In this document: piece by piece, positions 1 to 26,433 of the stretch
How positions within the stretch are numbered: position 1 is the stretch's first letter
Layout: the number at the start of each line of letters is the position of its first letter
NCBI GenBank assembly: GCA_964647565.1
Contig: CAZYIM010000034.1
Coordinates: 1-26,433 of the forward strand
DNA length: 26,433 bases
DNA from: an uncultured Methanosarcinales archaeon
GTDB taxonomy: Archaea; Nanobdellota; Nanobdellia; Woesearchaeales; CAZYIM01
Direction: 5' to 3'
Notes under the pieces: generated by a model
Told to the model about the DNA's origin: nothing
Database searches by the model: none
The model's input: only the letters and a program-made list of their open reading frames with translations
Program-made: the position numbers and the translations under genes

Positions 1-512
1 AAAGAACTGAGATAATCAGACAACTAAGATTAGGCGAATTTGATGTCCTGGTGGGTATAAACTTGCTAAGGGAAGGCCTGGACATACCTGAAGTTGGCTT
101 TATTGGCATACTTGATGCTGACAAAGCGGGTTTTTTAAGGGATACAAAAAGCCTGATACAGATAATTGGTCGTGCCGCAAGAAATACCAATTCAAAGGTT
201 ATCCTATTTGCAGACCGGATCACTGATTCTATTAAACAAGCAATTGATGAGACCAATAGGCGGAGAAATATTCAGCTGGATTATAACAAAGACCATAACA
301 TCACTCCCAAGACCATAATCAAAGCAATAAAAGAAAAAGAAGTTGAAATTAAGGACATCAAGCATATTCCCAAAAAAGAAGTTCCAAAGATGATAATTGA
401 AGTGGAGACTGAAATGCAGGAAGCCGCAGATCAACTAGATTTTGAAAAGGCAATAATTCTAAGAGATCGACTAAAAAAATTAAAAGAGCTGCTTTGGACA
501 AAAAAAGAATAA
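1..512 (+). CDS. uvrB: Excinuclease ABC subunit B, C-terminal part (5'-truncated by the window edge)
   Basis: The frame is open from base 3 ([31 protein letters not shown]). It contains UvrB helicase motifs [21 protein letters not shown] and [11 protein letters not shown], then ETNRRRNIQ and the C-terminal UVR domain ([18 protein letters not shown]). Confidence 0.97.
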
Positions 513-518
513 AATAAA

Positions 519-2051
519 CTAATCCTTCAATATGTTCTTTTGCTGATCTGCGCCGTTAGAGATTATCATCACATTACCGCCTGTAAATTTCTCAAAGTCA
601 CCTATGGATTCTTTTAGGCTATCAGGCAAGGCAGCATATGTGGTAATTTCACTTATGTCTCCATATCCTTCATATGATTCAAGATATGGGCTGGTGCCGT
701 ATAAGAAGTTTGCATCCTTGTCAAAGTCTTGTATTAGGTCTTGCGGCACAGAGTTATGGAAATAGCCATAGCCAATCTTGAACTCTTTTGCACCAGCCAA
801 GCAATCTGCCTTGGTCAGAATCATATTAGGGCCGTTTATCTCAACTGCATATTTAGCTGCAACTGCATCTGTCCAGCCAAGCCTTCTTGGCCTTTTTGTT
901 GTTGCTCCATATTCGCCAGCAGCCAATCTCATTCCTGCGGCCTGCTTTTCTGGATTATCAGAATTCATTAGTTCTTGAATCTTGCTTGAACTAGATCTGA
1001 TGTAGTCATTGACAAAGCGTTCAACCTCATCAAGTTTTTGTGTGTTTTTTTCTTTTTGCAATTCCCTGATGGGCCCCAGATCAATATTCATGCCAAGATA
1101 CTCCTTTACCTCATAGAAGATATCATGCACAAGGCCTTCAGCACAGTATTTTTCAGATTCAAGACCTCCAATCTCTGTTGGGAAGGGTCCTGCCCCAACC
1201 CTTGTCATGAATGGATACTTGACAATGCATAATGGCAGGTCTATTGCATCCTTGCTCTTGAATCCAGCGCCTCTAGCAGTGCCTTCCAATGAGCAGTCTG
1301 AAGACGTGACATACGGATATGTTCCAAATTCATCGCTTAACAATAAGCCTTGTGCGCCTTCAAGCAGAATCTTCTTGCCTTCTTTTACAAAACTCATCAT
1401 CTCCTTGTCTGTGTTCCTGACAAATGGTTTGATGCGCTCTGCATATGGTCTGATTCCTTCGATCATTTCTTCAATTGAGAATGTATCTGCATTAAAGAAA
1501 ATGGATTTTTCAATCTGACCTGCTAATCTATCTGGATCGAATTTTGAAAAGTTATTATTGAAAAGGTCTTGTACCTGGACCACTTTCCTGGCCTTCCTGT
1601 CTGCATAACATGGGCCTATGCCTCTGCCTGTTGATCCGATGCCTCCTTTTTTCTGGGAAACATTGCCTTTATCCCTAAATATGTGATAAGGCATTATCAC
1701 ACTTGCATCCTTGCTCAACATCAGGTTATTGTAGCTCATTCCCTGGGCATCCAGATAAGATAATTCATCATCACATAGCACAGACAGGTTAACAACCATA
1801 CCCTTGCCCATTATAGTGAATTTTCCAAGATTATCATATCTGATACCTGTTGGCAGAAGGTGCGTTATCCATTGCATACCATTGATCCAAACAGTATGGC
1901 CTGCATTGTTGCCTCCTGTGCCTCTTGCAATGACATCTGCCCAGATGCTTCCAAAATAATCTGAGTACTTGCCCTTGCCGCTGTCGCCCCACTGATTGCA
2001 AATTATTGCAATAGTCTGAATATCCGGTCTTAATATATTACTTAATGACAT
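519..2051 (-). CDS. purA: Adenylosuccinate synthetase with a large internal insertion
   Basis: Motifs QWGDSGKGK, GGNNAGHT, IGSTGRGIGPCY, LLEGAQG, GTYPYVTSS, TRVGAGPFPTE and EYGATTKRPRRLGW. I prefer the ATG at 2051 to the ORF-track GTG at 2060, because that GTG is part of a GAGGTG SD lying 6 nt upstream of the ATG. Confidence 0.95.
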   Translation of the reverse strand: MSLSNILRPDIQTIAIICNQWGDSGKGKYSDYFGSIWADVIARGTGGNNAGHTVWINGMQWITHLLPTGIRYDNLGKFTIMGKGMVVNLSVLCDDELSYLDAQGMSYNNLMLSKDASVIMPYHIFRDKGNVSQKKGGIGSTGRGIGPCYADRKARKVVQVQDLFNNNFSKFDPDRLAGQIEKSIFFNADTFSIEEMIEGIRPYAERIKPFVRNTDKEMMSFVKEGKKILLEGAQGLLLSDEFGTYPYVTSSDCSLEGTARGAGFKSKDAIDLPLCIVKYPFMTRVGAGPFPTEIGGLESEKYCAEGLVHDIFYEVKEYLGMNIDLGPIRELQKEKNTQKLDEVERFVNDYIRSSSSKIQELMNSDNPEKQAAGMRLAAGEYGATTKRPRRLGWTDAVAAKYAVEINGPNMILTKADCLAGAKEFKIGYGYFHNSVPQDLIQDFDKDANFLYGTSPYLESYEGYGDISEITTYAALPDSLKESIGDFEKFTGGNVMIISNGADQQKNILKD

Positions 2052-2062
2052 ACTTTCCACCT

Positions 2063-3571
2063 CTATAACAATTCTCCACGAGTATAATTTGGTGATTCCT
2101 TGGTTATATCAACGTCATGTGGATGAGATTCTGTCTGTCCCGCCTGAGACATTCGATTAAATTCGGCATCATGCCGCAGTTCAGCGATATCTGCAGCACC
2201 TACATAACCCATGCCACGTTTCAGTCCTCCCACACACTGGAAAATAACCCCTGCTACAGGGCCTTTATATGGAACCCGACCCTCTATGCCTTCAGGTATC
2301 ATCTCCTGCTTGCCTGTTGCTACCTGACCATATCTTTCCCTTGATCCTGCATGTTGTTCCATGGCGCCAATAGAGCCCATGCCCCTGTAGTTTTTCCAAT
2401 ATCTACCCTTATAGAGCTCGACTTTTCCTGGGCTTTCAAGGGTTCCTGCAAGTAAAGTGCCCATCATAACACTATATGCTCTGGCAGCTATTGCTATAGG
2501 TATGTCACCAGACCATTGCAAACCTCCATCCGCACAAACAGGCACTTCAACTGCTGAAGCACATTCATAGACTGCTGTTACCTGTGGTGTACCAATACCT
2601 GCAATTATCCTTGTTGTACATATAGACCCAGGACCTTGGCCAACTTTAATGCCGTCAGCACCTGCTTGTTGTAATCTCATAGCAGACTCAGGATTGGTTA
2701 TATTACCCACCACAATTTCAAGATCTGAATACTGCTTTTTAAGTTCAATTAAAGTATCCATGACTGGTTTTGAATCTGCATGTGCTGTATCAATGACAAC
2801 CACATCTATATTAGCTGCTCTTAACAGTTCTGCCCGTTCATAAGCATCGTCATAGACTCCAATTGCAGCTCCCACCCTAAGCTGACCTTTCTTGTCTGTA
2901 TTGAATATCTCTTGTTTTTTATGGACTATTCTCGAAACATCCTTCCATGTATACATTCCGGTTATATTGCCTTGAGGATTAACCAAGGGCAATATCTTCT
3001 TCTTATTGGTCTGCAAGACATCAAATGCTTCATCAAGAGTGGTGTCAGAATTACCAGTAATCAGATCAGTACTCATGACCTCGCTGATTTGCATATGATA
3101 ATCAGTACAGAAATCAAAGTCATTCTGCGATATCAACCCCGCGAGTTTGCCATCCCCATCAAGTACTGGAAACGAATGGAAACTATATCCTTTCCGATCT
3201 ATCATGTTAAGTATTTGCTCCATTGTCTGTGTAGCCTTGATACAGATCGGATTCTCTACCAGACCATTCATATAGAACTTTACTCTTGATACCTGTTTGG
3301 CCTGGTCTTCTGGAGAAAGGTTCTTATGGATTATCCCAAGACCACCCAATTTGGCCATCTCTATTGCCATCTTGTATTCTGTGACTGTGTCCATGGCAGC
3401 GCTTAAAATCGGCACATTCAACGGAACATTCCTTGAGAACTTTGATCTGGTATCTACATCATCAGGCATTGTTTCAGAATAATTGGTTTTAAGCTTTACA
3501 TCATTGTAGGTTAGAGCTAATCCTATAGCATCCATTTTCCTGAAGAATTCATCCATCTTTGGATTACTCAT
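2063..3571 (-). CDS. guaB: IMP dehydrogenase (with CBS pair)
   Basis: SAAMDTVTE, GGLGIIHKN, central CBS domains, VIDTAH, catalytic loop GPGSICTTR, ADGG, YRGMGS, PEGIEG and ESHPHDV. SD GGAGGTG at 3585-3579. Confidence 0.97.
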   Translation of the reverse strand: MSNPKMDEFFRKMDAIGLALTYNDVKLKTNYSETMPDDVDTRSKFSRNVPLNVPILSAAMDTVTEYKMAIEMAKLGGLGIIHKNLSPEDQAKQVSRVKFYMNGLVENPICIKATQTMEQILNMIDRKGYSFHSFPVLDGDGKLAGLISQNDFDFCTDYHMQISEVMSTDLITGNSDTTLDEAFDVLQTNKKKILPLVNPQGNITGMYTWKDVSRIVHKKQEIFNTDKKGQLRVGAAIGVYDDAYERAELLRAANIDVVVIDTAHADSKPVMDTLIELKKQYSDLEIVVGNITNPESAMRLQQAGADGIKVGQGPGSICTTRIIAGIGTPQVTAVYECASAVEVPVCADGGLQWSGDIPIAIAARAYSVMMGTLLAGTLESPGKVELYKGRYWKNYRGMGSIGAMEQHAGSRERYGQVATGKQEMIPEGIEGRVPYKGPVAGVIFQCVGGLKRGMGYVGAADIAELRHDAEFNRMSQAGQTESHPHDVDITKESPNYTRGELL

Positions 3572-3578
3572 TGAAAAA

Positions 3579-3628
3579 CACCTCCACCTTTTTTCAAGGT
3601 AATCAAAGTAGTATATAAGTTTTTATTT
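3579..3628 (-). promoter_or_regulatory. Archaeal-type promoter (A-rich BRE plus TATA box CTTATATAC) and SD GGAGGTG for guaB-purA
   Basis: The minus strand reads AAATAAAAACTTATATAC (3628-3611), about 40 nt upstream of the guaB ATG. GGAGGTG lies 7 nt before the ATG. Confidence 0.6.
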
Positions 3629-3655
3629 ATTAGAAAATAGCTTATACTATATATA

Positions 3656-4891
3656 TTATAGGAGTTTTAGCTGGCCTTTTTTTGTCTCAGGAGATTTCAG
3701 ATTGTCTAAAAAATGTAGGGTCTGTCTTTCCATGGTTCTTACAGACCTGTGTCCTGAAAACAGTTTATACCATACTGCTTTGGTGTTGTAATTAAAAAAA
3801 TCTCTGTTGCCTTTAGACAAGCTCTCAATCGTATCAACCGCATCAGTATAGATGGGAACTATAAGTTTTCTTCCAGCATAATAATTTGTACCACCAAAGT
3901 CGAATTTCTCATCTCTACCTTCATCGAGTCTAGTTAAGCGTTGTAGTAATTTTTTCTTGGATATCAACCGGGAATCTAGTTTATCAGCTATATCCTCTTT
4001 TGAATGGCAGTCATAGAATGCCAACTTTTCAAATGCAGCTCCAAGAGCATCATTCATCGTCCTTTCTTGTTTTAGAAAAAAAATAATTTCTTCTTTACCG
4101 GGTATATCATCAGAATAATATAAATCTAGTGCCATAAATTCACCTAAGATTGCCAATCCTTCATTTGCATGGCGAAAGGCAAAATTATAAGCCAGGTATT
4201 CTGACAATTGCTGATTAGTGTTATGTCCAAATGGACCTTCATGTCCAATGGATGTTACTAAATTGGGTTCATATTGTTCAAATCCTACATTTATCTGACC
4301 AAGAAACCAATGCGGATTTTTTTCTTTAGGATCAAAATCAGCAGGAGTATGTATTTTAGTATTGAATTGCTTAGACGCTTTTTTATCAAGTATATAAATT
4401 ATAGCTTCACAAGTACGTCTATATTCATCAATTTTAGTTGTGTTTACACTAAATTCAGACATATCAGGCAGATCTTTTTGTGCCCTAAAATAGCTTTCAA
4501 CATATTTATGAAAATCATCTACTACACTATCTATATCTTCTATTTTTAAGTCTTCAGCTTGAAGATTCAATTCAAATTTTTCTTTCGATGTCCTAAATTC
4601 AGATTCCCTTGCTAGTTCAAATCTTGCAATATATGAATCGAAGAGGCCTAACAAGAAAGGAAAATCAATATCTTTAACTCTCTCATCCTCAATTTTTGTC
4701 TTTGTCCTTATTTTCCAGGTCTTTGCCATCTTTTTGGTTTCATTACCAAAATTTGTCAGAGTTTGTTGGATTTCATCAACCAATCCACTATCCAAAACAC
4801 CTATAAAAGCTCCATTTGAAGATACTTTAGAGATATAATTACAAGCATCTTGGAAATGTTTTTGAAACTTATCTTTCTGACTAACCATCAT
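3656..4891 (-). CDS. Putative zinc metallopeptidase, gluzincin-like (DUF885 / DUF1704-MATCAP-like)
   Basis: HEGPFGH (4243-4223) is followed about 20 residues later by NEGLA (EGLA at 4162-4151) and later by NYYAG. This resembles the HExxxxH...EG[WL]A...Y..G layout of DUF885-type peptidases. The start is moved to ATG 4891/4888 because the ORF-track GTG at 4909 abuts the TATA box. Confidence 0.6.
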   Translation of the reverse strand: MMVSQKDKFQKHFQDACNYISKVSSNGAFIGVLDSGLVDEIQQTLTNFGNETKKMAKTWKIRTKTKIEDERVKDIDFPFLLGLFDSYIARFELARESEFRTSKEKFELNLQAEDLKIEDIDSVVDDFHKYVESYFRAQKDLPDMSEFSVNTTKIDEYRRTCEAIIYILDKKASKQFNTKIHTPADFDPKEKNPHWFLGQINVGFEQYEPNLVTSIGHEGPFGHNTNQQLSEYLAYNFAFRHANEGLAILGEFMALDLYYSDDIPGKEEIIFFLKQERTMNDALGAAFEKLAFYDCHSKEDIADKLDSRLISKKKLLQRLTRLDEGRDEKFDFGGTNYYAGRKLIVPIYTDAVDTIESLSKGNRDFFNYNTKAVWYKLFSGHRSVRTMERQTLHFLDNLKSPETKKGQLKLL

Positions 4892-4910
4892 CAAAAGGTT
4901 CCATCTCACA

Positions 4911-4960
4911 TTTATAAATCTTTCGATTTTTTACCACTCAACAATAATAACATTTAAATA
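4911..4960. promoter_or_regulatory. Back-to-back archaeal BRE-TATA promoters driving leaderless transcripts
   Basis: Minus strand CGAAAGATTTATAAA (4925-4911) lies about 20-23 nt before ATG 4891/4888. Plus strand AATAATAACATTTAAATA (TATA at 4953-4960) lies 22 nt before ATG 4983. Neither gene has an SD. Confidence 0.7.
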
Positions 4961-4982
4961 TTTGGATTAATTCATTATTTAC

Positions 4983-5849
4983 ATGAGATACTTCATATTA
5001 TCAGATATACATGCTGACTGGACTGCACTTGAAACAGTATGCGATGATATGCTGGAACATTTTCCGACATTTGGACCCAAATTAAGAAGGTTTCTTGGCA
5101 GGGATGAAGAGACAGCAATACATATTCTTGATCCTGAAAGGCAGGACAAGCTAGTATGCCTGGGCGACTTTATTGGCTATGGACCAGATCCCAATCTGAC
5201 TCTTAGATTCATGGATATCTGCGATTTTGTTGTTCCAGGCAATCATGATACTGCAATAAAAAAATATGCAATGGATCCAAGCTATGCCCGCGATTTCAAT
5301 GAATTTGCAGCTTCTGCAGTAAAGTGGACAAAAGAAGAGTTGAATGACTGGTCTGCATTAGAACATTTATTGAATAAGTCATTTTCAGTAAAACACAAAA
5401 ATGTACTTTTTTCACATTCAACACCATTTGATGCTGTCTCTATGAATTACATAAATAGTCCAGAGACTGCAGATGCATATTATCTATGTCATGAAGAATT
5501 CAAGAATACAATAGCATTTGTCGGCCACACCCACATACCCCAGATATACACAAAAGAGCATGACGGTAAACTATGGGCCGCCAAAATAGACGGATGCACA
5601 GAAAAAGGTATCGAACCTAATGAGTTTACAGGCGTAAGCCACAATGATTACTCCCACATCCTATTTGTTGTGCCAAGCGTAAGCCAGCCAAGAGATCACT
5701 GCAACAAGATCGGATGGACCCTTTATGATCCTGAAAAAGAGACAGTAAAAGTTTTCAGGATTCCTTATAATATAAATGAGACTCAGGAAAGGATGAAAAA
5801 GGCCAAACTTCCAAAATATCTTATTGAAAGACTACAAAGTGGTTACTAA
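4983..5849 (+). CDS. Calcineurin-like metallophosphoesterase (YfcE/MJ0912-type, Metallophos_2)
   Basis: Motifs SDIHA, LGDFIGYG, GNHD, FSHS, VGHTH and SVSQPRD, with C-terminal RIPYNI...LIERLQSG typical of this subfamily. Confidence 0.9.
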   Translation: MRYFILSDIHADWTALETVCDDMLEHFPTFGPKLRRFLGRDEETAIHILDPERQDKLVCLGDFIGYGPDPNLTLRFMDICDFVVPGNHDTAIKKYAMDPSYARDFNEFAASAVKWTKEELNDWSALEHLLNKSFSVKHKNVLFSHSTPFDAVSMNYINSPETADAYYLCHEEFKNTIAFVGHTHIPQIYTKEHDGKLWAAKIDGCTEKGIEPNEFTGVSHNDYSHILFVVPSVSQPRDHCNKIGWTLYDPEKETVKVFRIPYNINETQERMKKAKLPKYLIERLQSGY

Positions 5850-6448
5850 TGATGAAACCCATCCCAGATATCATATCAGAATTCAAATTTTCCCACCAAG
5901 AAATGTATGAACAACAGATTGTATATGCAGATCCTGCTTCTGATAATTGCCTCAAAGAGACACATAATCTCAATACCCGATTTTTCTTCAATAAAGAGCA
6001 GACCATCGCGTATCTTTATGGTGAGATTGAGCGTCCTAAATTATCCGGGATTGTAAGCGAAGATATGGTCCAAGAAATACTTGAAGAAATAAAAGCTCTT
6101 TCATTGAAAGTTTGGGCATATTCTGTCTTTAAAGACGGAACCGAGTTAATAACAGGCAATCATGGCTTTATGAATGAACCTGAATTGTCAGATTATGACA
6201 TTATCTATGGTATTGATTATGAAGGAATGATCTTATATGATGCAGGAGAACCAGATGTTCGCAATGTGCTAGGAACTCACAAATGGCGCATCGAAGATCT
6301 CGAAGTCATCAAGGATCCTAGATTAGCTTATAGGTTTGCAGATAAATTCAAAGAAATCAATAAGTGGGCAAGCCAGCAGAATCTAGCAGATGAAATCGAA
6401 CCGCTTATTACAACAGCCAGTCCAGCCCCTTCTCAACAGTCTTTTTGA
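5849..6448 (+). CDS. Hypothetical protein (acidic, 199 aa)
   Basis: TAATG overlap with the phosphoesterase stop (translational coupling) and natural-looking composition. No motif recognised. Its 3' end overlaps the convergent gene by 41 nt. Confidence 0.7.
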   Translation: MMKPIPDIISEFKFSHQEMYEQQIVYADPASDNCLKETHNLNTRFFFNKEQTIAYLYGEIERPKLSGIVSEDMVQEILEEIKALSLKVWAYSVFKDGTELITGNHGFMNEPELSDYDIIYGIDYEGMILYDAGEPDVRNVLGTHKWRIEDLEVIKDPRLAYRFADKFKEINKWASQQNLADEIEPLITTASPAPSQQSF

Positions 6449-6986
6449 TCTTGTGGATTATCTTAGGGTTCATTTCTTGCATGGCATTTCCAATCCTGAA
6501 TGCTTTTGCAGAGAAACCACAAAATTTGAGAGTATCATTAATCAGCACTTTTGTTGCCCTGGCACCACCAATTAAGTCTGCGATGAACAGAGGTGCACCC
6601 CGGGTACAAAAAACAGCCGCTTTATGGCCTTTTAACAATCCTTGTGGACGGTCATTCTTAAAAGTGTAAGCAAAATTATTTGTAAAAACCCTATCAACAA
6701 ATCCCTTAAGAATCGCGGGCATGTTGTTCCACCATGTCGGATATATGAATATCAATTTTGATTCTTTCATCTTATACTGGATAGCCTTTATGTCTTTTGA
6801 AAGTTTGCTGGCTTTTTTATCTGTTATTAGTTCATTTGCCTTTAAAACCGGATCAAAGTTCATCTTGTAGAGGTTTAAGACTTCATATTTCTGTTTTCTT
6901 TTGGTCAACTCCATTGTAAGAATATCAAGTAATGCATAGCAGTGGCCTTCCCCAGGCGGATGTGCATAAATGATCAGTATATTCAT
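6408..6986 (-). CDS. NAD(P)H-dependent oxidoreductase, flavodoxin-like fold (Flavodoxin_2; MdaB/KefF/NQO family)
   Basis: ILIIYAHP, LNLYKMNFDPVL, IYPTWWNNMPAILKGFVDRVF and GLLKGHKA. SD AGGTGA at 6996-6991. Confidence 0.92.
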   Translation of the reverse strand: MNILIIYAHPPGEGHCYALLDILTMELTKRKQKYEVLNLYKMNFDPVLKANELITDKKASKLSKDIKAIQYKMKESKLIFIYPTWWNNMPAILKGFVDRVFTNNFAYTFKNDRPQGLLKGHKAAVFCTRGAPLFIADLIGGARATKVLINDTLKFCGFSAKAFRIGNAMQEMNPKIIHKIKKTVEKGLDWLL

Positions 6987-7019
6987 TGTATCACCTAAGC
7001 ATATTCTTTTTGACGATTA

Positions 7020-7091
7020 CTAATAAAGTTTTTGATTGAAATACATTAATTTTTATCACTAATAAGTAACTAAAATCGAAACATTTAAATA
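7020..7091. promoter_or_regulatory. Divergent archaeal promoters (oxidoreductase / 7116 ORF)
   Basis: Plus strand AAAATCGAAACATTTAAATA (TATA 7084-7091) lies 24 nt before the leaderless ATG 7116. Minus strand CAAAAACTTTATTAG (about 7034-7020) is a weaker TATA for the oxidoreductase. Confidence 0.65.
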
Positions 7092-7115
7092 TACATTTCA
7101 CCAATAACATATAAT

Positions 7116-7445
7116 ATGGGACATATTAATCATCAAACCAAGGGAAATCAACTAACTTTGAATGAAATTGATATTCTTAAGACCATGAACATTGCCTACA
7201 TTAAAAATGATAAACAAACACTAGCAAAAGCTACTGAATCCTCAAAACAACCCGAAGTTTTTTATCAAGGTATCAACCAATTACTCGAGTTAGGAGCTCA
7301 CGACCAGATTGTTAATGTGGTAAAGAATCGACCAGTCGGTGTCCGGGCTCAATTATTACAATATTATGTGGAAACACAAAATTTCTTGTATGCTAGTGTA
7401 ATAGCAAGCATGGGCAATGGCATCAAGATTCCTTATAAGAATTAA
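7116..7445 (+). CDS. Hypothetical protein (109 aa, probably alpha-helical)
   Basis: ORF placed at the leaderless distance from a clear BRE-TATA. No motif recognised. Confidence 0.7.
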   Translation: MGHINHQTKGNQLTLNEIDILKTMNIAYIKNDKQTLAKATESSKQPEVFYQGINQLLELGAHDQIVNVVKNRPVGVRAQLLQYYVETQNFLYASVIASMGNGIKIPYKN

Positions 7446-7509
7446 TCCTTCTATTTTTATTACTTCGCCTAAAAAAGAACATTCACTTTTCACTAAATAG
7501 TAGTTATAT

Positions 7510-7580
7510 AAACGAAATATTTAAATATCTTTCTATGTTCCAAGAATCGGGATATCAATCTAAACTTTGAGTAAGGAGGA
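7510..7580 (+). promoter_or_regulatory. BRE-TATA promoter and SD of the ubiquitin-like operon
   Basis: AAACGAAATATTTAAATA (TATA 7520-7527), near-identical to the 7077-7091 promoter. SD AAGGAGGA at 7573-7580, 6 nt before ATG 7587. Confidence 0.75.
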
Positions 7581-7586
7581 ATTAAG

Positions 7587-8276
7587 ATGGGAACACAGGG
7601 AAAAGAAAAAGAGGTCGTTACATTTGGACGACAATATTTTGATCTTGAACGGGATACAATTCTACGCGTGGGTGCAGAAGGATCTGAGCCAAAAGAGCGT
7701 TACAGTGCCTTTATTGAAGACCAGGAACTCTTGAACGTAGGAACAGATAAAAAAAAGATTGTTACAGGAGATAATCTCTTGAATGGAACCATCGGAGATG
7801 TTCTAACTGATATGATAGAATATGTCAAGTTAGGCATGGATTATCATGCTGCAAAGACAGGTTCAGGAACTTTCAACCACAATGGCTGGATCAACACATA
7901 TACACCTGAATATGGTGGTGAAAAACTTAATACAGCTTACGACAGATGGCTAGAGTTCAAAGCAGATAAAAAGAAAAAAAGACTTTCTATCACAGGAAAA
8001 AAACAAAGGACAGAACCTGAAGAATTGGTCATGGATAACATTGGTAGATGTGAAATCTATCAGGCAGGAAGCACGGAGCCAGATTATATTGTAAATGTCA
8101 TCGATATTGTCATTGAAAAGGATTCTTCAGGCGGACCTAATAAATCTCAAATAGTTGTACCATCTTGGAAGATAGAAACACCAACGACCGAGATAGAAAC
8201 TGTTGATACAGTTCAGTATTCTAGGATTGAACGATTTGCAGGAAAAGCCTTGAAATTTCTCCTAAATAGAGAATAA
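7587..8276 (+). CDS. Candidate ubiquitin-like (beta-grasp) modifier precursor with internal Gly-Gly and a 46-aa C-terminal extension
   Basis: First gene of an operon with E2-like, JAB and E1 genes. It has a TIGDVLTDM helix start (cf. ubiquitin TIENVK) and a terminal-strand-like VIDIVIEKDSSGG (G182-G183, nt 8130-8135; cf. TLHLVLRLRGG). The fold call is inference. Confidence 0.55.
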   Translation: MGTQGKEKEVVTFGRQYFDLERDTILRVGAEGSEPKERYSAFIEDQELLNVGTDKKKIVTGDNLLNGTIGDVLTDMIEYVKLGMDYHAAKTGSGTFNHNGWINTYTPEYGGEKLNTAYDRWLEFKADKKKKRLSITGKKQRTEPEELVMDNIGRCEIYQAGSTEPDYIVNVIDIVIEKDSSGGPNKSQIVVPSWKIETPTTEIETVDTVQYSRIERFAGKALKFLLNRE

Positions 8277-8287
8277 ATATCTTTAAA

Positions 8288-9691
8288 ATGGCTAAGAAAA
8301 GTCTAGGGCCTTTGCCGGACATTGAAATTCCTGACACATACCTTACAAGGATATGTCATGGAACCACTATTCTATTTAATGGAAGAATCTGGAAAAAGGG
8401 AGACTTTGATCCAAAAGCCACAGTTAATTTTATCGATGAAGGCTCTGACAGGGTTAGTCTTATTGATCTGGAAACCTTTGCAAGATTAGAGAACAAATAC
8501 CGAAAAGATAACAATGAAGCCATCAGGGTAGCCCATCAACAGCTTATGAAGCATGACAGGGGATACACTGATATTGATCTTAATGAGCTTGAGATCCAGA
8601 CCATGCTAAAAGCATATGTGGTCGGTAATATCTTCCCAAAATGGGGACTTGGCGACAAGGATCTTGGAAGAGAGGCAAGAGGTATTCTCAAACGAGGTAC
8701 AAATGTGATTGAGGATCAGGTTGAGGATGCTAGGGAAGATACCATCTCATTTTCTAAACAAAAAACACCTGAATCAATTTATGATATGCTTAGACAGAGA
8801 AAGAGGCCTTCATTTAGGAGGGAGACCAAGAAAGCTGTTGATGTTAATGGTGAAAATGGTTTTGATAGGGACAGCATAACTATCTCTAGAAGTGCAGACA
8901 AGAGATCTTTATTGACTACAAAGGTATTGAAAGAAAAGAATATATTCATCCATTATGAAAAGCTCTACACTCTAATCAACAAGCCCTATTTTGATGAGCC
9001 TGTGATCAATTTAAGGGGAAAGCTTTTGTATCCCTATCCTGGCGTCAAAATTGGAAACAAAGATATCTACAACCTTATACAGCTTAGAAAAGCATACAAG
9101 AGAGCATTCTTAAGTCTATTTAGACAAGAGGCCCTTGATAATGATCCTTACAAGAGAAAGTTGAAACATGTCCATGGCCGGCTTGATAATGAGATTAACA
9201 GCGTTCCAGTTCAAAGACAGGGTTTCAGTTTACAGTGGGTGGGAAAAAACAAGGCATATCTTTGCAAGAATATTGATGAATTTGTTCTAAAGGAACTTAA
9301 AAGTGAAGGAAAAAGATTGCATTGGTTTGGACCTACAAAGATTGGTGTGGAATTGACCATGCATACAAGCGGTTCAATCTCACATGGAGCAGTTGTTGTC
9401 ATGGATTCCTATTATCCCTTTCCATTCCTTAATTCTAGCAATCCGAGATCTAATATCTGCACAGGAGACGGTAAGGAGATCTACTCTGATTCATCAAAAA
9501 CAGATGAACAGCAGATAGTTGGAAAGATCAATATCGGTGAACACACAATGTACAGGGGTTATCATGGAACCTTCACTCCACATTCAGAGCTCTCAAATCA
9601 AAAATACAATAAATTACATATTCATTCTCATCACAAGATAATTTCAAAAGACGAAATGGAGGCAAGAAATTTGAAGCCTTCAAATGTATAA
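8288..9691 (+). CDS. Candidate E2-like (ubiquitin-conjugating fold) protein with a long N-terminal extension
   Basis: The C-terminal region has several beta strands, then YYPFPFLNSSNPRSNICTG (Cys391, nt 9458-9460), resembling the HP...IC[LT]G catalytic region of prokaryotic E2s. It sits between the Ubl candidate and the JAB gene. Confidence 0.5.
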   Translation: MAKKSLGPLPDIEIPDTYLTRICHGTTILFNGRIWKKGDFDPKATVNFIDEGSDRVSLIDLETFARLENKYRKDNNEAIRVAHQQLMKHDRGYTDIDLNELEIQTMLKAYVVGNIFPKWGLGDKDLGREARGILKRGTNVIEDQVEDAREDTISFSKQKTPESIYDMLRQRKRPSFRRETKKAVDVNGENGFDRDSITISRSADKRSLLTTKVLKEKNIFIHYEKLYTLINKPYFDEPVINLRGKLLYPYPGVKIGNKDIYNLIQLRKAYKRAFLSLFRQEALDNDPYKRKLKHVHGRLDNEINSVPVQRQGFSLQWVGKNKAYLCKNIDEFVLKELKSEGKRLHWFGPTKIGVELTMHTSGSISHGAVVVMDSYYPFPFLNSSNPRSNICTGDGKEIYSDSSKTDEQQIVGKINIGEHTMYRGYHGTFTPHSELSNQKYNKLHIHSHHKIISKDEMEARNLKPSNV

Positions 9692-9703
9692 GGGTGAAAT
9701 AAA

Positions 9704-11119
9704 ATGAACATGCATGATATGGTTCGGGAAAAAAAGGAAGGTCAACGCACAATAATCAAACCAATTCAGTATCCTACGTTTAGGATCGATAAGCTTAGGA
9801 TCACTCCTAATGCAATGGAAAAGTTATTTCTCTATAGAGATCTACATGATGACCTAACAAGCTCAGGAGATGAGTTTTTTGGTTTCCAAATTAAGCGTTA
9901 CGACGAAAAAGTACCTGGATTATATAGCCTTACACGGGATCTTGTATTAGGTAAAGATCAGGTCAATCATGGATCTCATACTTTGGTGAGAGCTGCACAA
10001 GTACAGGAAGTCATGAGAAGCCTGCATGGGACTGGAAATGGTCCTTGCGGTTGGTGGCATAGGCATCCTGGAAGTTATAGAAGCAGTTCTGGAGAGGATT
10101 TAGGCAATAATCCTATTGTTCTTGAGGGAATACAAACTCATAACCAAGTCCTAGATTACATGATAATACCAATGGATCACATGAAATACGAACTCGAGGA
10201 TTCTGATGATGGAGCTGTGCTTATTTGCACTGACAAGAGGGATCACGGAGAGTATATCATTGATTTGCATTGTACAATAGCAGAGGCCAAGGACAAGCTA
10301 CCTGAAATGAAGAAAAAGAGAATTCCTGTAAAATTGGCATATGCCCATAGTATGATAGTTGCTGGCAAAGATCGGACACCAAATAAGGTCTACACTGAAG
10401 TTATAACCCGCCTATTCCATGGCAACGATCCTAATATCCAAGAAGAGAAGAATGGTAGAGACGGAGGCCTTAGGACCAAGATCGAAATTGTCGAGGTTCC
10501 TGATGATATTATTATTAATAAGGATACAATGGTCAATGAACTTACTGAAAATATCTATATCAAGAAATTCCATAAGCATGGAATCCATTTAAACGTAGGA
10601 CGAGTATTCGGCGATGCTATGATTCATGAACACGACAGAAATTCGGTATATAAAAGATTCCGGGGAGGTTATGAGTTTGTTCATGATCATGATGATAAGA
10701 TTAGCAAAGAGACGTGGATTGAAACTGCAAAACCCTATTTATTGGATCATTTATCACTTCAAGAAGTTAATGAATGGGAAGATAAGGTCCTGAATGAGAA
10801 AAAGATCCCTATCATCGAGAAAGTGACTAGCATTCTCAAAGATGAAAAGACTATTGCAGACAAGGTCACAGATGAAGCTGCAACAAAGGATAAAACTGTT
10901 ACAGCAGAAGATGCTGTTGTTGATAAAACCAAACCAGAATTGGGAAAAATTAATCCATTTATGAAATTTGTATATGCAATTTTCAAACCAAGCAAACTAA
11001 ATAAAAAAGATAACAAGCAACTTGCGAAGGAATACAGAGCAGATAATGGTGCCGAACCTGTCAAAGCAAAGACTGATGCAACTAAAAATGAAGACACCCC
11101 AAATAAGGGAGTAAATTAA
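9704..11119 (+). CDS. JAB/JAMM (MPN+) metalloprotease, putative deubiquitinase / Ubl-maturing enzyme
   Basis: Exact JAMM motif E57...H119-x-H121-x7-S129-x2-D132 (GDEFFGF...GWWHRHPGSYRSSSGED), preceded by the typical LRITPNAMEKL strand-helix. SD AGGGTGA. Confidence 0.88.
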   Translation: MNMHDMVREKKEGQRTIIKPIQYPTFRIDKLRITPNAMEKLFLYRDLHDDLTSSGDEFFGFQIKRYDEKVPGLYSLTRDLVLGKDQVNHGSHTLVRAAQVQEVMRSLHGTGNGPCGWWHRHPGSYRSSSGEDLGNNPIVLEGIQTHNQVLDYMIIPMDHMKYELEDSDDGAVLICTDKRDHGEYIIDLHCTIAEAKDKLPEMKKKRIPVKLAYAHSMIVAGKDRTPNKVYTEVITRLFHGNDPNIQEEKNGRDGGLRTKIEIVEVPDDIIINKDTMVNELTENIYIKKFHKHGIHLNVGRVFGDAMIHEHDRNSVYKRFRGGYEFVHDHDDKISKETWIETAKPYLLDHLSLQEVNEWEDKVLNEKKIPIIEKVTSILKDEKTIADKVTDEAATKDKTVTAEDAVVDKTKPELGKINPFMKFVYAIFKPSKLNKKDNKQLAKEYRADNGAEPVKAKTDATKNEDTPNKGVN

Positions 11120-11152
11120 GAAATAGAAATTAAAACGAGAACATAAGAAAAA

Positions 11153-12691
11153 ATGAGTGAAGATAGGTATTCAAGACAGAAAAAAATAGAAGGCTGGGAC
11201 CAGCAGATGCTGGAAGATGCCAATATAGCTATGGTAGGTGATGGGTCAGTCGCATGTTTTGGCGGAGCCTTGATGGCTGCACTGGGTATTGGAAGATCCT
11301 GTCTTTATGGTAATTCCAGATTCAAGGGATACCACCCTGATGAGTTTATGTATGCTGAACTTACCAAAGGCAAGAGAAAGGTCAGGGGACTTGAACAGAG
11401 TATGAAACAGATCAATCCAACTATTGACGTAGAAAGCTATCGTTGGGCATTTCTCAGGGACTATTTCACAGACATCTTCTCAGATAATACATCTGCCATA
11501 TTTGACACTACCAATGATCCCCGGACTGAGGCTGCCTTGTTCTCTCATGCAATGACTGCAGATGTGCCTATTGTGAATGCATCTTGTAAAAAATTCAGGG
11601 GAGAATTGTCTGTCTATATGCCTACTGGAGAATTCAAGCATCTAACCTCTTTAGATCATGAAGAAATCACAAAGGAAACACCTTATCAGCTACTATCAAG
11701 AACCTATAATACCAGAATGGAACAGGATCCTGTTACAGCCTCTTTAATTGCAGGTTTAGCAGTCGATGAGATCAGGAAGATTGTCATGCCCTTGAAATTC
11801 GAGACTGTTAAAGATCAAAACGGTAATAAGATACGGAAAAGCAAGGAGCCGACACTTGAAGGCAGGCTTATCTATGACATCCTGACAGATGATCTGGTAC
11901 ATAGGACAACTAAGTTAAAATCAGGATTTCAACGCGTATACCATCCTGGAAATTTTCAAAATGATATTGTGGCAGCAGTTGTCGGAGCAGGATCTCTTGG
12001 AAATGTTGTAAGTCTACTACTGACTATTATGGGCATTAAACATTATATATTCGACAAGGACATCTATGAGGATGCTAATGTCAACAGACAGATCATGGCA
12101 GTGCTTTACGGTAACGATGTTGGAAAAGCCAAAGCATTATCACTCGCTGAAAAAGACCAGAGGATCAATTATAGGACCAAGGTTGTTGGTGTAAATGATT
12201 GGTTTACACCAGACACCAAGTTCAAGGGCAGGCAACCAGACGTCATATTTGATTGCACCGATAAATACACAGCAATGGAGGCTATTAACTATTGGTCCAT
12301 AAAGAATAAGAAACCCGTCATCACAGGCCATACAGGACCTACAGACGGCCAGACATTTTTCTCTGATATTTATAATGGCATGGAATGTCTTGATGGAAGG
12401 ATGAATGTTATTGAAAATGCTAACATTGAACGAAATCCGGAAAGTTGCATACAGCAATCCAACCCATCTGTAATTATCGCGAACTGGATCATGGGTTCAG
12501 TCATGGTCGATCTCTTCAGGAGATATGCCATGGGTTTACCTGTTGTCAGCTCAAGAGTTAAGTATGATACTAATATTGGCAACAGATTGGCTTCATTGCC
12601 TAACACAACAATGTGCAGATACAAGGATTCTGATGATACAAAACATTACAAGAAATGCGATCACATTGATTATTGTAAATTCGAGGTTTAA
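11153..12691 (+). CDS. E1-like activating enzyme with two tandem ThiF/MoeB adenylation domains
   Basis: The N-terminal domain (DRYSRQ...GWDQQMLEDANIAMVGDGSVA) has a degenerate nucleotide loop. The second domain has intact VVGAGSLG (G278), FDKD..EDANVNRQ, GKAKA, DVIFDCTD and a candidate catalytic Cys432 in PESCIQQSNPS. Confidence 0.92.
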   Translation: MSEDRYSRQKKIEGWDQQMLEDANIAMVGDGSVACFGGALMAALGIGRSCLYGNSRFKGYHPDEFMYAELTKGKRKVRGLEQSMKQINPTIDVESYRWAFLRDYFTDIFSDNTSAIFDTTNDPRTEAALFSHAMTADVPIVNASCKKFRGELSVYMPTGEFKHLTSLDHEEITKETPYQLLSRTYNTRMEQDPVTASLIAGLAVDEIRKIVMPLKFETVKDQNGNKIRKSKEPTLEGRLIYDILTDDLVHRTTKLKSGFQRVYHPGNFQNDIVAAVVGAGSLGNVVSLLLTIMGIKHYIFDKDIYEDANVNRQIMAVLYGNDVGKAKALSLAEKDQRINYRTKVVGVNDWFTPDTKFKGRQPDVIFDCTDKYTAMEAINYWSIKNKKPVITGHTGPTDGQTFFSDIYNGMECLDGRMNVIENANIERNPESCIQQSNPSVIIANWIMGSVMVDLFRRYAMGLPVVSSRVKYDTNIGNRLASLPNTTMCRYKDSDDTKHYKKCDHIDYCKFEV

Positions 12692-12703
12692 GAGGATGGT
12701 AAA

Positions 12704-14614
12704 ATGAAAAAGGACGATAAAAAATCAAAACTGCATGAGTATTTTCTAAGTACTGCAAAAGACGAGGAGGATGAACAAGTACCTGAGGAAGTCAAAAGGA
12801 TGTATCTTCTTTGGTCTCCTACCGACATACAAAGAGCAAAAGACCGCTGGCAGAATCTTAACAGGCACGACCTTTACAAGATCTTGGCTGACCAGCATGA
12901 AAAATTGATTAAAAAGGGTGAAGAACGTCCTCTTACAGATGAAGAAAAGAAGGGTATTTTTGAAAAGATAAATGCTCTCAACCCGTTCATTGACCAGGCT
13001 AATGGAGACGAGACAATGAAAAAAGATCTTGTCCAGATTGCTTCTGACCACGGTCTTAACCCAAAAGACTTGGTAGTGAGAGCAGCTCAATATCTAAGTG
13101 GAAAAATCGATCCAAACTCACTTAAGAGATATGAGAAAAAACTTCATGAAGAGATGATCAAGACCAGGAAATCTGGTTTCAAGGAGGCAAAAAGACGGGG
13201 CATGCAAGAATGGAAGGAGCAGTTCCGCCCTAACCGGATCATCATGAGAAGGACCTTGCGAGCATTAGGTATTGTTGCTGCACTTGGAATTGCATTTGCA
13301 TTTTACACTTCTTTTAAGTCGGAGAGAGCCAAGAGAAATTTCTATGACAAAGTAGTCGAAGAGGTGCGCGGAGGAGGTTCTGGCGCTGATGCTAGGCAGT
13401 CTCAGGTTGATGATAATTATACTCCTAAAGAGCATCTTGACAACATTGTCAAAGGGATTACAGGTAGTCAAGATTCTACTGAAGTAAAAACTGAGCAGAG
13501 ACAAGAACAGCAAAGACCTCCCGTGGAAAAGCCTAAACCAAGGCCGCCTGCAACAATATCTTCAATTGTTGATTCTGTATACAAGCAGATCAAGGATGAC
13601 AATCTGAAGGCCCAGACTTTCAAGGTCAATCCTGTTAATGTCAGTTATACTAATCTCACCAATAGCGGATCTGTATCAAGACTTAAAAGAGCCCTTGAGA
13701 TGGAAATAGGTAATCAAAGCTATGTGACGACCATAAGCAAGGCAAGACTTGCACAAAAAATAGATAGTTTAAAAAACATTGTTTCAGACTATCCTCAAAG
13801 TCAACAGGCATATGAGGCCCAGCTTGAAGTTGCTAAGCTTTCTTTTGAGCATATGGAGATACTAAATGTAGATGGCTTTAAAGAGTATCAACAGTTAATA
13901 ACTCTCTTTGGAAATACTAAGGAGATTTCTACTAATTTCATGAAAGTTTTGATAGACAGGAAGTGGGCAGCGGATTGGTGGAAGATACAACAGTCAGACC
14001 GACAGGAATCTGCTGTCGCCCAAAAGAGCAGGATAGCTAATAAAATTGTCCAGTGGCTTGAGAATCAAGCTATCAAAACCAATCCTGTTGGTTACGAAGC
14101 AAACTATATACTAGGTCAGATTTTAGCAGGAGAAAAAGAGCTGCAGAGCGTTTATCAAAAAGATGCAAATGACTTAATATACCTTCACACAGAATTCCTT
14201 TCTAGTGTTTCAGGATTAGACAAATCAAATAATGCGATGCAGGCAAGATATTCTGCAAGTGCAAGGGGAGGCTGGGATCGAGCTGCTCGAGCCAAGTTTT
14301 CTTATGCAGTCGGTTCAGGACGAAATAATGGTAGCAAACTTAAGAATCTTGCAGATGCCTTGAAATATGACCAGAAGGCCCGATGGGTTCCAAGAGCAAT
14401 TTATCTGATAGCAGAGACTGAAGTTCAGATGAAGAATATGGATCTGGCTGAAGACTGCATGAATTTCTTACAGAAAAATTTCCCAGGTAATGAATCCAGT
14501 GGAGTCGGAAGTCTTGTAAGGCAGATATCAGATTACAGAGCAAAACAGGTTGAGGTGGCAAAGGCTAAGTCGGAAGCTGATTATAAAAAACTAAAGGAGA
14601 AAAGTCGTAAATAA
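12704..14614 (+). CDS. Single-pass membrane protein with a charged N-terminal domain and C-terminal TPR-like repeats
   Basis: Basic stretch then hydrophobic ALGIVAALGIAFAFY (about residues 187-201), a Pro/Gln linker, and BamD/YbgF-like TPR signatures IVSDYPQSQQAYEAQLEVAKL and AIYLIAETEVQMKNMDLAEDCMNFLQKNFPGN. Confidence 0.7.
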   Translation: MKKDDKKSKLHEYFLSTAKDEEDEQVPEEVKRMYLLWSPTDIQRAKDRWQNLNRHDLYKILADQHEKLIKKGEERPLTDEEKKGIFEKINALNPFIDQANGDETMKKDLVQIASDHGLNPKDLVVRAAQYLSGKIDPNSLKRYEKKLHEEMIKTRKSGFKEAKRRGMQEWKEQFRPNRIIMRRTLRALGIVAALGIAFAFYTSFKSERAKRNFYDKVVEEVRGGGSGADARQSQVDDNYTPKEHLDNIVKGITGSQDSTEVKTEQRQEQQRPPVEKPKPRPPATISSIVDSVYKQIKDDNLKAQTFKVNPVNVSYTNLTNSGSVSRLKRALEMEIGNQSYVTTISKARLAQKIDSLKNIVSDYPQSQQAYEAQLEVAKLSFEHMEILNVDGFKEYQQLITLFGNTKEISTNFMKVLIDRKWAADWWKIQQSDRQESAVAQKSRIANKIVQWLENQAIKTNPVGYEANYILGQILAGEKELQSVYQKDANDLIYLHTEFLSSVSGLDKSNNAMQARYSASARGGWDRAARAKFSYAVGSGRNNGSKLKNLADALKYDQKARWVPRAIYLIAETEVQMKNMDLAEDCMNFLQKNFPGNESSGVGSLVRQISDYRAKQVEVAKAKSEADYKKLKEKSRK

Positions 14615-14626
14615 AGAGGTTGAGCT

Positions 14627-16162
14627 ATGAAAAAATTCCTTAAACAGCTGGGATGGACTGCACTCCTTGGACTTGGATTGCTTACAGGATGTTCGAGTGA
14701 TGATGAAGTTGTTGAACCTGTTGTTGTTAATCCAAAAGATGCTTCTATTAGAGAACTAGTTGAACAAGAAGAGCTTTATAATGGCCAGACTGTGCGGACT
14801 TTTGGAAAGGTCGTTGCAATTTCTGACCATGATTATATAGAAAATCTAAATCCCCAGCACGATGTTACCATAAGGATATTAAATACTTTCTTGCACAAAG
14901 TCGATCTTTTTAGGACTTATAGTCTTGAAAAAGCTGATAAAGCAGGAATTGCCAGCTTTCAATCCGGCATGCTTGATCTAGAACAACTTAAAGTAACTCG
15001 CTCATCACTATCTGCAATAGGTTTGTTCAACAATGGAAAGATCAGGTACACCAAGCTTATCTCACCATCCGGAGATATCTTGTTTGAGCGACATGATATC
15101 CAACCTCAGGAATTCAGGGGCAAGATTGTTGATCTAAACCAGATGAAGTATTCTTCTGCTGGGGGAAGTACCTATTACCAGTCAACCCTAAAGCTGAAAA
15201 AAGAAGATGATAAATTTTTTTCATTTGTATTTAATCTGGCTTCTCTTAATGCTTATAATAAATATATTAATTCCAATGTTGTAGTCAAATGCACCCAGGA
15301 ACTTATCAACAATAAATCCTTTGTTGGTGAAGAGATTGAATATATAATGCCGAAACCTCCAGAGCTAGACAAGAAAAAAAGAGCCTTTTGGCAAAAGCTG
15401 GGTGGTGCAGAGGTTAGCGCAGAGCTAAAAGAACTTTATTCTGCCATTGGAAAAGAGGAAGCCCTTTTCAAGGATATAAAGAAGCAGGACAGGGAATTGA
15501 CTTTTGGCGCTGCAATGGTCGTCTATGACGAGTCAAAAAGGATATGGGATCTTGCTGTTGCTAATAATTGCAAGGAGCTGATAGATATCAGTGTTGATCT
15601 GACCAAAGAGGCAGCTTATTCTATGGTCAACCTGAAGGAATATGGCCTTGCTGCTGAGATGTTTAAGTCAAGAGCTATGGATGAGACAGGTTATGGAGTC
15701 ATCACTTCAGGTATTTACTCATTATCTGTTGACGGCAGACATTATGATGCTGCCCGGCTTGCACAAAGTTACAGGCTTGATGATGATGTAGCAACCCAGT
15801 ATGATAAGTGCATTGACCGCCTTTTGGACAGAGCTCTTTGGGCTGAAGCCTGGGATGTGATCCAGGAAGCTAATTCAGGCTTTGAATACAGGGAAAAGAT
15901 AGCAGAAATCAAGGAAGAATTATCTGAAAAACAACAGAAGTTTGCTGTTGGCGACAGCGTCCACACTTATGTTGATTATGCTTTACAGAATAACAAGAAT
16001 GCACGGTTTTATGGGCCTTCAATCAAGGATTTTTATGGCAGGATCGTCTCATTTCCAGATATTGGCCGTGCTGAGATCAATGGATGGCATGTGACTGCCA
16101 ATGATACCACCCAGTTCAAGGGCATTGTACCTGTTGACAGGATGAAGAAAAAGAAGGATTAG
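14627..16162 (+). CDS. Putative lipoprotein (possible OB-fold N-terminal region, helical-repeat C-terminal region)
   Basis: Signal peptide MKKFLKQLGWTALLGLGLLTG-C with lipobox LTGC. SIRELVEQEELYNGQTVRTFGKVV is OB-fold-like. SD AGAGGT. Confidence 0.72.
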   Translation: MKKFLKQLGWTALLGLGLLTGCSSDDEVVEPVVVNPKDASIRELVEQEELYNGQTVRTFGKVVAISDHDYIENLNPQHDVTIRILNTFLHKVDLFRTYSLEKADKAGIASFQSGMLDLEQLKVTRSSLSAIGLFNNGKIRYTKLISPSGDILFERHDIQPQEFRGKIVDLNQMKYSSAGGSTYYQSTLKLKKEDDKFFSFVFNLASLNAYNKYINSNVVVKCTQELINNKSFVGEEIEYIMPKPPELDKKKRAFWQKLGGAEVSAELKELYSAIGKEEALFKDIKKQDRELTFGAAMVVYDESKRIWDLAVANNCKELIDISVDLTKEAAYSMVNLKEYGLAAEMFKSRAMDETGYGVITSGIYSLSVDGRHYDAARLAQSYRLDDDVATQYDKCIDRLLDRALWAEAWDVIQEANSGFEYREKIAEIKEELSEKQQKFAVGDSVHTYVDYALQNNKNARFYGPSIKDFYGRIVSFPDIGRAEINGWHVTANDTTQFKGIVPVDRMKKKKD

Positions 16163-16169
16163 ACGAGAG

Positions 16170-16207
16170 AAAAGGCAATATTTATATAGTGAAACCACTT
16201 CCAAGTG
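16170..16207 (+). promoter_or_regulatory. BRE-TATA promoter with a downstream palindrome (candidate operator)
   Basis: AAAAGGCAATATTTATATA (TATA 16181-16188), followed by inverted repeat CACTT-CC-AAGTG at 16196-16207. Confidence 0.65.
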
Positions 16208-16211
16208 ACTA

Positions 16212-16327
16212 AAAGGGGCGAGATTCATGTTCGCAGATTGGCGAAGGGATGGCTTTGGATAATATCATCCATTCCACACGACTAACAGTCGTAATAAAAA
16301 CAAACGAGATTAGGAGGAAGAATAAAA
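16212..16327 (+). promoter_or_regulatory. Long structured 5' leader (three consecutive hairpins) ending in SD AGGAGG
   Basis: Stems TTCGC/GCGAA (16230-16245), GGATG/CATCC (16247-16270) and ACGACT/AGTCGT (16278-16292). SD at 16312-16317. Confidence 0.4.
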
Positions 16328-17452
16328 ATGGCAAACAAAGATAAAGATAAAGTTCGTGATGATACTGGCAAAGAAGAAGTCAGCATTCAAGATCTCTACA
16401 GGGGTATTAACCTTGATGAGAAATTTCACGAAGCAAAACGAGATTCATCAGCAAATCTCCAAGAGATTGAAGCATCAGACAAGGCATATGAAGATGTTAC
16501 AAAGCAGCTAAGAAGTTTGGTAAAGAAAGCTAATACCTATAGGGTGAAGGCAGAAACAGGTTTTGACAAGGAAAAGGCAAAAGGAATATGGAAGCTTCTT
16601 GGGAAATTTTTTCCAAAAACAGTTGCAAAAAGGTATAAGACCCATTTCACTGATCTTCTTTTCAAGTCAATCAAGGAGATCTATGCTCTTGGAGAAACAA
16701 TTGACAACCTGATAATAGACGTAGCCAAAAAACATGGTGAATTAAGGAATTTTTCAGATACCTACCTTATGAACATGCAACAAACTGCTATTACAAACAT
16801 GAAGAAATATATGAGCGAGGTTGATAATTTCGGTAACCAACTTGAAACTTTAGAAGGAAAGCTTACTGAATTTACAACAGATGCAGAATTCAAAAGCCAA
16901 GAATACCTGAGCTTGAAGAAACAAAGGGGTATTCTCGAGGATAACCTGGACATGGCAGAGGATGGTTTAATAAGTGCAACCATAAGATTTGATGTGGCTG
17001 AAGACCATTATTACCAGTCAGTCGAATTGATGAAGAAATTCGACAACACCAAAGATGTACTCAAACCATTCAATGAGAAGGTAATGCTTAAGATGAAACT
17101 TTCTGAGAAGCTACTCCCATATAGGAGAGTGTTGGATAAGCTAGTTGATGCTGGAAGCGACATTTTCAAGCTTGATGCAGAATTTGATCAGATCATTGTT
17201 GCACATGAATTGGCTCAAAGCCAAAAGATCGAGACCTTGAGCAAGGTGATCAGCGGTGAACTGATGAATAAGACATATGAGCCTATCATCAAGGCACAAG
17301 CAGAGTCAAGCGAAAGGGTAAGGCAGATCATCATGGGCGTGCACGCACAATATGTCGAAAGTGTTAGAACTGGAGATAGGGAGAAAAACTATATTAAGAC
17401 CATGGATGAAATTAAGCGCGGCGAATCTCCTGCCCAGCAGACTGAGAAATAA
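16328..17452 (+). CDS. Long coiled-coil protein (TelA/PspA-like architecture; family uncertain)
   Basis: Almost wholly helical, heptad-rich 374-aa sequence with an amphipathic segment KGIWKLLGKFFPK. It has its own promoter, a strong SD and a terminator. Confidence 0.65.
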   Translation: MANKDKDKVRDDTGKEEVSIQDLYRGINLDEKFHEAKRDSSANLQEIEASDKAYEDVTKQLRSLVKKANTYRVKAETGFDKEKAKGIWKLLGKFFPKTVAKRYKTHFTDLLFKSIKEIYALGETIDNLIIDVAKKHGELRNFSDTYLMNMQQTAITNMKKYMSEVDNFGNQLETLEGKLTEFTTDAEFKSQEYLSLKKQRGILEDNLDMAEDGLISATIRFDVAEDHYYQSVELMKKFDNTKDVLKPFNEKVMLKMKLSEKLLPYRRVLDKLVDAGSDIFKLDAEFDQIIVAHELAQSQKIETLSKVISGELMNKTYEPIIKAQAESSERVRQIIMGVHAQYVESVRTGDREKNYIKTMDEIKRGESPAQQTEK

Positions 17453-17464
17453 TAATCGAAAAAA

Positions 17465-17500
17465 GAGACTCGATAAGAGTCTCATTTTTTTCTTTTTTTT
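17465..17500 (+). terminator. Intrinsic terminator (hairpin plus long T tract)
   Basis: Perfect 7-bp stem GAGACTC-GATAA-GAGTCTC (17465-17483), followed by ATTTTTTTCTTTTTTTT. Confidence 0.8.
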
Positions 17501-17503
17501 AAA

Positions 17504-18703
17504 ATGAACAGATCTATTTTAGAGATTGAAGGAAACATTGTAAAACACGTAAAAAAAGAGATTTACTTAGAGAAGCTGCTATTAGCCATCTCAGAGATAA
17601 ACAATAATTTGAAAAAAGAGGACGCCGAATTCTACAAGAATAATATTTTTTTTAATGAAAGAGTCATTGATTATCTGGAGTTCTTTCGCTTGGCATCTTT
17701 AGAGAACAAAATTAAAGGCGGCAATCACTATGAGTTGTTAATAAGCCCTTCAAATGGATTTCCTGTCTGGGGAGAGACAGTTCGCCTCAGTAAACAACTA
17801 GAACGGGGTAAATCCAAACTTGAACAGACCATCAGAGAAAACATGATTAAATATCACACAGGAGAGGGTAAGGAATACAACGCAGAAAATTTCCTTGATG
17901 CAATCGCCCTGGAAGGAGTCAGAACCATGTTGATGGGCGGAAAAGCTTATCTCCAAAGGACAGCACTTAGAGACTTTTTGCATTATACTCGCTTATTGAA
18001 GATAACAGACAAGGAGAATGATTCTGAAGAGAACAAATTCCTGTTAGACATGTTCAACGATGATGCCACCGTCAGATCTGAAATCATGAGCAAGTCTGGA
18101 GACAAAGGGGTCTATAAATTTAATTTCTATAAGCTGCACAAGACTGACTTTTTATGGACTTATATGACTGTCACATTAGGATATCAGCAGCCAAAAGGCT
18201 CAATCATAAACCGTTCATTGATTGAGGAAAAATCCGACGGAAGCTGGCTACCCAAAGGAGATCTGTTCGATGCATTTGAACATGGCGTAGTCCATGATTT
18301 TTCCCTTCGATCACTATATAAACAACTATGCACAGTAAAGAATGTCCAGCCTTTAAGTATGGCCTTCTACACCTTAGGCCCGTTCTATCATCCGGAGGGT
18401 ATCAAGACTGCAGAATTGAACAGACTATTCACCAATAGACCTGATGCATTCATGCTAATGTATGCATGCGAGGCCCTTGGCAATGATCCTGATCATATAA
18501 TAGATGGAAAGGAATTCTACAAGGAATACCAGACCAAATACACAATTGCAACAACATCTGATGTCGGAATCGACTTCAGCGAGATGTTCGGAGCAAACAG
18601 TGTTGTTGATGTTACTGAAATTCATCCTATAAAGGTAGATCAGATCATTAACAGATATAAAAATTCAAATCCTCGATTTGGAAAAGAATTGGAGAGTGAA
18701 TAA
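17504..18703 (+). CDS. Hypothetical protein (AAA-ATPase-associated)
   Basis: 399-aa ORF ending 2 nt before the AAA gene. Motifs SNGFPVW and YTLGPFY recall, from memory, the uncharacterised gene preceding related AAA ATPases in bacteria. Confidence 0.7.
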   Translation: MNRSILEIEGNIVKHVKKEIYLEKLLLAISEINNNLKKEDAEFYKNNIFFNERVIDYLEFFRLASLENKIKGGNHYELLISPSNGFPVWGETVRLSKQLERGKSKLEQTIRENMIKYHTGEGKEYNAENFLDAIALEGVRTMLMGGKAYLQRTALRDFLHYTRLLKITDKENDSEENKFLLDMFNDDATVRSEIMSKSGDKGVYKFNFYKLHKTDFLWTYMTVTLGYQQPKGSIINRSLIEEKSDGSWLPKGDLFDAFEHGVVHDFSLRSLYKQLCTVKNVQPLSMAFYTLGPFYHPEGIKTAELNRLFTNRPDAFMLMYACEALGNDPDHIIDGKEFYKEYQTKYTIATTSDVGIDFSEMFGANSVVDVTEIHPIKVDQIINRYKNSNPRFGKELESE

Positions 18704-18705
18704 TA

Positions 18706-20481
18706 ATGCAAATGAGTAGTACACCATCAGAAATAAATGATGCAGATTTCAACAAACATCTGAAGAGTTCAATAAAGTATATGGGACAACAAAACTTCTT
18801 TGGTTTCCTGCCAAACCTACATTCAACGATTATCCCTCCAGAAGTTCCATTCATCGATCCTGTACAGTATAATACTGTAATGGCCTTTGCTGATTCTTGC
18901 GCAGCATATAAGGTTATCAAAGAAAAGATGTCATATAATCTACTTGATTATAACAAGGAAAGAACCGTAAAACCTACTAAGACTGAATTAGATGCTCAAG
19001 AAAGGTTGGTCCAGATATACAGTCTGTATGTAGCCACATCAATAGGCATGAAAAAGTTGGCAAATACAACTAATGTCCAGGAAGAAGCTACCATAAAACT
19101 AAAAAAAGAAGATTTTAAGCATTTCAATGAATTTGATTTCTCAAAACAAGGCTCCGACATGTTCAATCAGTTCGCAAATCATTATATAGGTCTTATTCTT
19201 AATGCCAACAAAGCTGGGAAAATCAGGAATGGTGCAGACTTCAATGTTTTTTCACAAGGTTATCTTGCATCTATAAATGAAAAGGCTAATTATGAAAAAA
19301 ATGACGGCATCTACAAACCGTTAATGGGAATAATTGAAGGGCAGCCTATAAGTCTTCTTGGTATGAATTTCAGGGGATTTCAAGAAGCATTGCTAAGAAC
19401 ACTCGATCCAGAATCTCTACCTAAACTCGAGTGGGTCATTGCCATGGATGCTGTCAAGGAAGCAGCTGTCCAGATGGTTGATAATATAATGTGCTATGAT
19501 TTTGAGGCCAAGAAAAACTCTCAGGATCCCTGCAGGCAGGTCATGTATGTTCCTGGCCCTTCAGGCTGTGGAAAGACCTTCACTGCAGAAGCTGTTCAAA
19601 GATATTTTATCGAACAAGGAGAACAATATAGAAAACCAACCAATGTGTTTACATTATCTCCGGACATGTTCAAGACATCTTATATGAATGAAGGTCCTAA
19701 CAACTTGATTGCTATATTTAGGGATAAGGTCTATACGCCAAATACCCTGAATTTCATGTACATTCCGGATCTGGACACAATCATTGCATCAAGAAGTGCT
19801 GCAAAAGCTGCAAACAGGATTGAAGATGCAAACCTTACAGGAGTCTGGTTCAGCCAGCTATCTGGCAGTAACCGACCAGATACAGGCAGGTGGATGATCT
19901 ATGCTGATACCAACTACCAGGTTAATGATCCAGCACTCTTAGGAAGGTTAGGGCAGCCGATAATTGCCTCAGGTCCAAAAACGCAGGATGACCTTATAGC
20001 TCTTATGCGAATTGAGTTGAAAGATGGATTCTTGCCTAATAAGAATTATGTTAAACTCAAAGATAAGGAATGGAAAGAAGTAGGAAAACTGGCTGAAGAA
20101 TATGCTGCAGAGGCTAATCTGTCTGGAAGAGATGTAAGAAACATTTGCGAGACTCTAAGTAATCATGCTAACCAGTTCAAGCTGCCAAAGGGTTTCCAGG
20201 GCTGGTCATATCAAAAACAACTTGATCATAAAGCTAAACACCAGGTTTACAAGCCAATAACAGCTGGGATGTTAAAAAAGGAACTTAATACCTATGTTGA
20301 AAGTGTGAAGGCTGCTGTGGACAGGGAACAAGAAGAGAAGAAAGCCAAGATCATTGAAGATCTGCATCTTACAAGAGAGGCTTATGCTTCTGATGAAGAA
20401 TCAAGGATAAGTCTCTTTAGAGAGTTGGCTGCTCAGATACCTAAAGATCAGATGGTAAGTATAATCAGGAAAGTTATCTAA
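18706..20481 (+). CDS. Classical-clade AAA ATPase with a degenerate Walker B
   Basis: Walker A GPSGCGKT (residues 284-291), pore-loop region KTSYMNEGPNNL, Walker B position FMYIPDLD, SRH-like DTNYQVNDPALLGRL and lid LSGRDVRNIC. The ~235-aa N-terminal domain is unassigned. Confidence 0.88.
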   Translation: MQMSSTPSEINDADFNKHLKSSIKYMGQQNFFGFLPNLHSTIIPPEVPFIDPVQYNTVMAFADSCAAYKVIKEKMSYNLLDYNKERTVKPTKTELDAQERLVQIYSLYVATSIGMKKLANTTNVQEEATIKLKKEDFKHFNEFDFSKQGSDMFNQFANHYIGLILNANKAGKIRNGADFNVFSQGYLASINEKANYEKNDGIYKPLMGIIEGQPISLLGMNFRGFQEALLRTLDPESLPKLEWVIAMDAVKEAAVQMVDNIMCYDFEAKKNSQDPCRQVMYVPGPSGCGKTFTAEAVQRYFIEQGEQYRKPTNVFTLSPDMFKTSYMNEGPNNLIAIFRDKVYTPNTLNFMYIPDLDTIIASRSAAKAANRIEDANLTGVWFSQLSGSNRPDTGRWMIYADTNYQVNDPALLGRLGQPIIASGPKTQDDLIALMRIELKDGFLPNKNYVKLKDKEWKEVGKLAEEYAAEANLSGRDVRNICETLSNHANQFKLPKGFQGWSYQKQLDHKAKHQVYKPITAGMLKKELNTYVESVKAAVDREQEEKKAKIIEDLHLTREAYASDEESRISLFRELAAQIPKDQMVSIIRKVI

Positions 20482-20482
20482 G

Positions 20483-22213
20483 ATGGATGATATCAGAAAA
20501 CTGATCGAAAAGAGACTAAGGGACAAGGTTAGAAAGCCTTTGCCTGATGATCCAACTAGTCCTCCGCCTGAAGAAGTTCAGGAATCAGAATCAAGCGAAC
20601 TTTATCCGCCTATAATAGGATCTGGAAGTGTAACAGCTTCATCTATTCGGGATTTGATCGAACAAAGAAACCGGGAACGTCATGGCATTGGTTCTCGACA
20701 AACTGGTTCTCAAACTAGACAGACCGGACCAGTAGAGCATCACGGCAGCGGTATGCTGGATAACATTAGGAACAGGAAGAAAAAGAAGTTCGATGCAACC
20801 AGGAAAAAGCGTAGCAATCCTTCGGAACTCTTAAGATCCAGCCATACATTGAAACTTCATGAATTAACCGGAAGCAAAGCAGAGGCTTATACCAATATAT
20901 TAAAAGAGATTGGAGCTTATCAGGATATTGTCAAGAAAGAGCCTAGTTTTGATTTTTCTCATTATGAGGTTGACAAGGGAGGCTGTGATAGGAGAATAAT
21001 GGAGATCGCACCTGATTATCTTGATAATCATATCGTCATTGTTACGCCGCACCAGAAAAACATGGATATTATTCGGAACAATTATTCATTCTTAGATCCT
21101 TTGCTTGAAGCCATCATGAATGGTGCTGCTAAAGAGACTATTGCAAGGATTGCCCCTCACGAACCATTATATGGGGAACTTAAATCAGGATTAGTAAATC
21201 TAATCGAACAATTAAATTTTGGAGCCAATCACATTGTTGATGAGGATTTTTTCTCAGTCACTTTATCACTTGACACACCAAAAAAAGCGATAAAGAAAAT
21301 GGTTGAGATCCAGAAGGATGTAAGCAAGATCCTTGACCAGGATAATGATGGAGTGCTTCAACTTCTGAATTACGATCTTGAGGATAAGATTGCATCTGCT
21401 TCTGCAGAGCTCAATGCAACTTATGTGAATATTACACCATTTATCCTTGGTGATGCAAGTGAGTTCATAGTTCAGGACATCTTCCCATTACAGCTAGAGA
21501 CCAGCTCATACAAGTTTTCAACTGATGAAATAGACATCTATAGTTTCAAGACCAATAAATATGTTTTTATATATTTTGACAAAGGGGAAGACACAGTAGA
21601 TAACAAGAACATAGATATCCGCAACTTTGTTGTCATAAATGGCAATGATCCAGACAACCTTCTAGCGTATCTAAGGGACTTGAAGTTCATTGATTATAAT
21701 TTCAATCAATTCTTTGTTGAAGAAAAGATGCAGCATATTGAGGCAAGGGACTTTGAAAGGTATAAACGTACTCAAATATCAGGATTAGCAGATGAAATTG
21801 ATAAGCTTGGCCAGGATAAAGATCATCATTCCGAACTCTATCATCAACTCAAAAAGGTTCATGATGATATTGCAAAAGATAATATTGGCAATGAAACCGA
21901 CTATCTTAAGACACTCCCTTTACAGGTCAAGATGCAGTTGATGTTTCCACGGGTAGACGATCCATTAGTTTATGAGATATTATCCAATGTAAATAAAAAC
22001 GAGATGTTGATGACATATTCATGGGATACTTCTAAGTTCAAGTTGCAATTTGCTGCTGCAAAGCCCAAACAGCAAAAAGAGATGCTGCAGGAAGTGCTTG
22101 AAGGCATCAAATACGAAGATCAGTATAATCTTGCTGTCAATGAGTGGCTGCATGACAACTACAAACCTCTTTGCGACGAACTTAAAGTAAAGTTTAAGGG
22201 TGGTGAGCAATGA
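20483..22213 (+). CDS. Hypothetical protein, DUF6638-like core with a disordered N-terminus
   Basis: Starts 1 nt after the AAA stop, with ~115 low-complexity residues. The following AEAYTNILKEIG...HYEVDKGG...DYLDNHIVIVTPHQK...YGEL resembles my recollection of the DUF6638 N-terminal pattern (unverified). Confidence 0.55.
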   Translation: MDDIRKLIEKRLRDKVRKPLPDDPTSPPPEEVQESESSELYPPIIGSGSVTASSIRDLIEQRNRERHGIGSRQTGSQTRQTGPVEHHGSGMLDNIRNRKKKKFDATRKKRSNPSELLRSSHTLKLHELTGSKAEAYTNILKEIGAYQDIVKKEPSFDFSHYEVDKGGCDRRIMEIAPDYLDNHIVIVTPHQKNMDIIRNNYSFLDPLLEAIMNGAAKETIARIAPHEPLYGELKSGLVNLIEQLNFGANHIVDEDFFSVTLSLDTPKKAIKKMVEIQKDVSKILDQDNDGVLQLLNYDLEDKIASASAELNATYVNITPFILGDASEFIVQDIFPLQLETSSYKFSTDEIDIYSFKTNKYVFIYFDKGEDTVDNKNIDIRNFVVINGNDPDNLLAYLRDLKFIDYNFNQFFVEEKMQHIEARDFERYKRTQISGLADEIDKLGQDKDHHSELYHQLKKVHDDIAKDNIGNETDYLKTLPLQVKMQLMFPRVDDPLVYEILSNVNKNEMLMTYSWDTSKFKLQFAAAKPKQQKEMLQEVLEGIKYEDQYNLAVNEWLHDNYKPLCDELKVKFKGGEQ

Positions 22214-23088
22214 GAAGAGGCAGAAGCACGATTGGTTTTGAATTGACGCTATCTGTTTTAGTTTTAGGATTAGTTGGAGCCGTTCTTTGGCCCAAAATAA
22301 GTGAAAAAAAAAAGCAAAATACAATAGCTGAGAAAGTAAGATCTGCAAAGCAGGTCACTAGAGTGGTCAAGCAGCATGAATCTTCATATGCAATCTCAGA
22401 TGCCAAGTTGCTCAATGTCAATGAGGGTGTTGTTGACTTCAAGACTAAAGAAGGCAAGCCAGGAAGCAGGATGTACAAGTTATGCATATTTCAAACTGAT
22501 AATGATCCTAAATATTTCCTTCTTCCAGCACCTCAAGCTTTAGCACCGATGAAAAAATATGTTATTCAATATAACAACATATATAGGGTCTCAGATTTTA
22601 CGACAGAACGGTTTGTTAACCAGCATATTAACTCTACCTACATCACAGAAAGTGATAAGATTATTGATCCTCAACTTGACGGCGTTATAACCAATCTAGA
22701 CCTTAATGAAAAAACATGTACAAACTCATTGGCTACAGAGGCCACTAAACATCTGCCTGCAGCAAAATTCCTCTACTCTACCAACGATATGATCAAGTAT
22801 TATGATGAAGAAGGGAATACAGGCACACATTTCTACCAGCTTTGTACTTTTCAGATAGGCAACCAGATCACTGAGCTGTTGAATCCTAATCATAAAGCAT
22901 TATGGCCAAACAGGATGTATGAAATCGAGATCGATGAGGTTCATAAAAATCCGCAAACATTCACAACAGGTAACCTCGCATTGATGTATGCGTCTAATAA
23001 ACTTGTAAAAGTTGTAGATAACAGATTAATCGATCCAAACCTGGATGGCGTAATCAAGGATATAAAAATGGTCGGGGTTCTACGATGA
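22210..23088 (+). CDS. Membrane-anchored protein with two copies of the array domain (paralog 1)
   Basis: N-terminal TM helix, then two repeats: AKLLNV...YKLCIF...LLP...IIDPQLDGVI and AKFLYS...YQLCTF...LLNP...LIDPNLDGVI. ATGA overlap with the upstream gene. Confidence 0.85.
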   Translation: MRRGRSTIGFELTLSVLVLGLVGAVLWPKISEKKKQNTIAEKVRSAKQVTRVVKQHESSYAISDAKLLNVNEGVVDFKTKEGKPGSRMYKLCIFQTDNDPKYFLLPAPQALAPMKKYVIQYNNIYRVSDFTTERFVNQHINSTYITESDKIIDPQLDGVITNLDLNEKTCTNSLATEATKHLPAAKFLYSTNDMIKYYDEEGNTGTHFYQLCTFQIGNQITELLNPNHKALWPNRMYEIEIDEVHKNPQTFTTGNLALMYASNKLVKVVDNRLIDPNLDGVIKDIKMVGVLR

Positions 23089-23675
23089 TGAGCCCCATGA
23101 TACGAAGAGGTTTAAAAGTAGCAGGAATTTTTGCTGGACTTTTTTTCGTTGGAGCCATGATAGTTGACATCGCTGATAGTTTCAAAAACAACAATACTGC
23201 AATAGCCAATAATGCACAACCAACTGCTCAAGAAGATTCTCTTGCAAGAGCTGTGGATGATACTAGCACAGGTTATGTAGATAGGATTGTTCGAATGATA
23301 CCTCCTCAAGCTGAGGTTTCATTAGAAGAGAACATACCTACTGCAAAGCTTATATCAGTACAAGATGATATTGTCTCTTTCTATAATCCAGATGATAGAC
23401 AAAGTAGTTACAGGGGAACCAGGCTGATCAAACATTGCTCATTCCAGGTTGGAACTGAGATAAGGGAATATTTGATGCCATCTGGCAAGGCATTGATACC
23501 TATGCGGATGTATGAACTCGATGTTGAGAAGCTGGAAAAACCAGAGGAATACACTGCAATAATGTTTGTCCAAAGATTTCTTCATGAAGATTACAGCTCA
23601 AGAGACAAGCGTGTCATTGATAAGAATCTTGATGGGATTATCTTAGATTATAAGCTTCTGGAGGGTCCAAAATGA
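23085..23675 (+). CDS. Membrane-anchored array paralog 2
   Basis: N-terminal TM helix and IPTAKLISV...CSF...YLMP...VIDKNLDGII. ATGA overlap. Confidence 0.85.
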   Translation: MMSPMIRRGLKVAGIFAGLFFVGAMIVDIADSFKNNNTAIANNAQPTAQEDSLARAVDDTSTGYVDRIVRMIPPQAEVSLEENIPTAKLISVQDDIVSFYNPDDRQSSYRGTRLIKHCSFQVGTEIREYLMPSGKALIPMRMYELDVEKLEKPEEYTAIMFVQRFLHEDYSSRDKRVIDKNLDGIILDYKLLEGPK

Positions 23676-24172
23676 ACAAACTGGCAACAGGATTGATGAT
23701 AGCAATGATGGGAATTACTCTTGGATACGCTCAAACTGAAGCCCTTGCAAGTTTACCAATTCAAGAAAAGGCTGCAAAAGAAGAAAAAAAGCCGGCGCTT
23801 GATAACATACCTGCTGCAAAGCTATTGGCAGTCAATCAGGATAATTTCATACTCTATCTAAAGGAGGATCATCGTGTTAGTGCAAGTAGGAATTTTCAAC
23901 TTTGTTCATTTTTAGTAGGAACAGAGATAAGGGAATATCTTTTACCTACTGTCAAGGCCTTAGTACCCATGAAGATGTATCAGCTTGAGATCAAGATAAT
24001 CAATAATGCAAAGAATTACAAAACAAGCAATCTTGCTACAGAAGGTCTCAATATTGATAGCTGGGAACTTAAAGATAATCGAGTAATTGACAAGAACCTT
24101 GACGGAATAATCATGGATTACAAACTTCTGAGAGGTCCAAAATGAGAAGGCTAGCAACTGGACTATTGATAT
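23612..24172 (+). repeat. Degenerate ~90-bp direct repeat spanning gene junctions 2/3 and 3/4
   Basis: GTCATTGATAAGAATCTTGATGGGATTATCTTAGATTATAAGCTTCTGGAGGGTCCAAAATGAACAAACTGGCAACAGG (from 23612) versus GTAATTGACAAGAACCTTGACGGAATAATCATGGATTACAAACTTCTGAGAGGTCCAAAATGAGAAGGCTAGCAACTGG (from about 24083). Confidence 0.8.
23672..24145 (+). CDS. Secreted array paralog 3
   Basis: Signal peptide MNKLATGLMIAMMGITLGYA (no lipobox Cys) and IPAAKLLAV...FQLCSF...YLLP...VIDKNLDGII. ATGA overlap. Confidence 0.85.
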   Translation: MNKLATGLMIAMMGITLGYAQTEALASLPIQEKAAKEEKKPALDNIPAAKLLAVNQDNFILYLKEDHRVSASRNFQLCSFLVGTEIREYLLPTVKALVPMKMYQLEIKIINNAKNYKTSNLATEGLNIDSWELKDNRVIDKNLDGIIMDYKLLRGPK

Positions 24173-24732
24173 CAACGATAGGACTGGGTCTTGGATGTCA
24201 GATAGACACAGATAATTCTTACGAGGATACATTCGCTCCTGTTGCCACTGAAGAAAAAGTTGAACCCACACCTGCTGAAAAGTTAGAAGAAAAAAGAAGC
24301 AAAGAAAGCGTAAAAAAAGAAGATGGTTCTGTTATGTTTATCAATACTAAGGAAGAATACACAATTGATGATATTGCAGAATCAAGTATCATAGATTTAC
24401 CTGGCGCAAAGTTAAATGGCTTTACCATTGACAATGTGGATTACTTATGGTGGATGACTACCGATCCTACAGGACACAGGAGATACCAAATGGTTGAGTT
24501 TCAGCTTGCAGAAGGTCCAACGCTTCTATTGTTGCCAAATGTTAAGCATCTAAATCCTCAAACAAGATATGACATTTCATATAAAAGATTACACGAGGAT
24601 GTCAAGCTAGACAAATATCTCTTTACAAGGATTTTCATCAACACAATATACACCTGCCTTGACAACCAACCAATGGATGAAAGCATCAAAGGCATTGTCA
24701 CCAGTATCAAACCAGTGGAGGGACTGAAATGA
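24142..24732 (+). CDS. Lipoprotein array paralog 4
   Basis: Lipobox GLGC and LPGAKLNGF...YQMVEF...LLLP...MDESIKGIV. ATGA overlap. Confidence 0.85.
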   Translation: MRRLATGLLISTIGLGLGCQIDTDNSYEDTFAPVATEEKVEPTPAEKLEEKRSKESVKKEDGSVMFINTKEEYTIDDIAESSIIDLPGAKLNGFTIDNVDYLWWMTTDPTGHRRYQMVEFQLAEGPTLLLLPNVKHLNPQTRYDISYKRLHEDVKLDKYLFTRIFINTIYTCLDNQPMDESIKGIVTSIKPVEGLK

Positions 24733-25229
24733 GAGCACTGGCAACAACTATGCTGGCAACAATGCTTAGTTTTTATGCAATGAGTTGCAGCACTCAAAAA
24801 AAAGAAGATAACGCCATCCCACCTTTGCCACCTATTGCTGCAGTGGCTGAATTAGACACTGTTTCAATTCCAGGAGCTAAACTCAGCTGGTACAACGATG
24901 GTTCAGCAGAATACATTCATGGAGATAGAAGTGGTAATACAAGCTACGGATTCAGCTCTTCAAGAGACTATCAACTATGTGACTTTGACATAGGTGGCAA
25001 GGATGTCAAGCTCTTGGCACCAAGAGTATACCAGATCACACCACAAAAACGCTATGATATCCAATACCTGCCGATGAAAGAGGGTCAATACCTGAACATA
25101 AAGAAATTCATCCATCTATTTGTCAGGAATGACAATATGGAAGATGTCAGGGTTCCTGATAATCATGAGATGGACAGGGACATAAGAGGCATACTTATCG
25201 ATATAAAACCAATGGAGAACATAAAATGA
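24729..25229 (+). CDS. Lipoprotein array paralog 5
   Basis: Lipobox AMSC and IPGAKLSWY...YQLCDF...LLAP...MDRDIRGIL. ATGA overlap. Confidence 0.85.
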   Translation: MRALATTMLATMLSFYAMSCSTQKKEDNAIPPLPPIAAVAELDTVSIPGAKLSWYNDGSAEYIHGDRSGNTSYGFSSSRDYQLCDFDIGGKDVKLLAPRVYQITPQKRYDIQYLPMKEGQYLNIKKFIHLFVRNDNMEDVRVPDNHEMDRDIRGILIDIKPMENIK

Positions 25230-25745
25230 ACTGGAAAAAAGGATTAATAATACCAGTGATAGGATTGACACTTCTAAGTTGTGCTTCTGATGAAAAGATT
25301 GAGCCAGAAAAGATGGAAAAGACATCCACGATCAGCTTAATAGAACAGAATATTGAAAAGGTACCATCTGCAAAACTGATTTCTGTTAATGATGGTTATG
25401 CAAATTATGCGTTTACAAAATCTAGTGGCGCATACCAAGGATTTGGTTATGGGAATTTTAGGCATTATCAATTATGTACGTTTTTAACTGCTCCCAATAA
25501 AATCGAAGCTTTGTTGCTGCCTGAATCTAGAGCATTGATGATCAATTCTAGATACAATTTAAACTATAAGAAATTAAAAAATCCTTCAACATTCACTGTT
25601 GAACAATTTGTCCATAGTTATGTCAGCAATACATTCACTGTTTTTGACAAGATAGAACTGATAGATCCAAATCTGGATGGAATTATAACCAACTTAAAAC
25701 CAATAAGGTAAAAGAAATGAACTGGAAAAAAGGATTAATAATACC
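25224..25745 (+). repeat. 31-bp exact direct repeat covering the start of paralogs 6 and 7
   Basis: AAATGAACTGGAAAAAAGGATTAATAATACC at 25224-25254 and 25715-25745. Confidence 0.9.
25226..25711 (+). CDS. Lipoprotein array paralog 6
   Basis: Lipobox LLSC and VPSAKLISV...YQLCTF...LLLP...LIDPNLDGII. ATGA overlap. Confidence 0.85.
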   Translation: MNWKKGLIIPVIGLTLLSCASDEKIEPEKMEKTSTISLIEQNIEKVPSAKLISVNDGYANYAFTKSSGAYQGFGYGNFRHYQLCTFLTAPNKIEALLLPESRALMINSRYNLNYKKLKNPSTFTVEQFVHSYVSNTFTVFDKIELIDPNLDGIITNLKPIR

Positions 25746-26199
25746 GTTAATCGGATTGAGCCTCTTGGCATGTGGTAAACAGGAACATATATTACCAGAA
25801 AAAAGGGGTCAAGCAAGTATCAGTACTATAGTAGTCAATGAGCAGATAAATGTTCCAAGAGCCAGGCTGCTCGGCGTAACAGATGGATTTGCAGGTTATA
25901 CATTTTCATATGGATCTGACTCAGATGATGAAAGTTTCGGCTACAGTCCCTTTATGCATTACCAGATGCCAACCTTCCTAATCGGCGATGAAAAGGTCTC
26001 GTTTTTGATACCCAATCCCGAACCTCTAGTGCCTAACTCAATCTATGAGTTTGAATACCAAAGGCTTTTGCCGAATAATCCTTTAATGTCAGAAGAGTTA
26101 ATCAAAGTCTATGTAGATAAGTCCTTTGACACACTTCACAACTATAAGCTTAGTGATAAACTAGTCGGCATAATCAATTATATAAAACCAATAATGTGA
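25717..26199 (+). CDS. Lipoprotein array paralog 7
   Basis: Lipobox LLAC and VPRARLLGV...YQMPTF...FLIP...LSDKLVGII. Confidence 0.85.
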   Translation: MNWKKGLIIPLIGLSLLACGKQEHILPEKRGQASISTIVVNEQINVPRARLLGVTDGFAGYTFSYGSDSDDESFGYSPFMHYQMPTFLIGDEKVSFLIPNPEPLVPNSIYEFEYQRLLPNNPLMSEELIKVYVDKSFDTLHNYKLSDKLVGIINYIKPIM

Positions 26200-26204
26200 A
26201 ACAA

Positions 26205-26433
26205 ATGAAATGGAAAACAGCATTAATGATACCCGTGATGGCAACTTTTTTAGCCTGCGGCGGTCAGAGGCATGTTGAACCTGAAGAAAAGGGAAAAGCA
26301 AGTATCAGCACTATTGCCATTGATGAACTTGTTAATATTCCAAGAGCAAAACTGCTTAGTGTAACAGATGGATACGCTGGCTACACATTTGCACATGAAG
26401 AAGGTGAAGATGCAACATACAGTTTCAGCCCAT
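26205..26433 (+). CDS. Lipoprotein array paralog 8 (3'-truncated; absent from the ORF track)
   Basis: Manual translation: MKWKTALMIPVMATFLACGGQRHVEPEEKGKASISTIAIDELVNIPRAKLLSVTDGYAGYTFAHEEGEDATYSFSP. Lipobox FLAC; close to paralog 7. Confidence 0.85.
   Translation, partial: MKWKTALMIPVMATFLACGGQRHVEPEEKGKASISTIAIDELVNIPRAKLLSVTDGYAGYTFAHEEGEDATYSFSP

Follow-up and report, generated by a model that had tools for sequence, protein, structure and literature searches.

Do the co-directional genes that run to the end of this archaeal contig encode one system, or are they independent neighbors that happen to share a stretch of DNA? The window analyzed here, 26,433 nucleotides long, is an entire contig (C34 of genome G000), and its final gene is truncated by the contig end.

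A co-directional gene block in an archaeal genome

The ORF list confirms the co-oriented gene string of the preliminary description: 18 + strand ORFs form an uninterrupted block from 7587 to the contig end (table 1), and the total rises to 19 if the 109-aa ORF at 7116 is counted, which has no family match in Pfam or NCBIfam and no relative among the fetched loci. The further statement that the block has no housekeeping gene is borne out by Pfam, NCBIfam, and PADLOC scans, in which the only matches are to ThiF/E1, JAB, AAA, and, weakly, TPR/Slp; the housekeeping genes uvrB, purA, and guaB lie upstream of 7000. Intergenic spacing in the block consists of overlaps or 1–51 nt, with the sole exception of a 165-nt gap (16163–16327) that has no T-run terminator. 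We count both the tight spacing within each unit and the lack of a terminator between them in favor of the two-operon system proposed below. The junction of the units is also spanned by 948-nt contigs (15393–16340) with zero differences from two public runs, which may themselves be the source samples.

The presence of TBP and L31e identifies the genome as archaeal, which rules out a bacterium, and the organism is probably a DPANN (Woesearchaeota-like) archaeon. The previously described putative promoters should therefore be read as TATA boxes, and a sigma-70 scan (59 sites vs. 57 in shuffles) is irrelevant. The shared motif CACT-N4-AGT, reported for two promoters, does occur at 7491 and 16196, and additionally at 7057. 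It is found nine times in the window against 2.6 expected, a count reached by 0 of 100 shuffles, and its density is 0.34 per kb compared with 0.084 per kb genome-wide. However, this enrichment is only local, since neither the second Ubl cassette and AAA module that the genome carries nor the orthologous locus of G320 has the motif. Relative to the putative TATA boxes, all three of which were assigned by eye from the sequence, the motif lies upstream at 7057 and 7491 and between box and expected start at 16196. Ahead of the ATG at 7587 lies a GGAGG.

Table 1. Features of the window, in order of position.
Feature	Position	Strand	Remarks
CACTAATAAGT motif	7057..7067	+	17 nt 5′ of TATA-like TTTAAATA (7084–7091), ahead of ORF 7116
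109-aa ORF	7116..7445	+	co-oriented, possibly leaderless
CACTAAATAGT motif	7491..7501	+	3 nt 5′ of TATA-like TTATATAA (7504–7511)
Ubl-like precursor, 229 aa	7587..8276	+	core end ...IDIVIEKDSSGG(183), then 46-aa tail; cassette-first position
E2-like protein (E2L), 467 aa	8288..9691	+	UBC-like fold predicted in C-terminal part
JAB/JAMM metalloprotease, 471 aa	9704..11119	+	motif HRHPGSYRSSSGED, long C-terminal extension; PADLOC JAB 8.3e-5
E1, 512 aa	11153..12691	+	Pfam ThiF 3e-36, two stretches in one chain
TM-TPR protein, 636 aa	12704..14614	+	weak YfiO/TPR/YbgF matches
Predicted lipoprotein, 511 aa	14627..16162	+	lipobox LLTGC; weak Slp-like start
TATA-like TTTATATA (16181–16188), then perfect palindrome CACTTCCAAGTG (16196–16207)	16181..16207	+	inside 165-nt gap
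Coiled-coil protein, 374 aa	16328..17452	+	weak tropomyosin-type match; opens AAA module
Hairpin GAGACTC-gataa-GAGTCTC, then T7 run	17465..17490	+	between coiled-coil gene and X; possible partial terminator
Partner X, 399 aa	17504..18703	+	directly 5′ of AAA; hhalign to X family E 5.6e-4, 304 colinear columns
Single-domain classic AAA ATPase, 591 aa	18706..20481	+	Pfam AAA 1.6e-7
576-aa protein (20483-like family)	20483..22213	+	signature partner 3′ of this AAA clade
Array, 8 paralogs	22210..26432	+	starts 22210 (two-domain copy), 23085, 23672, 24142, 24729, 25226, 25717, 26196 (cut)

Anatomy of the two units

Unit 1 encodes a Ubl-like protein, an E2-like protein, a JAB protease, and a tandem Uba1-like E1, in the order of the Bil systems, followed by a TM-TPR protein and a lipoprotein. 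The GG of the Ubl-like protein is invariant in an alignment of four TM-TPR-type cassettes, and a Gly or GG is aligned in most of 18 cassette-first proteins. A β-grasp fold was not recovered in its model (pLDDT 53.5), the confident part of which is a helical hairpin and four strands. E2L has no sequence match in Pfam or PDB; in an alignment of 13 sequences Ile390-Cys391 is invariant, C-terminal to a YxHPF-type motif (PFPF here), and the AF2 model (pLDDT 73) retrieves UBC/UEV/RWD folds at Z 4–5.5 as the majority of the best 50 rows of a fold search, matches that are weak (Z no higher than 5.7). The JAB protein has an intact HxH...SxxD motif. Within the single E1 chain, the N-terminal ThiF-like domain is of the inactive type, lacking the NxNRQ motif in the alignment, and the C-terminal domain is of the active type, with GAGSLGN...NVNRQ; the family profile has Uba1 as its top PDB match (1e-33, two stretches). 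The TM-TPR protein is predicted to have a cytosolic N-domain, a single TM helix at about residues 190–210, and a TPR/BamD-like part outside, and orthologs occur in G012, G320, G501, and G478. The 511-aa lipoprotein was found only in its own genome.

Unit 2 opens with the coiled-coil gene and continues with partner X, the single-domain AAA of Cdc48/VAT type, the 576-aa protein, and at least eight lipoprotein paralogs. Coiled-coil genes occupy the equivalent position in G320, G501, and G012, the window protein aligns to the coiled-coil family at hhalign E 8.7e-3, and a 320–480-aa gene lies directly 5′ of the AAA gene in most complete fetched loci. The AAA family profile has VAT/Cdc48/p97 as its top PDB match (1e-40). 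In alignment, the protein shows Walker A (GPSGCGKT) and SRH residues N403/D408/R414, and its Walker B is x-D rather than D-E; lacking the canonical glutamate, it may hydrolyze ATP poorly. The 20483-like family is found in 19 of 401 genomes; the window member has no Pfam match, and its named relatives are labelled "hypothetical." The first array start overlaps the stop of this gene. Each array member starts with a signal anchor or lipobox at its N terminus, and its C-domain of ~110 aa ends in ..D.NLDGII.DIKP; the array resumes at one end of contig C41 with nine extra copies, and one copy lies on C8.

Recurrence of the neighborhood in related genomes

The adjacency of the two units is not a one-off. 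Only five of 401 genomes in the order carry a TM-TPR gene, in all five cases directly 3′ of a Ubl-E2L-JAB-E1 cassette. In G320 (GC 44%) and G501 (GC 63%) the orthologous module of coiled-coil, X, AAA, and 20483-like genes adjoins the cassette in divergent orientation, as compared with the tandem arrangement of G000. The G320 matches to the window orthologs (E1 3.3e-60, AAA 3.4e-30, 20483-like 1.2e-35, and TM-TPR) are all neighbors. G012, with a divergent coiled-coil gene beside its cassette and an AAA and 20483-like pair on a 4-kb contig, hints at linkage of the same kind; the full composite was observed in no more than three genomes. For the relatives, genes were called with an ORF script, which gave one misleading result in the GC-rich G501. 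Paralog arrays accompany four of the five TM-TPR loci. About ten lipobox paralogs follow the 20483-like gene of G320, the same layout as in the window, and the two arrays are related at 68.9% hhalign probability (E 4.5e-5); the small TM paralog arrays 3′ of TM-TPR in G012 and G501 have no detectable relation to that of the window.

Outside this subtype the families are mostly independent. Among 38 Ubl loci retrieved through their E1 or E2L matches, the AAA family is nearby at only four, leaving 34 without it, and E2L is absent at 15 of 18 loci selected by AAA and at 12 of 13 selected by the 20483-like protein. In at least seven genomes (G004, G021, G167, G179, G423, G530, and G534) the four-gene AAA core instead pairs with an MCM/ChlI-like AAA+ set. 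The cassette, the AAA module, and the array could alternatively be three independent neighbors in a variable region, an explanation that we regard as improbable. It would fit with the only mildly elevated co-occurrence of Ubl and AAA genes (E2L in 14 of 45 AAA-positive vs. 30 of 156 AAA-negative genomes, at a cutoff of E 1e-30 chosen to split family-specific from generic AAA matches), with the restriction of the window's array family to 1 of 201 genomes, with a second cassette and a second AAA module that this genome carries 66 kb from each other on C9, and with a likely internal promoter in the 165-nt gap. Yet it is weakened by the neighborhood data: the same specific orthologs are neighbors again in G320, the same families adjoin in G501 despite one inverted operon and a 20-point GC difference, and no TM-TPR gene strays from a cassette. 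Five more tight co-directional strings of AAA and Ubl cassette genes, from other families, occur at G012:C13, G021:C6, G061:C23, G075:C9, and G126:C23, whereas by a rough estimate the 14 co-occurring genomes of ~1.3 Mb should yield well under one chance adjacency.

Given that the combination recurs, rearranged, in distant relatives, its parts probably work together. The fixed association of TM-TPR with cassettes and the AAA module beside the cassette in G320 and G501 thus support the earlier idea of a single system for the rare TM-TPR subtype, with the units linked in G000, G320, and G501; the refuting case set out for that idea, units without linkage in related genomes, does not hold for this subtype. 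More widely, most Ubl loci lack the AAA.

A candidate envelope-linked system

We lean, with modest confidence, towards the hypothesis that in the block this DPANN-type archaeon has a single composite system linked to its envelope, the two operons of which recur together. The data establish the anatomy, the assignment of E1, JAB, and AAA to their families, the conserved GG and Cys, and the recurring neighborhood; every binding step, what is tagged, whether the AAA acts after the tag, and the role in the cell are what we infer. JAB would free the GG by removing the tail from the Ubl-like precursor, the single-chain E1 with its inactive and active adenylation domains would activate the Ubl, and E2L would accept it on Cys391. 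TM-TPR would tie the cassette to the membrane, its N-domain facing the cytoplasm and its TPR part outward, and the Ubl may then be conjugated at the membrane either to lipoprotein precursors or to those portions of TM proteins that lie in the cytosol. A difficulty is that the lipoproteins are exported and E1 chemistry needs cytosolic ATP; tagging would therefore have to happen before export or reach TM proteins on their cytosolic side only. The β-grasp fold not recovered for the Ubl, the weak E2L fold matches, the missing Walker B glutamate of the AAA, and the many unlinked loci also speak against the hypothesis. The second operon, in which the AAA and its three fixed partners (coiled-coil, X, and 20483-like) run straight into the diversified, exported lipoprotein array, encodes the module that would recognize the tagged proteins and then remodel or extract them. 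If true, the role of the system would be to set which lipoproteins are displayed at the surface or to answer an envelope signal, such as contact with a virus or host. In gene content, a small symbiotic-type archaeon combines Ubl tagging with a Cdc48-like ATPase set, a membrane adaptor, and a long row of genes for variable surface lipoproteins.

Cdc48 acts on ubiquitylated membrane proteins. The block resembles ubiquitin-Cdc48/p97 (e.g., ERAD) and archaeal VAT/Cdc48 in its best profile matches (VAT/Cdc48/p97, and Uba1 for E1) and in linking genes for tagging, an unfoldase-type AAA, and membrane proteins. It differs in having one AAA domain instead of two, the x-D Walker B, and an N-terminal 250 aa of the AAA without a recognized fold; Pfam and NCBIfam found no Ufd1/Npl4, UBX, RING, or proteasome genes in the block. 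Archaeal Ub-like operons (Caldiarchaeum and Asgard) encode E1, E2, a RING E3, and an Rpn11-type DUB, and these operons and SAMP/UbaA share with the block, as predicted for it, a Ubl modification that depends on E1 and comes with a JAB protease. Unlike in Caldiarchaeum and Asgard, no RING E3 was found here, and the block's E2 and Ubl have diverged much further; compared with those operons and SAMP/UbaA alike, the block has novel membrane and AAA partners. The NCBIfam SAMP E1 model scores 53 bits on the block against a cutoff of 450.

In BilABCD, the genes follow the order Ubl, E2, JAB DUB, and E1, the single-chain E1 has inactive and active adenylation domains, and the Ubl has a conserved Gly before a short non-conserved tail that needs removal (10.1101/2023.09.26.559546). 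The cassette shares the four-gene order, the two-domain E1, and the Gly with removable tail with Types I and II as described there. It differs from these bacterial ISG15-like systems in its archaeal host, in an E2L whose ~450 aa include a long N-terminal extension and show no CEHH-type spacing, in Ubl proteins of 140–230 aa with a helical hairpin and no recovered β-grasp fold, and in the added TM-TPR, AAA module, and paralog arrays; solved Bil proteins gave no sequence-level match among the matches listed.

This likeness raises a possibility that we hold to be doubtful, namely a Bil-kind antiviral or conflict system that places Ubl on proteins of invading viruses or mobile elements rather than of the envelope. 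The AAA module would then be a co-selected second defense or regulator, the array an unrelated fast-evolving surface family in the operon, and the linkage a product of joint selection in a defense island, not of one biochemical pathway. Parts and gene order indeed match BilABCD, which is reported to be phage-protective in bacteria (10.1101/2023.09.04.556158; 10.1101/2023.09.26.559546). Cassettes have a patchy distribution and can be present in several copies (44 of 201 genomes, up to five matches per genome), and the AAA core is found with changing partner modules, a trait of conflict systems. Sister AAA modules carry an Mrr-like nuclease domain, PP2C, and a Ser/Thr kinase matching PADLOC mad6 (1.5e-22), and the window AAA weakly matches mad8 (6.4e-4). 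These matches to MADS, the methylation-associated defense system, are, however, weak or generic, and the window lacks a methyltransferase and an OLD-type nuclease, and its module kinase and phosphatase genes. PADLOC also has no match for Ubl, E2L, X, the 20483-like protein, or the array, two query sequences found no relative in IMG/VR viral contigs, and no virus target can be named. TM-TPR and membrane-anchored paralogs consistently accompany cassettes of this subtype, evidence that favors the envelope.

Mycoplasma Vlp/Vsa and the Borrelia paralog families are tandem variable surface lipoproteins of wall-less or host-bound bacteria. By gene layout the array shares with them long tandem rows of diverged small lipoproteins in a small-genome organism that is probably host-dependent; unlike theirs, it is translationally coupled, through its overlapping start, to an AAA module.

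Gene string, host and promoter regions

The window is one entire 26,433-bp contig (C34) of the source genome (G000), which totals 2.68 Mb in 86 contigs and is 87% complete. Bases 1-7000 carry ordinary genes, that is, the end of uvrB, purA, guaB, and the genes for a metallophosphoesterase and a flavodoxin-like reductase. The plus strand then carries 18 ORFs, from 7587 up to the end of the contig, none of which matches a housekeeping family in searches at the level of Pfam, NCBIfam and PADLOC; the preliminary description, which counted at least 18 co-oriented genes and no housekeeping gene, is borne out in this respect. These ORFs overlap or are spaced by 1-51 nt, with the sole exception of one gap between unit 1 (the Ubl conjugation cassette, the TM-TPR protein and a lipoprotein) and unit 2 (the AAA module and an array of paralogous lipoproteins). 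The junction of the two units is spanned by identical 948-nt contigs from two public runs, which may derive from the source samples. Contigs from the public runs X3 and X4, one per run, match the window from 7499 and 17491 onward and are preceded there by 245-255 unlike bases; the first break lies at the 7491 motif and the second just past a hairpin (17465-17483). These breaks may reflect a second context of the two blocks in a co-occurring strain.

Features of the window, with coordinates on the contig
Feature	Position	Strand	Length	Remarks
Adenylosuccinate synthetase	519-2060		513 aa	Pfam match of residues 19-509 to a 416-position model, which implies inserts
CACT-N4-AGT upstream regions	7057, 7491, 16196			
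Extra ORF	7116		109 aa	
Ubl-like protein	7587-8276	+		First cassette gene
E2L (E2-like protein)	8288-9691	+		
JAB protein	9704-11119	+		
E1	11153-12691	+		
TM-TPR protein		+	636 aa	Unit 1; cytosolic N-domain, one TM helix, outer TPR/BamD-like part (weak matches)
Lipoprotein	14627 (start)	+	511 aa	Unit 1; predicted lipobox LLTGC, read from the translation
Gap between units	16163-16327		165 nt	
Coiled-coil protein	16328-17452	+	374 aa	Unit 2 core
Hairpin	17465-17490			7-bp stem and T7 run, between coiled-coil gene and X
X		+	399 aa	Unit 2 core
AAA ATPase	18706-20481	+	591 aa	Unit 2 core
20483-like protein		+	576 aa	Unit 2 core
Paralog array		+		Eight genes ending unit 2, behind the 576-aa gene; includes copies 22210 and 23085

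Genes for TBP and ribosomal protein L31e are present in the genome, and among the control genomes both match only archaeal ones. The closest guaB among named genomes, at 58% identity, is that of a Candidatus Woesearchaeota MAG. We infer that the host is a DPANN-type archaeon, its order name being taken from that one relative; relatives in the same GTDB order have genomes of 0.6-2.3 Mb and fall into more than 130 families. Since the host is archaeal, its promoters are to be read as TATA/BRE elements, and a sigma-70 promoter scan of the window (59 sites, compared with 57 in shuffles) is inapplicable and uninformative.

The preliminary description had also placed one promoter motif, CACT-N4-AGT, before both units. 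The motif does precede both and is 4-fold enriched in the window, and its 16196 copy is a perfect palindrome (CACTTCCAAGTG), but it is missing from the second Ubl cassette and second AAA module of the source genome, both on contig C9, and from the corresponding locus of G320, a relative in the same order. Its placement relative to TATA-like boxes varies between sites. It is possible that CACT-N4-AGT is the site of a local regulator; a system-wide site is not supported. The divergent intergenic region of the G320 locus (L053, 8,818-8,831) contains a different palindrome, AAGTTCCAGAACTT, adjoining a TATATTTAAA box; this palindrome and that of the window have TTCCA in common and differ in their half-sites.

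Predicted conjugation cassette and ATPase module

The four cassette genes are separated by gaps of 11-33 nt, and their order (Ubl, E2, JAB, E1), or one near it, is kept in most of the related loci fetched. According to Chambers et al. (10.1101/2023.09.26.559546), the bacterial BilABCD operon has the order Ubl, E2, JAB DUB, E1, a single-chain two-domain E1 and a Ubl with a Gly-plus-tail terminus, and the window cassette has these three features in common with BilABCD as described there. The E1 of the window carries two ThiF stretches in one chain (Pfam, 3e-36), and in an alignment of 11 relatives GxGxxG and NxNRQ are retained only in the second half; the chain is one inactive plus one active adenylation domain, as in the Bil-type operon. 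Compared with solved structures, the E1 family profile finds eukaryotic Uba1 best (1e-33, two stretches), together with the SUMO E1, and both outrank MoeB, ThiF, BubCD and Cap2. The JAB protein has a PADLOC JAB match (8.3e-5) and, read from its translation, the metal-binding motif HRHPGSYRSSSGED.

E2L has no sequence match in Pfam, NCBIfam or the PDB. An Ile-Cys pair (Cys391) is invariant in 13 E2L relatives, about 12 residues past a YxHPF-type motif. A search with its AF2 model (pLDDT 73) in Foldseek returned no match at E <= 0.001; in VIA-align, folds of the UBC, UEV and RWD types come up repeatedly, with Z 4-5.7 across 100-140 residues, including UFC1, Ubc13, E2-25K, Pex4, Tsg101, Spc24/25, the Cap2 E2 domain and the Bub complex. 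The same folds make up most of the 50 rows of a second VIA-align listing, where they are weak (Z 4-5.5). We tentatively assign E2L an E2-like fold, with moderate confidence.

The first cassette gene probably encodes a Ubl-like protein, judging by its position and its conserved GG. A Gly or Gly-Gly near the C-terminus aligns in most of 18 cassette-first proteins and is followed by a tail of 0-14 residues, or of 46 aa in the window. The GG is invariant in all four of the closest, TM-TPR-type cassettes, where it follows a strand-like hydrophobic pattern that reads IDIVIEKDSSGG in the window. The beta-grasp fold is not among the structure matches listed for the low-confidence AF2 model of this protein (pLDDT 53.5), and its profile found nothing below E 0.26 in the PDB. 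The E2L profile matches 44 of 201 genomes of the order, and the cassette is also found in sister orders. In these small-genome archaea the cassette, which is divergent and has a single-chain E1 resembling Uba1, is thus common. Cassettes with the full set of E1, E2, Ubl and DUB are otherwise known in bacteria (Bil) and in a few archaeal groups close to eukaryotes.

In unit 2, the family profile of the AAA ATPase best matches archaeal VAT, Cdc48 and p97 (1e-40). Whereas those proteins have two tandem domains, the window's protein has one AAA stretch (residues 281-417, Pfam), which is matched by both D1 and D2 of solved VAT. Its Walker A motif and second region of homology are intact: G287, G289 and K290 of the former and N403 and R414 of the latter are invariant in the family alignment, D408 and A410 are almost invariant, and the motifs are also seen in the HMM alignment to VAT. 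In Walker B, Asp355 stands where VAT has Glu (family consensus v-d-D-i-D, VAT I-D-E-I-D), and the window's protein has Pro at the preceding Asp position. Throughout the family alignment A2 the catalytic Glu is Asp, with no variation in the arginine finger or the sensor-1 Asn; the family may act as a slow switch, not a motor. Spastin is a weak single-sequence match (3.5e-5), and no Pfam match to Snf7, PspA or MIT, as parts of an ESCRT-III/Vps4 system, was found in the coiled-coil protein or the ATPase. Of the MADS proteins mad1-8, mad8 is matched weakly by the ATPase (6.4e-4), and no other window gene has a match among them.

Compared by hhalign with small family alignments, none of the coiled-coil protein, X, the Ubl and the arrays of the window gave a significant match; with enlarged profiles, X reached E 5.6e-4 (304 colinear columns) and the coiled-coil protein E 8.7e-3. 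A tie of the coiled-coil protein to small wHTH proteins, obtained by iteration from a single-sequence HMM, is rejected as an artefact because phmmer gave no match. Members of the 20483-like family are present in 19 of 401 genomes; the other strong ones belong to the MCM-like variant described below. The hairpin that follows the coiled-coil gene could make the transcript of that gene more abundant than the rest of the operon.

Linkage of the two units in related genomes

The TM-TPR protein is found in 5 of 401 genomes (G000 and its relatives G012, G320, G501 and G478) and lies behind a Ubl cassette in all five. Gene calls in these relatives come from our own ORF script. In G320, a single contig of 1.16 Mb and 44% GC, the plus strand encodes a Ubl-like protein (205 aa, ending KGGR), E2L, JAB, E1 (3.3e-60 to the window's E1), a 249-aa TM protein, the TM-TPR protein and a 135-aa ORF, after which housekeeping genes follow. 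Divergently, on the minus strand, lie a 428-aa coiled-coil protein, X, the AAA ATPase (3.4e-30), the 20483-like protein (1.2e-35) and about 10 tandem lipobox paralogs. The paralogs end in DGHVDGIIELGAVEYISPGE and match the window's array family over the C-terminal 60 columns (68.9% probability, E 4.5e-5). G501 (63% GC) has the same divergent layout; there the 20483-like gene is followed by a 641-aa coiled-coil protein, and the TM-TPR gene by four or five small TM paralogs. In the closest relative, G012, whose E1 is 39% identical to that of the window, Ubl, E2L, JAB, E1, TM-TPR and at least five small TM paralogs run to the contig end; a 434-aa coiled-coil gene is divergent, and the AAA (33% identical) and 20483-like pair is on a separate 4-kb contig. 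The E1 gene of this locus (L011, G012:C16 5,926-7,380), the closest ortholog, is broken by two in-frame stops, one TAG and one TAA, which may represent a decaying cassette, sequencing error or recoding. The G478 contig stops 1.2 kb past E2L. The 434-aa neighbour in G012 and a 231-aa neighbour in G478 have no match to the coiled-coil family; they are tentatively equated with it by position, composition and a G[IV]W..FP-like patch seen by eye.

The full composite is found in three genomes only. A set of orthologs that is kept together despite inversion of an operon, a GC difference of 20 points and turnover of the array is a classic sign of a functional unit. The partners that conserved neighbourhood links to one cassette subtype are a membrane adaptor, variable surface proteins and a Cdc48-like ATPase.

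The coupling of the two units that had been proposed from the window holds, as neighbourhood, in the TM-TPR subtype (G320, G501), but across the order they are mostly apart. The wide survey covered 201 genomes; its E2L and AAA tallies include four genomes flagged as unpublished (G111, G120, G131, G182), and the locus-level claims rest on the others. At a family-specific cut of E <= 1e-30, which we chose and beyond which the weaker matches cover the generic AAA core only, the AAA profile has 51 places in 45 genomes, compared with generic matches in 198 of 201. Both families occur together in 14 genomes, with E2L present in 14/45 AAA-positive and 30/156 AAA-negative genomes, a mild excess. Among 38 loci selected by E1 or E2L, this AAA family is nearby in four (the window, G021:C6, G012:C13 and G320:C1), and one more (G055:C57) has a weakly scoring AAA; conversely, 2 of 18 AAA-selected loci have E2L nearby (G061:C23, G075:C9). 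In G126:C23 the two families are 13 kb apart within a 28-kb co-directional string. The adjacent Ubl/AAA pairs form tight same-strand strings. In a tree of 19 of the 21 AAA family rows, two fragments being excluded, three cassette-adjacent AAAs fall in one clade (support 99/97) with the window's AAA outside it, and this split implies at least two origins or losses of the association.

Two other contexts of the AAA family recur, one with an Mrr-like domain, a P-loop protein, PP2C and a kinase, and one with an MCM/ChlI-like AAA+ and two unknown proteins. The second AAA module of the source genome (L050, G000:C9 1-9,846) comprises an Mrr-like fragment, a 329-aa partner, the AAA, 584-aa and 764-aa proteins, a 303-aa PP2C-family protein and a Ser/Thr kinase that matches PADLOC mad6 at 1.5e-22. 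The second cassette (L048, G000:C9 ~62,000-71,500), 66 kb from this module, has no TM-TPR gene; its 221-aa first gene, E2L, JAB and tandem E1 are followed by a 1243-aa protein and a B12-binding radical SAM protein. Many TM-TPR-less cassettes, as at L020 (G012:C14), L024 (G004:C88), L057, L058, L063 and L069, have one to four large unannotated proteins (770-1070 aa) downstream. These proteins form one loose family and may represent another kind of cargo or target served by the conjugation machinery that these cassettes share.

Beyond these genomes, a search of genome contigs with the single E1 protein found no related locus, a metagenome scan found one 2.4-kb contig, and two viral-contig scans found nothing. 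Word-indexed protein searches returned 5 and 2 proteins, all unnamed or 'hypothetical'. A full-text literature search, whose reach stops short of subscription journals and bioRxiv supplements, found no paper describing this system.

Possible action at the envelope and the paralog array

Observed here are the inventory of parts, its catalytic motifs, the conserved residues (GG and Cys), the signals for export and the conserved neighbourhood; we lean slightly toward reading the two units as acting in one pathway. In such a pathway JAB would mature the Ubl, and E1 and the E2-like protein would conjugate it at the membrane, where cytosolic domains would be available on the TM-TPR and small TM proteins. 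The conjugates would be read or remodelled by the Cdc48-like AAA together with X, the coiled-coil protein and the 20483-like protein, and the exported paralog array would be the client or sensor side.

A more specific version, which we consider improbable, is a prokaryotic ERAD-like pathway. The TM-TPR protein would be the adaptor docking the E1/E2/Ubl/DUB cassette at the membrane, the cassette would tag membrane proteins or lipoprotein precursors, the Cdc48-like AAA and its dedicated cofactors would extract or remodel them, and the DPANN cell would in this way edit the diversified set of adhesin-like lipoproteins presented to its host. If true, it would place an antecedent of the ubiquitin-Cdc48 partnership in archaea other than the Asgard lineage. 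As to biological purpose, Bil-type defence is to be considered a serious alternative, and one that agrees with coupling of unit 1 and unit 2. The coupling itself, if real, would provide a simple system of about 10 proteins for testing how AAA unfoldases came to read Ubl tags, and a clue to the way DPANN cells handle the surface that they use for holding hosts.

The array genes, together with the lipoprotein of unit 1, are predicted to encode exported lipoproteins. Read from translations, at least four of the eight array genes have predicted lipoboxes (LGLGC, AMSC, LLSC, LLAC), and copies 22210 and 23085 have anchors of the uncleaved type. The start of the first paralog overlaps the stop of the 576-aa gene. 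The paralogs are 26-39% identical to the first copy and have a C-domain of about 110 aa that ends D.NLDGII.DIKP. The array goes on at contig C41 of the source genome (9 copies, most of them carrying ...AC), one further copy is on C8, and the profile gives 17 matches in the genome as a whole. Contig C41 also encodes, at 1-4,459, a tandem set of six other paralogs, each about 250 aa long, which have no Pfam match and no TM segment and are another lineage-specific expansion.

Follow-up and report, generated by a model that had tools for sequence, protein, structure and literature searches.

Complete Ubl-E1-E2-DUB cascades are found outside of the eukaryotes in a few archaea (Caldiarchaeum and Asgard, with operons of Ub, E1, E2, small RING E3, and Rpn11-like genes) and in bacteria (Bil, Bub, and CBASS systems). 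Their first origin is debated. The anti-phage Bil systems (BilABCD) protect against viruses by tagging a virion protein, and their genes follow in the order Ubl, E2, JAB DUB, and E1. Part of the archaeal operon composition given here (Ub, E1, E2, small RING E3, Rpn11-like protein) is outlined in PMC3082918 and PMC5654768. A pseudo-dimeric E1 of the IAD-AAD type is described for Bil as well as for eukaryotic E1s (10.1101/2023.09.26.559546), and sampylation is described as working without an E2 (PMC11354881).

Here, we analysed a stretch of 26,433 nt of an archaeal contig (the window), for which an earlier note had proposed a divergent ubiquitin-like conjugation system. In good agreement with this proposal, the operon probably encodes a ubiquitin-like conjugation cascade of a previously undescribed family in DPANN, Bil-like in its working but with different E2 and Ubl families. 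This reading rests on folds and motifs, by the conservation of catalytic residues, and by gene linkage. In the literature open to our search (subscription-only papers and supplements lie outside of it), no earlier description of such a DPANN conjugation operon was found.

Operon layout and genomic neighborhood

All four genes are located on the + strand, namely those for the Ubl precursor (7587-8276, 229 aa), the E2-like protein (8288-9691, 467 aa), a JAMM/MPN+ metalloprotease (JAB; 9704-11119, 471 aa), and the E1 (11153-12691, 512 aa), with intergenic gaps of 11, 12, and 33 nt; the ORFs as called thus have the sizes previously noted for the first three components. The motif CGAAATATTTAAATA (7513..7527, + strand), situated 60 nt 5' of the Ubl ATG, is presumably BRE/TATA-like, as in archaeal promoters in general. 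The promoter-like motif CGAAAnnTTTAAATA occurs there and a second time at 7077-7091, and these two matches in the whole window compare with 0.05 expected, a number of two being reached in none of 100 shuffles. A Shine-Dalgarno-like AAGGAGG was read from the sequence at 7573..7579 on the same strand, 7 nt 5' of the ATG.

Due to the fact that 12-nt gaps carry on to positions 12704 and 14627, the transcription unit probably comprises six genes rather than four. Hence, of the four packed genes behind one BRE-TATA promoter claimed at the outset, the packing and the motif were observed, and the number of genes is probably too low. The probable fifth gene (12704..14614, + strand, 12 nt after the E1 gene) encodes a 636-aa protein with one hydrophobic segment (residues ~184-206) and a weak TPR/BamD-like region (weak YfiO and TPR_6 matches). 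Homologues are located directly 3' of the E1 gene in locus L011 and one gene further, past an ORF of 204-249 aa, in L046 and L067. The candidate sixth gene (14627..16162, + strand, again after 12 nt) encodes a predicted lipoprotein of 511 aa with an LLTGC lipobox, for which no relatives occur in the other operon loci compared; that it belongs to the conjugation system is possible and uncertain.

The archaeal nature of the host is evident from a 1405-bit match to the Rfam archaeal SSU model, and its lineage belongs to DPANN, as had been presumed. The host's order includes genomes of 0.6-2.3 Mb, among them "Archaeon GW2011_AR15". A scan of 25 window ORFs yielded neither RING nor CD-NTase nor sulfur-transfer families, which bears out what the earlier note had stated on the vicinity of the operon.

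The encoded proteins

In case of the Ubl precursor, no family match was obtained in Pfam, PADLOC, NCBIfam, or PHROG. Its AF2 model (pLDDT 69.9) displays, as expected, a single beta-grasp into which two long disordered stretches are inserted (residues ~20-183), and the matches of this model in a wide fold search (VIA) are nearly all ubiquitin-like folds. Caldiarchaeum ubiquitin 6fj7 ranks only 15th among the Foldseek rows of the model, with a weak E of 0.44; at E<=0.001, neither the Ubl nor the E2-like model had a Foldseek match in the PDB. The expected strand-GG motif, IDIVIEKDSSGG, comprises residues 172-183 with Gly182-Gly183 at nt 8130-8135 and is followed by a C-terminal tail of 46 residues with a predicted helix at 212-227. 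In the alignment of 36 sequences this column holds GG in 21 and xG in 32, and each sequence continues beyond it by 1-46 residues.

In the E2-like protein, beta/helical modules at the N-terminal side (18-142 and 205-310) and a disordered linker (147-204) are combined with a C-terminal core (~285-467) that is probably UBC-like. Fold matches to its AF2 model (pLDDT 82.2) include UBC/RWD; helical-bundle rows over residues 90-312 dominate in the wide fold search (VIA) with the whole model, and a feature search of the ESM Atlas for residues 285-467 scored no higher than 0.78, an uninformative value. The C-terminal P-F-L...I-C-T-G segment recognized previously corresponds to PFPFL at 377-381 and ICTG at 390-393. 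In an alignment of 33 E2-like sequences with 16-40% identity to the window protein, Cys391 (nt 9458-9460) is the sole invariant column, positioned 10-14 residues past a consensus HPF(L/I/V), which reads FPFL in the window, and Pro379 is conserved in at least 90%. The family thus displays a conserved catalytic-type Cys shortly after an HPN-like motif, as is characteristic of UBC/E2. An identity as cysteine protease was rejected due to the lack of a conserved His or Asp partner of Cys391. About 40 cluster representatives of the family were counted in 1.84 billion proteins. None of the 33 members has a match in Pfam, NCBIfam, or PADLOC, and against PDB sequences the family profile returned chance-level L23 matches alone (E at least 0.35).

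The JAB domain of the metalloprotease (residues ~30-165) is followed by a long C-terminal extension. It contains HRHPGSYRSSSGED (residues 119-132, nt 10058-10099), an exact HxHx7SxxD, and an upstream EFFGF supplies Glu57; the exact JAMM motif read earlier agrees with the zinc-site motif of JAMM/MPN+ metalloproteases. HxHx7SxxD is exactly kept in 30 of 45 family members. The window protein has a PADLOC JAB match (8.3e-5) and no Pfam match, and the JAB of its operon relative in L013 matches Pfam Prok-JAB (3.1e-8, 33.9 bits, cut-off 25).

Two ThiF stretches were found in the E1 (Pfam PF00899, 3e-36, 125.2 bits, cut-off 28.1), consistent with the two-domain ThiF E1 anticipated. A degenerate N-terminal ThiF domain (IAD-like, ~1-160) is fused to an active-type one (AAD, ~270-465) that carries GAGSLG (278-283) and NVNRQ (309-313). 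G278, G280, D301, D303, N309, R312, K327, and D370 are invariant in 32 E1 sequences, with GxGxxG, NxNRQ, K, and D invariant in the second domain only. C412 and C432 are nearly invariant; in the window they are spaced by 19 residues, and Cys432 (nt 12446-12448) lies within a short crossover loop of ~20 residues. Besides MoeB, the best PDB relatives are adenylation domains of eukaryotic Uba1, Uba6, SAE2, and UBA3. For a complex of E1 with Ubl(1-183) the prediction scored 0.00 (mark 0.32, run without controls), a value that speaks neither for nor against binding.

Distribution, proposed cascade, and rival explanations

The gene set is present in about a fifth of the host's relatives, with a patchy, multi-copy distribution. 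As the earlier note had expected, the order Ubl-E2-JAB-E1 recurs in relatives; one subfamily has the order E2-like, E1, JAB instead. Across the family loci, linkage of the E2-like gene with E1 and JAB is obligatory. Accessory partners vary, with the TM/TPR protein and AAA+ ATPase neighbors here and Ser/Thr kinases or transglutaminase-like proteins elsewhere. For 133 neighboring proteins, PADLOC gave generic kinase, AAA+, cysteine-desulfurase, and PDC-S07 matches only and nothing specific, a result uninformative as to a defence island. A scan of genome contigs with the close E2-like alignment gave no match, a weak negative since it is pattern-based. Eight DNA sequencing runs from two studies (marine or seawater metagenomes) contain a match, with no RNA run among those listed.

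The chemical steps, targets, and biological role that we infer for this cascade are as follows. The JAMM protease would cut 46 residues off the 229-aa precursor as its tail and thereby expose Gly182-Gly183, whereupon the E1, a single-chain pseudo-dimer, would adenylate the exposed glycine with its active C-terminal ThiF domain. The Ubl would then be loaded as a thioester onto Cys432 of the crossover loop and handed over to Cys391 of the E2-like protein. Without an E3, the large N-terminal modules of the latter may select target lysines, perhaps helped in target choice by the conserved TM/TPR-like protein encoded downstream. The JAB may also be able to reverse the mark. Due to the patchy distribution, the multiple copies, and the swappable accessory genes, a role as an accessory system, for instance in antiviral defence, is suggested, albeit tentatively and at somewhat less than even chances; the main alternative is a role in regulating cell-surface or proteostasis proteins. 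Bolder, and more doubtful still, is the idea of a lineage-wide, E3-independent, ubiquitination-like machinery of DPANN, with an E1 (an inactive adenylation domain fused to an active one, its catalytic Cys still held in a short MoeB-like crossover loop) that is a structural intermediate between the homodimeric MoeB/UbaA-type enzymes and the IAD-AAD-CYS E1s of Bil and eukaryotes, an oversized E2 that selects its targets directly, and swappable partners for programmable tagging, which these episymbionts would use against viruses or for remodelling the cell surface or host interface.

The same genes might instead act without E2 catalysis in the manner of SAMP/UbaA, with activation and conjugation by the E1 alone, maturation and removal of the Ubl by the JAB, and the 467-aa protein as a non-catalytic UBC/RWD-like adaptor or substrate. 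We consider this unlikely: an adaptor role hardly explains why Cys391 is the only invariant residue among 33 so diverged sequences, the obligatory linkage to E1 and JAB argues against it, and the E1 reaches 53.2 bits where the cut-off of the UbaA equivalog NF047750 lies at 450. Least probable is a sulfur-carrier pathway, in which a ThiF-like enzyme adenylates and thiocarboxylates a carrier of the ThiS/MoaD kind that serves to thiolate cofactors or tRNA, the remaining genes having accessory roles. MoeB is indeed the best single PDB match of the E1 (4.4e-37), MoaD chains occur among the fold matches of the Ubl model, and a cysteine-desulfurase-like gene (SspA/DndA models, 1e-34 to 1e-37) is situated near the paralogous subfamily loci L065, L079, and L080. 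However, MoaE, ThiG, rhodanese, and desulfurase families are absent from the window, and the E1 stays far under all MoeB/ThiF equivalog cut-offs. Moreover, the cleavable C-terminal tail, the JAB protease, and the invariant-Cys E2-like partner are traits of conjugation and not of a sulfur relay, and the pseudo-dimeric IAD-AAD E1 is the form described for Bil and eukaryotic E1s (10.1101/2023.09.26.559546).

A viral or mobile-element cassette that works for the element and not for the cell, be it in counter-defence or in the assembly of virions, would account for the patchy, multi-copy occurrence and for the 10 kb of tightly packed, unannotated ORFs downstream, which include an AAA+ ATPase and a weak D5_N match. 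On the other hand, the housekeeping genes uvrB, purA, and guaB are located 2.7 kb upstream on the same contig, the small downstream ORFs are paralogous lipoproteins, the sole PHROG match is to the ThiF domain, and neither integrase nor tRNA was found in the window. Two pattern scans (close E2-like and subfamily alignments) gave no relatives in IMG/VR viral contigs, both weak negatives, and we regard this origin as very improbable.

As a conjugation cascade, the operon would represent a third, sequence-distinct cascade family, one that is widespread in an archaeal radiation of very large size about which little is understood. Since its Ubl and E2 parts are invisible to standard annotation, current archaeal defence and ubiquitin surveys would miss it, and the E1 pseudo-dimer without CYS domain bears on the evolution of canonical E1s. 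The four proteins are all of a size small enough to be reconstituted in vitro, and the prediction is thus testable without cultivation.

Comparison with described conjugation systems

SAMP/UbaA with HvJAMM1 needs no E2 and has a single-domain E1, whereas the window encodes an E2-like protein, a two-domain E1, and, unlike SAMP, a Ubl that starts out as a precursor with a tail. CBASS Cap2 is an E1-E2 fusion accompanied by the JAB Cap3; compared with the CBASS and Bub operons, E1 and E2 are separate genes here, a dedicated Ubl is present, and CD-NTase is missing. The PADLOC matches cover the adenylation domain only. The Caldiarchaeum subterraneum and Asgard operons are likewise archaeal and combine Ubl, E1, E2, and JAMM protease. 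They belong to TACK/Asgard rather than DPANN lineages and include a RING E3, which was not found among the window ORFs; the E1 of the window is, in distinction, a fused pseudo-dimer. Neither the window ORFs nor the family members match ubiquitin, UQ_con, or RING profiles.

With Bil, the window operon shares the gene order and the two-domain, pseudo-dimeric E1. Bil Types I and II are bacterial anti-phage systems; the window operon is archaeal and is not known to have a defence phenotype. An ~80-aa alpha-helical CYS domain occupies the AAD crossover loop of the Bil E1; an insertion of this size is present in none of the 32 aligned E1s, the Cys being located in the short loop instead. Unlike the Bil E2, the 467-aa E2-like protein matches no E2 profile, and no conserved Glu/His/His follows Cys391, which sets it apart from Type II BilB as described with its CEHH motif (PMC11354881). 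The Bil Ubl consists of one to three compact domains, that of the window of one beta-grasp with large insertions. Finally, the TM/TPR-like fifth gene is conserved in the window family, unlike in Bil.

Layout and surroundings of the operon

Four open reading frames, all on the + strand, lie exactly where the earlier note had proposed a complete Ubl-E2-JAB-E1 operon: a candidate Ubl precursor gene (7587-8276, 229 aa), an E2-like gene (8288-9691, 467 aa), a JAB gene (9704-11119, 471 aa), and an E1 gene (11153-12691, 512 aa), separated by 11, 12, and 33 nt, respectively. Every residue-level motif named in that note was likewise recovered in the predicted proteins. ORFs of 636 aa (12704-14614) and 511 aa (14627-16162) follow, each after a 12-nt gap, and the first wider gap (165 nt) occurs past the sixth ORF, at 16162. 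A promoter-like motif, CGAAATATTTAAATA (7513-7527), and AAGGAGG (7573-7579) are situated 5' of the Ubl gene. The CGAAAnnTTTAAATA motif, which like CGAAATATTTAAATA we take to be BRE plus TATA, elements typical of archaeal promoters, is present in two copies in the window vs 0.05 expected by chance. The second copy (7077-7091) precedes a 109-aa ORF without any family assignment (7116-7445; whole region 7077-7445). Since the only two copies in the window precede this ORF and the Ubl gene, both may be co-regulated.

At 22210-26199, six tightly spaced or overlapping ORFs of 157-196 aa lie downstream of the gene for a 292-aa membrane-anchored protein. All six are paralogous to one another; their N-termini look like signal peptides or lipoboxes, they have a common C-terminal D-x-N-L-D-G-I...K motif, and none of them matched Pfam or PHROGs.

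Conserved features of the four proteins

The E1 protein matches Pfam PF00899 in two stretches (3e-36), as a ThiF-family E1. Across 32 aligned operon-linked relatives, G278/G280 (GxGxxG), D301, D303, N309, R312 (NxNRQ), K327, and D370 of the second domain are invariant and C412 and C432 nearly so, while the first domain is conserved at scattered positions only (R8, G29, T120, and N121). Motifs kept in the second domain beside a degenerate first one mark the protein as a predicted single-chain pseudo-dimer of an inactive (IAD) and an active (AAD) adenylation domain. The C432 loop is short, without an insertion of about 80 residues in any of these 32 proteins. Among proteins of solved structure, MoeB (4.4e-37) and the Uba1, Uba6, SAE2, and UBA3 adenylation domains of eukaryotes (about 1e-33) come closest in sequence, with BubCD and Cap2 farther away; all NCBIfam equivalog cut-offs, that of UbaA among them, are missed by far. 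In the related locus L011 (5917-7353), one in-frame TAA (6508-6510) splits the E1 into IAD (197 aa) and AAD (271 aa) ORFs. Either this E1 truly consists of two subunits, which would recall the heterodimeric E1s of eukaryotes, or the split reflects a pseudogene or an error in sequencing.

In the JAB protein the JAMM motif is exact (H119-x-H121-x7-S129-x2-D132, preceded by Glu57), as it is in 30 of 45 JAB family members. It matches PADLOC JAB weakly (8.3e-5) and nothing in Pfam, and operon-linked relatives attain Pfam Prok-JAB (L013 at 3.1e-8, over the cut-off).

The E2-like protein matched no family in Pfam, NCBIfam, PADLOC, or PHROGs, nor did any of the 32 sequences aligned with it. Word-indexed searching among 5.8 billion proteins returned 3 relatives; HMMER, run in full over 1.84 billion cluster representatives, returned 40 at E<=0.001. 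Cys391 is the sole invariant column of the 33-sequence alignment, located 10-14 residues past a consensus (Y)xHPF(L/I/V), in the window FPFL. UBC enzymes bear an HPN...Cys signature, which the HPF...Cys391 layout resembles. A thiol protease is unlikely, since no conserved His or Asp accompanies Cys391 in the alignment.

For the Ubl precursor, too, no family match was obtained in Pfam, NCBIfam, PADLOC, or PHROGs, and the word search retrieved near-identical relatives only. In its predicted structure (pLDDT 69.9), strands span 8-13, 24-30, 39-43, 133-135, 153-158, and 165-176, two helices span 69-87 and 111-126, and the loops at 46-58 and 86-107 are of low confidence. For this model, as for that of the E2-like protein, Foldseek returned nothing at E<=0.001; Caldiarchaeum ubiquitin ranked 15 for the Ubl model. 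At the end of the domain, a hydrophobic strand leads into xxxxGG (IDIVIEKDSSGG, residues 172-183). Among 36 aligned small ORFs immediately 5' of E2-like genes in related loci, these columns read GG in 21 and xG in 32, fractions that are somewhat flattering because four upstream ORFs with tails lacking a Gly-type motif (L054, L058, L062, and L081) were left out before aligning. All 36 continue for 1-46 residues past the GG columns, the window's tail of 46 being the longest.

Linkage, distribution, and accessory genes

Within the window's order, a sample of 401 genomes gave profile matches to the E2-like family in 76, among them 49 of the 281 high-quality genomes, and in 64 of 258 genera, several genomes having 2-5 copies. 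G120 and G303, both among the 76, are flagged as unpublished; excluding them leaves 74 of 399, and no other result depends on these two. In a phylum-wide sample, 54 of 401 genomes matched, 14 of these in other orders of the same class.

Loci of up to ±8-9 kb, contig permitting, were taken around the best E2-like matches, giving 46 stretches with 51 E2-like ORFs including the window, and neighbours were scored by HMMs of the operon's JAB and E1. Of the 51 E2-like genes, 39 are followed within 7 kb, on their own strand, by both a JAB and an E1 gene, and 42 are immediately preceded by a same-strand ORF of 90-260 aa, fractions that hold for strong family members only, because the loci were chosen as best matches. 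For 6 of the 12 E2-like genes without both partners, the contig runs out in under 1.6 kb; the JAB of L054 overlaps the called E2-like ORF, and 5 have neither JAB nor E1 despite room (a tandem pair each in L058 and L062, plus L063). Most loci show the order E2-like, JAB, E1, and one subfamily E2-like, E1, JAB. On a 2.4-kb metagenome contig (L002) the same arrangement recurs, with ...IIDIVLEKDSSGG plus 8 residues, an E2-like protein (40% identity), and JAB. Tandem duplicate E2-like genes are situated in L056 (8312-11671), L058 (2780-6325), and L062 (8040-10961).

A second, strongly diverged cassette is located in the window's own genome bin (C9:61000-75265; L065 5005-10428). It encodes a 221-aa protein ending in ...IIPG (not GG) plus a tail, an E2-like protein of 474 aa, a JAB of 613 aa, and an E1 of 494 aa, followed by a 1243-aa protein. 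A cysteine-desulfurase-like gene is found two genes 5' of this cassette, and the same in L079 and L080.

Downstream partners of the operons group into families. Fourteen proteins of 272-1243 aa share a domain of unknown function, a transglutaminase-like protein (1.5e-13) accompanies another set of operons, and a membrane-anchored TPR-like protein is common to the window (636 aa), L011, L046, and L067. Ser/Thr protein kinases (Pkinase at 6e-31) lie downstream in 7 operons; in L013, L048, L049, L052, L054, L056, and L057 the E1 is followed by a protein of about 280 aa of unknown family and the kinase. This consistent position after E1 suggests that tagging in that subfamily may be coupled to phosphorylation. 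In the window, an AAA+ ATPase (18706-20481; PF00004, 1.6e-7) precedes a 576-aa protein of unknown family (pair at 18706-22213), and two further genomes from this order have homologues of both at no more than 6 kb from the operon, one being GW2011_AR15 (L046 1422-4695 and L067 1365-4696). In a third genome the ATPase homologue occurs alone (L055 11941-12729), and other AAA+ proteins adjoin operons in L059, L061, and L085. The pair may recur because of a functional link, e.g., if the ATPase unfolds tagged proteins, or as synteny retained by inheritance.

Host lineage, possible role, and relation to known systems

The bin (2.68 Mb, 86.9% complete, 1.85% contamination) scores 1405 bits with the archaeal Rfam SSU model on another contig, its order includes 'Archaeon GW2011_AR15' (G390, GenBank CP010425.1), and sampled relatives span 0.6-2.3 Mb, which fits the DPANN lineage suspected in the earlier note. 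The bin exceeds all of these relatives in size; either its genome is exceptionally large for DPANN, or the bin contains undetected admixture.

Conjugation chemistry, targets, and biological role we infer rather than observe. Patchy occurrence, multiple copies, and exchangeable accessory modules point to a function that may be non-essential and evolving fast. Antiviral defence would be a candidate role, to which we give somewhat less than an even chance; PADLOC yielded generic matches only among 133 flanking proteins, without a defence-island signal. The main alternative is that the system regulates proteins of the envelope, the host interface, or proteostasis. Literature searches retrieved no account of a DPANN system of this type, though subscription journals, supplements (e.g., Bil operon tables), and later Pfam or InterPro releases than the one used could hold one.

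Bil reports describe pre-processing of the Ubl by a DUB, an IAD-AAD E1, and an E2, with no E3 (10.1101/2023.09.26.559546, 10.1101/2023.09.04.556158, PMC11354881), and the parts list of the window fits this logic. In contrast to Bil, a CYS domain is absent from the E1, and the E2-like protein, which matches no E2 profile, would lie outside the BilB families and does not show the CEHH motif described for Type II BilB (PMC11354881); both differences place the operon outside Bil membership. By their respective membership tests it also belongs to neither the UbaA/SAMP system nor the Caldiarchaeum-type operons. The system is best filed as a putative new variant of prokaryotic Ubl conjugation, Bil-like in working and not a member of Bil.

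Follow-up and report, generated by a model that had tools for sequence, protein, structure and literature searches.

What do four adjacent genes in the genome of a marine Woesearchaeales (DPANN) archaeon encode, and do they belong together? The genes, here called A to D, occupy positions 16328-22213 of the window, by which is meant the whole stretch of 26,433 nucleotides that was analysed. They very probably represent a divergent archaeal copy, of a subtype named W-type below, of a four-gene module that is shared with Proteobacteria and consists of A, B, the AAA ATPase C and the DUF6638-family protein D. Eight DNA runs from two marine/seawater studies were linked to the source, and no RNA runs were listed for it.

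Gene order in the window and in other genomes

The ORF list of the window gives A-D as four co-directional ORFs on the + strand, and these are shown here together with the signals read around them.

16183..16190, + strand: TATA-box-like TTTATATA, about 140 nt 5′ of gene A, read from the sequence
16312..16317, + strand: Shine-Dalgarno-like AGGAGG, 10 nt 5′ of the ATG of gene A, read from the sequence
16328..17452, + strand: gene A, 374 aa, K/E-rich and helical, probably coiled-coil (predicted)
17465..17500, + strand: hairpin and T-run between A and B, with a 7-bp stem GAGACTC/GAGTCTC at 17465-17483 followed by the T-run
17504..18703, + strand: gene B, 399 aa, belonging to the B family conserved in this module
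18706..20481, + strand: gene C, 591-aa classical-clade AAA ATPase whose N-terminal ~250 aa are specific to the family
20483..22213, + strand: gene D, 576 aa, distantly related to DUF6638 (PF20343), its N-terminal ~105 aa being of low complexity

The gaps between the genes are 51 nt (A-B), 2 nt (B-C) and 1 nt (C-D), and the end of D overlaps the next ORF (22210) by 4 nt, all within a one-strand gene string that spans 7116-26433 and in which 4-nt overlaps run from D into a lipoprotein array. The element TTTATATA is a possible archaeal promoter element of A, and the hairpin with its T-run would be terminator- or attenuator-like. The ORFs and signals agree with an earlier note on this DNA, which had described a coiled-coil gene with signals of its own followed by three abutting genes including an AAA ATPase. 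A sequence scan found neither a signal peptide nor a TM-like segment in any of the four proteins.

The succession seen in the window, that is a helical protein, a B-family protein, an AAA ATPase and a DUF6638-family protein encoded on one strand, recurs in Woesearchaeales at 12 loci of Type I and five of Type II, and also in two records from bacteria; because of this recurrence the grouping of A-D is more than chance. In Vibrio parahaemolyticus NZ_CP062152 the products in the same order measure 359, 371, 634 (AAA) and 412 aa (DUF6638), and in Sinorhizobium meliloti CP090106 they measure 362, 382, 638 and 429 aa, the last gene being split off by an IS insertion. With few exceptions, the loci examined have B and D next to C. 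The conserved four-gene synteny on which the earlier note had staked its proposal is thereby borne out, and its view of the locus as an archaeal version of the cluster fits the relatives recovered, 12/13 being archaeal by record title and 9/13 titled as Woesearchaeota, Nanoarchaeota or Nanoarchaeia.

Three subtypes occur in Woesearchaeales, namely Type I, Type II and the W-type of the window, with Type II nearest to the bacterial form. Bacterial C aligned with Type II C at 1e-62, bacterial D with Type II D at 1e-30 and bacterial A with Type II A at 1e-6; for bacterial B against the archaeal B families the values were 5e-7 to 1e-5. Judged from such alignments, B, C and D are homologous, position by position, across the two domains. 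The window shares with the bacterial cluster this homology as well as the gene order and approximate sizes (~360, ~375, ~635 for the AAA and ~420 aa). It differs in its longer D, which carries the extra N-terminal stretch and lacks a direct PF20343 match, in an A that is not detectably homologous, in the placement of its copy in a separate clade and in the presence of E1/JAB and lipoprotein genes that are missing from the bacterial loci, which have ordinary neighbours, tdk, fhs and mfd among them. In Type I a MoxR/ChlI-like AAA+ gene and a gene for a vWA protein accompany the module, and a paralogous AAA locus in the source genome itself carries a PP2C and a Ser/Thr kinase. Among genome contigs with D and metagenome contigs with W-type D and C alignments, no close W-type loci were found beyond G390, G012 and G350. 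The literature searched held no paper on DUF6638 and no study of the function of the module.

The ATPase and its partners

C scored 32.2 bits against the Pfam AAA family PF00004 (cut-off 21.2) over residues 281-417, the single AAA domain that Pfam finds in it. Its motifs include Walker A GPSGCGKT, the pore-loop aromatic in SYMNE, sensor-1 N403, R414 and R475, and the stretches MCYDFEAKKN and GPKTQDD that the earlier note had reported for the ATPase are both present. In Pfam score, Walker A, sensor-1 Asn, SRH Arg and aromatic pore loop C has the marks of a classical AAA ATPase, with the exception of Walker B, which is an atypical FMYIPDLD rather than the canonical hhhhDE. The best PDB matches were spastin (3.5e-5) and Rpt3 (7.5e-5), and by its sequence C is assigned to the clade of Cdc48, PAN, Rpt and Vps4. 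Across 28 C-family sequences, G287, G289, K290, N403 and R414 are invariant, and every sequence has an aromatic residue (Y, F or W) at the pore-loop position. The first acidic position of Walker B is A, P or S in 18/28, a replacement shown by W-type and Type I sequences. At the second position D stands in 27/28 and E in 1/28. Such a Walker B suggests that C may turn over ATP slowly or in a switch-like manner, unlike a processive unfoldase. A word-indexed homologue search with C gave one relative at 45% identity, and the N-terminal region showed no likeness to an AAA domain by hhalign (probability 0.3%). The prediction of a complex between C(1-530) and D(108-576) gave no answer (score 0.00), which says nothing either way.

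Gene D was compared with DUF6638 both directly and through relatives. Directly, D did not match PF20343, whose gathering score is 27 bits, at E <= 0.1, nor at E <= 10 in a search of its own genome. Through relatives, D of the window aligned at 5e-44 with the D of locus L011, which scores 29.1 bits to PF20343, and at 1.3e-21 with protein P0118, which scores 34.1 bits; Type II D proteins score 78-82 bits and that of L048 21.9 bits. Since D itself has no match, its link to DUF6638 runs through these intermediates. A profile built from D and its relatives retrieved 532 representatives. The earlier link to a DUF6638 cluster was largely right, in that the module matches the cluster of Alphaproteobacteria, with PF20343 matched by 37/60 sampled members of the D family (best 5.4e-112) and the order found in S. 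meliloti and Vibrio; it needs qualifying in that D lacks the direct match. D is better described as a divergent DUF6638 relative, in a separate clade, than as a Pfam-defined member. The tree of D has three clades, the bacterial one being sister to archaeal Type II, and the family occurs in 19/401 genomes of the order and 18/401 of the phylum sample. No match to D was found among phage records by tblastn, and an Atlas search with residues 108-320 gave no usable match. The predicted structure has an alpha/beta domain at about 110-300 (pLDDT ~85-96) and a beta region, and its C-terminus is helical. Residues D164, G167, Q191 and T265 are conserved, and the polar ones among them could equally mark an enzyme.

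B of the window was joined to the bacterial and archaeal B family by hhalign with a probability of 95.5% (E 1.4e-8 over 282 columns), and the word-indexed homologue search with B returned nothing. Its predicted structure starts with four long helices and continues into a beta/alpha domain (pLDDT 69, pTM 0.71). For both B and D, fold searches gave no clear match, and PDB sequence/profile searches gave no match among solved structures. Nothing above threshold was obtained for A, B or D in Pfam, NCBIfam, PADLOC or PHROGs, and none of the three matched a PADLOC defence model. In these family, fold and literature searches, no known fold, defence-system model or published description fitted as an explanation of A, B and D.

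A is rich in K, E, L and D and shows a hydrophobic periodicity of 3.5 residues at about 29-60, 100-175 and 232-270. It is likely a coiled-coil protein, its coiled-coil matches in Pfam being sub-threshold only. The word-indexed homologue search returned A itself only, and a PDB sequence/profile search found no relative. In profile searches A stayed apart from the A-position families of related loci, the hhalign comparison with the Type I family (E 1.7e-3, probability 15%) not being significant. The slot of A is filled in all related loci by helical proteins of ~360-450 aa, and A is equivalent to the bacterial first gene by position and composition only. An Atlas feature search placed a cluster with 10% TelA-carrying members at rank 12 with a score of 0.90 and low recognition, which is a lead only.

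Neighbouring genes

The string that contains A-D also holds genes for a ubiquitin-like tagging module, for membrane proteins and for small paralogues.

7587..12691, + strand: E1 module, consisting of o02 (229 aa), o03 (467 aa), JAB/JAMM and tandem-ThiF E1
9704-11119, + strand: JAB/JAMM peptidase, motif HxHx7Sx2D intact
11153-12691, + strand: tandem-ThiF E1 (o05), ThiF Pfam 3e-36 in two stretches
12704..16162, + strand: 636-aa single-TM protein (weak TPR/BamD-like matches) and 511-aa lipoprotein (lipobox LLTGC)
22210..26433, + strand: array of eight paralogous small genes, 157-292 aa, predicted secreted or lipoprotein, immediately 3′ of D, the eighth truncated where the window stops

PADLOC matched the E1 module at 8.3e-5 (JAB) and 2.4e-14 (E1-E2). 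By sequence the module combines the E1 and the intact-motif JAMM peptidase that characterise prokaryotic Ubl-conjugation operons. A Ubl, E2 or E3 was not recognised; o01-o03 had no match in Pfam, PADLOC or PHROGs, and o03 had none in NCBIfam. A tandem-ThiF E1 lies within ~10 kb of a member of the C-type AAA family in five genomes of five GTDB families (the window, G390, G012:C13, G021:C6 and G350), and a JAB-like gene stands beside the E1 in 4/5 of these, the JAB search having covered all except G350. The flanks of the bacterial, Type I and Type II loci showed no E1/JAB, which is for this reason placed outside the core mechanism. In the order, genomes with the E1 family outnumber those with D about two to one (42/401 versus 19/401), so that each also occurs without the other. 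The E1/JAB module adjoining A-D went unmentioned in the earlier note.

Small-paralogue arrays are present in the window, in G390, where ten small lipoproteins lie directly 3′ of D, and in G350, where the array is without signal peptides. The small family is expanded in the source genome, with about ten more copies on contig C41 and one on C8. A protein like o06, which in the window is encoded within 12704..16162, is also found 3′ of the E1 in G350. A search of the locus for effector-type domains (nuclease, protease, pore-former) found none.

Possible roles of the module

The reading favoured here, which is held tentatively, is that the module is an accessory, cytoplasmic, ATP-driven protein-remodelling machine that in the W-type is wired to ubiquitin-like tagging. 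C would form a ring whose conserved aromatic pore loop grips and threads polypeptide, with B and D as its fixed partners in the capacity of adaptor, regulator or effector; the word adaptor is a guess for these two, since neither has a recognisable fold or catalytic family. A would be made in excess, as its own expression signals and the terminator-like hairpin before B suggest, and might be the scaffold or the substrate of the machine, a role that for want of a detectable homologue is read from position, composition and expression signals only. In the W-type the motor would be wired to the E1/JAB module, and tagged proteins would then be its likely input or output. The patchy spread, the three subtypes with swapped accessory genes (MoxR-like and vWA, E1 and JAB, kinase/phosphatase) and the diversifying arrays of small paralogues point to an accessory role in stress or conflict response rather than to housekeeping.

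The association with tagging genes could also be taken further, so that the W-type AAA, with D and B as cofactors, would be a dedicated segregase for E1/JAB-tagged proteins and would act in the manner of Cdc48 or a proteasome cap, though with no proteasome, A being the adaptor or the main tagged target. The adjoining E1 in five genomes of five families, the JAB-like gene in four of them, the intact JAMM motif in the window and the clade of C are consistent with this, and bacterial conflict systems pair a classical-clade AAA with JAB, E1, E3 and Ubl-E2 in the sections of PMC7159879 drawn on here. It is nevertheless considered unlikely, as Ubl, E2 and E3 were not recognised at the locus (o01-o03, Pfam/PADLOC), as bacteria and Types I and II have the core module but no E1/JAB, and as the E1 family and D each occur alone. 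Less likely again is a role in the cytoplasm as chaperone or assembly factor of the surrounding TM-TPR protein, 511-aa lipoprotein and small lipoproteins, which could serve a DPANN surface or host-contact structure. The single one-strand string with D overlapping into the lipoprotein array, the ten lipoproteins after D in G390 and the expansion of the small family in the source genome would suit such a role, but A-D have no TM or signal segments, the arrays are missing from Type I, Type II and bacterial loci, and the array of G350 lacks signal peptides.

The least probable of the readings considered is the one by analogy with ESCRT-III/PspA, with A as a membrane-binding filament former and C as a Vps4-like disassembly ATPase. 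Like ESCRT-III/Vps4 (archaeal CdvB/CdvC), the window has a classical-clade AAA and, upstream of it, a separately expressed and apparently abundant helical protein, and CdvC was among the weak AAA-domain matches of a Type II homologue in NCBIfam (3.2e-7, far under the cut-off). Snf7 and PspA proteins measure ~220-260 aa, however, and A with its 374 aa is longer; A had no match to Pfam Snf7, PspA or TelA at E <= 0.1, an MIT domain was absent from C at the same threshold, A-D give no hint of membrane contact, and ESCRT and Psp systems contain nothing that corresponds to the two extra partners B and D. A likeness to ESCRT-III, PspA or TelA, the first two of which the earlier note had named as functional parallels without proven homology, gained no support from these sequence comparisons, nor did a relationship of the module with ESCRT-III/PspA.

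Two further published systems are among the closest known to the module. The MoxR-vWA-FtsH 'ternary' conflict systems with a Ubl-conjugation module, in the sections of Kaur, Burroughs, Iyer and Aravind (2020, eLife, PMC7159879) used for the comparison, share with the window a classical-clade AAA, lineage-specific alpha-helical proteins and, in some versions, JAB and E1, and the Type I relatives of the window carry the MoxR/ChlI-like AAA+ and vWA genes as well. Within the bounds of the same sections, the window differs in that its ORFs include neither a MoxR nor a vWA gene, in that Pfam sees one AAA domain in C where the ternary systems have two FtsH-type domains, the first inactive, in that the MoxR-like P-loop of Type I is a canonical GPPGSGKS and not GXXXTAKS, and in that a caspase-like or EAD1 effector was not seen here. 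The archaeal SAMP/UbaA/JAMM system with the proteasome AAA PAN/Cdc48, as far as the portion of PMC4895103 consulted describes it, likewise combines an E1-like ThiF protein, a JAMM protein and a classical-clade AAA. On that same basis, the E1 of the window has two ThiF domains in one chain, its AAA belongs to a distinct family with B and D as partners, and proteasome genes and a recognisable Ubl were not found at the locus.

The boldest form of the remodelling view, to which we give a slimmer chance than to a segregase or a surface assembly factor while placing it above the filament reading, is that in the W-type DPANN archaea have a self-contained 'tag-and-unfold' system that works independently of the proteasome. 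The eukaryote-like, single-chain, pseudo-dimeric E1 and the JAMM peptidase would mark proteins, and the classical-clade AAA ring would process them with B and D on an abundant coiled-coil scaffold. If this were true, the DUF6638 module of Rhizobia and Vibrio would be the stripped-down motor of an undescribed class of prokaryotic protein-remodelling machines. The repeated genomic link between a classical-clade AAA and E1/JAB is seen in archaea without cultured members and is relevant to the question of how AAA unfoldases came to work with Ubl tagging.

Through the bacterial loci, genes of no known function in uncultured DPANN archaea are now tied to tractable organisms, S. meliloti and Vibrio, in which one knock-out, pull-down or structure would annotate several hundred protein clusters, D alone accounting for 532 representatives. 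The comparison defines three subtypes and a fixed core (B, AAA and DUF6638) where databases show only a DUF and an 'ATP-binding protein', the two bacterial loci themselves being annotated merely as hypothetical, ATP-binding and DUF6638.

The four genes and their archaeal subtypes

The four ORFs that the earlier note had placed at 16328-22213 were all recovered on the + strand in the ORF listing.

Features of the four genes and of the surroundings of A
16183, + strand, TTTATATA upstream of A (sequence read)
16312, + strand, AGGAGG upstream of A (sequence read)
16328-17452, + strand, A, 374 aa
17465-17500, + strand, 7-bp hairpin followed by a T-run, 3′ of A (sequence read)
17504-18703, + strand, B, 399 aa
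18706-20481, + strand, C, 591 aa, AAA ATPase
20483-22213, + strand, D, 576 aa

A stands apart from B-C-D, which abut as had been noticed, with gaps of 2 nt (B-C) and 1 nt (C-D), and D overlaps the following ORF by 4 nt. A is rich in K/E/L/D and shows a heptad-like hydrophobic periodicity in three stretches, and its coiled-coil Pfam matches were all sub-threshold. It had no homologue in an index of 5.8 billion proteins and was not tied to any A-position family by profile comparison in hhalign (best E 1.7e-3, probability 15%); A is equivalent to the A-position proteins of related loci by position and composition only.

A profile built from D and four relatives detected the D family in 19/401 genomes of the order and in 18/401 in a phylum-wide sample, and the family is thus a minority, patchy trait. 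Clustering of the ORFs of 26 fetched loci, to which six loci were added afterwards, gave three layouts. Type I (12 loci) has an A-position protein of ~400-520 aa, B of ~375 aa, AAA of ~575-675 aa and D of ~465 aa, usually accompanied by a short helical protein, a vWA protein and a ~765-aa gene with weak AAA/Mg-chelatase matches in its P-loop region, termed MoxR/ChlI-like. Type II, with all four genes in five loci (A ~372, B ~370, AAA ~630-690 and D ~430-490 aa) and B-AAA-D in two additional ones, has two further unknown genes 3′ of D. The window's type comprises the window, locus L048 in genome G390, locus L011 in G012, which is a 4-kb contig with C and D only, and more loosely G350. In the Type I locus L067, D was located at 10001-11374 by tblastn but appeared only as fragments in the ORF call, possibly reflecting a frameshift or pseudogene.

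The D tree (FastTree, 88 rows, midpoint-rooted for drawing only) resolved three groups, with SH-like support of 100 for the Type I clade. Window D grouped with L011 and the D-family row P0058 (support 96) and more widely with loci L048 and L049 (support 84), and the bacterial D clade was sister to archaeal Type II (support 97).

DUF6638 and the bacterial counterpart

D itself did not match PF20343 (DUF6638) in Pfam at E <= 0.1, and the PF20343 scan of its own genome did not recover it at E <= 10. An HMM of 28 D-family members retrieved 532 representative proteins with E <= 0.001 among 1.84 billion, and PF20343 was matched by 37 of 60 sampled representatives, the best at 5.4e-112. Against a cut-off of 27 bits, Type II D proteins scored 78-82 bits and the D of L011, the closest genomic relative of window D, 29.1 bits. 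Window D aligned at 1.3e-21 to the protein P0118, which scored 34.1 bits with PF20343. With the family profile, L011 D and P0118 as intermediates, window D is by sequence a divergent relative of DUF6638. The link to DUF6638 and Alphaproteobacteria, which the earlier note had proposed, holds through these intermediates and through a Sinorhizobium locus with the same four-gene order.

A canonical DUF6638 member found 10 PLSDB records by tblastn (Sinorhizobium 4, Vibrio 4, Shinella 1, Rhizobium 1). The same order was read from the annotated neighbourhoods of V. parahaemolyticus (hypothetical proteins of 359 and 371 aa, an 'ATP-binding protein' of 634 aa and a DUF6638 protein of 412 aa) and S. meliloti (362, 382 and 638 aa, an IS insertion, 429 aa and then a DUF2333 protein). 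Each bacterial protein matched the archaeal protein that holds its place in the module, at 1e-62 for C, 1e-30 for D and 5e-7 to 1e-5 for B, and at 1e-6 for A in Type II only; window B aligned with the pooled B family over 282 collinear columns (hhalign probability 95.5%, E 1.4e-8). These results establish a real four-gene module conserved between the domains, its fixed core being B, the classical-clade AAA and the DUF6638-family protein, and they establish the window's copy as a separate archaeal subtype with a link to E1/JAB. The module was already catalogued, though uncharacterised, and the window's subtype of it is new. No phage record was matched by D in tblastn, and a full-text literature search for 'DUF6638' returned no paper.

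The AAA ATPase and the models of B and D

C was correctly named an AAA ATPase from sequence alone: PF00004 scores 32.2 bits against a cut-off of 21.2, and both motifs quoted for it are present. The best solved relatives of C are spastin (3.5e-5) and proteasomal Rpt3 (7.5e-5), and its homologues weakly match Cdc48, PAN, CdvC and FtsH models; by these matches C belongs to the classical AAA clade. The Walker A Gly/Lys, the sensor-1 Asn403 and Arg414 do not vary among 28 C-family members, and Arg475 hardly does. All 28 have an aromatic residue at the pore-loop-1 position, which is compatible with a polypeptide-gripping ring. Walker B is atypical (hhhh-x-D-x-D): position x is occupied by P in the window and by A or S in Type I, Type II and others have D or E there, and the next residue is Asp in 27/28 and Glu in 1/28. 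The family-specific N-terminal ~250 aa of C contain no Pfam domain and have no likeness to an AAA domain.

A second C-family AAA of 540 aa, ~30% identical over the AAA domain, is encoded elsewhere in the host assembly (G000:C9:1-14000, locus L012), in a string of 329 aa, AAA, 584 aa, 764 aa, PP2C phosphatase, Ser/Thr kinase, TPR, 490 aa, 467 aa and TPR with no recognisable D.

The D model, built from a 28-row alignment (pLDDT 75.3, pTM 0.64), predicts a confident alpha/beta domain (~110-300), in which the family-wide conserved D164, G167, Q191 and T265 fall, then a beta region and, at the C-terminus, helices. The B model (pLDDT 69.3, pTM 0.71) has four long helices leading into a beta/alpha domain. 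Neither model had a convincing solved relative, although large models can mask single-domain matches; weak SPX-TTM and T-fold rows for B were not accepted, and PDB sequence profile searches for A, B and D were empty.

Flanking genes, possible function and host

Every ORF from 7116 to the end of the window lies on the + strand, in the order o01, o02, o03, JAB/JAMM peptidase, E1, single-TM protein, lipoprotein, A-D and eight small paralogues.

Flanking features of the string
7116 onward, + strand, string of ORFs opening with o01, 109 aa
7587-9691, + strand, o02 (229 aa) and o03 (467 aa), preceding JAB and E1
11153-12691, + strand, E1 (o05), 512 aa, PF00899 at 3e-36 in two stretches, 5-156 and 275-461
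22210-26433, + strand, eight tandem small secreted/lipoprotein paralogues of 157-292 aa with lipobox-like N-termini

The JAB/JAMM peptidase matches PADLOC JAB at 8.3e-5 with its HxHx7Sx2D motif intact. The E1 joins two ThiF domains in a single chain; in the N-terminal one the glycine motif is degenerate (MVGDGSVAC) and an NRQ motif is lacking, while the C-terminal one has GAGSLG and NVNRQ, the same arrangement of an inactive followed by an active adenylation domain as in eukaryotic E1s. Full-length relatives occur in 42/401 genomes of the order (a count including the unpublished G120), and in five genomes from five GTDB families the E1 lies <= ~10 kb from a C-family AAA. Besides the window these are G390, where a 205-aa protein, an o03-like protein, a JAB-like protein and E1 are divergent from A-position/B/C/D; G012:C13, where JAB and E1 occur with a C-family AAA truncated at the end of the contig; G021:C6, where a C-like AAA precedes an o03-like protein, JAB, E1 and another JAB-like gene; and G350:C42, with E1 ~8 kb from D and an o06-like protein next after it. 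In both G390 and G021:C6 the o03 homologue is placed as it is in the window. An internal ...PEYGG|EK... in o02 could, speculatively, be a Ubl-like processing site, and o02 and o03 may be the missing Ubl/E2/E3 parts; no family match backs either in such a role. Since the flanking sequence retrieved for Type I, Type II and bacterial loci showed no E1, and E1 and D are 25 kb apart in G004, the E1/JAB module is an add-on of one branch and not core. A strictly Ubl-dependent segregase, as the E1 and JAB genes would suggest, is with this distribution an unlikely description of the module.

The closest described theme is that of the MoxR-vWA 'ternary' conflict systems of Kaur et al. 2020, which in the text description have a classical-clade (FtsH-type) AAA protein as third component and, in a complex variant, JAB, E1, a RING-type E3, a Ubl-E2 fusion and alpha-helical proteins unique to it (PMC7159879). 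Thematically the two are much alike, but what defines those systems, as described in that text, was not found in the window: it has no MoxR or vWA gene, and Pfam recognised one AAA domain in C where the third component has two. The P-loop of the Type I MoxR-like protein is canonical, unlike that of the ternary systems as described there (PMC7159879). A, B and D of every subtype had no PADLOC match, and PADLOC gave only generic AAA likeness, to IetA, TRIP13 and mad8.

A lipoprotein and a single-TM protein with weak TPR/BamD-like matches separate E1 from A. The small paralogues 3′ of D share a C-terminal motif (...D(x)NLDGII...), had no Pfam match, and recur in the host assembly in ~10 copies on C41 (~15.8-20.3 kb) and one on C8 (~20.6-21.1 kb). 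At three sites the module is followed by an array of small paralogues that diverge quickly, as lipoproteins in the window and G390 and as ~200-aa proteins without signal peptides in G350. Surface-lipoprotein assembly, at which the first two arrays would hint, is a quite improbable task for the module given the third. A, B, C and D all lack a signal peptide or TM-like segment. The ESCRT/PspA-like membrane remodeller of the earlier note, which drew on the coiled-coil look of A beside an AAA ATPase, found no support and is the least probable of these readings. We tentatively favour an ATP-driven remodelling machine that would have the apparently abundant helical protein A as its substrate or partner and would serve stress or conflict responses as an accessory system; in the window's subtype, Ubl-tagged proteins would be its input or output. 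The module is testable in S. meliloti.

The host is archaeal, as had been assumed: 12/13 relatives of the same GTDB order are labelled archaeal (nine as Woesearchaeota, Nanoarchaeota or Nanoarchaeia, three otherwise), and one is labelled 'Acidobacteriota'. L061, L066 and L072 belong to the same GTDB order, yet their deposits are titled Methanosarcinales or Acidobacteriota, probably through labelling or binning artefacts. Window DNA was found in marine and seawater metagenome runs from two studies, with no RNA run listed among them. The host assembly (2.68 Mb, 86 contigs, of which the window is C34; 87% complete) is large for its order, in which sampled genomes span 0.6-2.3 Mb. The housekeeping flank at 3-3571 encodes the UvrB C-terminus, IMP dehydrogenase and an unusually long adenylosuccinate synthetase (513 aa).

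Follow-up and report, generated by a model that had tools for sequence, protein, structure and literature searches.

What does an uncultured archaeon do with a long run of small exported proteins that are encoded side by side and differ from one another most at a single hairpin? To our knowledge, little has been learnt of the means by which small archaea that remain uncultured sense other cells or hold on to them, and we know of no family for most of their surface proteins. The window analysed here, the stretch of 26,433 nucleotides to which all coordinates refer, makes up an entire contig (C34), the 3' end of which is occupied by the genes in question. The locus consists of a single long operon with tightly packed genes and, as it stands, is a lineage-specific paralog expansion of an undescribed family of small exported barrel proteins. 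We tentatively favour the reading, to which we give a little under an even chance, that the 16-gene operon encodes a battery of surface-tethered binding modules.

Extent and organization of the array

A preliminary description of the window had reported a tandem array of eight proteins carrying nine domain copies, and the open reading frames, along with the two domains of gene 1, agree with this. Positions 22210-26433 of the forward strand hold seven complete genes and an eighth cut at the 3' end, with eight complete copies and one partial copy of a domain of approximately 115 residues (Table 1). The six consecutive ATGA overlaps that were said to chain the array to an AAA module are all present (at 22210, 23085, 23672, 24142, 24729 and 25226), the connection at 22210 running through the gene of a 576-residue protein that itself begins one base past the AAA+ gene.

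The array is larger than first seen. The ends of C34 and of a second contig, C41, overlap over 147 nt at 94.6% identity, and a database protein (P0009, 158 aa) represents array gene 8, being identical at 76/76 residues to the C34 piece and, in a comparison by eye, agreeing over its remainder with frame 1 of the reversed C41; the two contigs were joined on the basis of this protein and the end overlap. Gene 8, a 3'-open frame at 26196-26432, thus continues on the reverse strand of C41, and the full array comprises 16 genes and 17 domains. It is closed on C41 by a coupled gene for a putative lipoprotein of 434 residues, the start of which overlaps the last array gene. One isolated domain copy on another contig (C8) brings the genome total to 18.

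Within the array, on C34 and C41 alike, neighbouring genes overlap or are separated by short gaps, suggesting that all copies are co-expressed and that the genes are packed for joint expression and not for the choice of one at a time. An arrangement of one expressed copy with silent cassettes does not fit these junctions or the start and export signal that each copy possesses. No DNA-level repeat was found in the array. Other large paralog arrays are present in the same genome.

Table 1. Features of the window, from the flanking lipoprotein gene to the contig end.
Feature	Positions	Strand	Remarks
Putative lipoprotein, 511 aa	14627-16162		Flanks array locus; family not recognised
Two predicted soluble proteins, 374 aa and 399 aa	16328..18703	+	Family not recognised
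AAA+ ATPase (classical clade), 591 aa	18706..20481	+	Pfam AAA E 1.6e-07; one base before 576-aa gene
576-aa protein, predicted soluble	20483..22213	+	Stop overlaps array gene 1 start (ATGA)
Array gene 1, 292 aa	22210..23088	+	ORF; N-terminal membrane anchor, then two tandem domains
Gene 1 domain copies	22366-22725 and 22726-23085	+	HMM E 3.3e-41 and 1.8e-42
Gene 1 variable segments	22441-22473 and 22801-22833	+	
Array gene 2, 196 aa	23085..23675	+	N-terminal membrane anchor, long linker, one domain; ATGA overlap with gene 1
Gene 2 variable segment	23382-23426	+	
Array gene 3, 157 aa	23672..24145	+	Signal peptide without Cys, one domain; ATGA overlap
Gene 3 variable segment	23858-23893	+	
Array gene 4, 196 aa	24142..24732	+	Leader end GLGC (lipobox-like), acidic linker, one domain; ATGA overlap
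Gene 4 variable segment	24445-24483	+	
Array gene 5, 166 aa	24729..25229	+	Leader end AMSC, then one domain; ATGA overlap
Gene 5 variable segment	24915-24968	+	
Array gene 6, 161 aa	25226..25711	+	Leader end LLSC, one domain (folded as model 1); ATGA overlap
Gene 6 variable segment	25409-25465	+	
Array gene 7, 160 aa	25717..26199	+	Leader end LLAC, one domain; 5-base gap after gene 6
Gene 7 variable segment	25900-25959	+	
Array gene 8, 5' part	26196..26433	+	Leader end FLAC, first third of domain; cut by contig end

The intergenic gap before 16328 measures 166 bp and later gaps are 52 bp or less; the transcription unit running into the array probably starts with the genes of the 374- and 399-residue proteins. 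Weak matches liken the former to a coiled coil, and the latter was found in 0/200 genomes of the order. The best solved relatives of the AAA+ ATPase are spastin (3.5e-05) and Rpt3 (7.5e-05), its N- and C-terminal regions being of no recognised family. The 576-residue protein has no long hydrophobic stretch and no match in Pfam, NCBIfam, PADLOC or PHROG; a single homologue was found, with 45% identity. Neither flanking putative lipoprotein (434 and 511 residues) has a detectable family or homologue, and either may be an enzyme of an unrecognised kind.

A rare family of old paralogs

A hidden Markov model built from the eight complete copies was searched against the genome's 16,237 six-frame ORFs, where the source copies themselves scored domain E-values of 1.8e-42 to 3.3e-39 and 19 profile matches to the domain were obtained. 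Alignments revealed a common motif, PxAKL...YQ.xxF...LLxP...RY...DxNLDGI, within a domain that is very diverged over its whole length (16-62% pairwise identity among copies). The family had been put forward as one not recognised. In keeping with this, searches of Pfam, NCBIfam, PHROG and PADLOC gave no match, and the family is not one of enzymes; at E <= 5, 1/28 members was the most that any Pfam family matched, and the family profile found no PDB sequence at E <= 1, hence no solved SSB, CusF or potempin relative. Among 1.84 billion representatives the profile recovered 23 proteins, 13 of them from this organism, and a search of about 800 related genomes yielded no member of the family.

Synonymous sites are saturated even in the closest paralog pairs (dS > 1) which, with the low identities, marks the paralogs as old by sequence comparison. 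The dN/dS of the core is 0.09-0.22 and the scaffold is therefore under purifying selection.

Export and predicted anchoring

That the proteins are exported, as first proposed, agrees with the signal peptide or membrane anchor predicted at the start of all 16 array genes and of the lone C8 copy. The leader ends in a lipobox-like Cys in the C8 copy and in 12/16 array genes, in which Cys at +1 follows G, A or S at -1, whilst in the remaining four it is either a membrane anchor or a signal peptide of the plain type; gene 1, for instance, has a hydrophobic stretch at residues 6-31. The database call for gene 3 (P0013, 106 aa) uses an internal start and lacks the signal peptide. Compared directly with the motif, positions -3 and -2 are mostly off the consensus [LVI][ASTVI][GAS]C (GLGC, AMSC, WMAC, YGGC), and a crude regular expression returned 57 lipobox-like leaders genome-wide. 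From these leaders we infer that the array proteins may be lipidated and displayed at the surface. A study of archaeal lipoproteins (PMC12462473) reports that lipobox proteins are prevalent in DPANN archaea and are lipidated through AliA/AliB; their signal peptides, like the leaders of 12/16 array genes, end in a small residue followed by Cys. That work defines the anchoring pathway and does not deal with the array's domain.

Predicted fold and the variable segment

Two paralogs were modelled with AlphaFold2, the domain of gene 6 (model 1; pLDDT 87.7, pTM 0.79) and that of a different copy (model 2; domain pLDDT 92-98). Both show strands and closing strands together with a single helix, at 89-96 in model 1 and at 119-126 in model 2. 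The OB-fold is a small closed five-stranded beta-barrel in which a helix separates strand 3 from strand 4, and on these two confident models the domain is predicted to be an OB-fold. VIA-align was used to compare both models with 48,161 chains, and the best 50 matches of each search are presumably all OB-fold proteins, judging by their entry titles. The top match was PriB (3fhw_A) at Z 9.0 (rmsd 2.1 Å, 79 residues aligned) and Z 8.9 (2.7 Å, 81 residues), and values of Z 8-9 are, according to VIA-align, often reached by models that have no clear relative. Exported OB-folds among the best 50 included superantigens, the B chains of pertussis and typhoid toxins, SilF/SilB and NigD-like proteins. 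Foldseek returned nothing at E <= 0.001 in PDB or BFVD.

The preliminary description had quoted eight variable segments, each of which was found letter for letter, and its claim that variability is concentrated there holds: of all 20-column windows in the domain, alignment columns 33-52 are conserved least, with a mean pairwise identity of 11.8% against 31.3% for the rest. The segment is 10-20 residues long across copies; a second, smaller indel site lies at columns 109-112. In model 2, a short-loop paralog, a tight hairpin (E47-67/E70-82, pLDDT 96-98) has its tip, G68-S69, within the segment, whilst the long-loop paralog has an 11-residue coil there (pLDDT about 59). The models thus bear out a conserved scaffold with a variable hairpin tip, the segment being modelled as the tip of a long beta-hairpin.

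Its composition is non-random, with many aromatic residues and enrichment of His (5.6x), Gly (3.7x) and Ser (3.0x), and in many copies it ends beside Met or Cys, although the positions of His, Met and Cys in one half of the array are out of register with those in the other. In 8/18 domain copies it is the same fixed minimal segment of 10 residues with the pattern G..[ST]H, and half of the family therefore shows little loop diversity. The loop dN/dS of 0.3-1.05 derives from just 23-47 non-synonymous sites with dS saturated, and relaxed constraint would account for it as readily as diversifying selection would. To call the loops antibody-like and hypervariable was hence an overstatement, given the age of the paralogs, the fixed segment, the saturated dS and the packing for joint expression. 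A near-identical framework with recent focused variation was not seen, nor were DNA repeats, and the mean framework identity of 31% and the dS above 1 in the closest pairs speak against a diversity-generating or antigenic-variation locus.

Possible functions of the array

The receptor, adhesin or immunity repertoire of the preliminary description names candidate roles. As tethered binding modules, the array proteins would each be exported and anchored on the outer side of the cell membrane, where a flexible stalk of 20-60 residues would carry one OB-fold barrel, or two in gene 1. The barrel would serve as a constant scaffold and the hairpin tip of 10-20 residues as the main specificity element; paralogs would therefore bind different partners, likely macromolecules on other cells or extracellular proteins or glycans. 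We infer both the binding and the role of the loop in specificity. The upstream AAA+ and neighbouring soluble proteins are not accounted for by the binding-module reading.

We regard it as unlikely that the array is an inhibitor or immunity battery, in which the loops of tethered OB-folds would plug hydrolases or toxins, whether secreted or incoming, and so shield the membrane of the cell itself, as potempins act in Tannerella. Tandem lipoprotein immunity genes are protective beside secreted effectors, and here putative lipoproteins flank the locus on both sides; the array proteins also share their size, anchor type and fold class with the potempins. However, family-profile searches detected no peptidase, lipase or toxin family in any neighbour gene, no effector genes are interleaved with the array, the profile has no solved relative, and the functional loops of potempins are not at the hairpin that varies here.

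Less probable still is a single hetero-oligomer at the surface, be it a ring, a fibre or a layer, with the paralogs as its subunits, where loop variation would reflect subunit position and not ligand choice. SSB, PriB and AB5 B subunits, oligomers all, are among the OB-folds matched by the models, and the pertussis toxin B oligomer is built from paralogous OB-fold chains of one operon. The two-domain fusion in gene 1 hints at domain pairing, and the overlaps and short gaps joining the 16 genes suggest joint, roughly equal production; one assembly of many subunits would explain such packing no less well than a repertoire would. Against this, anchoring is heterogeneous, each subunit has a long flexible stalk, and no catalytic 'A' partner, assembly gene or toxin or enzyme family was recognised among the operon's other genes.

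A more elaborate proposal, a germline-encoded repertoire of 16 co-expressed lipid-tethered OB-fold 'binders', each directed through its variable hairpin at one host or neighbour surface molecule and with production or turnover controlled by the co-transcribed AAA+ module, strikes us as improbable.

We give lower and equal weight to two further alternatives, both decidedly improbable. Capture of the small or polymeric ligands usual for OB-folds, either nucleic acid outside the cell (SSB-like) or metal ions (CusF/SilF-like), would suit the ssDNA binders heading the structural matches, SilF/SilB at Z 7.7-8.1 and the His-rich segments adjoining Met or Cys, but the domains, with pI values of 4.5-9.0, are not uniformly basic, the His, Met and Cys positions are out of register, and no solved SSB or CusF is related in sequence. 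Old, drifting structural or spacer lipoproteins, in which the tip is simply the least constrained part, would account for the synonymous saturation, the identities, the loop dN/dS and the other paralog arrays of the genome, yet the core dN/dS indicates that every tested copy was kept functional and the loop composition is non-random.

The locus is interesting, not yet surprising. It offers a compact domain, confidently predicted to fold well and easy to express, in 18 natural variants differing most at one hairpin. Should the variants bind different partners, they would provide a handle on archaeal host recognition and a natural small binding scaffold; a germline binder repertoire would give episymbiotic archaea a recognition system of a new kind; as inhibitors or subunits of one structure, they would still define a new exported OB-fold family.

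Comparison with known systems

The best structural matches were ssDNA-binding OB-folds (PriB, SSB, RPA and the MCM N-terminal domain), which also have long beta-hairpins; PriB, SSB and RPA aligned over 72-83 residues at Z 8-9 and 2.0-3.4 Å. These are cytoplasmic DNA binders, in contrast to array proteins with export signals, a wide pI range and no sequence similarity to them. The predicted leader or anchor on all 16 genes and the C8 copy, together with the lack of a Pfam family match and of a PDB sequence at E <= 1, speaks against membership of the SSB/PriB group.

AB5 toxin B subunits (pertussis, typhoid toxin) and the OB domain of staphylococcal and streptococcal superantigens and SSL proteins are exported OB-folds that matched the array models at Z 7.7-8.6. 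They bind glycans or proteins, and the ptx and ssl loci likewise contain side-by-side paralogs. The array has no A subunit, beta-grasp domain or sequence relation to them, and its proteins are archaeal and predicted to be membrane-tethered where the others are released.

The potempins PotA, PotC and PotD of Tannerella forsythia, as described in PMC9890683, are OB-fold lipoproteins of 98-132 residues with deposited structures, which block peptidases with projecting loops located between strands 4 and 5. A different hairpin varies in the array, and the family profile matched no potempin in sequence. Potempins are proteins of the bacterial outer membrane, and the gene of each sits immediately upstream of that for its cognate secreted peptidase; the array has 16 copies in one row in an archaeon, with no peptidase recognised nearby. 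Both, as predicted for the array, are single OB-folds of about 100-130 residues anchored through a lipobox Cys (lipobox-like in 12/16 array genes), and both occur as several paralogs in one genome.

Extent and organisation of the array

The assembly comprises 2.68 Mb in 86 contigs and is rated 86.9% complete and 1.85% contaminated, the window being the whole of one of these contigs (C34). The ORF listing placed seven complete genes and an eighth, open at its 3' end, in a row at the end of this contig, and alignments of the domain copies (A1 and A2) revealed a domain of ~115 residues common to all eight, with two copies in the first gene, to whose second half alone the other copies align. The eight variable segments quoted in the preliminary description were all recovered letter for letter, and the six consecutive ATGA overlaps that it reported were located at 22210, 23085, 23672, 24142, 24729 and 25226. 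The first of these forms the junction between the array and a 576-aa gene, which itself starts one base after a gene encoding an AAA+ ATPase. No DNA-level repeat was detectable within the array, which is thus visible in protein only.

A profile HMM built from eight complete copies was searched against the 16,237 six-frame ORFs of at least 50 aa from the whole genome. The search retrieved each of these copies with a domain E-value between 1.8e-42 and 3.3e-39, and ten more besides: nine that lie on the reverse strand at an end of contig C41, and a lone copy on contig C8. Of the C41 copies, the first is truncated on the 5' side. A protein of 158 aa from the database (P0009) matches the truncated gene at the end of C34 over 76 of 76 residues, and the rest of it agrees, when compared by eye, with the first frame of reversed C41; in addition, the last 147 nt of C34 share 94.6% identity (8 mismatches) with the first 147 nt of reversed C41. 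Since this protein bridges the two ends and the ends overlap, the contigs were taken as adjoining, and the break inside an array gene looks like strain variation or end errors rather than a true gap. Extension of the contig, as proposed earlier, therefore carries the array on into C41, to twice its length in the window, for a total of 16 genes and 17 domains in a row, or 17 genes and 18 domains in the genome when the lone copy is included. In the ORF table, successive array genes on C41 overlap or stand ~3-10 bases apart, one junction varying with the choice of start codon, and the last array gene is followed, with an overlapping start, by the gene for a 434-aa lipoprotein. Adjacent copies are mostly mutual closest relatives (42-62% identity) and two subfamilies are discernible, one per contig half, a pattern of old tandem duplication.

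Other loci were observed on the same contigs. About 10 kb past the end of the OB-fold array, C41 carries a second tandem array of six adjacent genes (~240-252 aa) that have in common the N-terminal pattern M.DW...IKKFL..E..., and none of the five searched against Pfam returned a match. The lone family copy on C8 encodes 176 aa, with a leader ending in WMAC, and overlaps the start of an 88-aa gene whose product has a hydrophobic stretch near its end followed by an acidic tail; it is flanked by what we read as a Nudix-like gene and by a membrane transporter-like gene. The same contig, in this archaeal bin, encodes a 643-aa secreted protein with a C-terminal FlgD_ig / Por_Secre_tail match (E 5.8e-12 and 5.5e-07), a domain that serves C-terminal sorting in type IX secretion of bacteria, and the gene adjoins a TyrRS gene that is archaeal-looking by our reading of the sequence.

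Locations of the array and of other features discussed
Feature	Contig	Coordinates	Strand	Remarks
JAB-like protein, 471 aa	C34	within 9704-12691	+	PADLOC JAB 8.3e-05; H.H...S..D-type motif visible
E1-like protein, 512 aa	C34	within 9704-12691	+	adjoins JAB-like gene; two ThiF-like stretches, Pfam 3e-36
636-aa membrane protein	C34	within 12704-16162	+	helix 184-205; weak BamD/YbgF-like TPR, below curated cut-offs
511-aa lipoprotein	C34	within 12704-16162	+	after 636-aa gene; leader LLTGC; weak Slp-like, below curated cut-offs
374-aa protein	C34	from 16328	+	coiled-coil-like, weak matches
399-aa protein	C34	upstream of AAA+ gene	+	not found in 200 same-order genomes
591-aa AAA+ ATPase, classical clade	C34	18706-20481	+	Pfam AAA 1.6e-07; best solved relatives spastin, Rpt3
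576-aa protein	C34	between AAA+ gene and array	+	single homolog, 45% identity
Array genes 1-7, complete	C34	22210-26199	+	
Array gene 1, N-terminus	C34	22210-22300	+	
Array gene 8, open at 3' end	C34	26196-26432	+	
Overlap with reversed C41	C34	26287-26433		
Second tandem array	C41	2-4459	-	sixth gene runs off contig end
643-aa secreted protein	C8	2866-4797	-	
Lone family copy	C8	within 6372-7165	-	

Host assignment

For both rRNA genes of the bin, the archaeal model was the top one of its clan (1405 bits for SSU, 938 bits for LSU), which confirmed the organism as an archaeon. By tetranucleotide distance C34 ranks 44th and C41 50th among 77 contigs, a composition ordinary for the bin, and the IMPDH gene on C34 shares 49% identity with the IMPDH of a same-order genome. 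On these three grounds, the possibility of a misbinned bacterial contig was rejected.

Genomic context

Four genes on the same strand, encoding the 374-, 399-, 591- and 576-aa proteins, run into the array with gaps of at most 52 bp. None of these proteins contains a long hydrophobic stretch, hence all four are probably cytoplasmic; the core of the ATPase is flanked by ~280 residues before and ~170 residues after it that are without assignment. The ATPase is transcribed with the exported array, though it and its three neighbours look cytoplasmic.

Further upstream, the two ThiF-like stretches give the E1-like protein the look of a fused pseudo-dimer. The JAB/E1 pair is preceded by three genes (109, 229 and 467 aa) with neither a family nor a solved relative, none of which was recognised as encoding a ubiquitin-like or E2 protein. 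The two flanking lipoproteins (434 and 511 aa) are unrelated to the array domain and to each other, and no homolog of the former was found. Searches of PDB sequences with the 467-, 229-, 471- and 434-aa neighbours returned nothing meaningful.

Export and tethering

In 12 of the 16 array genes, as well as in the lone copy, the product starts with a basic and hydrophobic leader whose last two residues are a small one and a cysteine (e.g. LLSC, LLAC, FLAC, GLGC, WMAC and WLAC). The other four comprise two with a hydrophobic stretch of membrane-anchor length, one with a plain signal peptide and one with a hydrophobic leader without cysteine. A linker of 20-60 residues, in which Glu, Pro, Ser, Thr and Ala abound, separates the cysteine from the domain; its pLDDT is ~50 in the structural model of a full-length paralog. 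Overall, the protein is pictured as a membrane-tethered barrel carried on a flexible stalk. A published report describes lipobox proteins as prevalent in DPANN archaea, and the thioether-linked archaeol anchor of such proteins as having been shown in Haloferax (PMC12462473). The array proteins with such leaders may likewise be lipidated; several of the leaders depart at positions -3 and -2 from the bacterial consensus. The N-terminus of array gene 1 has basic residues, then G-F-E-L-T-L, then a long hydrophobic helix, and may bear a loose resemblance to a prepilin-type (class III) signal.

Predicted fold and the variable segment

AlphaFold2 modelling of a long-loop paralog with an alignment of 18 copies (model 1) gave a pLDDT of 87.7 and a pTM of 0.79, and a full-length short-loop paralog modelled with 28 aligned family members (model 2) reached a pLDDT of 92-98 throughout the domain. 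Both models were compared with 48,161 chains in VIA-align, and the best 50 matches for each were OB-fold proteins as judged by their entry titles. The top match to both was PriB (3fhw_A; Z 9.0, rmsd 2.1 Å and 79 aligned for model 1; Z 8.9, rmsd 2.7 Å and 81 aligned for model 2), and further matches included SSB, RPA, the MCM N-terminal domain and aaRS anticodon-binding domains, along with exported OB-folds such as the superantigens SPE-C and TSST-1, the pertussis and typhoid toxin B chains, SilF/SilB and NigD-like proteins. Foldseek searches of the PDB (both models) and of BFVD returned nothing at E ≤ 0.001, and models that lack a true relative commonly peak at Z 7-8 in VIA-align; we therefore assign the predicted structure to the OB-fold class, without claiming kinship to any particular OB family.

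The segment that had been described as hypervariable lies at a hairpin tip in both models. In model 2, strands E47-67 and E70-82 pair in a tight hairpin with its turn (G68-S69) within the segment, and in model 1 the equivalent strands (ending at 27 and resuming at 39) are linked by an 11-residue low-confidence coil, so that the extra residues of longer copies are an insertion at the tip of the long hairpin, in line with the preliminary description. The sole weak block of model 1 (mean pLDDT 59) coincides with this segment. No other 20-column window of the domain is as poorly conserved (mean pairwise identity 11.8% vs 31.3% elsewhere). The segment is 10-20 residues long, and its enriched residues are His (5.6x), Gly (3.7x) and Ser (3.0x).

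The preliminary description had likened this variability to that of antibodies, a comparison against which three points argue: 8 of the 18 domains (seven on C41 and the lone copy) share an identical minimal length of 10 residues and a common G..[ST]H pattern, copies are just 16-62% identical in the framework too, and even the five closest pairs show saturation at synonymous sites (dS 1.1 to infinite). Core dN/dS in these pairs was 0.09-0.22, which shows purifying selection on the scaffold in each of them. The loop values of 0.3-1.05, obtained on only 23-47 non-synonymous sites and with dS saturated, are uninformative on selection in the loop. Phase or antigenic variation was considered and rejected, given a framework identity of ~31%, dS above 1, the lack of DNA repeats, a start and export signal for each copy, and tight junctions.

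Distribution of the family

The array proteins retrieved nothing from Pfam, NCBIfam, PADLOC or PHROGs, and when all 28 members were searched against Pfam at E ≤ 5 no family was found in more than one member. The ESM Atlas gave scores of 0.76-0.77 only, under the lead level of that tool, and the family profile had no match among PDB sequences. The 18-copy profile, searched against 1.84 billion representative proteins, retrieved 23 at E ≤ 0.001, of which 12 correspond exactly to products of this genome and a 13th is the bridging gene (P0009). Each of the remaining ten (E 3.7e-16 to 5.8e-4) forms a singleton cluster of metagenome-assembly origin; all have the same leader-stalk-domain architecture and, by our reading, six have a cysteine after the leader. 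Three of them list one shared longest contig of 14,774 bp and two another of 26,370 bp, which suggests, without proving, that multi-copy loci exist elsewhere; a later search added two relatives. The family is thus rare and without a match in the family libraries, in keeping with its earlier description as unrecognised.

The family was found in none of 40 relatives, none of 400 same-order genomes and none of 400 genomes sampled from the phylum (overlapping samples). Alignments A3 and A2 proved too diverged to serve in pattern scans. When metagenomes were scanned with the 576-aa pair (A4) and with six close copies (A5), no relative emerged, and genome scans with alignment A8 yielded nothing. A 16-residue match to query A9 in a Pirellulaceae MAG was rejected as chance, as the family HMM gives it no support. 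Literature on DPANN lipoproteins, surface OB-fold paralogs, tandem lipoprotein arrays and host-attachment expansions contained no paper found to concern the family, and it is undescribed.

Possible function

It is reasonably secure that the array proteins are exported, membrane-tethered, of predicted OB-fold and made from one operon. Outside the cytoplasm, OB-folds usually bind glycans, proteins or metals. From this habit, together with variation in a projecting loop and purifying selection in every copy tested, we tentatively infer a battery of surface binding modules in which the hairpin tip would set the partner, a possible reading and the one that we favour.

An inhibitor or immunity set, as the main rival, is unlikely. 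A precedent for it, as for the favoured reading, is the potempins, OB-fold lipoproteins of 98-132 residues that, according to a published report, block peptidases with projecting loops (PMC9890683); they are the closest functional precedent found in the literature. However, the potempin loop described there as functional differs from the one variable here, and no hydrolase was recognised near the array. A single hetero-oligomeric structure, for which the tight gene packing and the fused first gene would be suited, is less probable again. Nucleic-acid or metal capture is improbable, as the pI values range from 4.5 to 9.0 and the two array halves do not have His, Met and Cys at matching positions. 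Neutral drift of the loop is just as improbable. The array is of a kind familiar from bacteria, that is, lineage-specific and tandemly expanded small tethered surface proteins built on a known fold.
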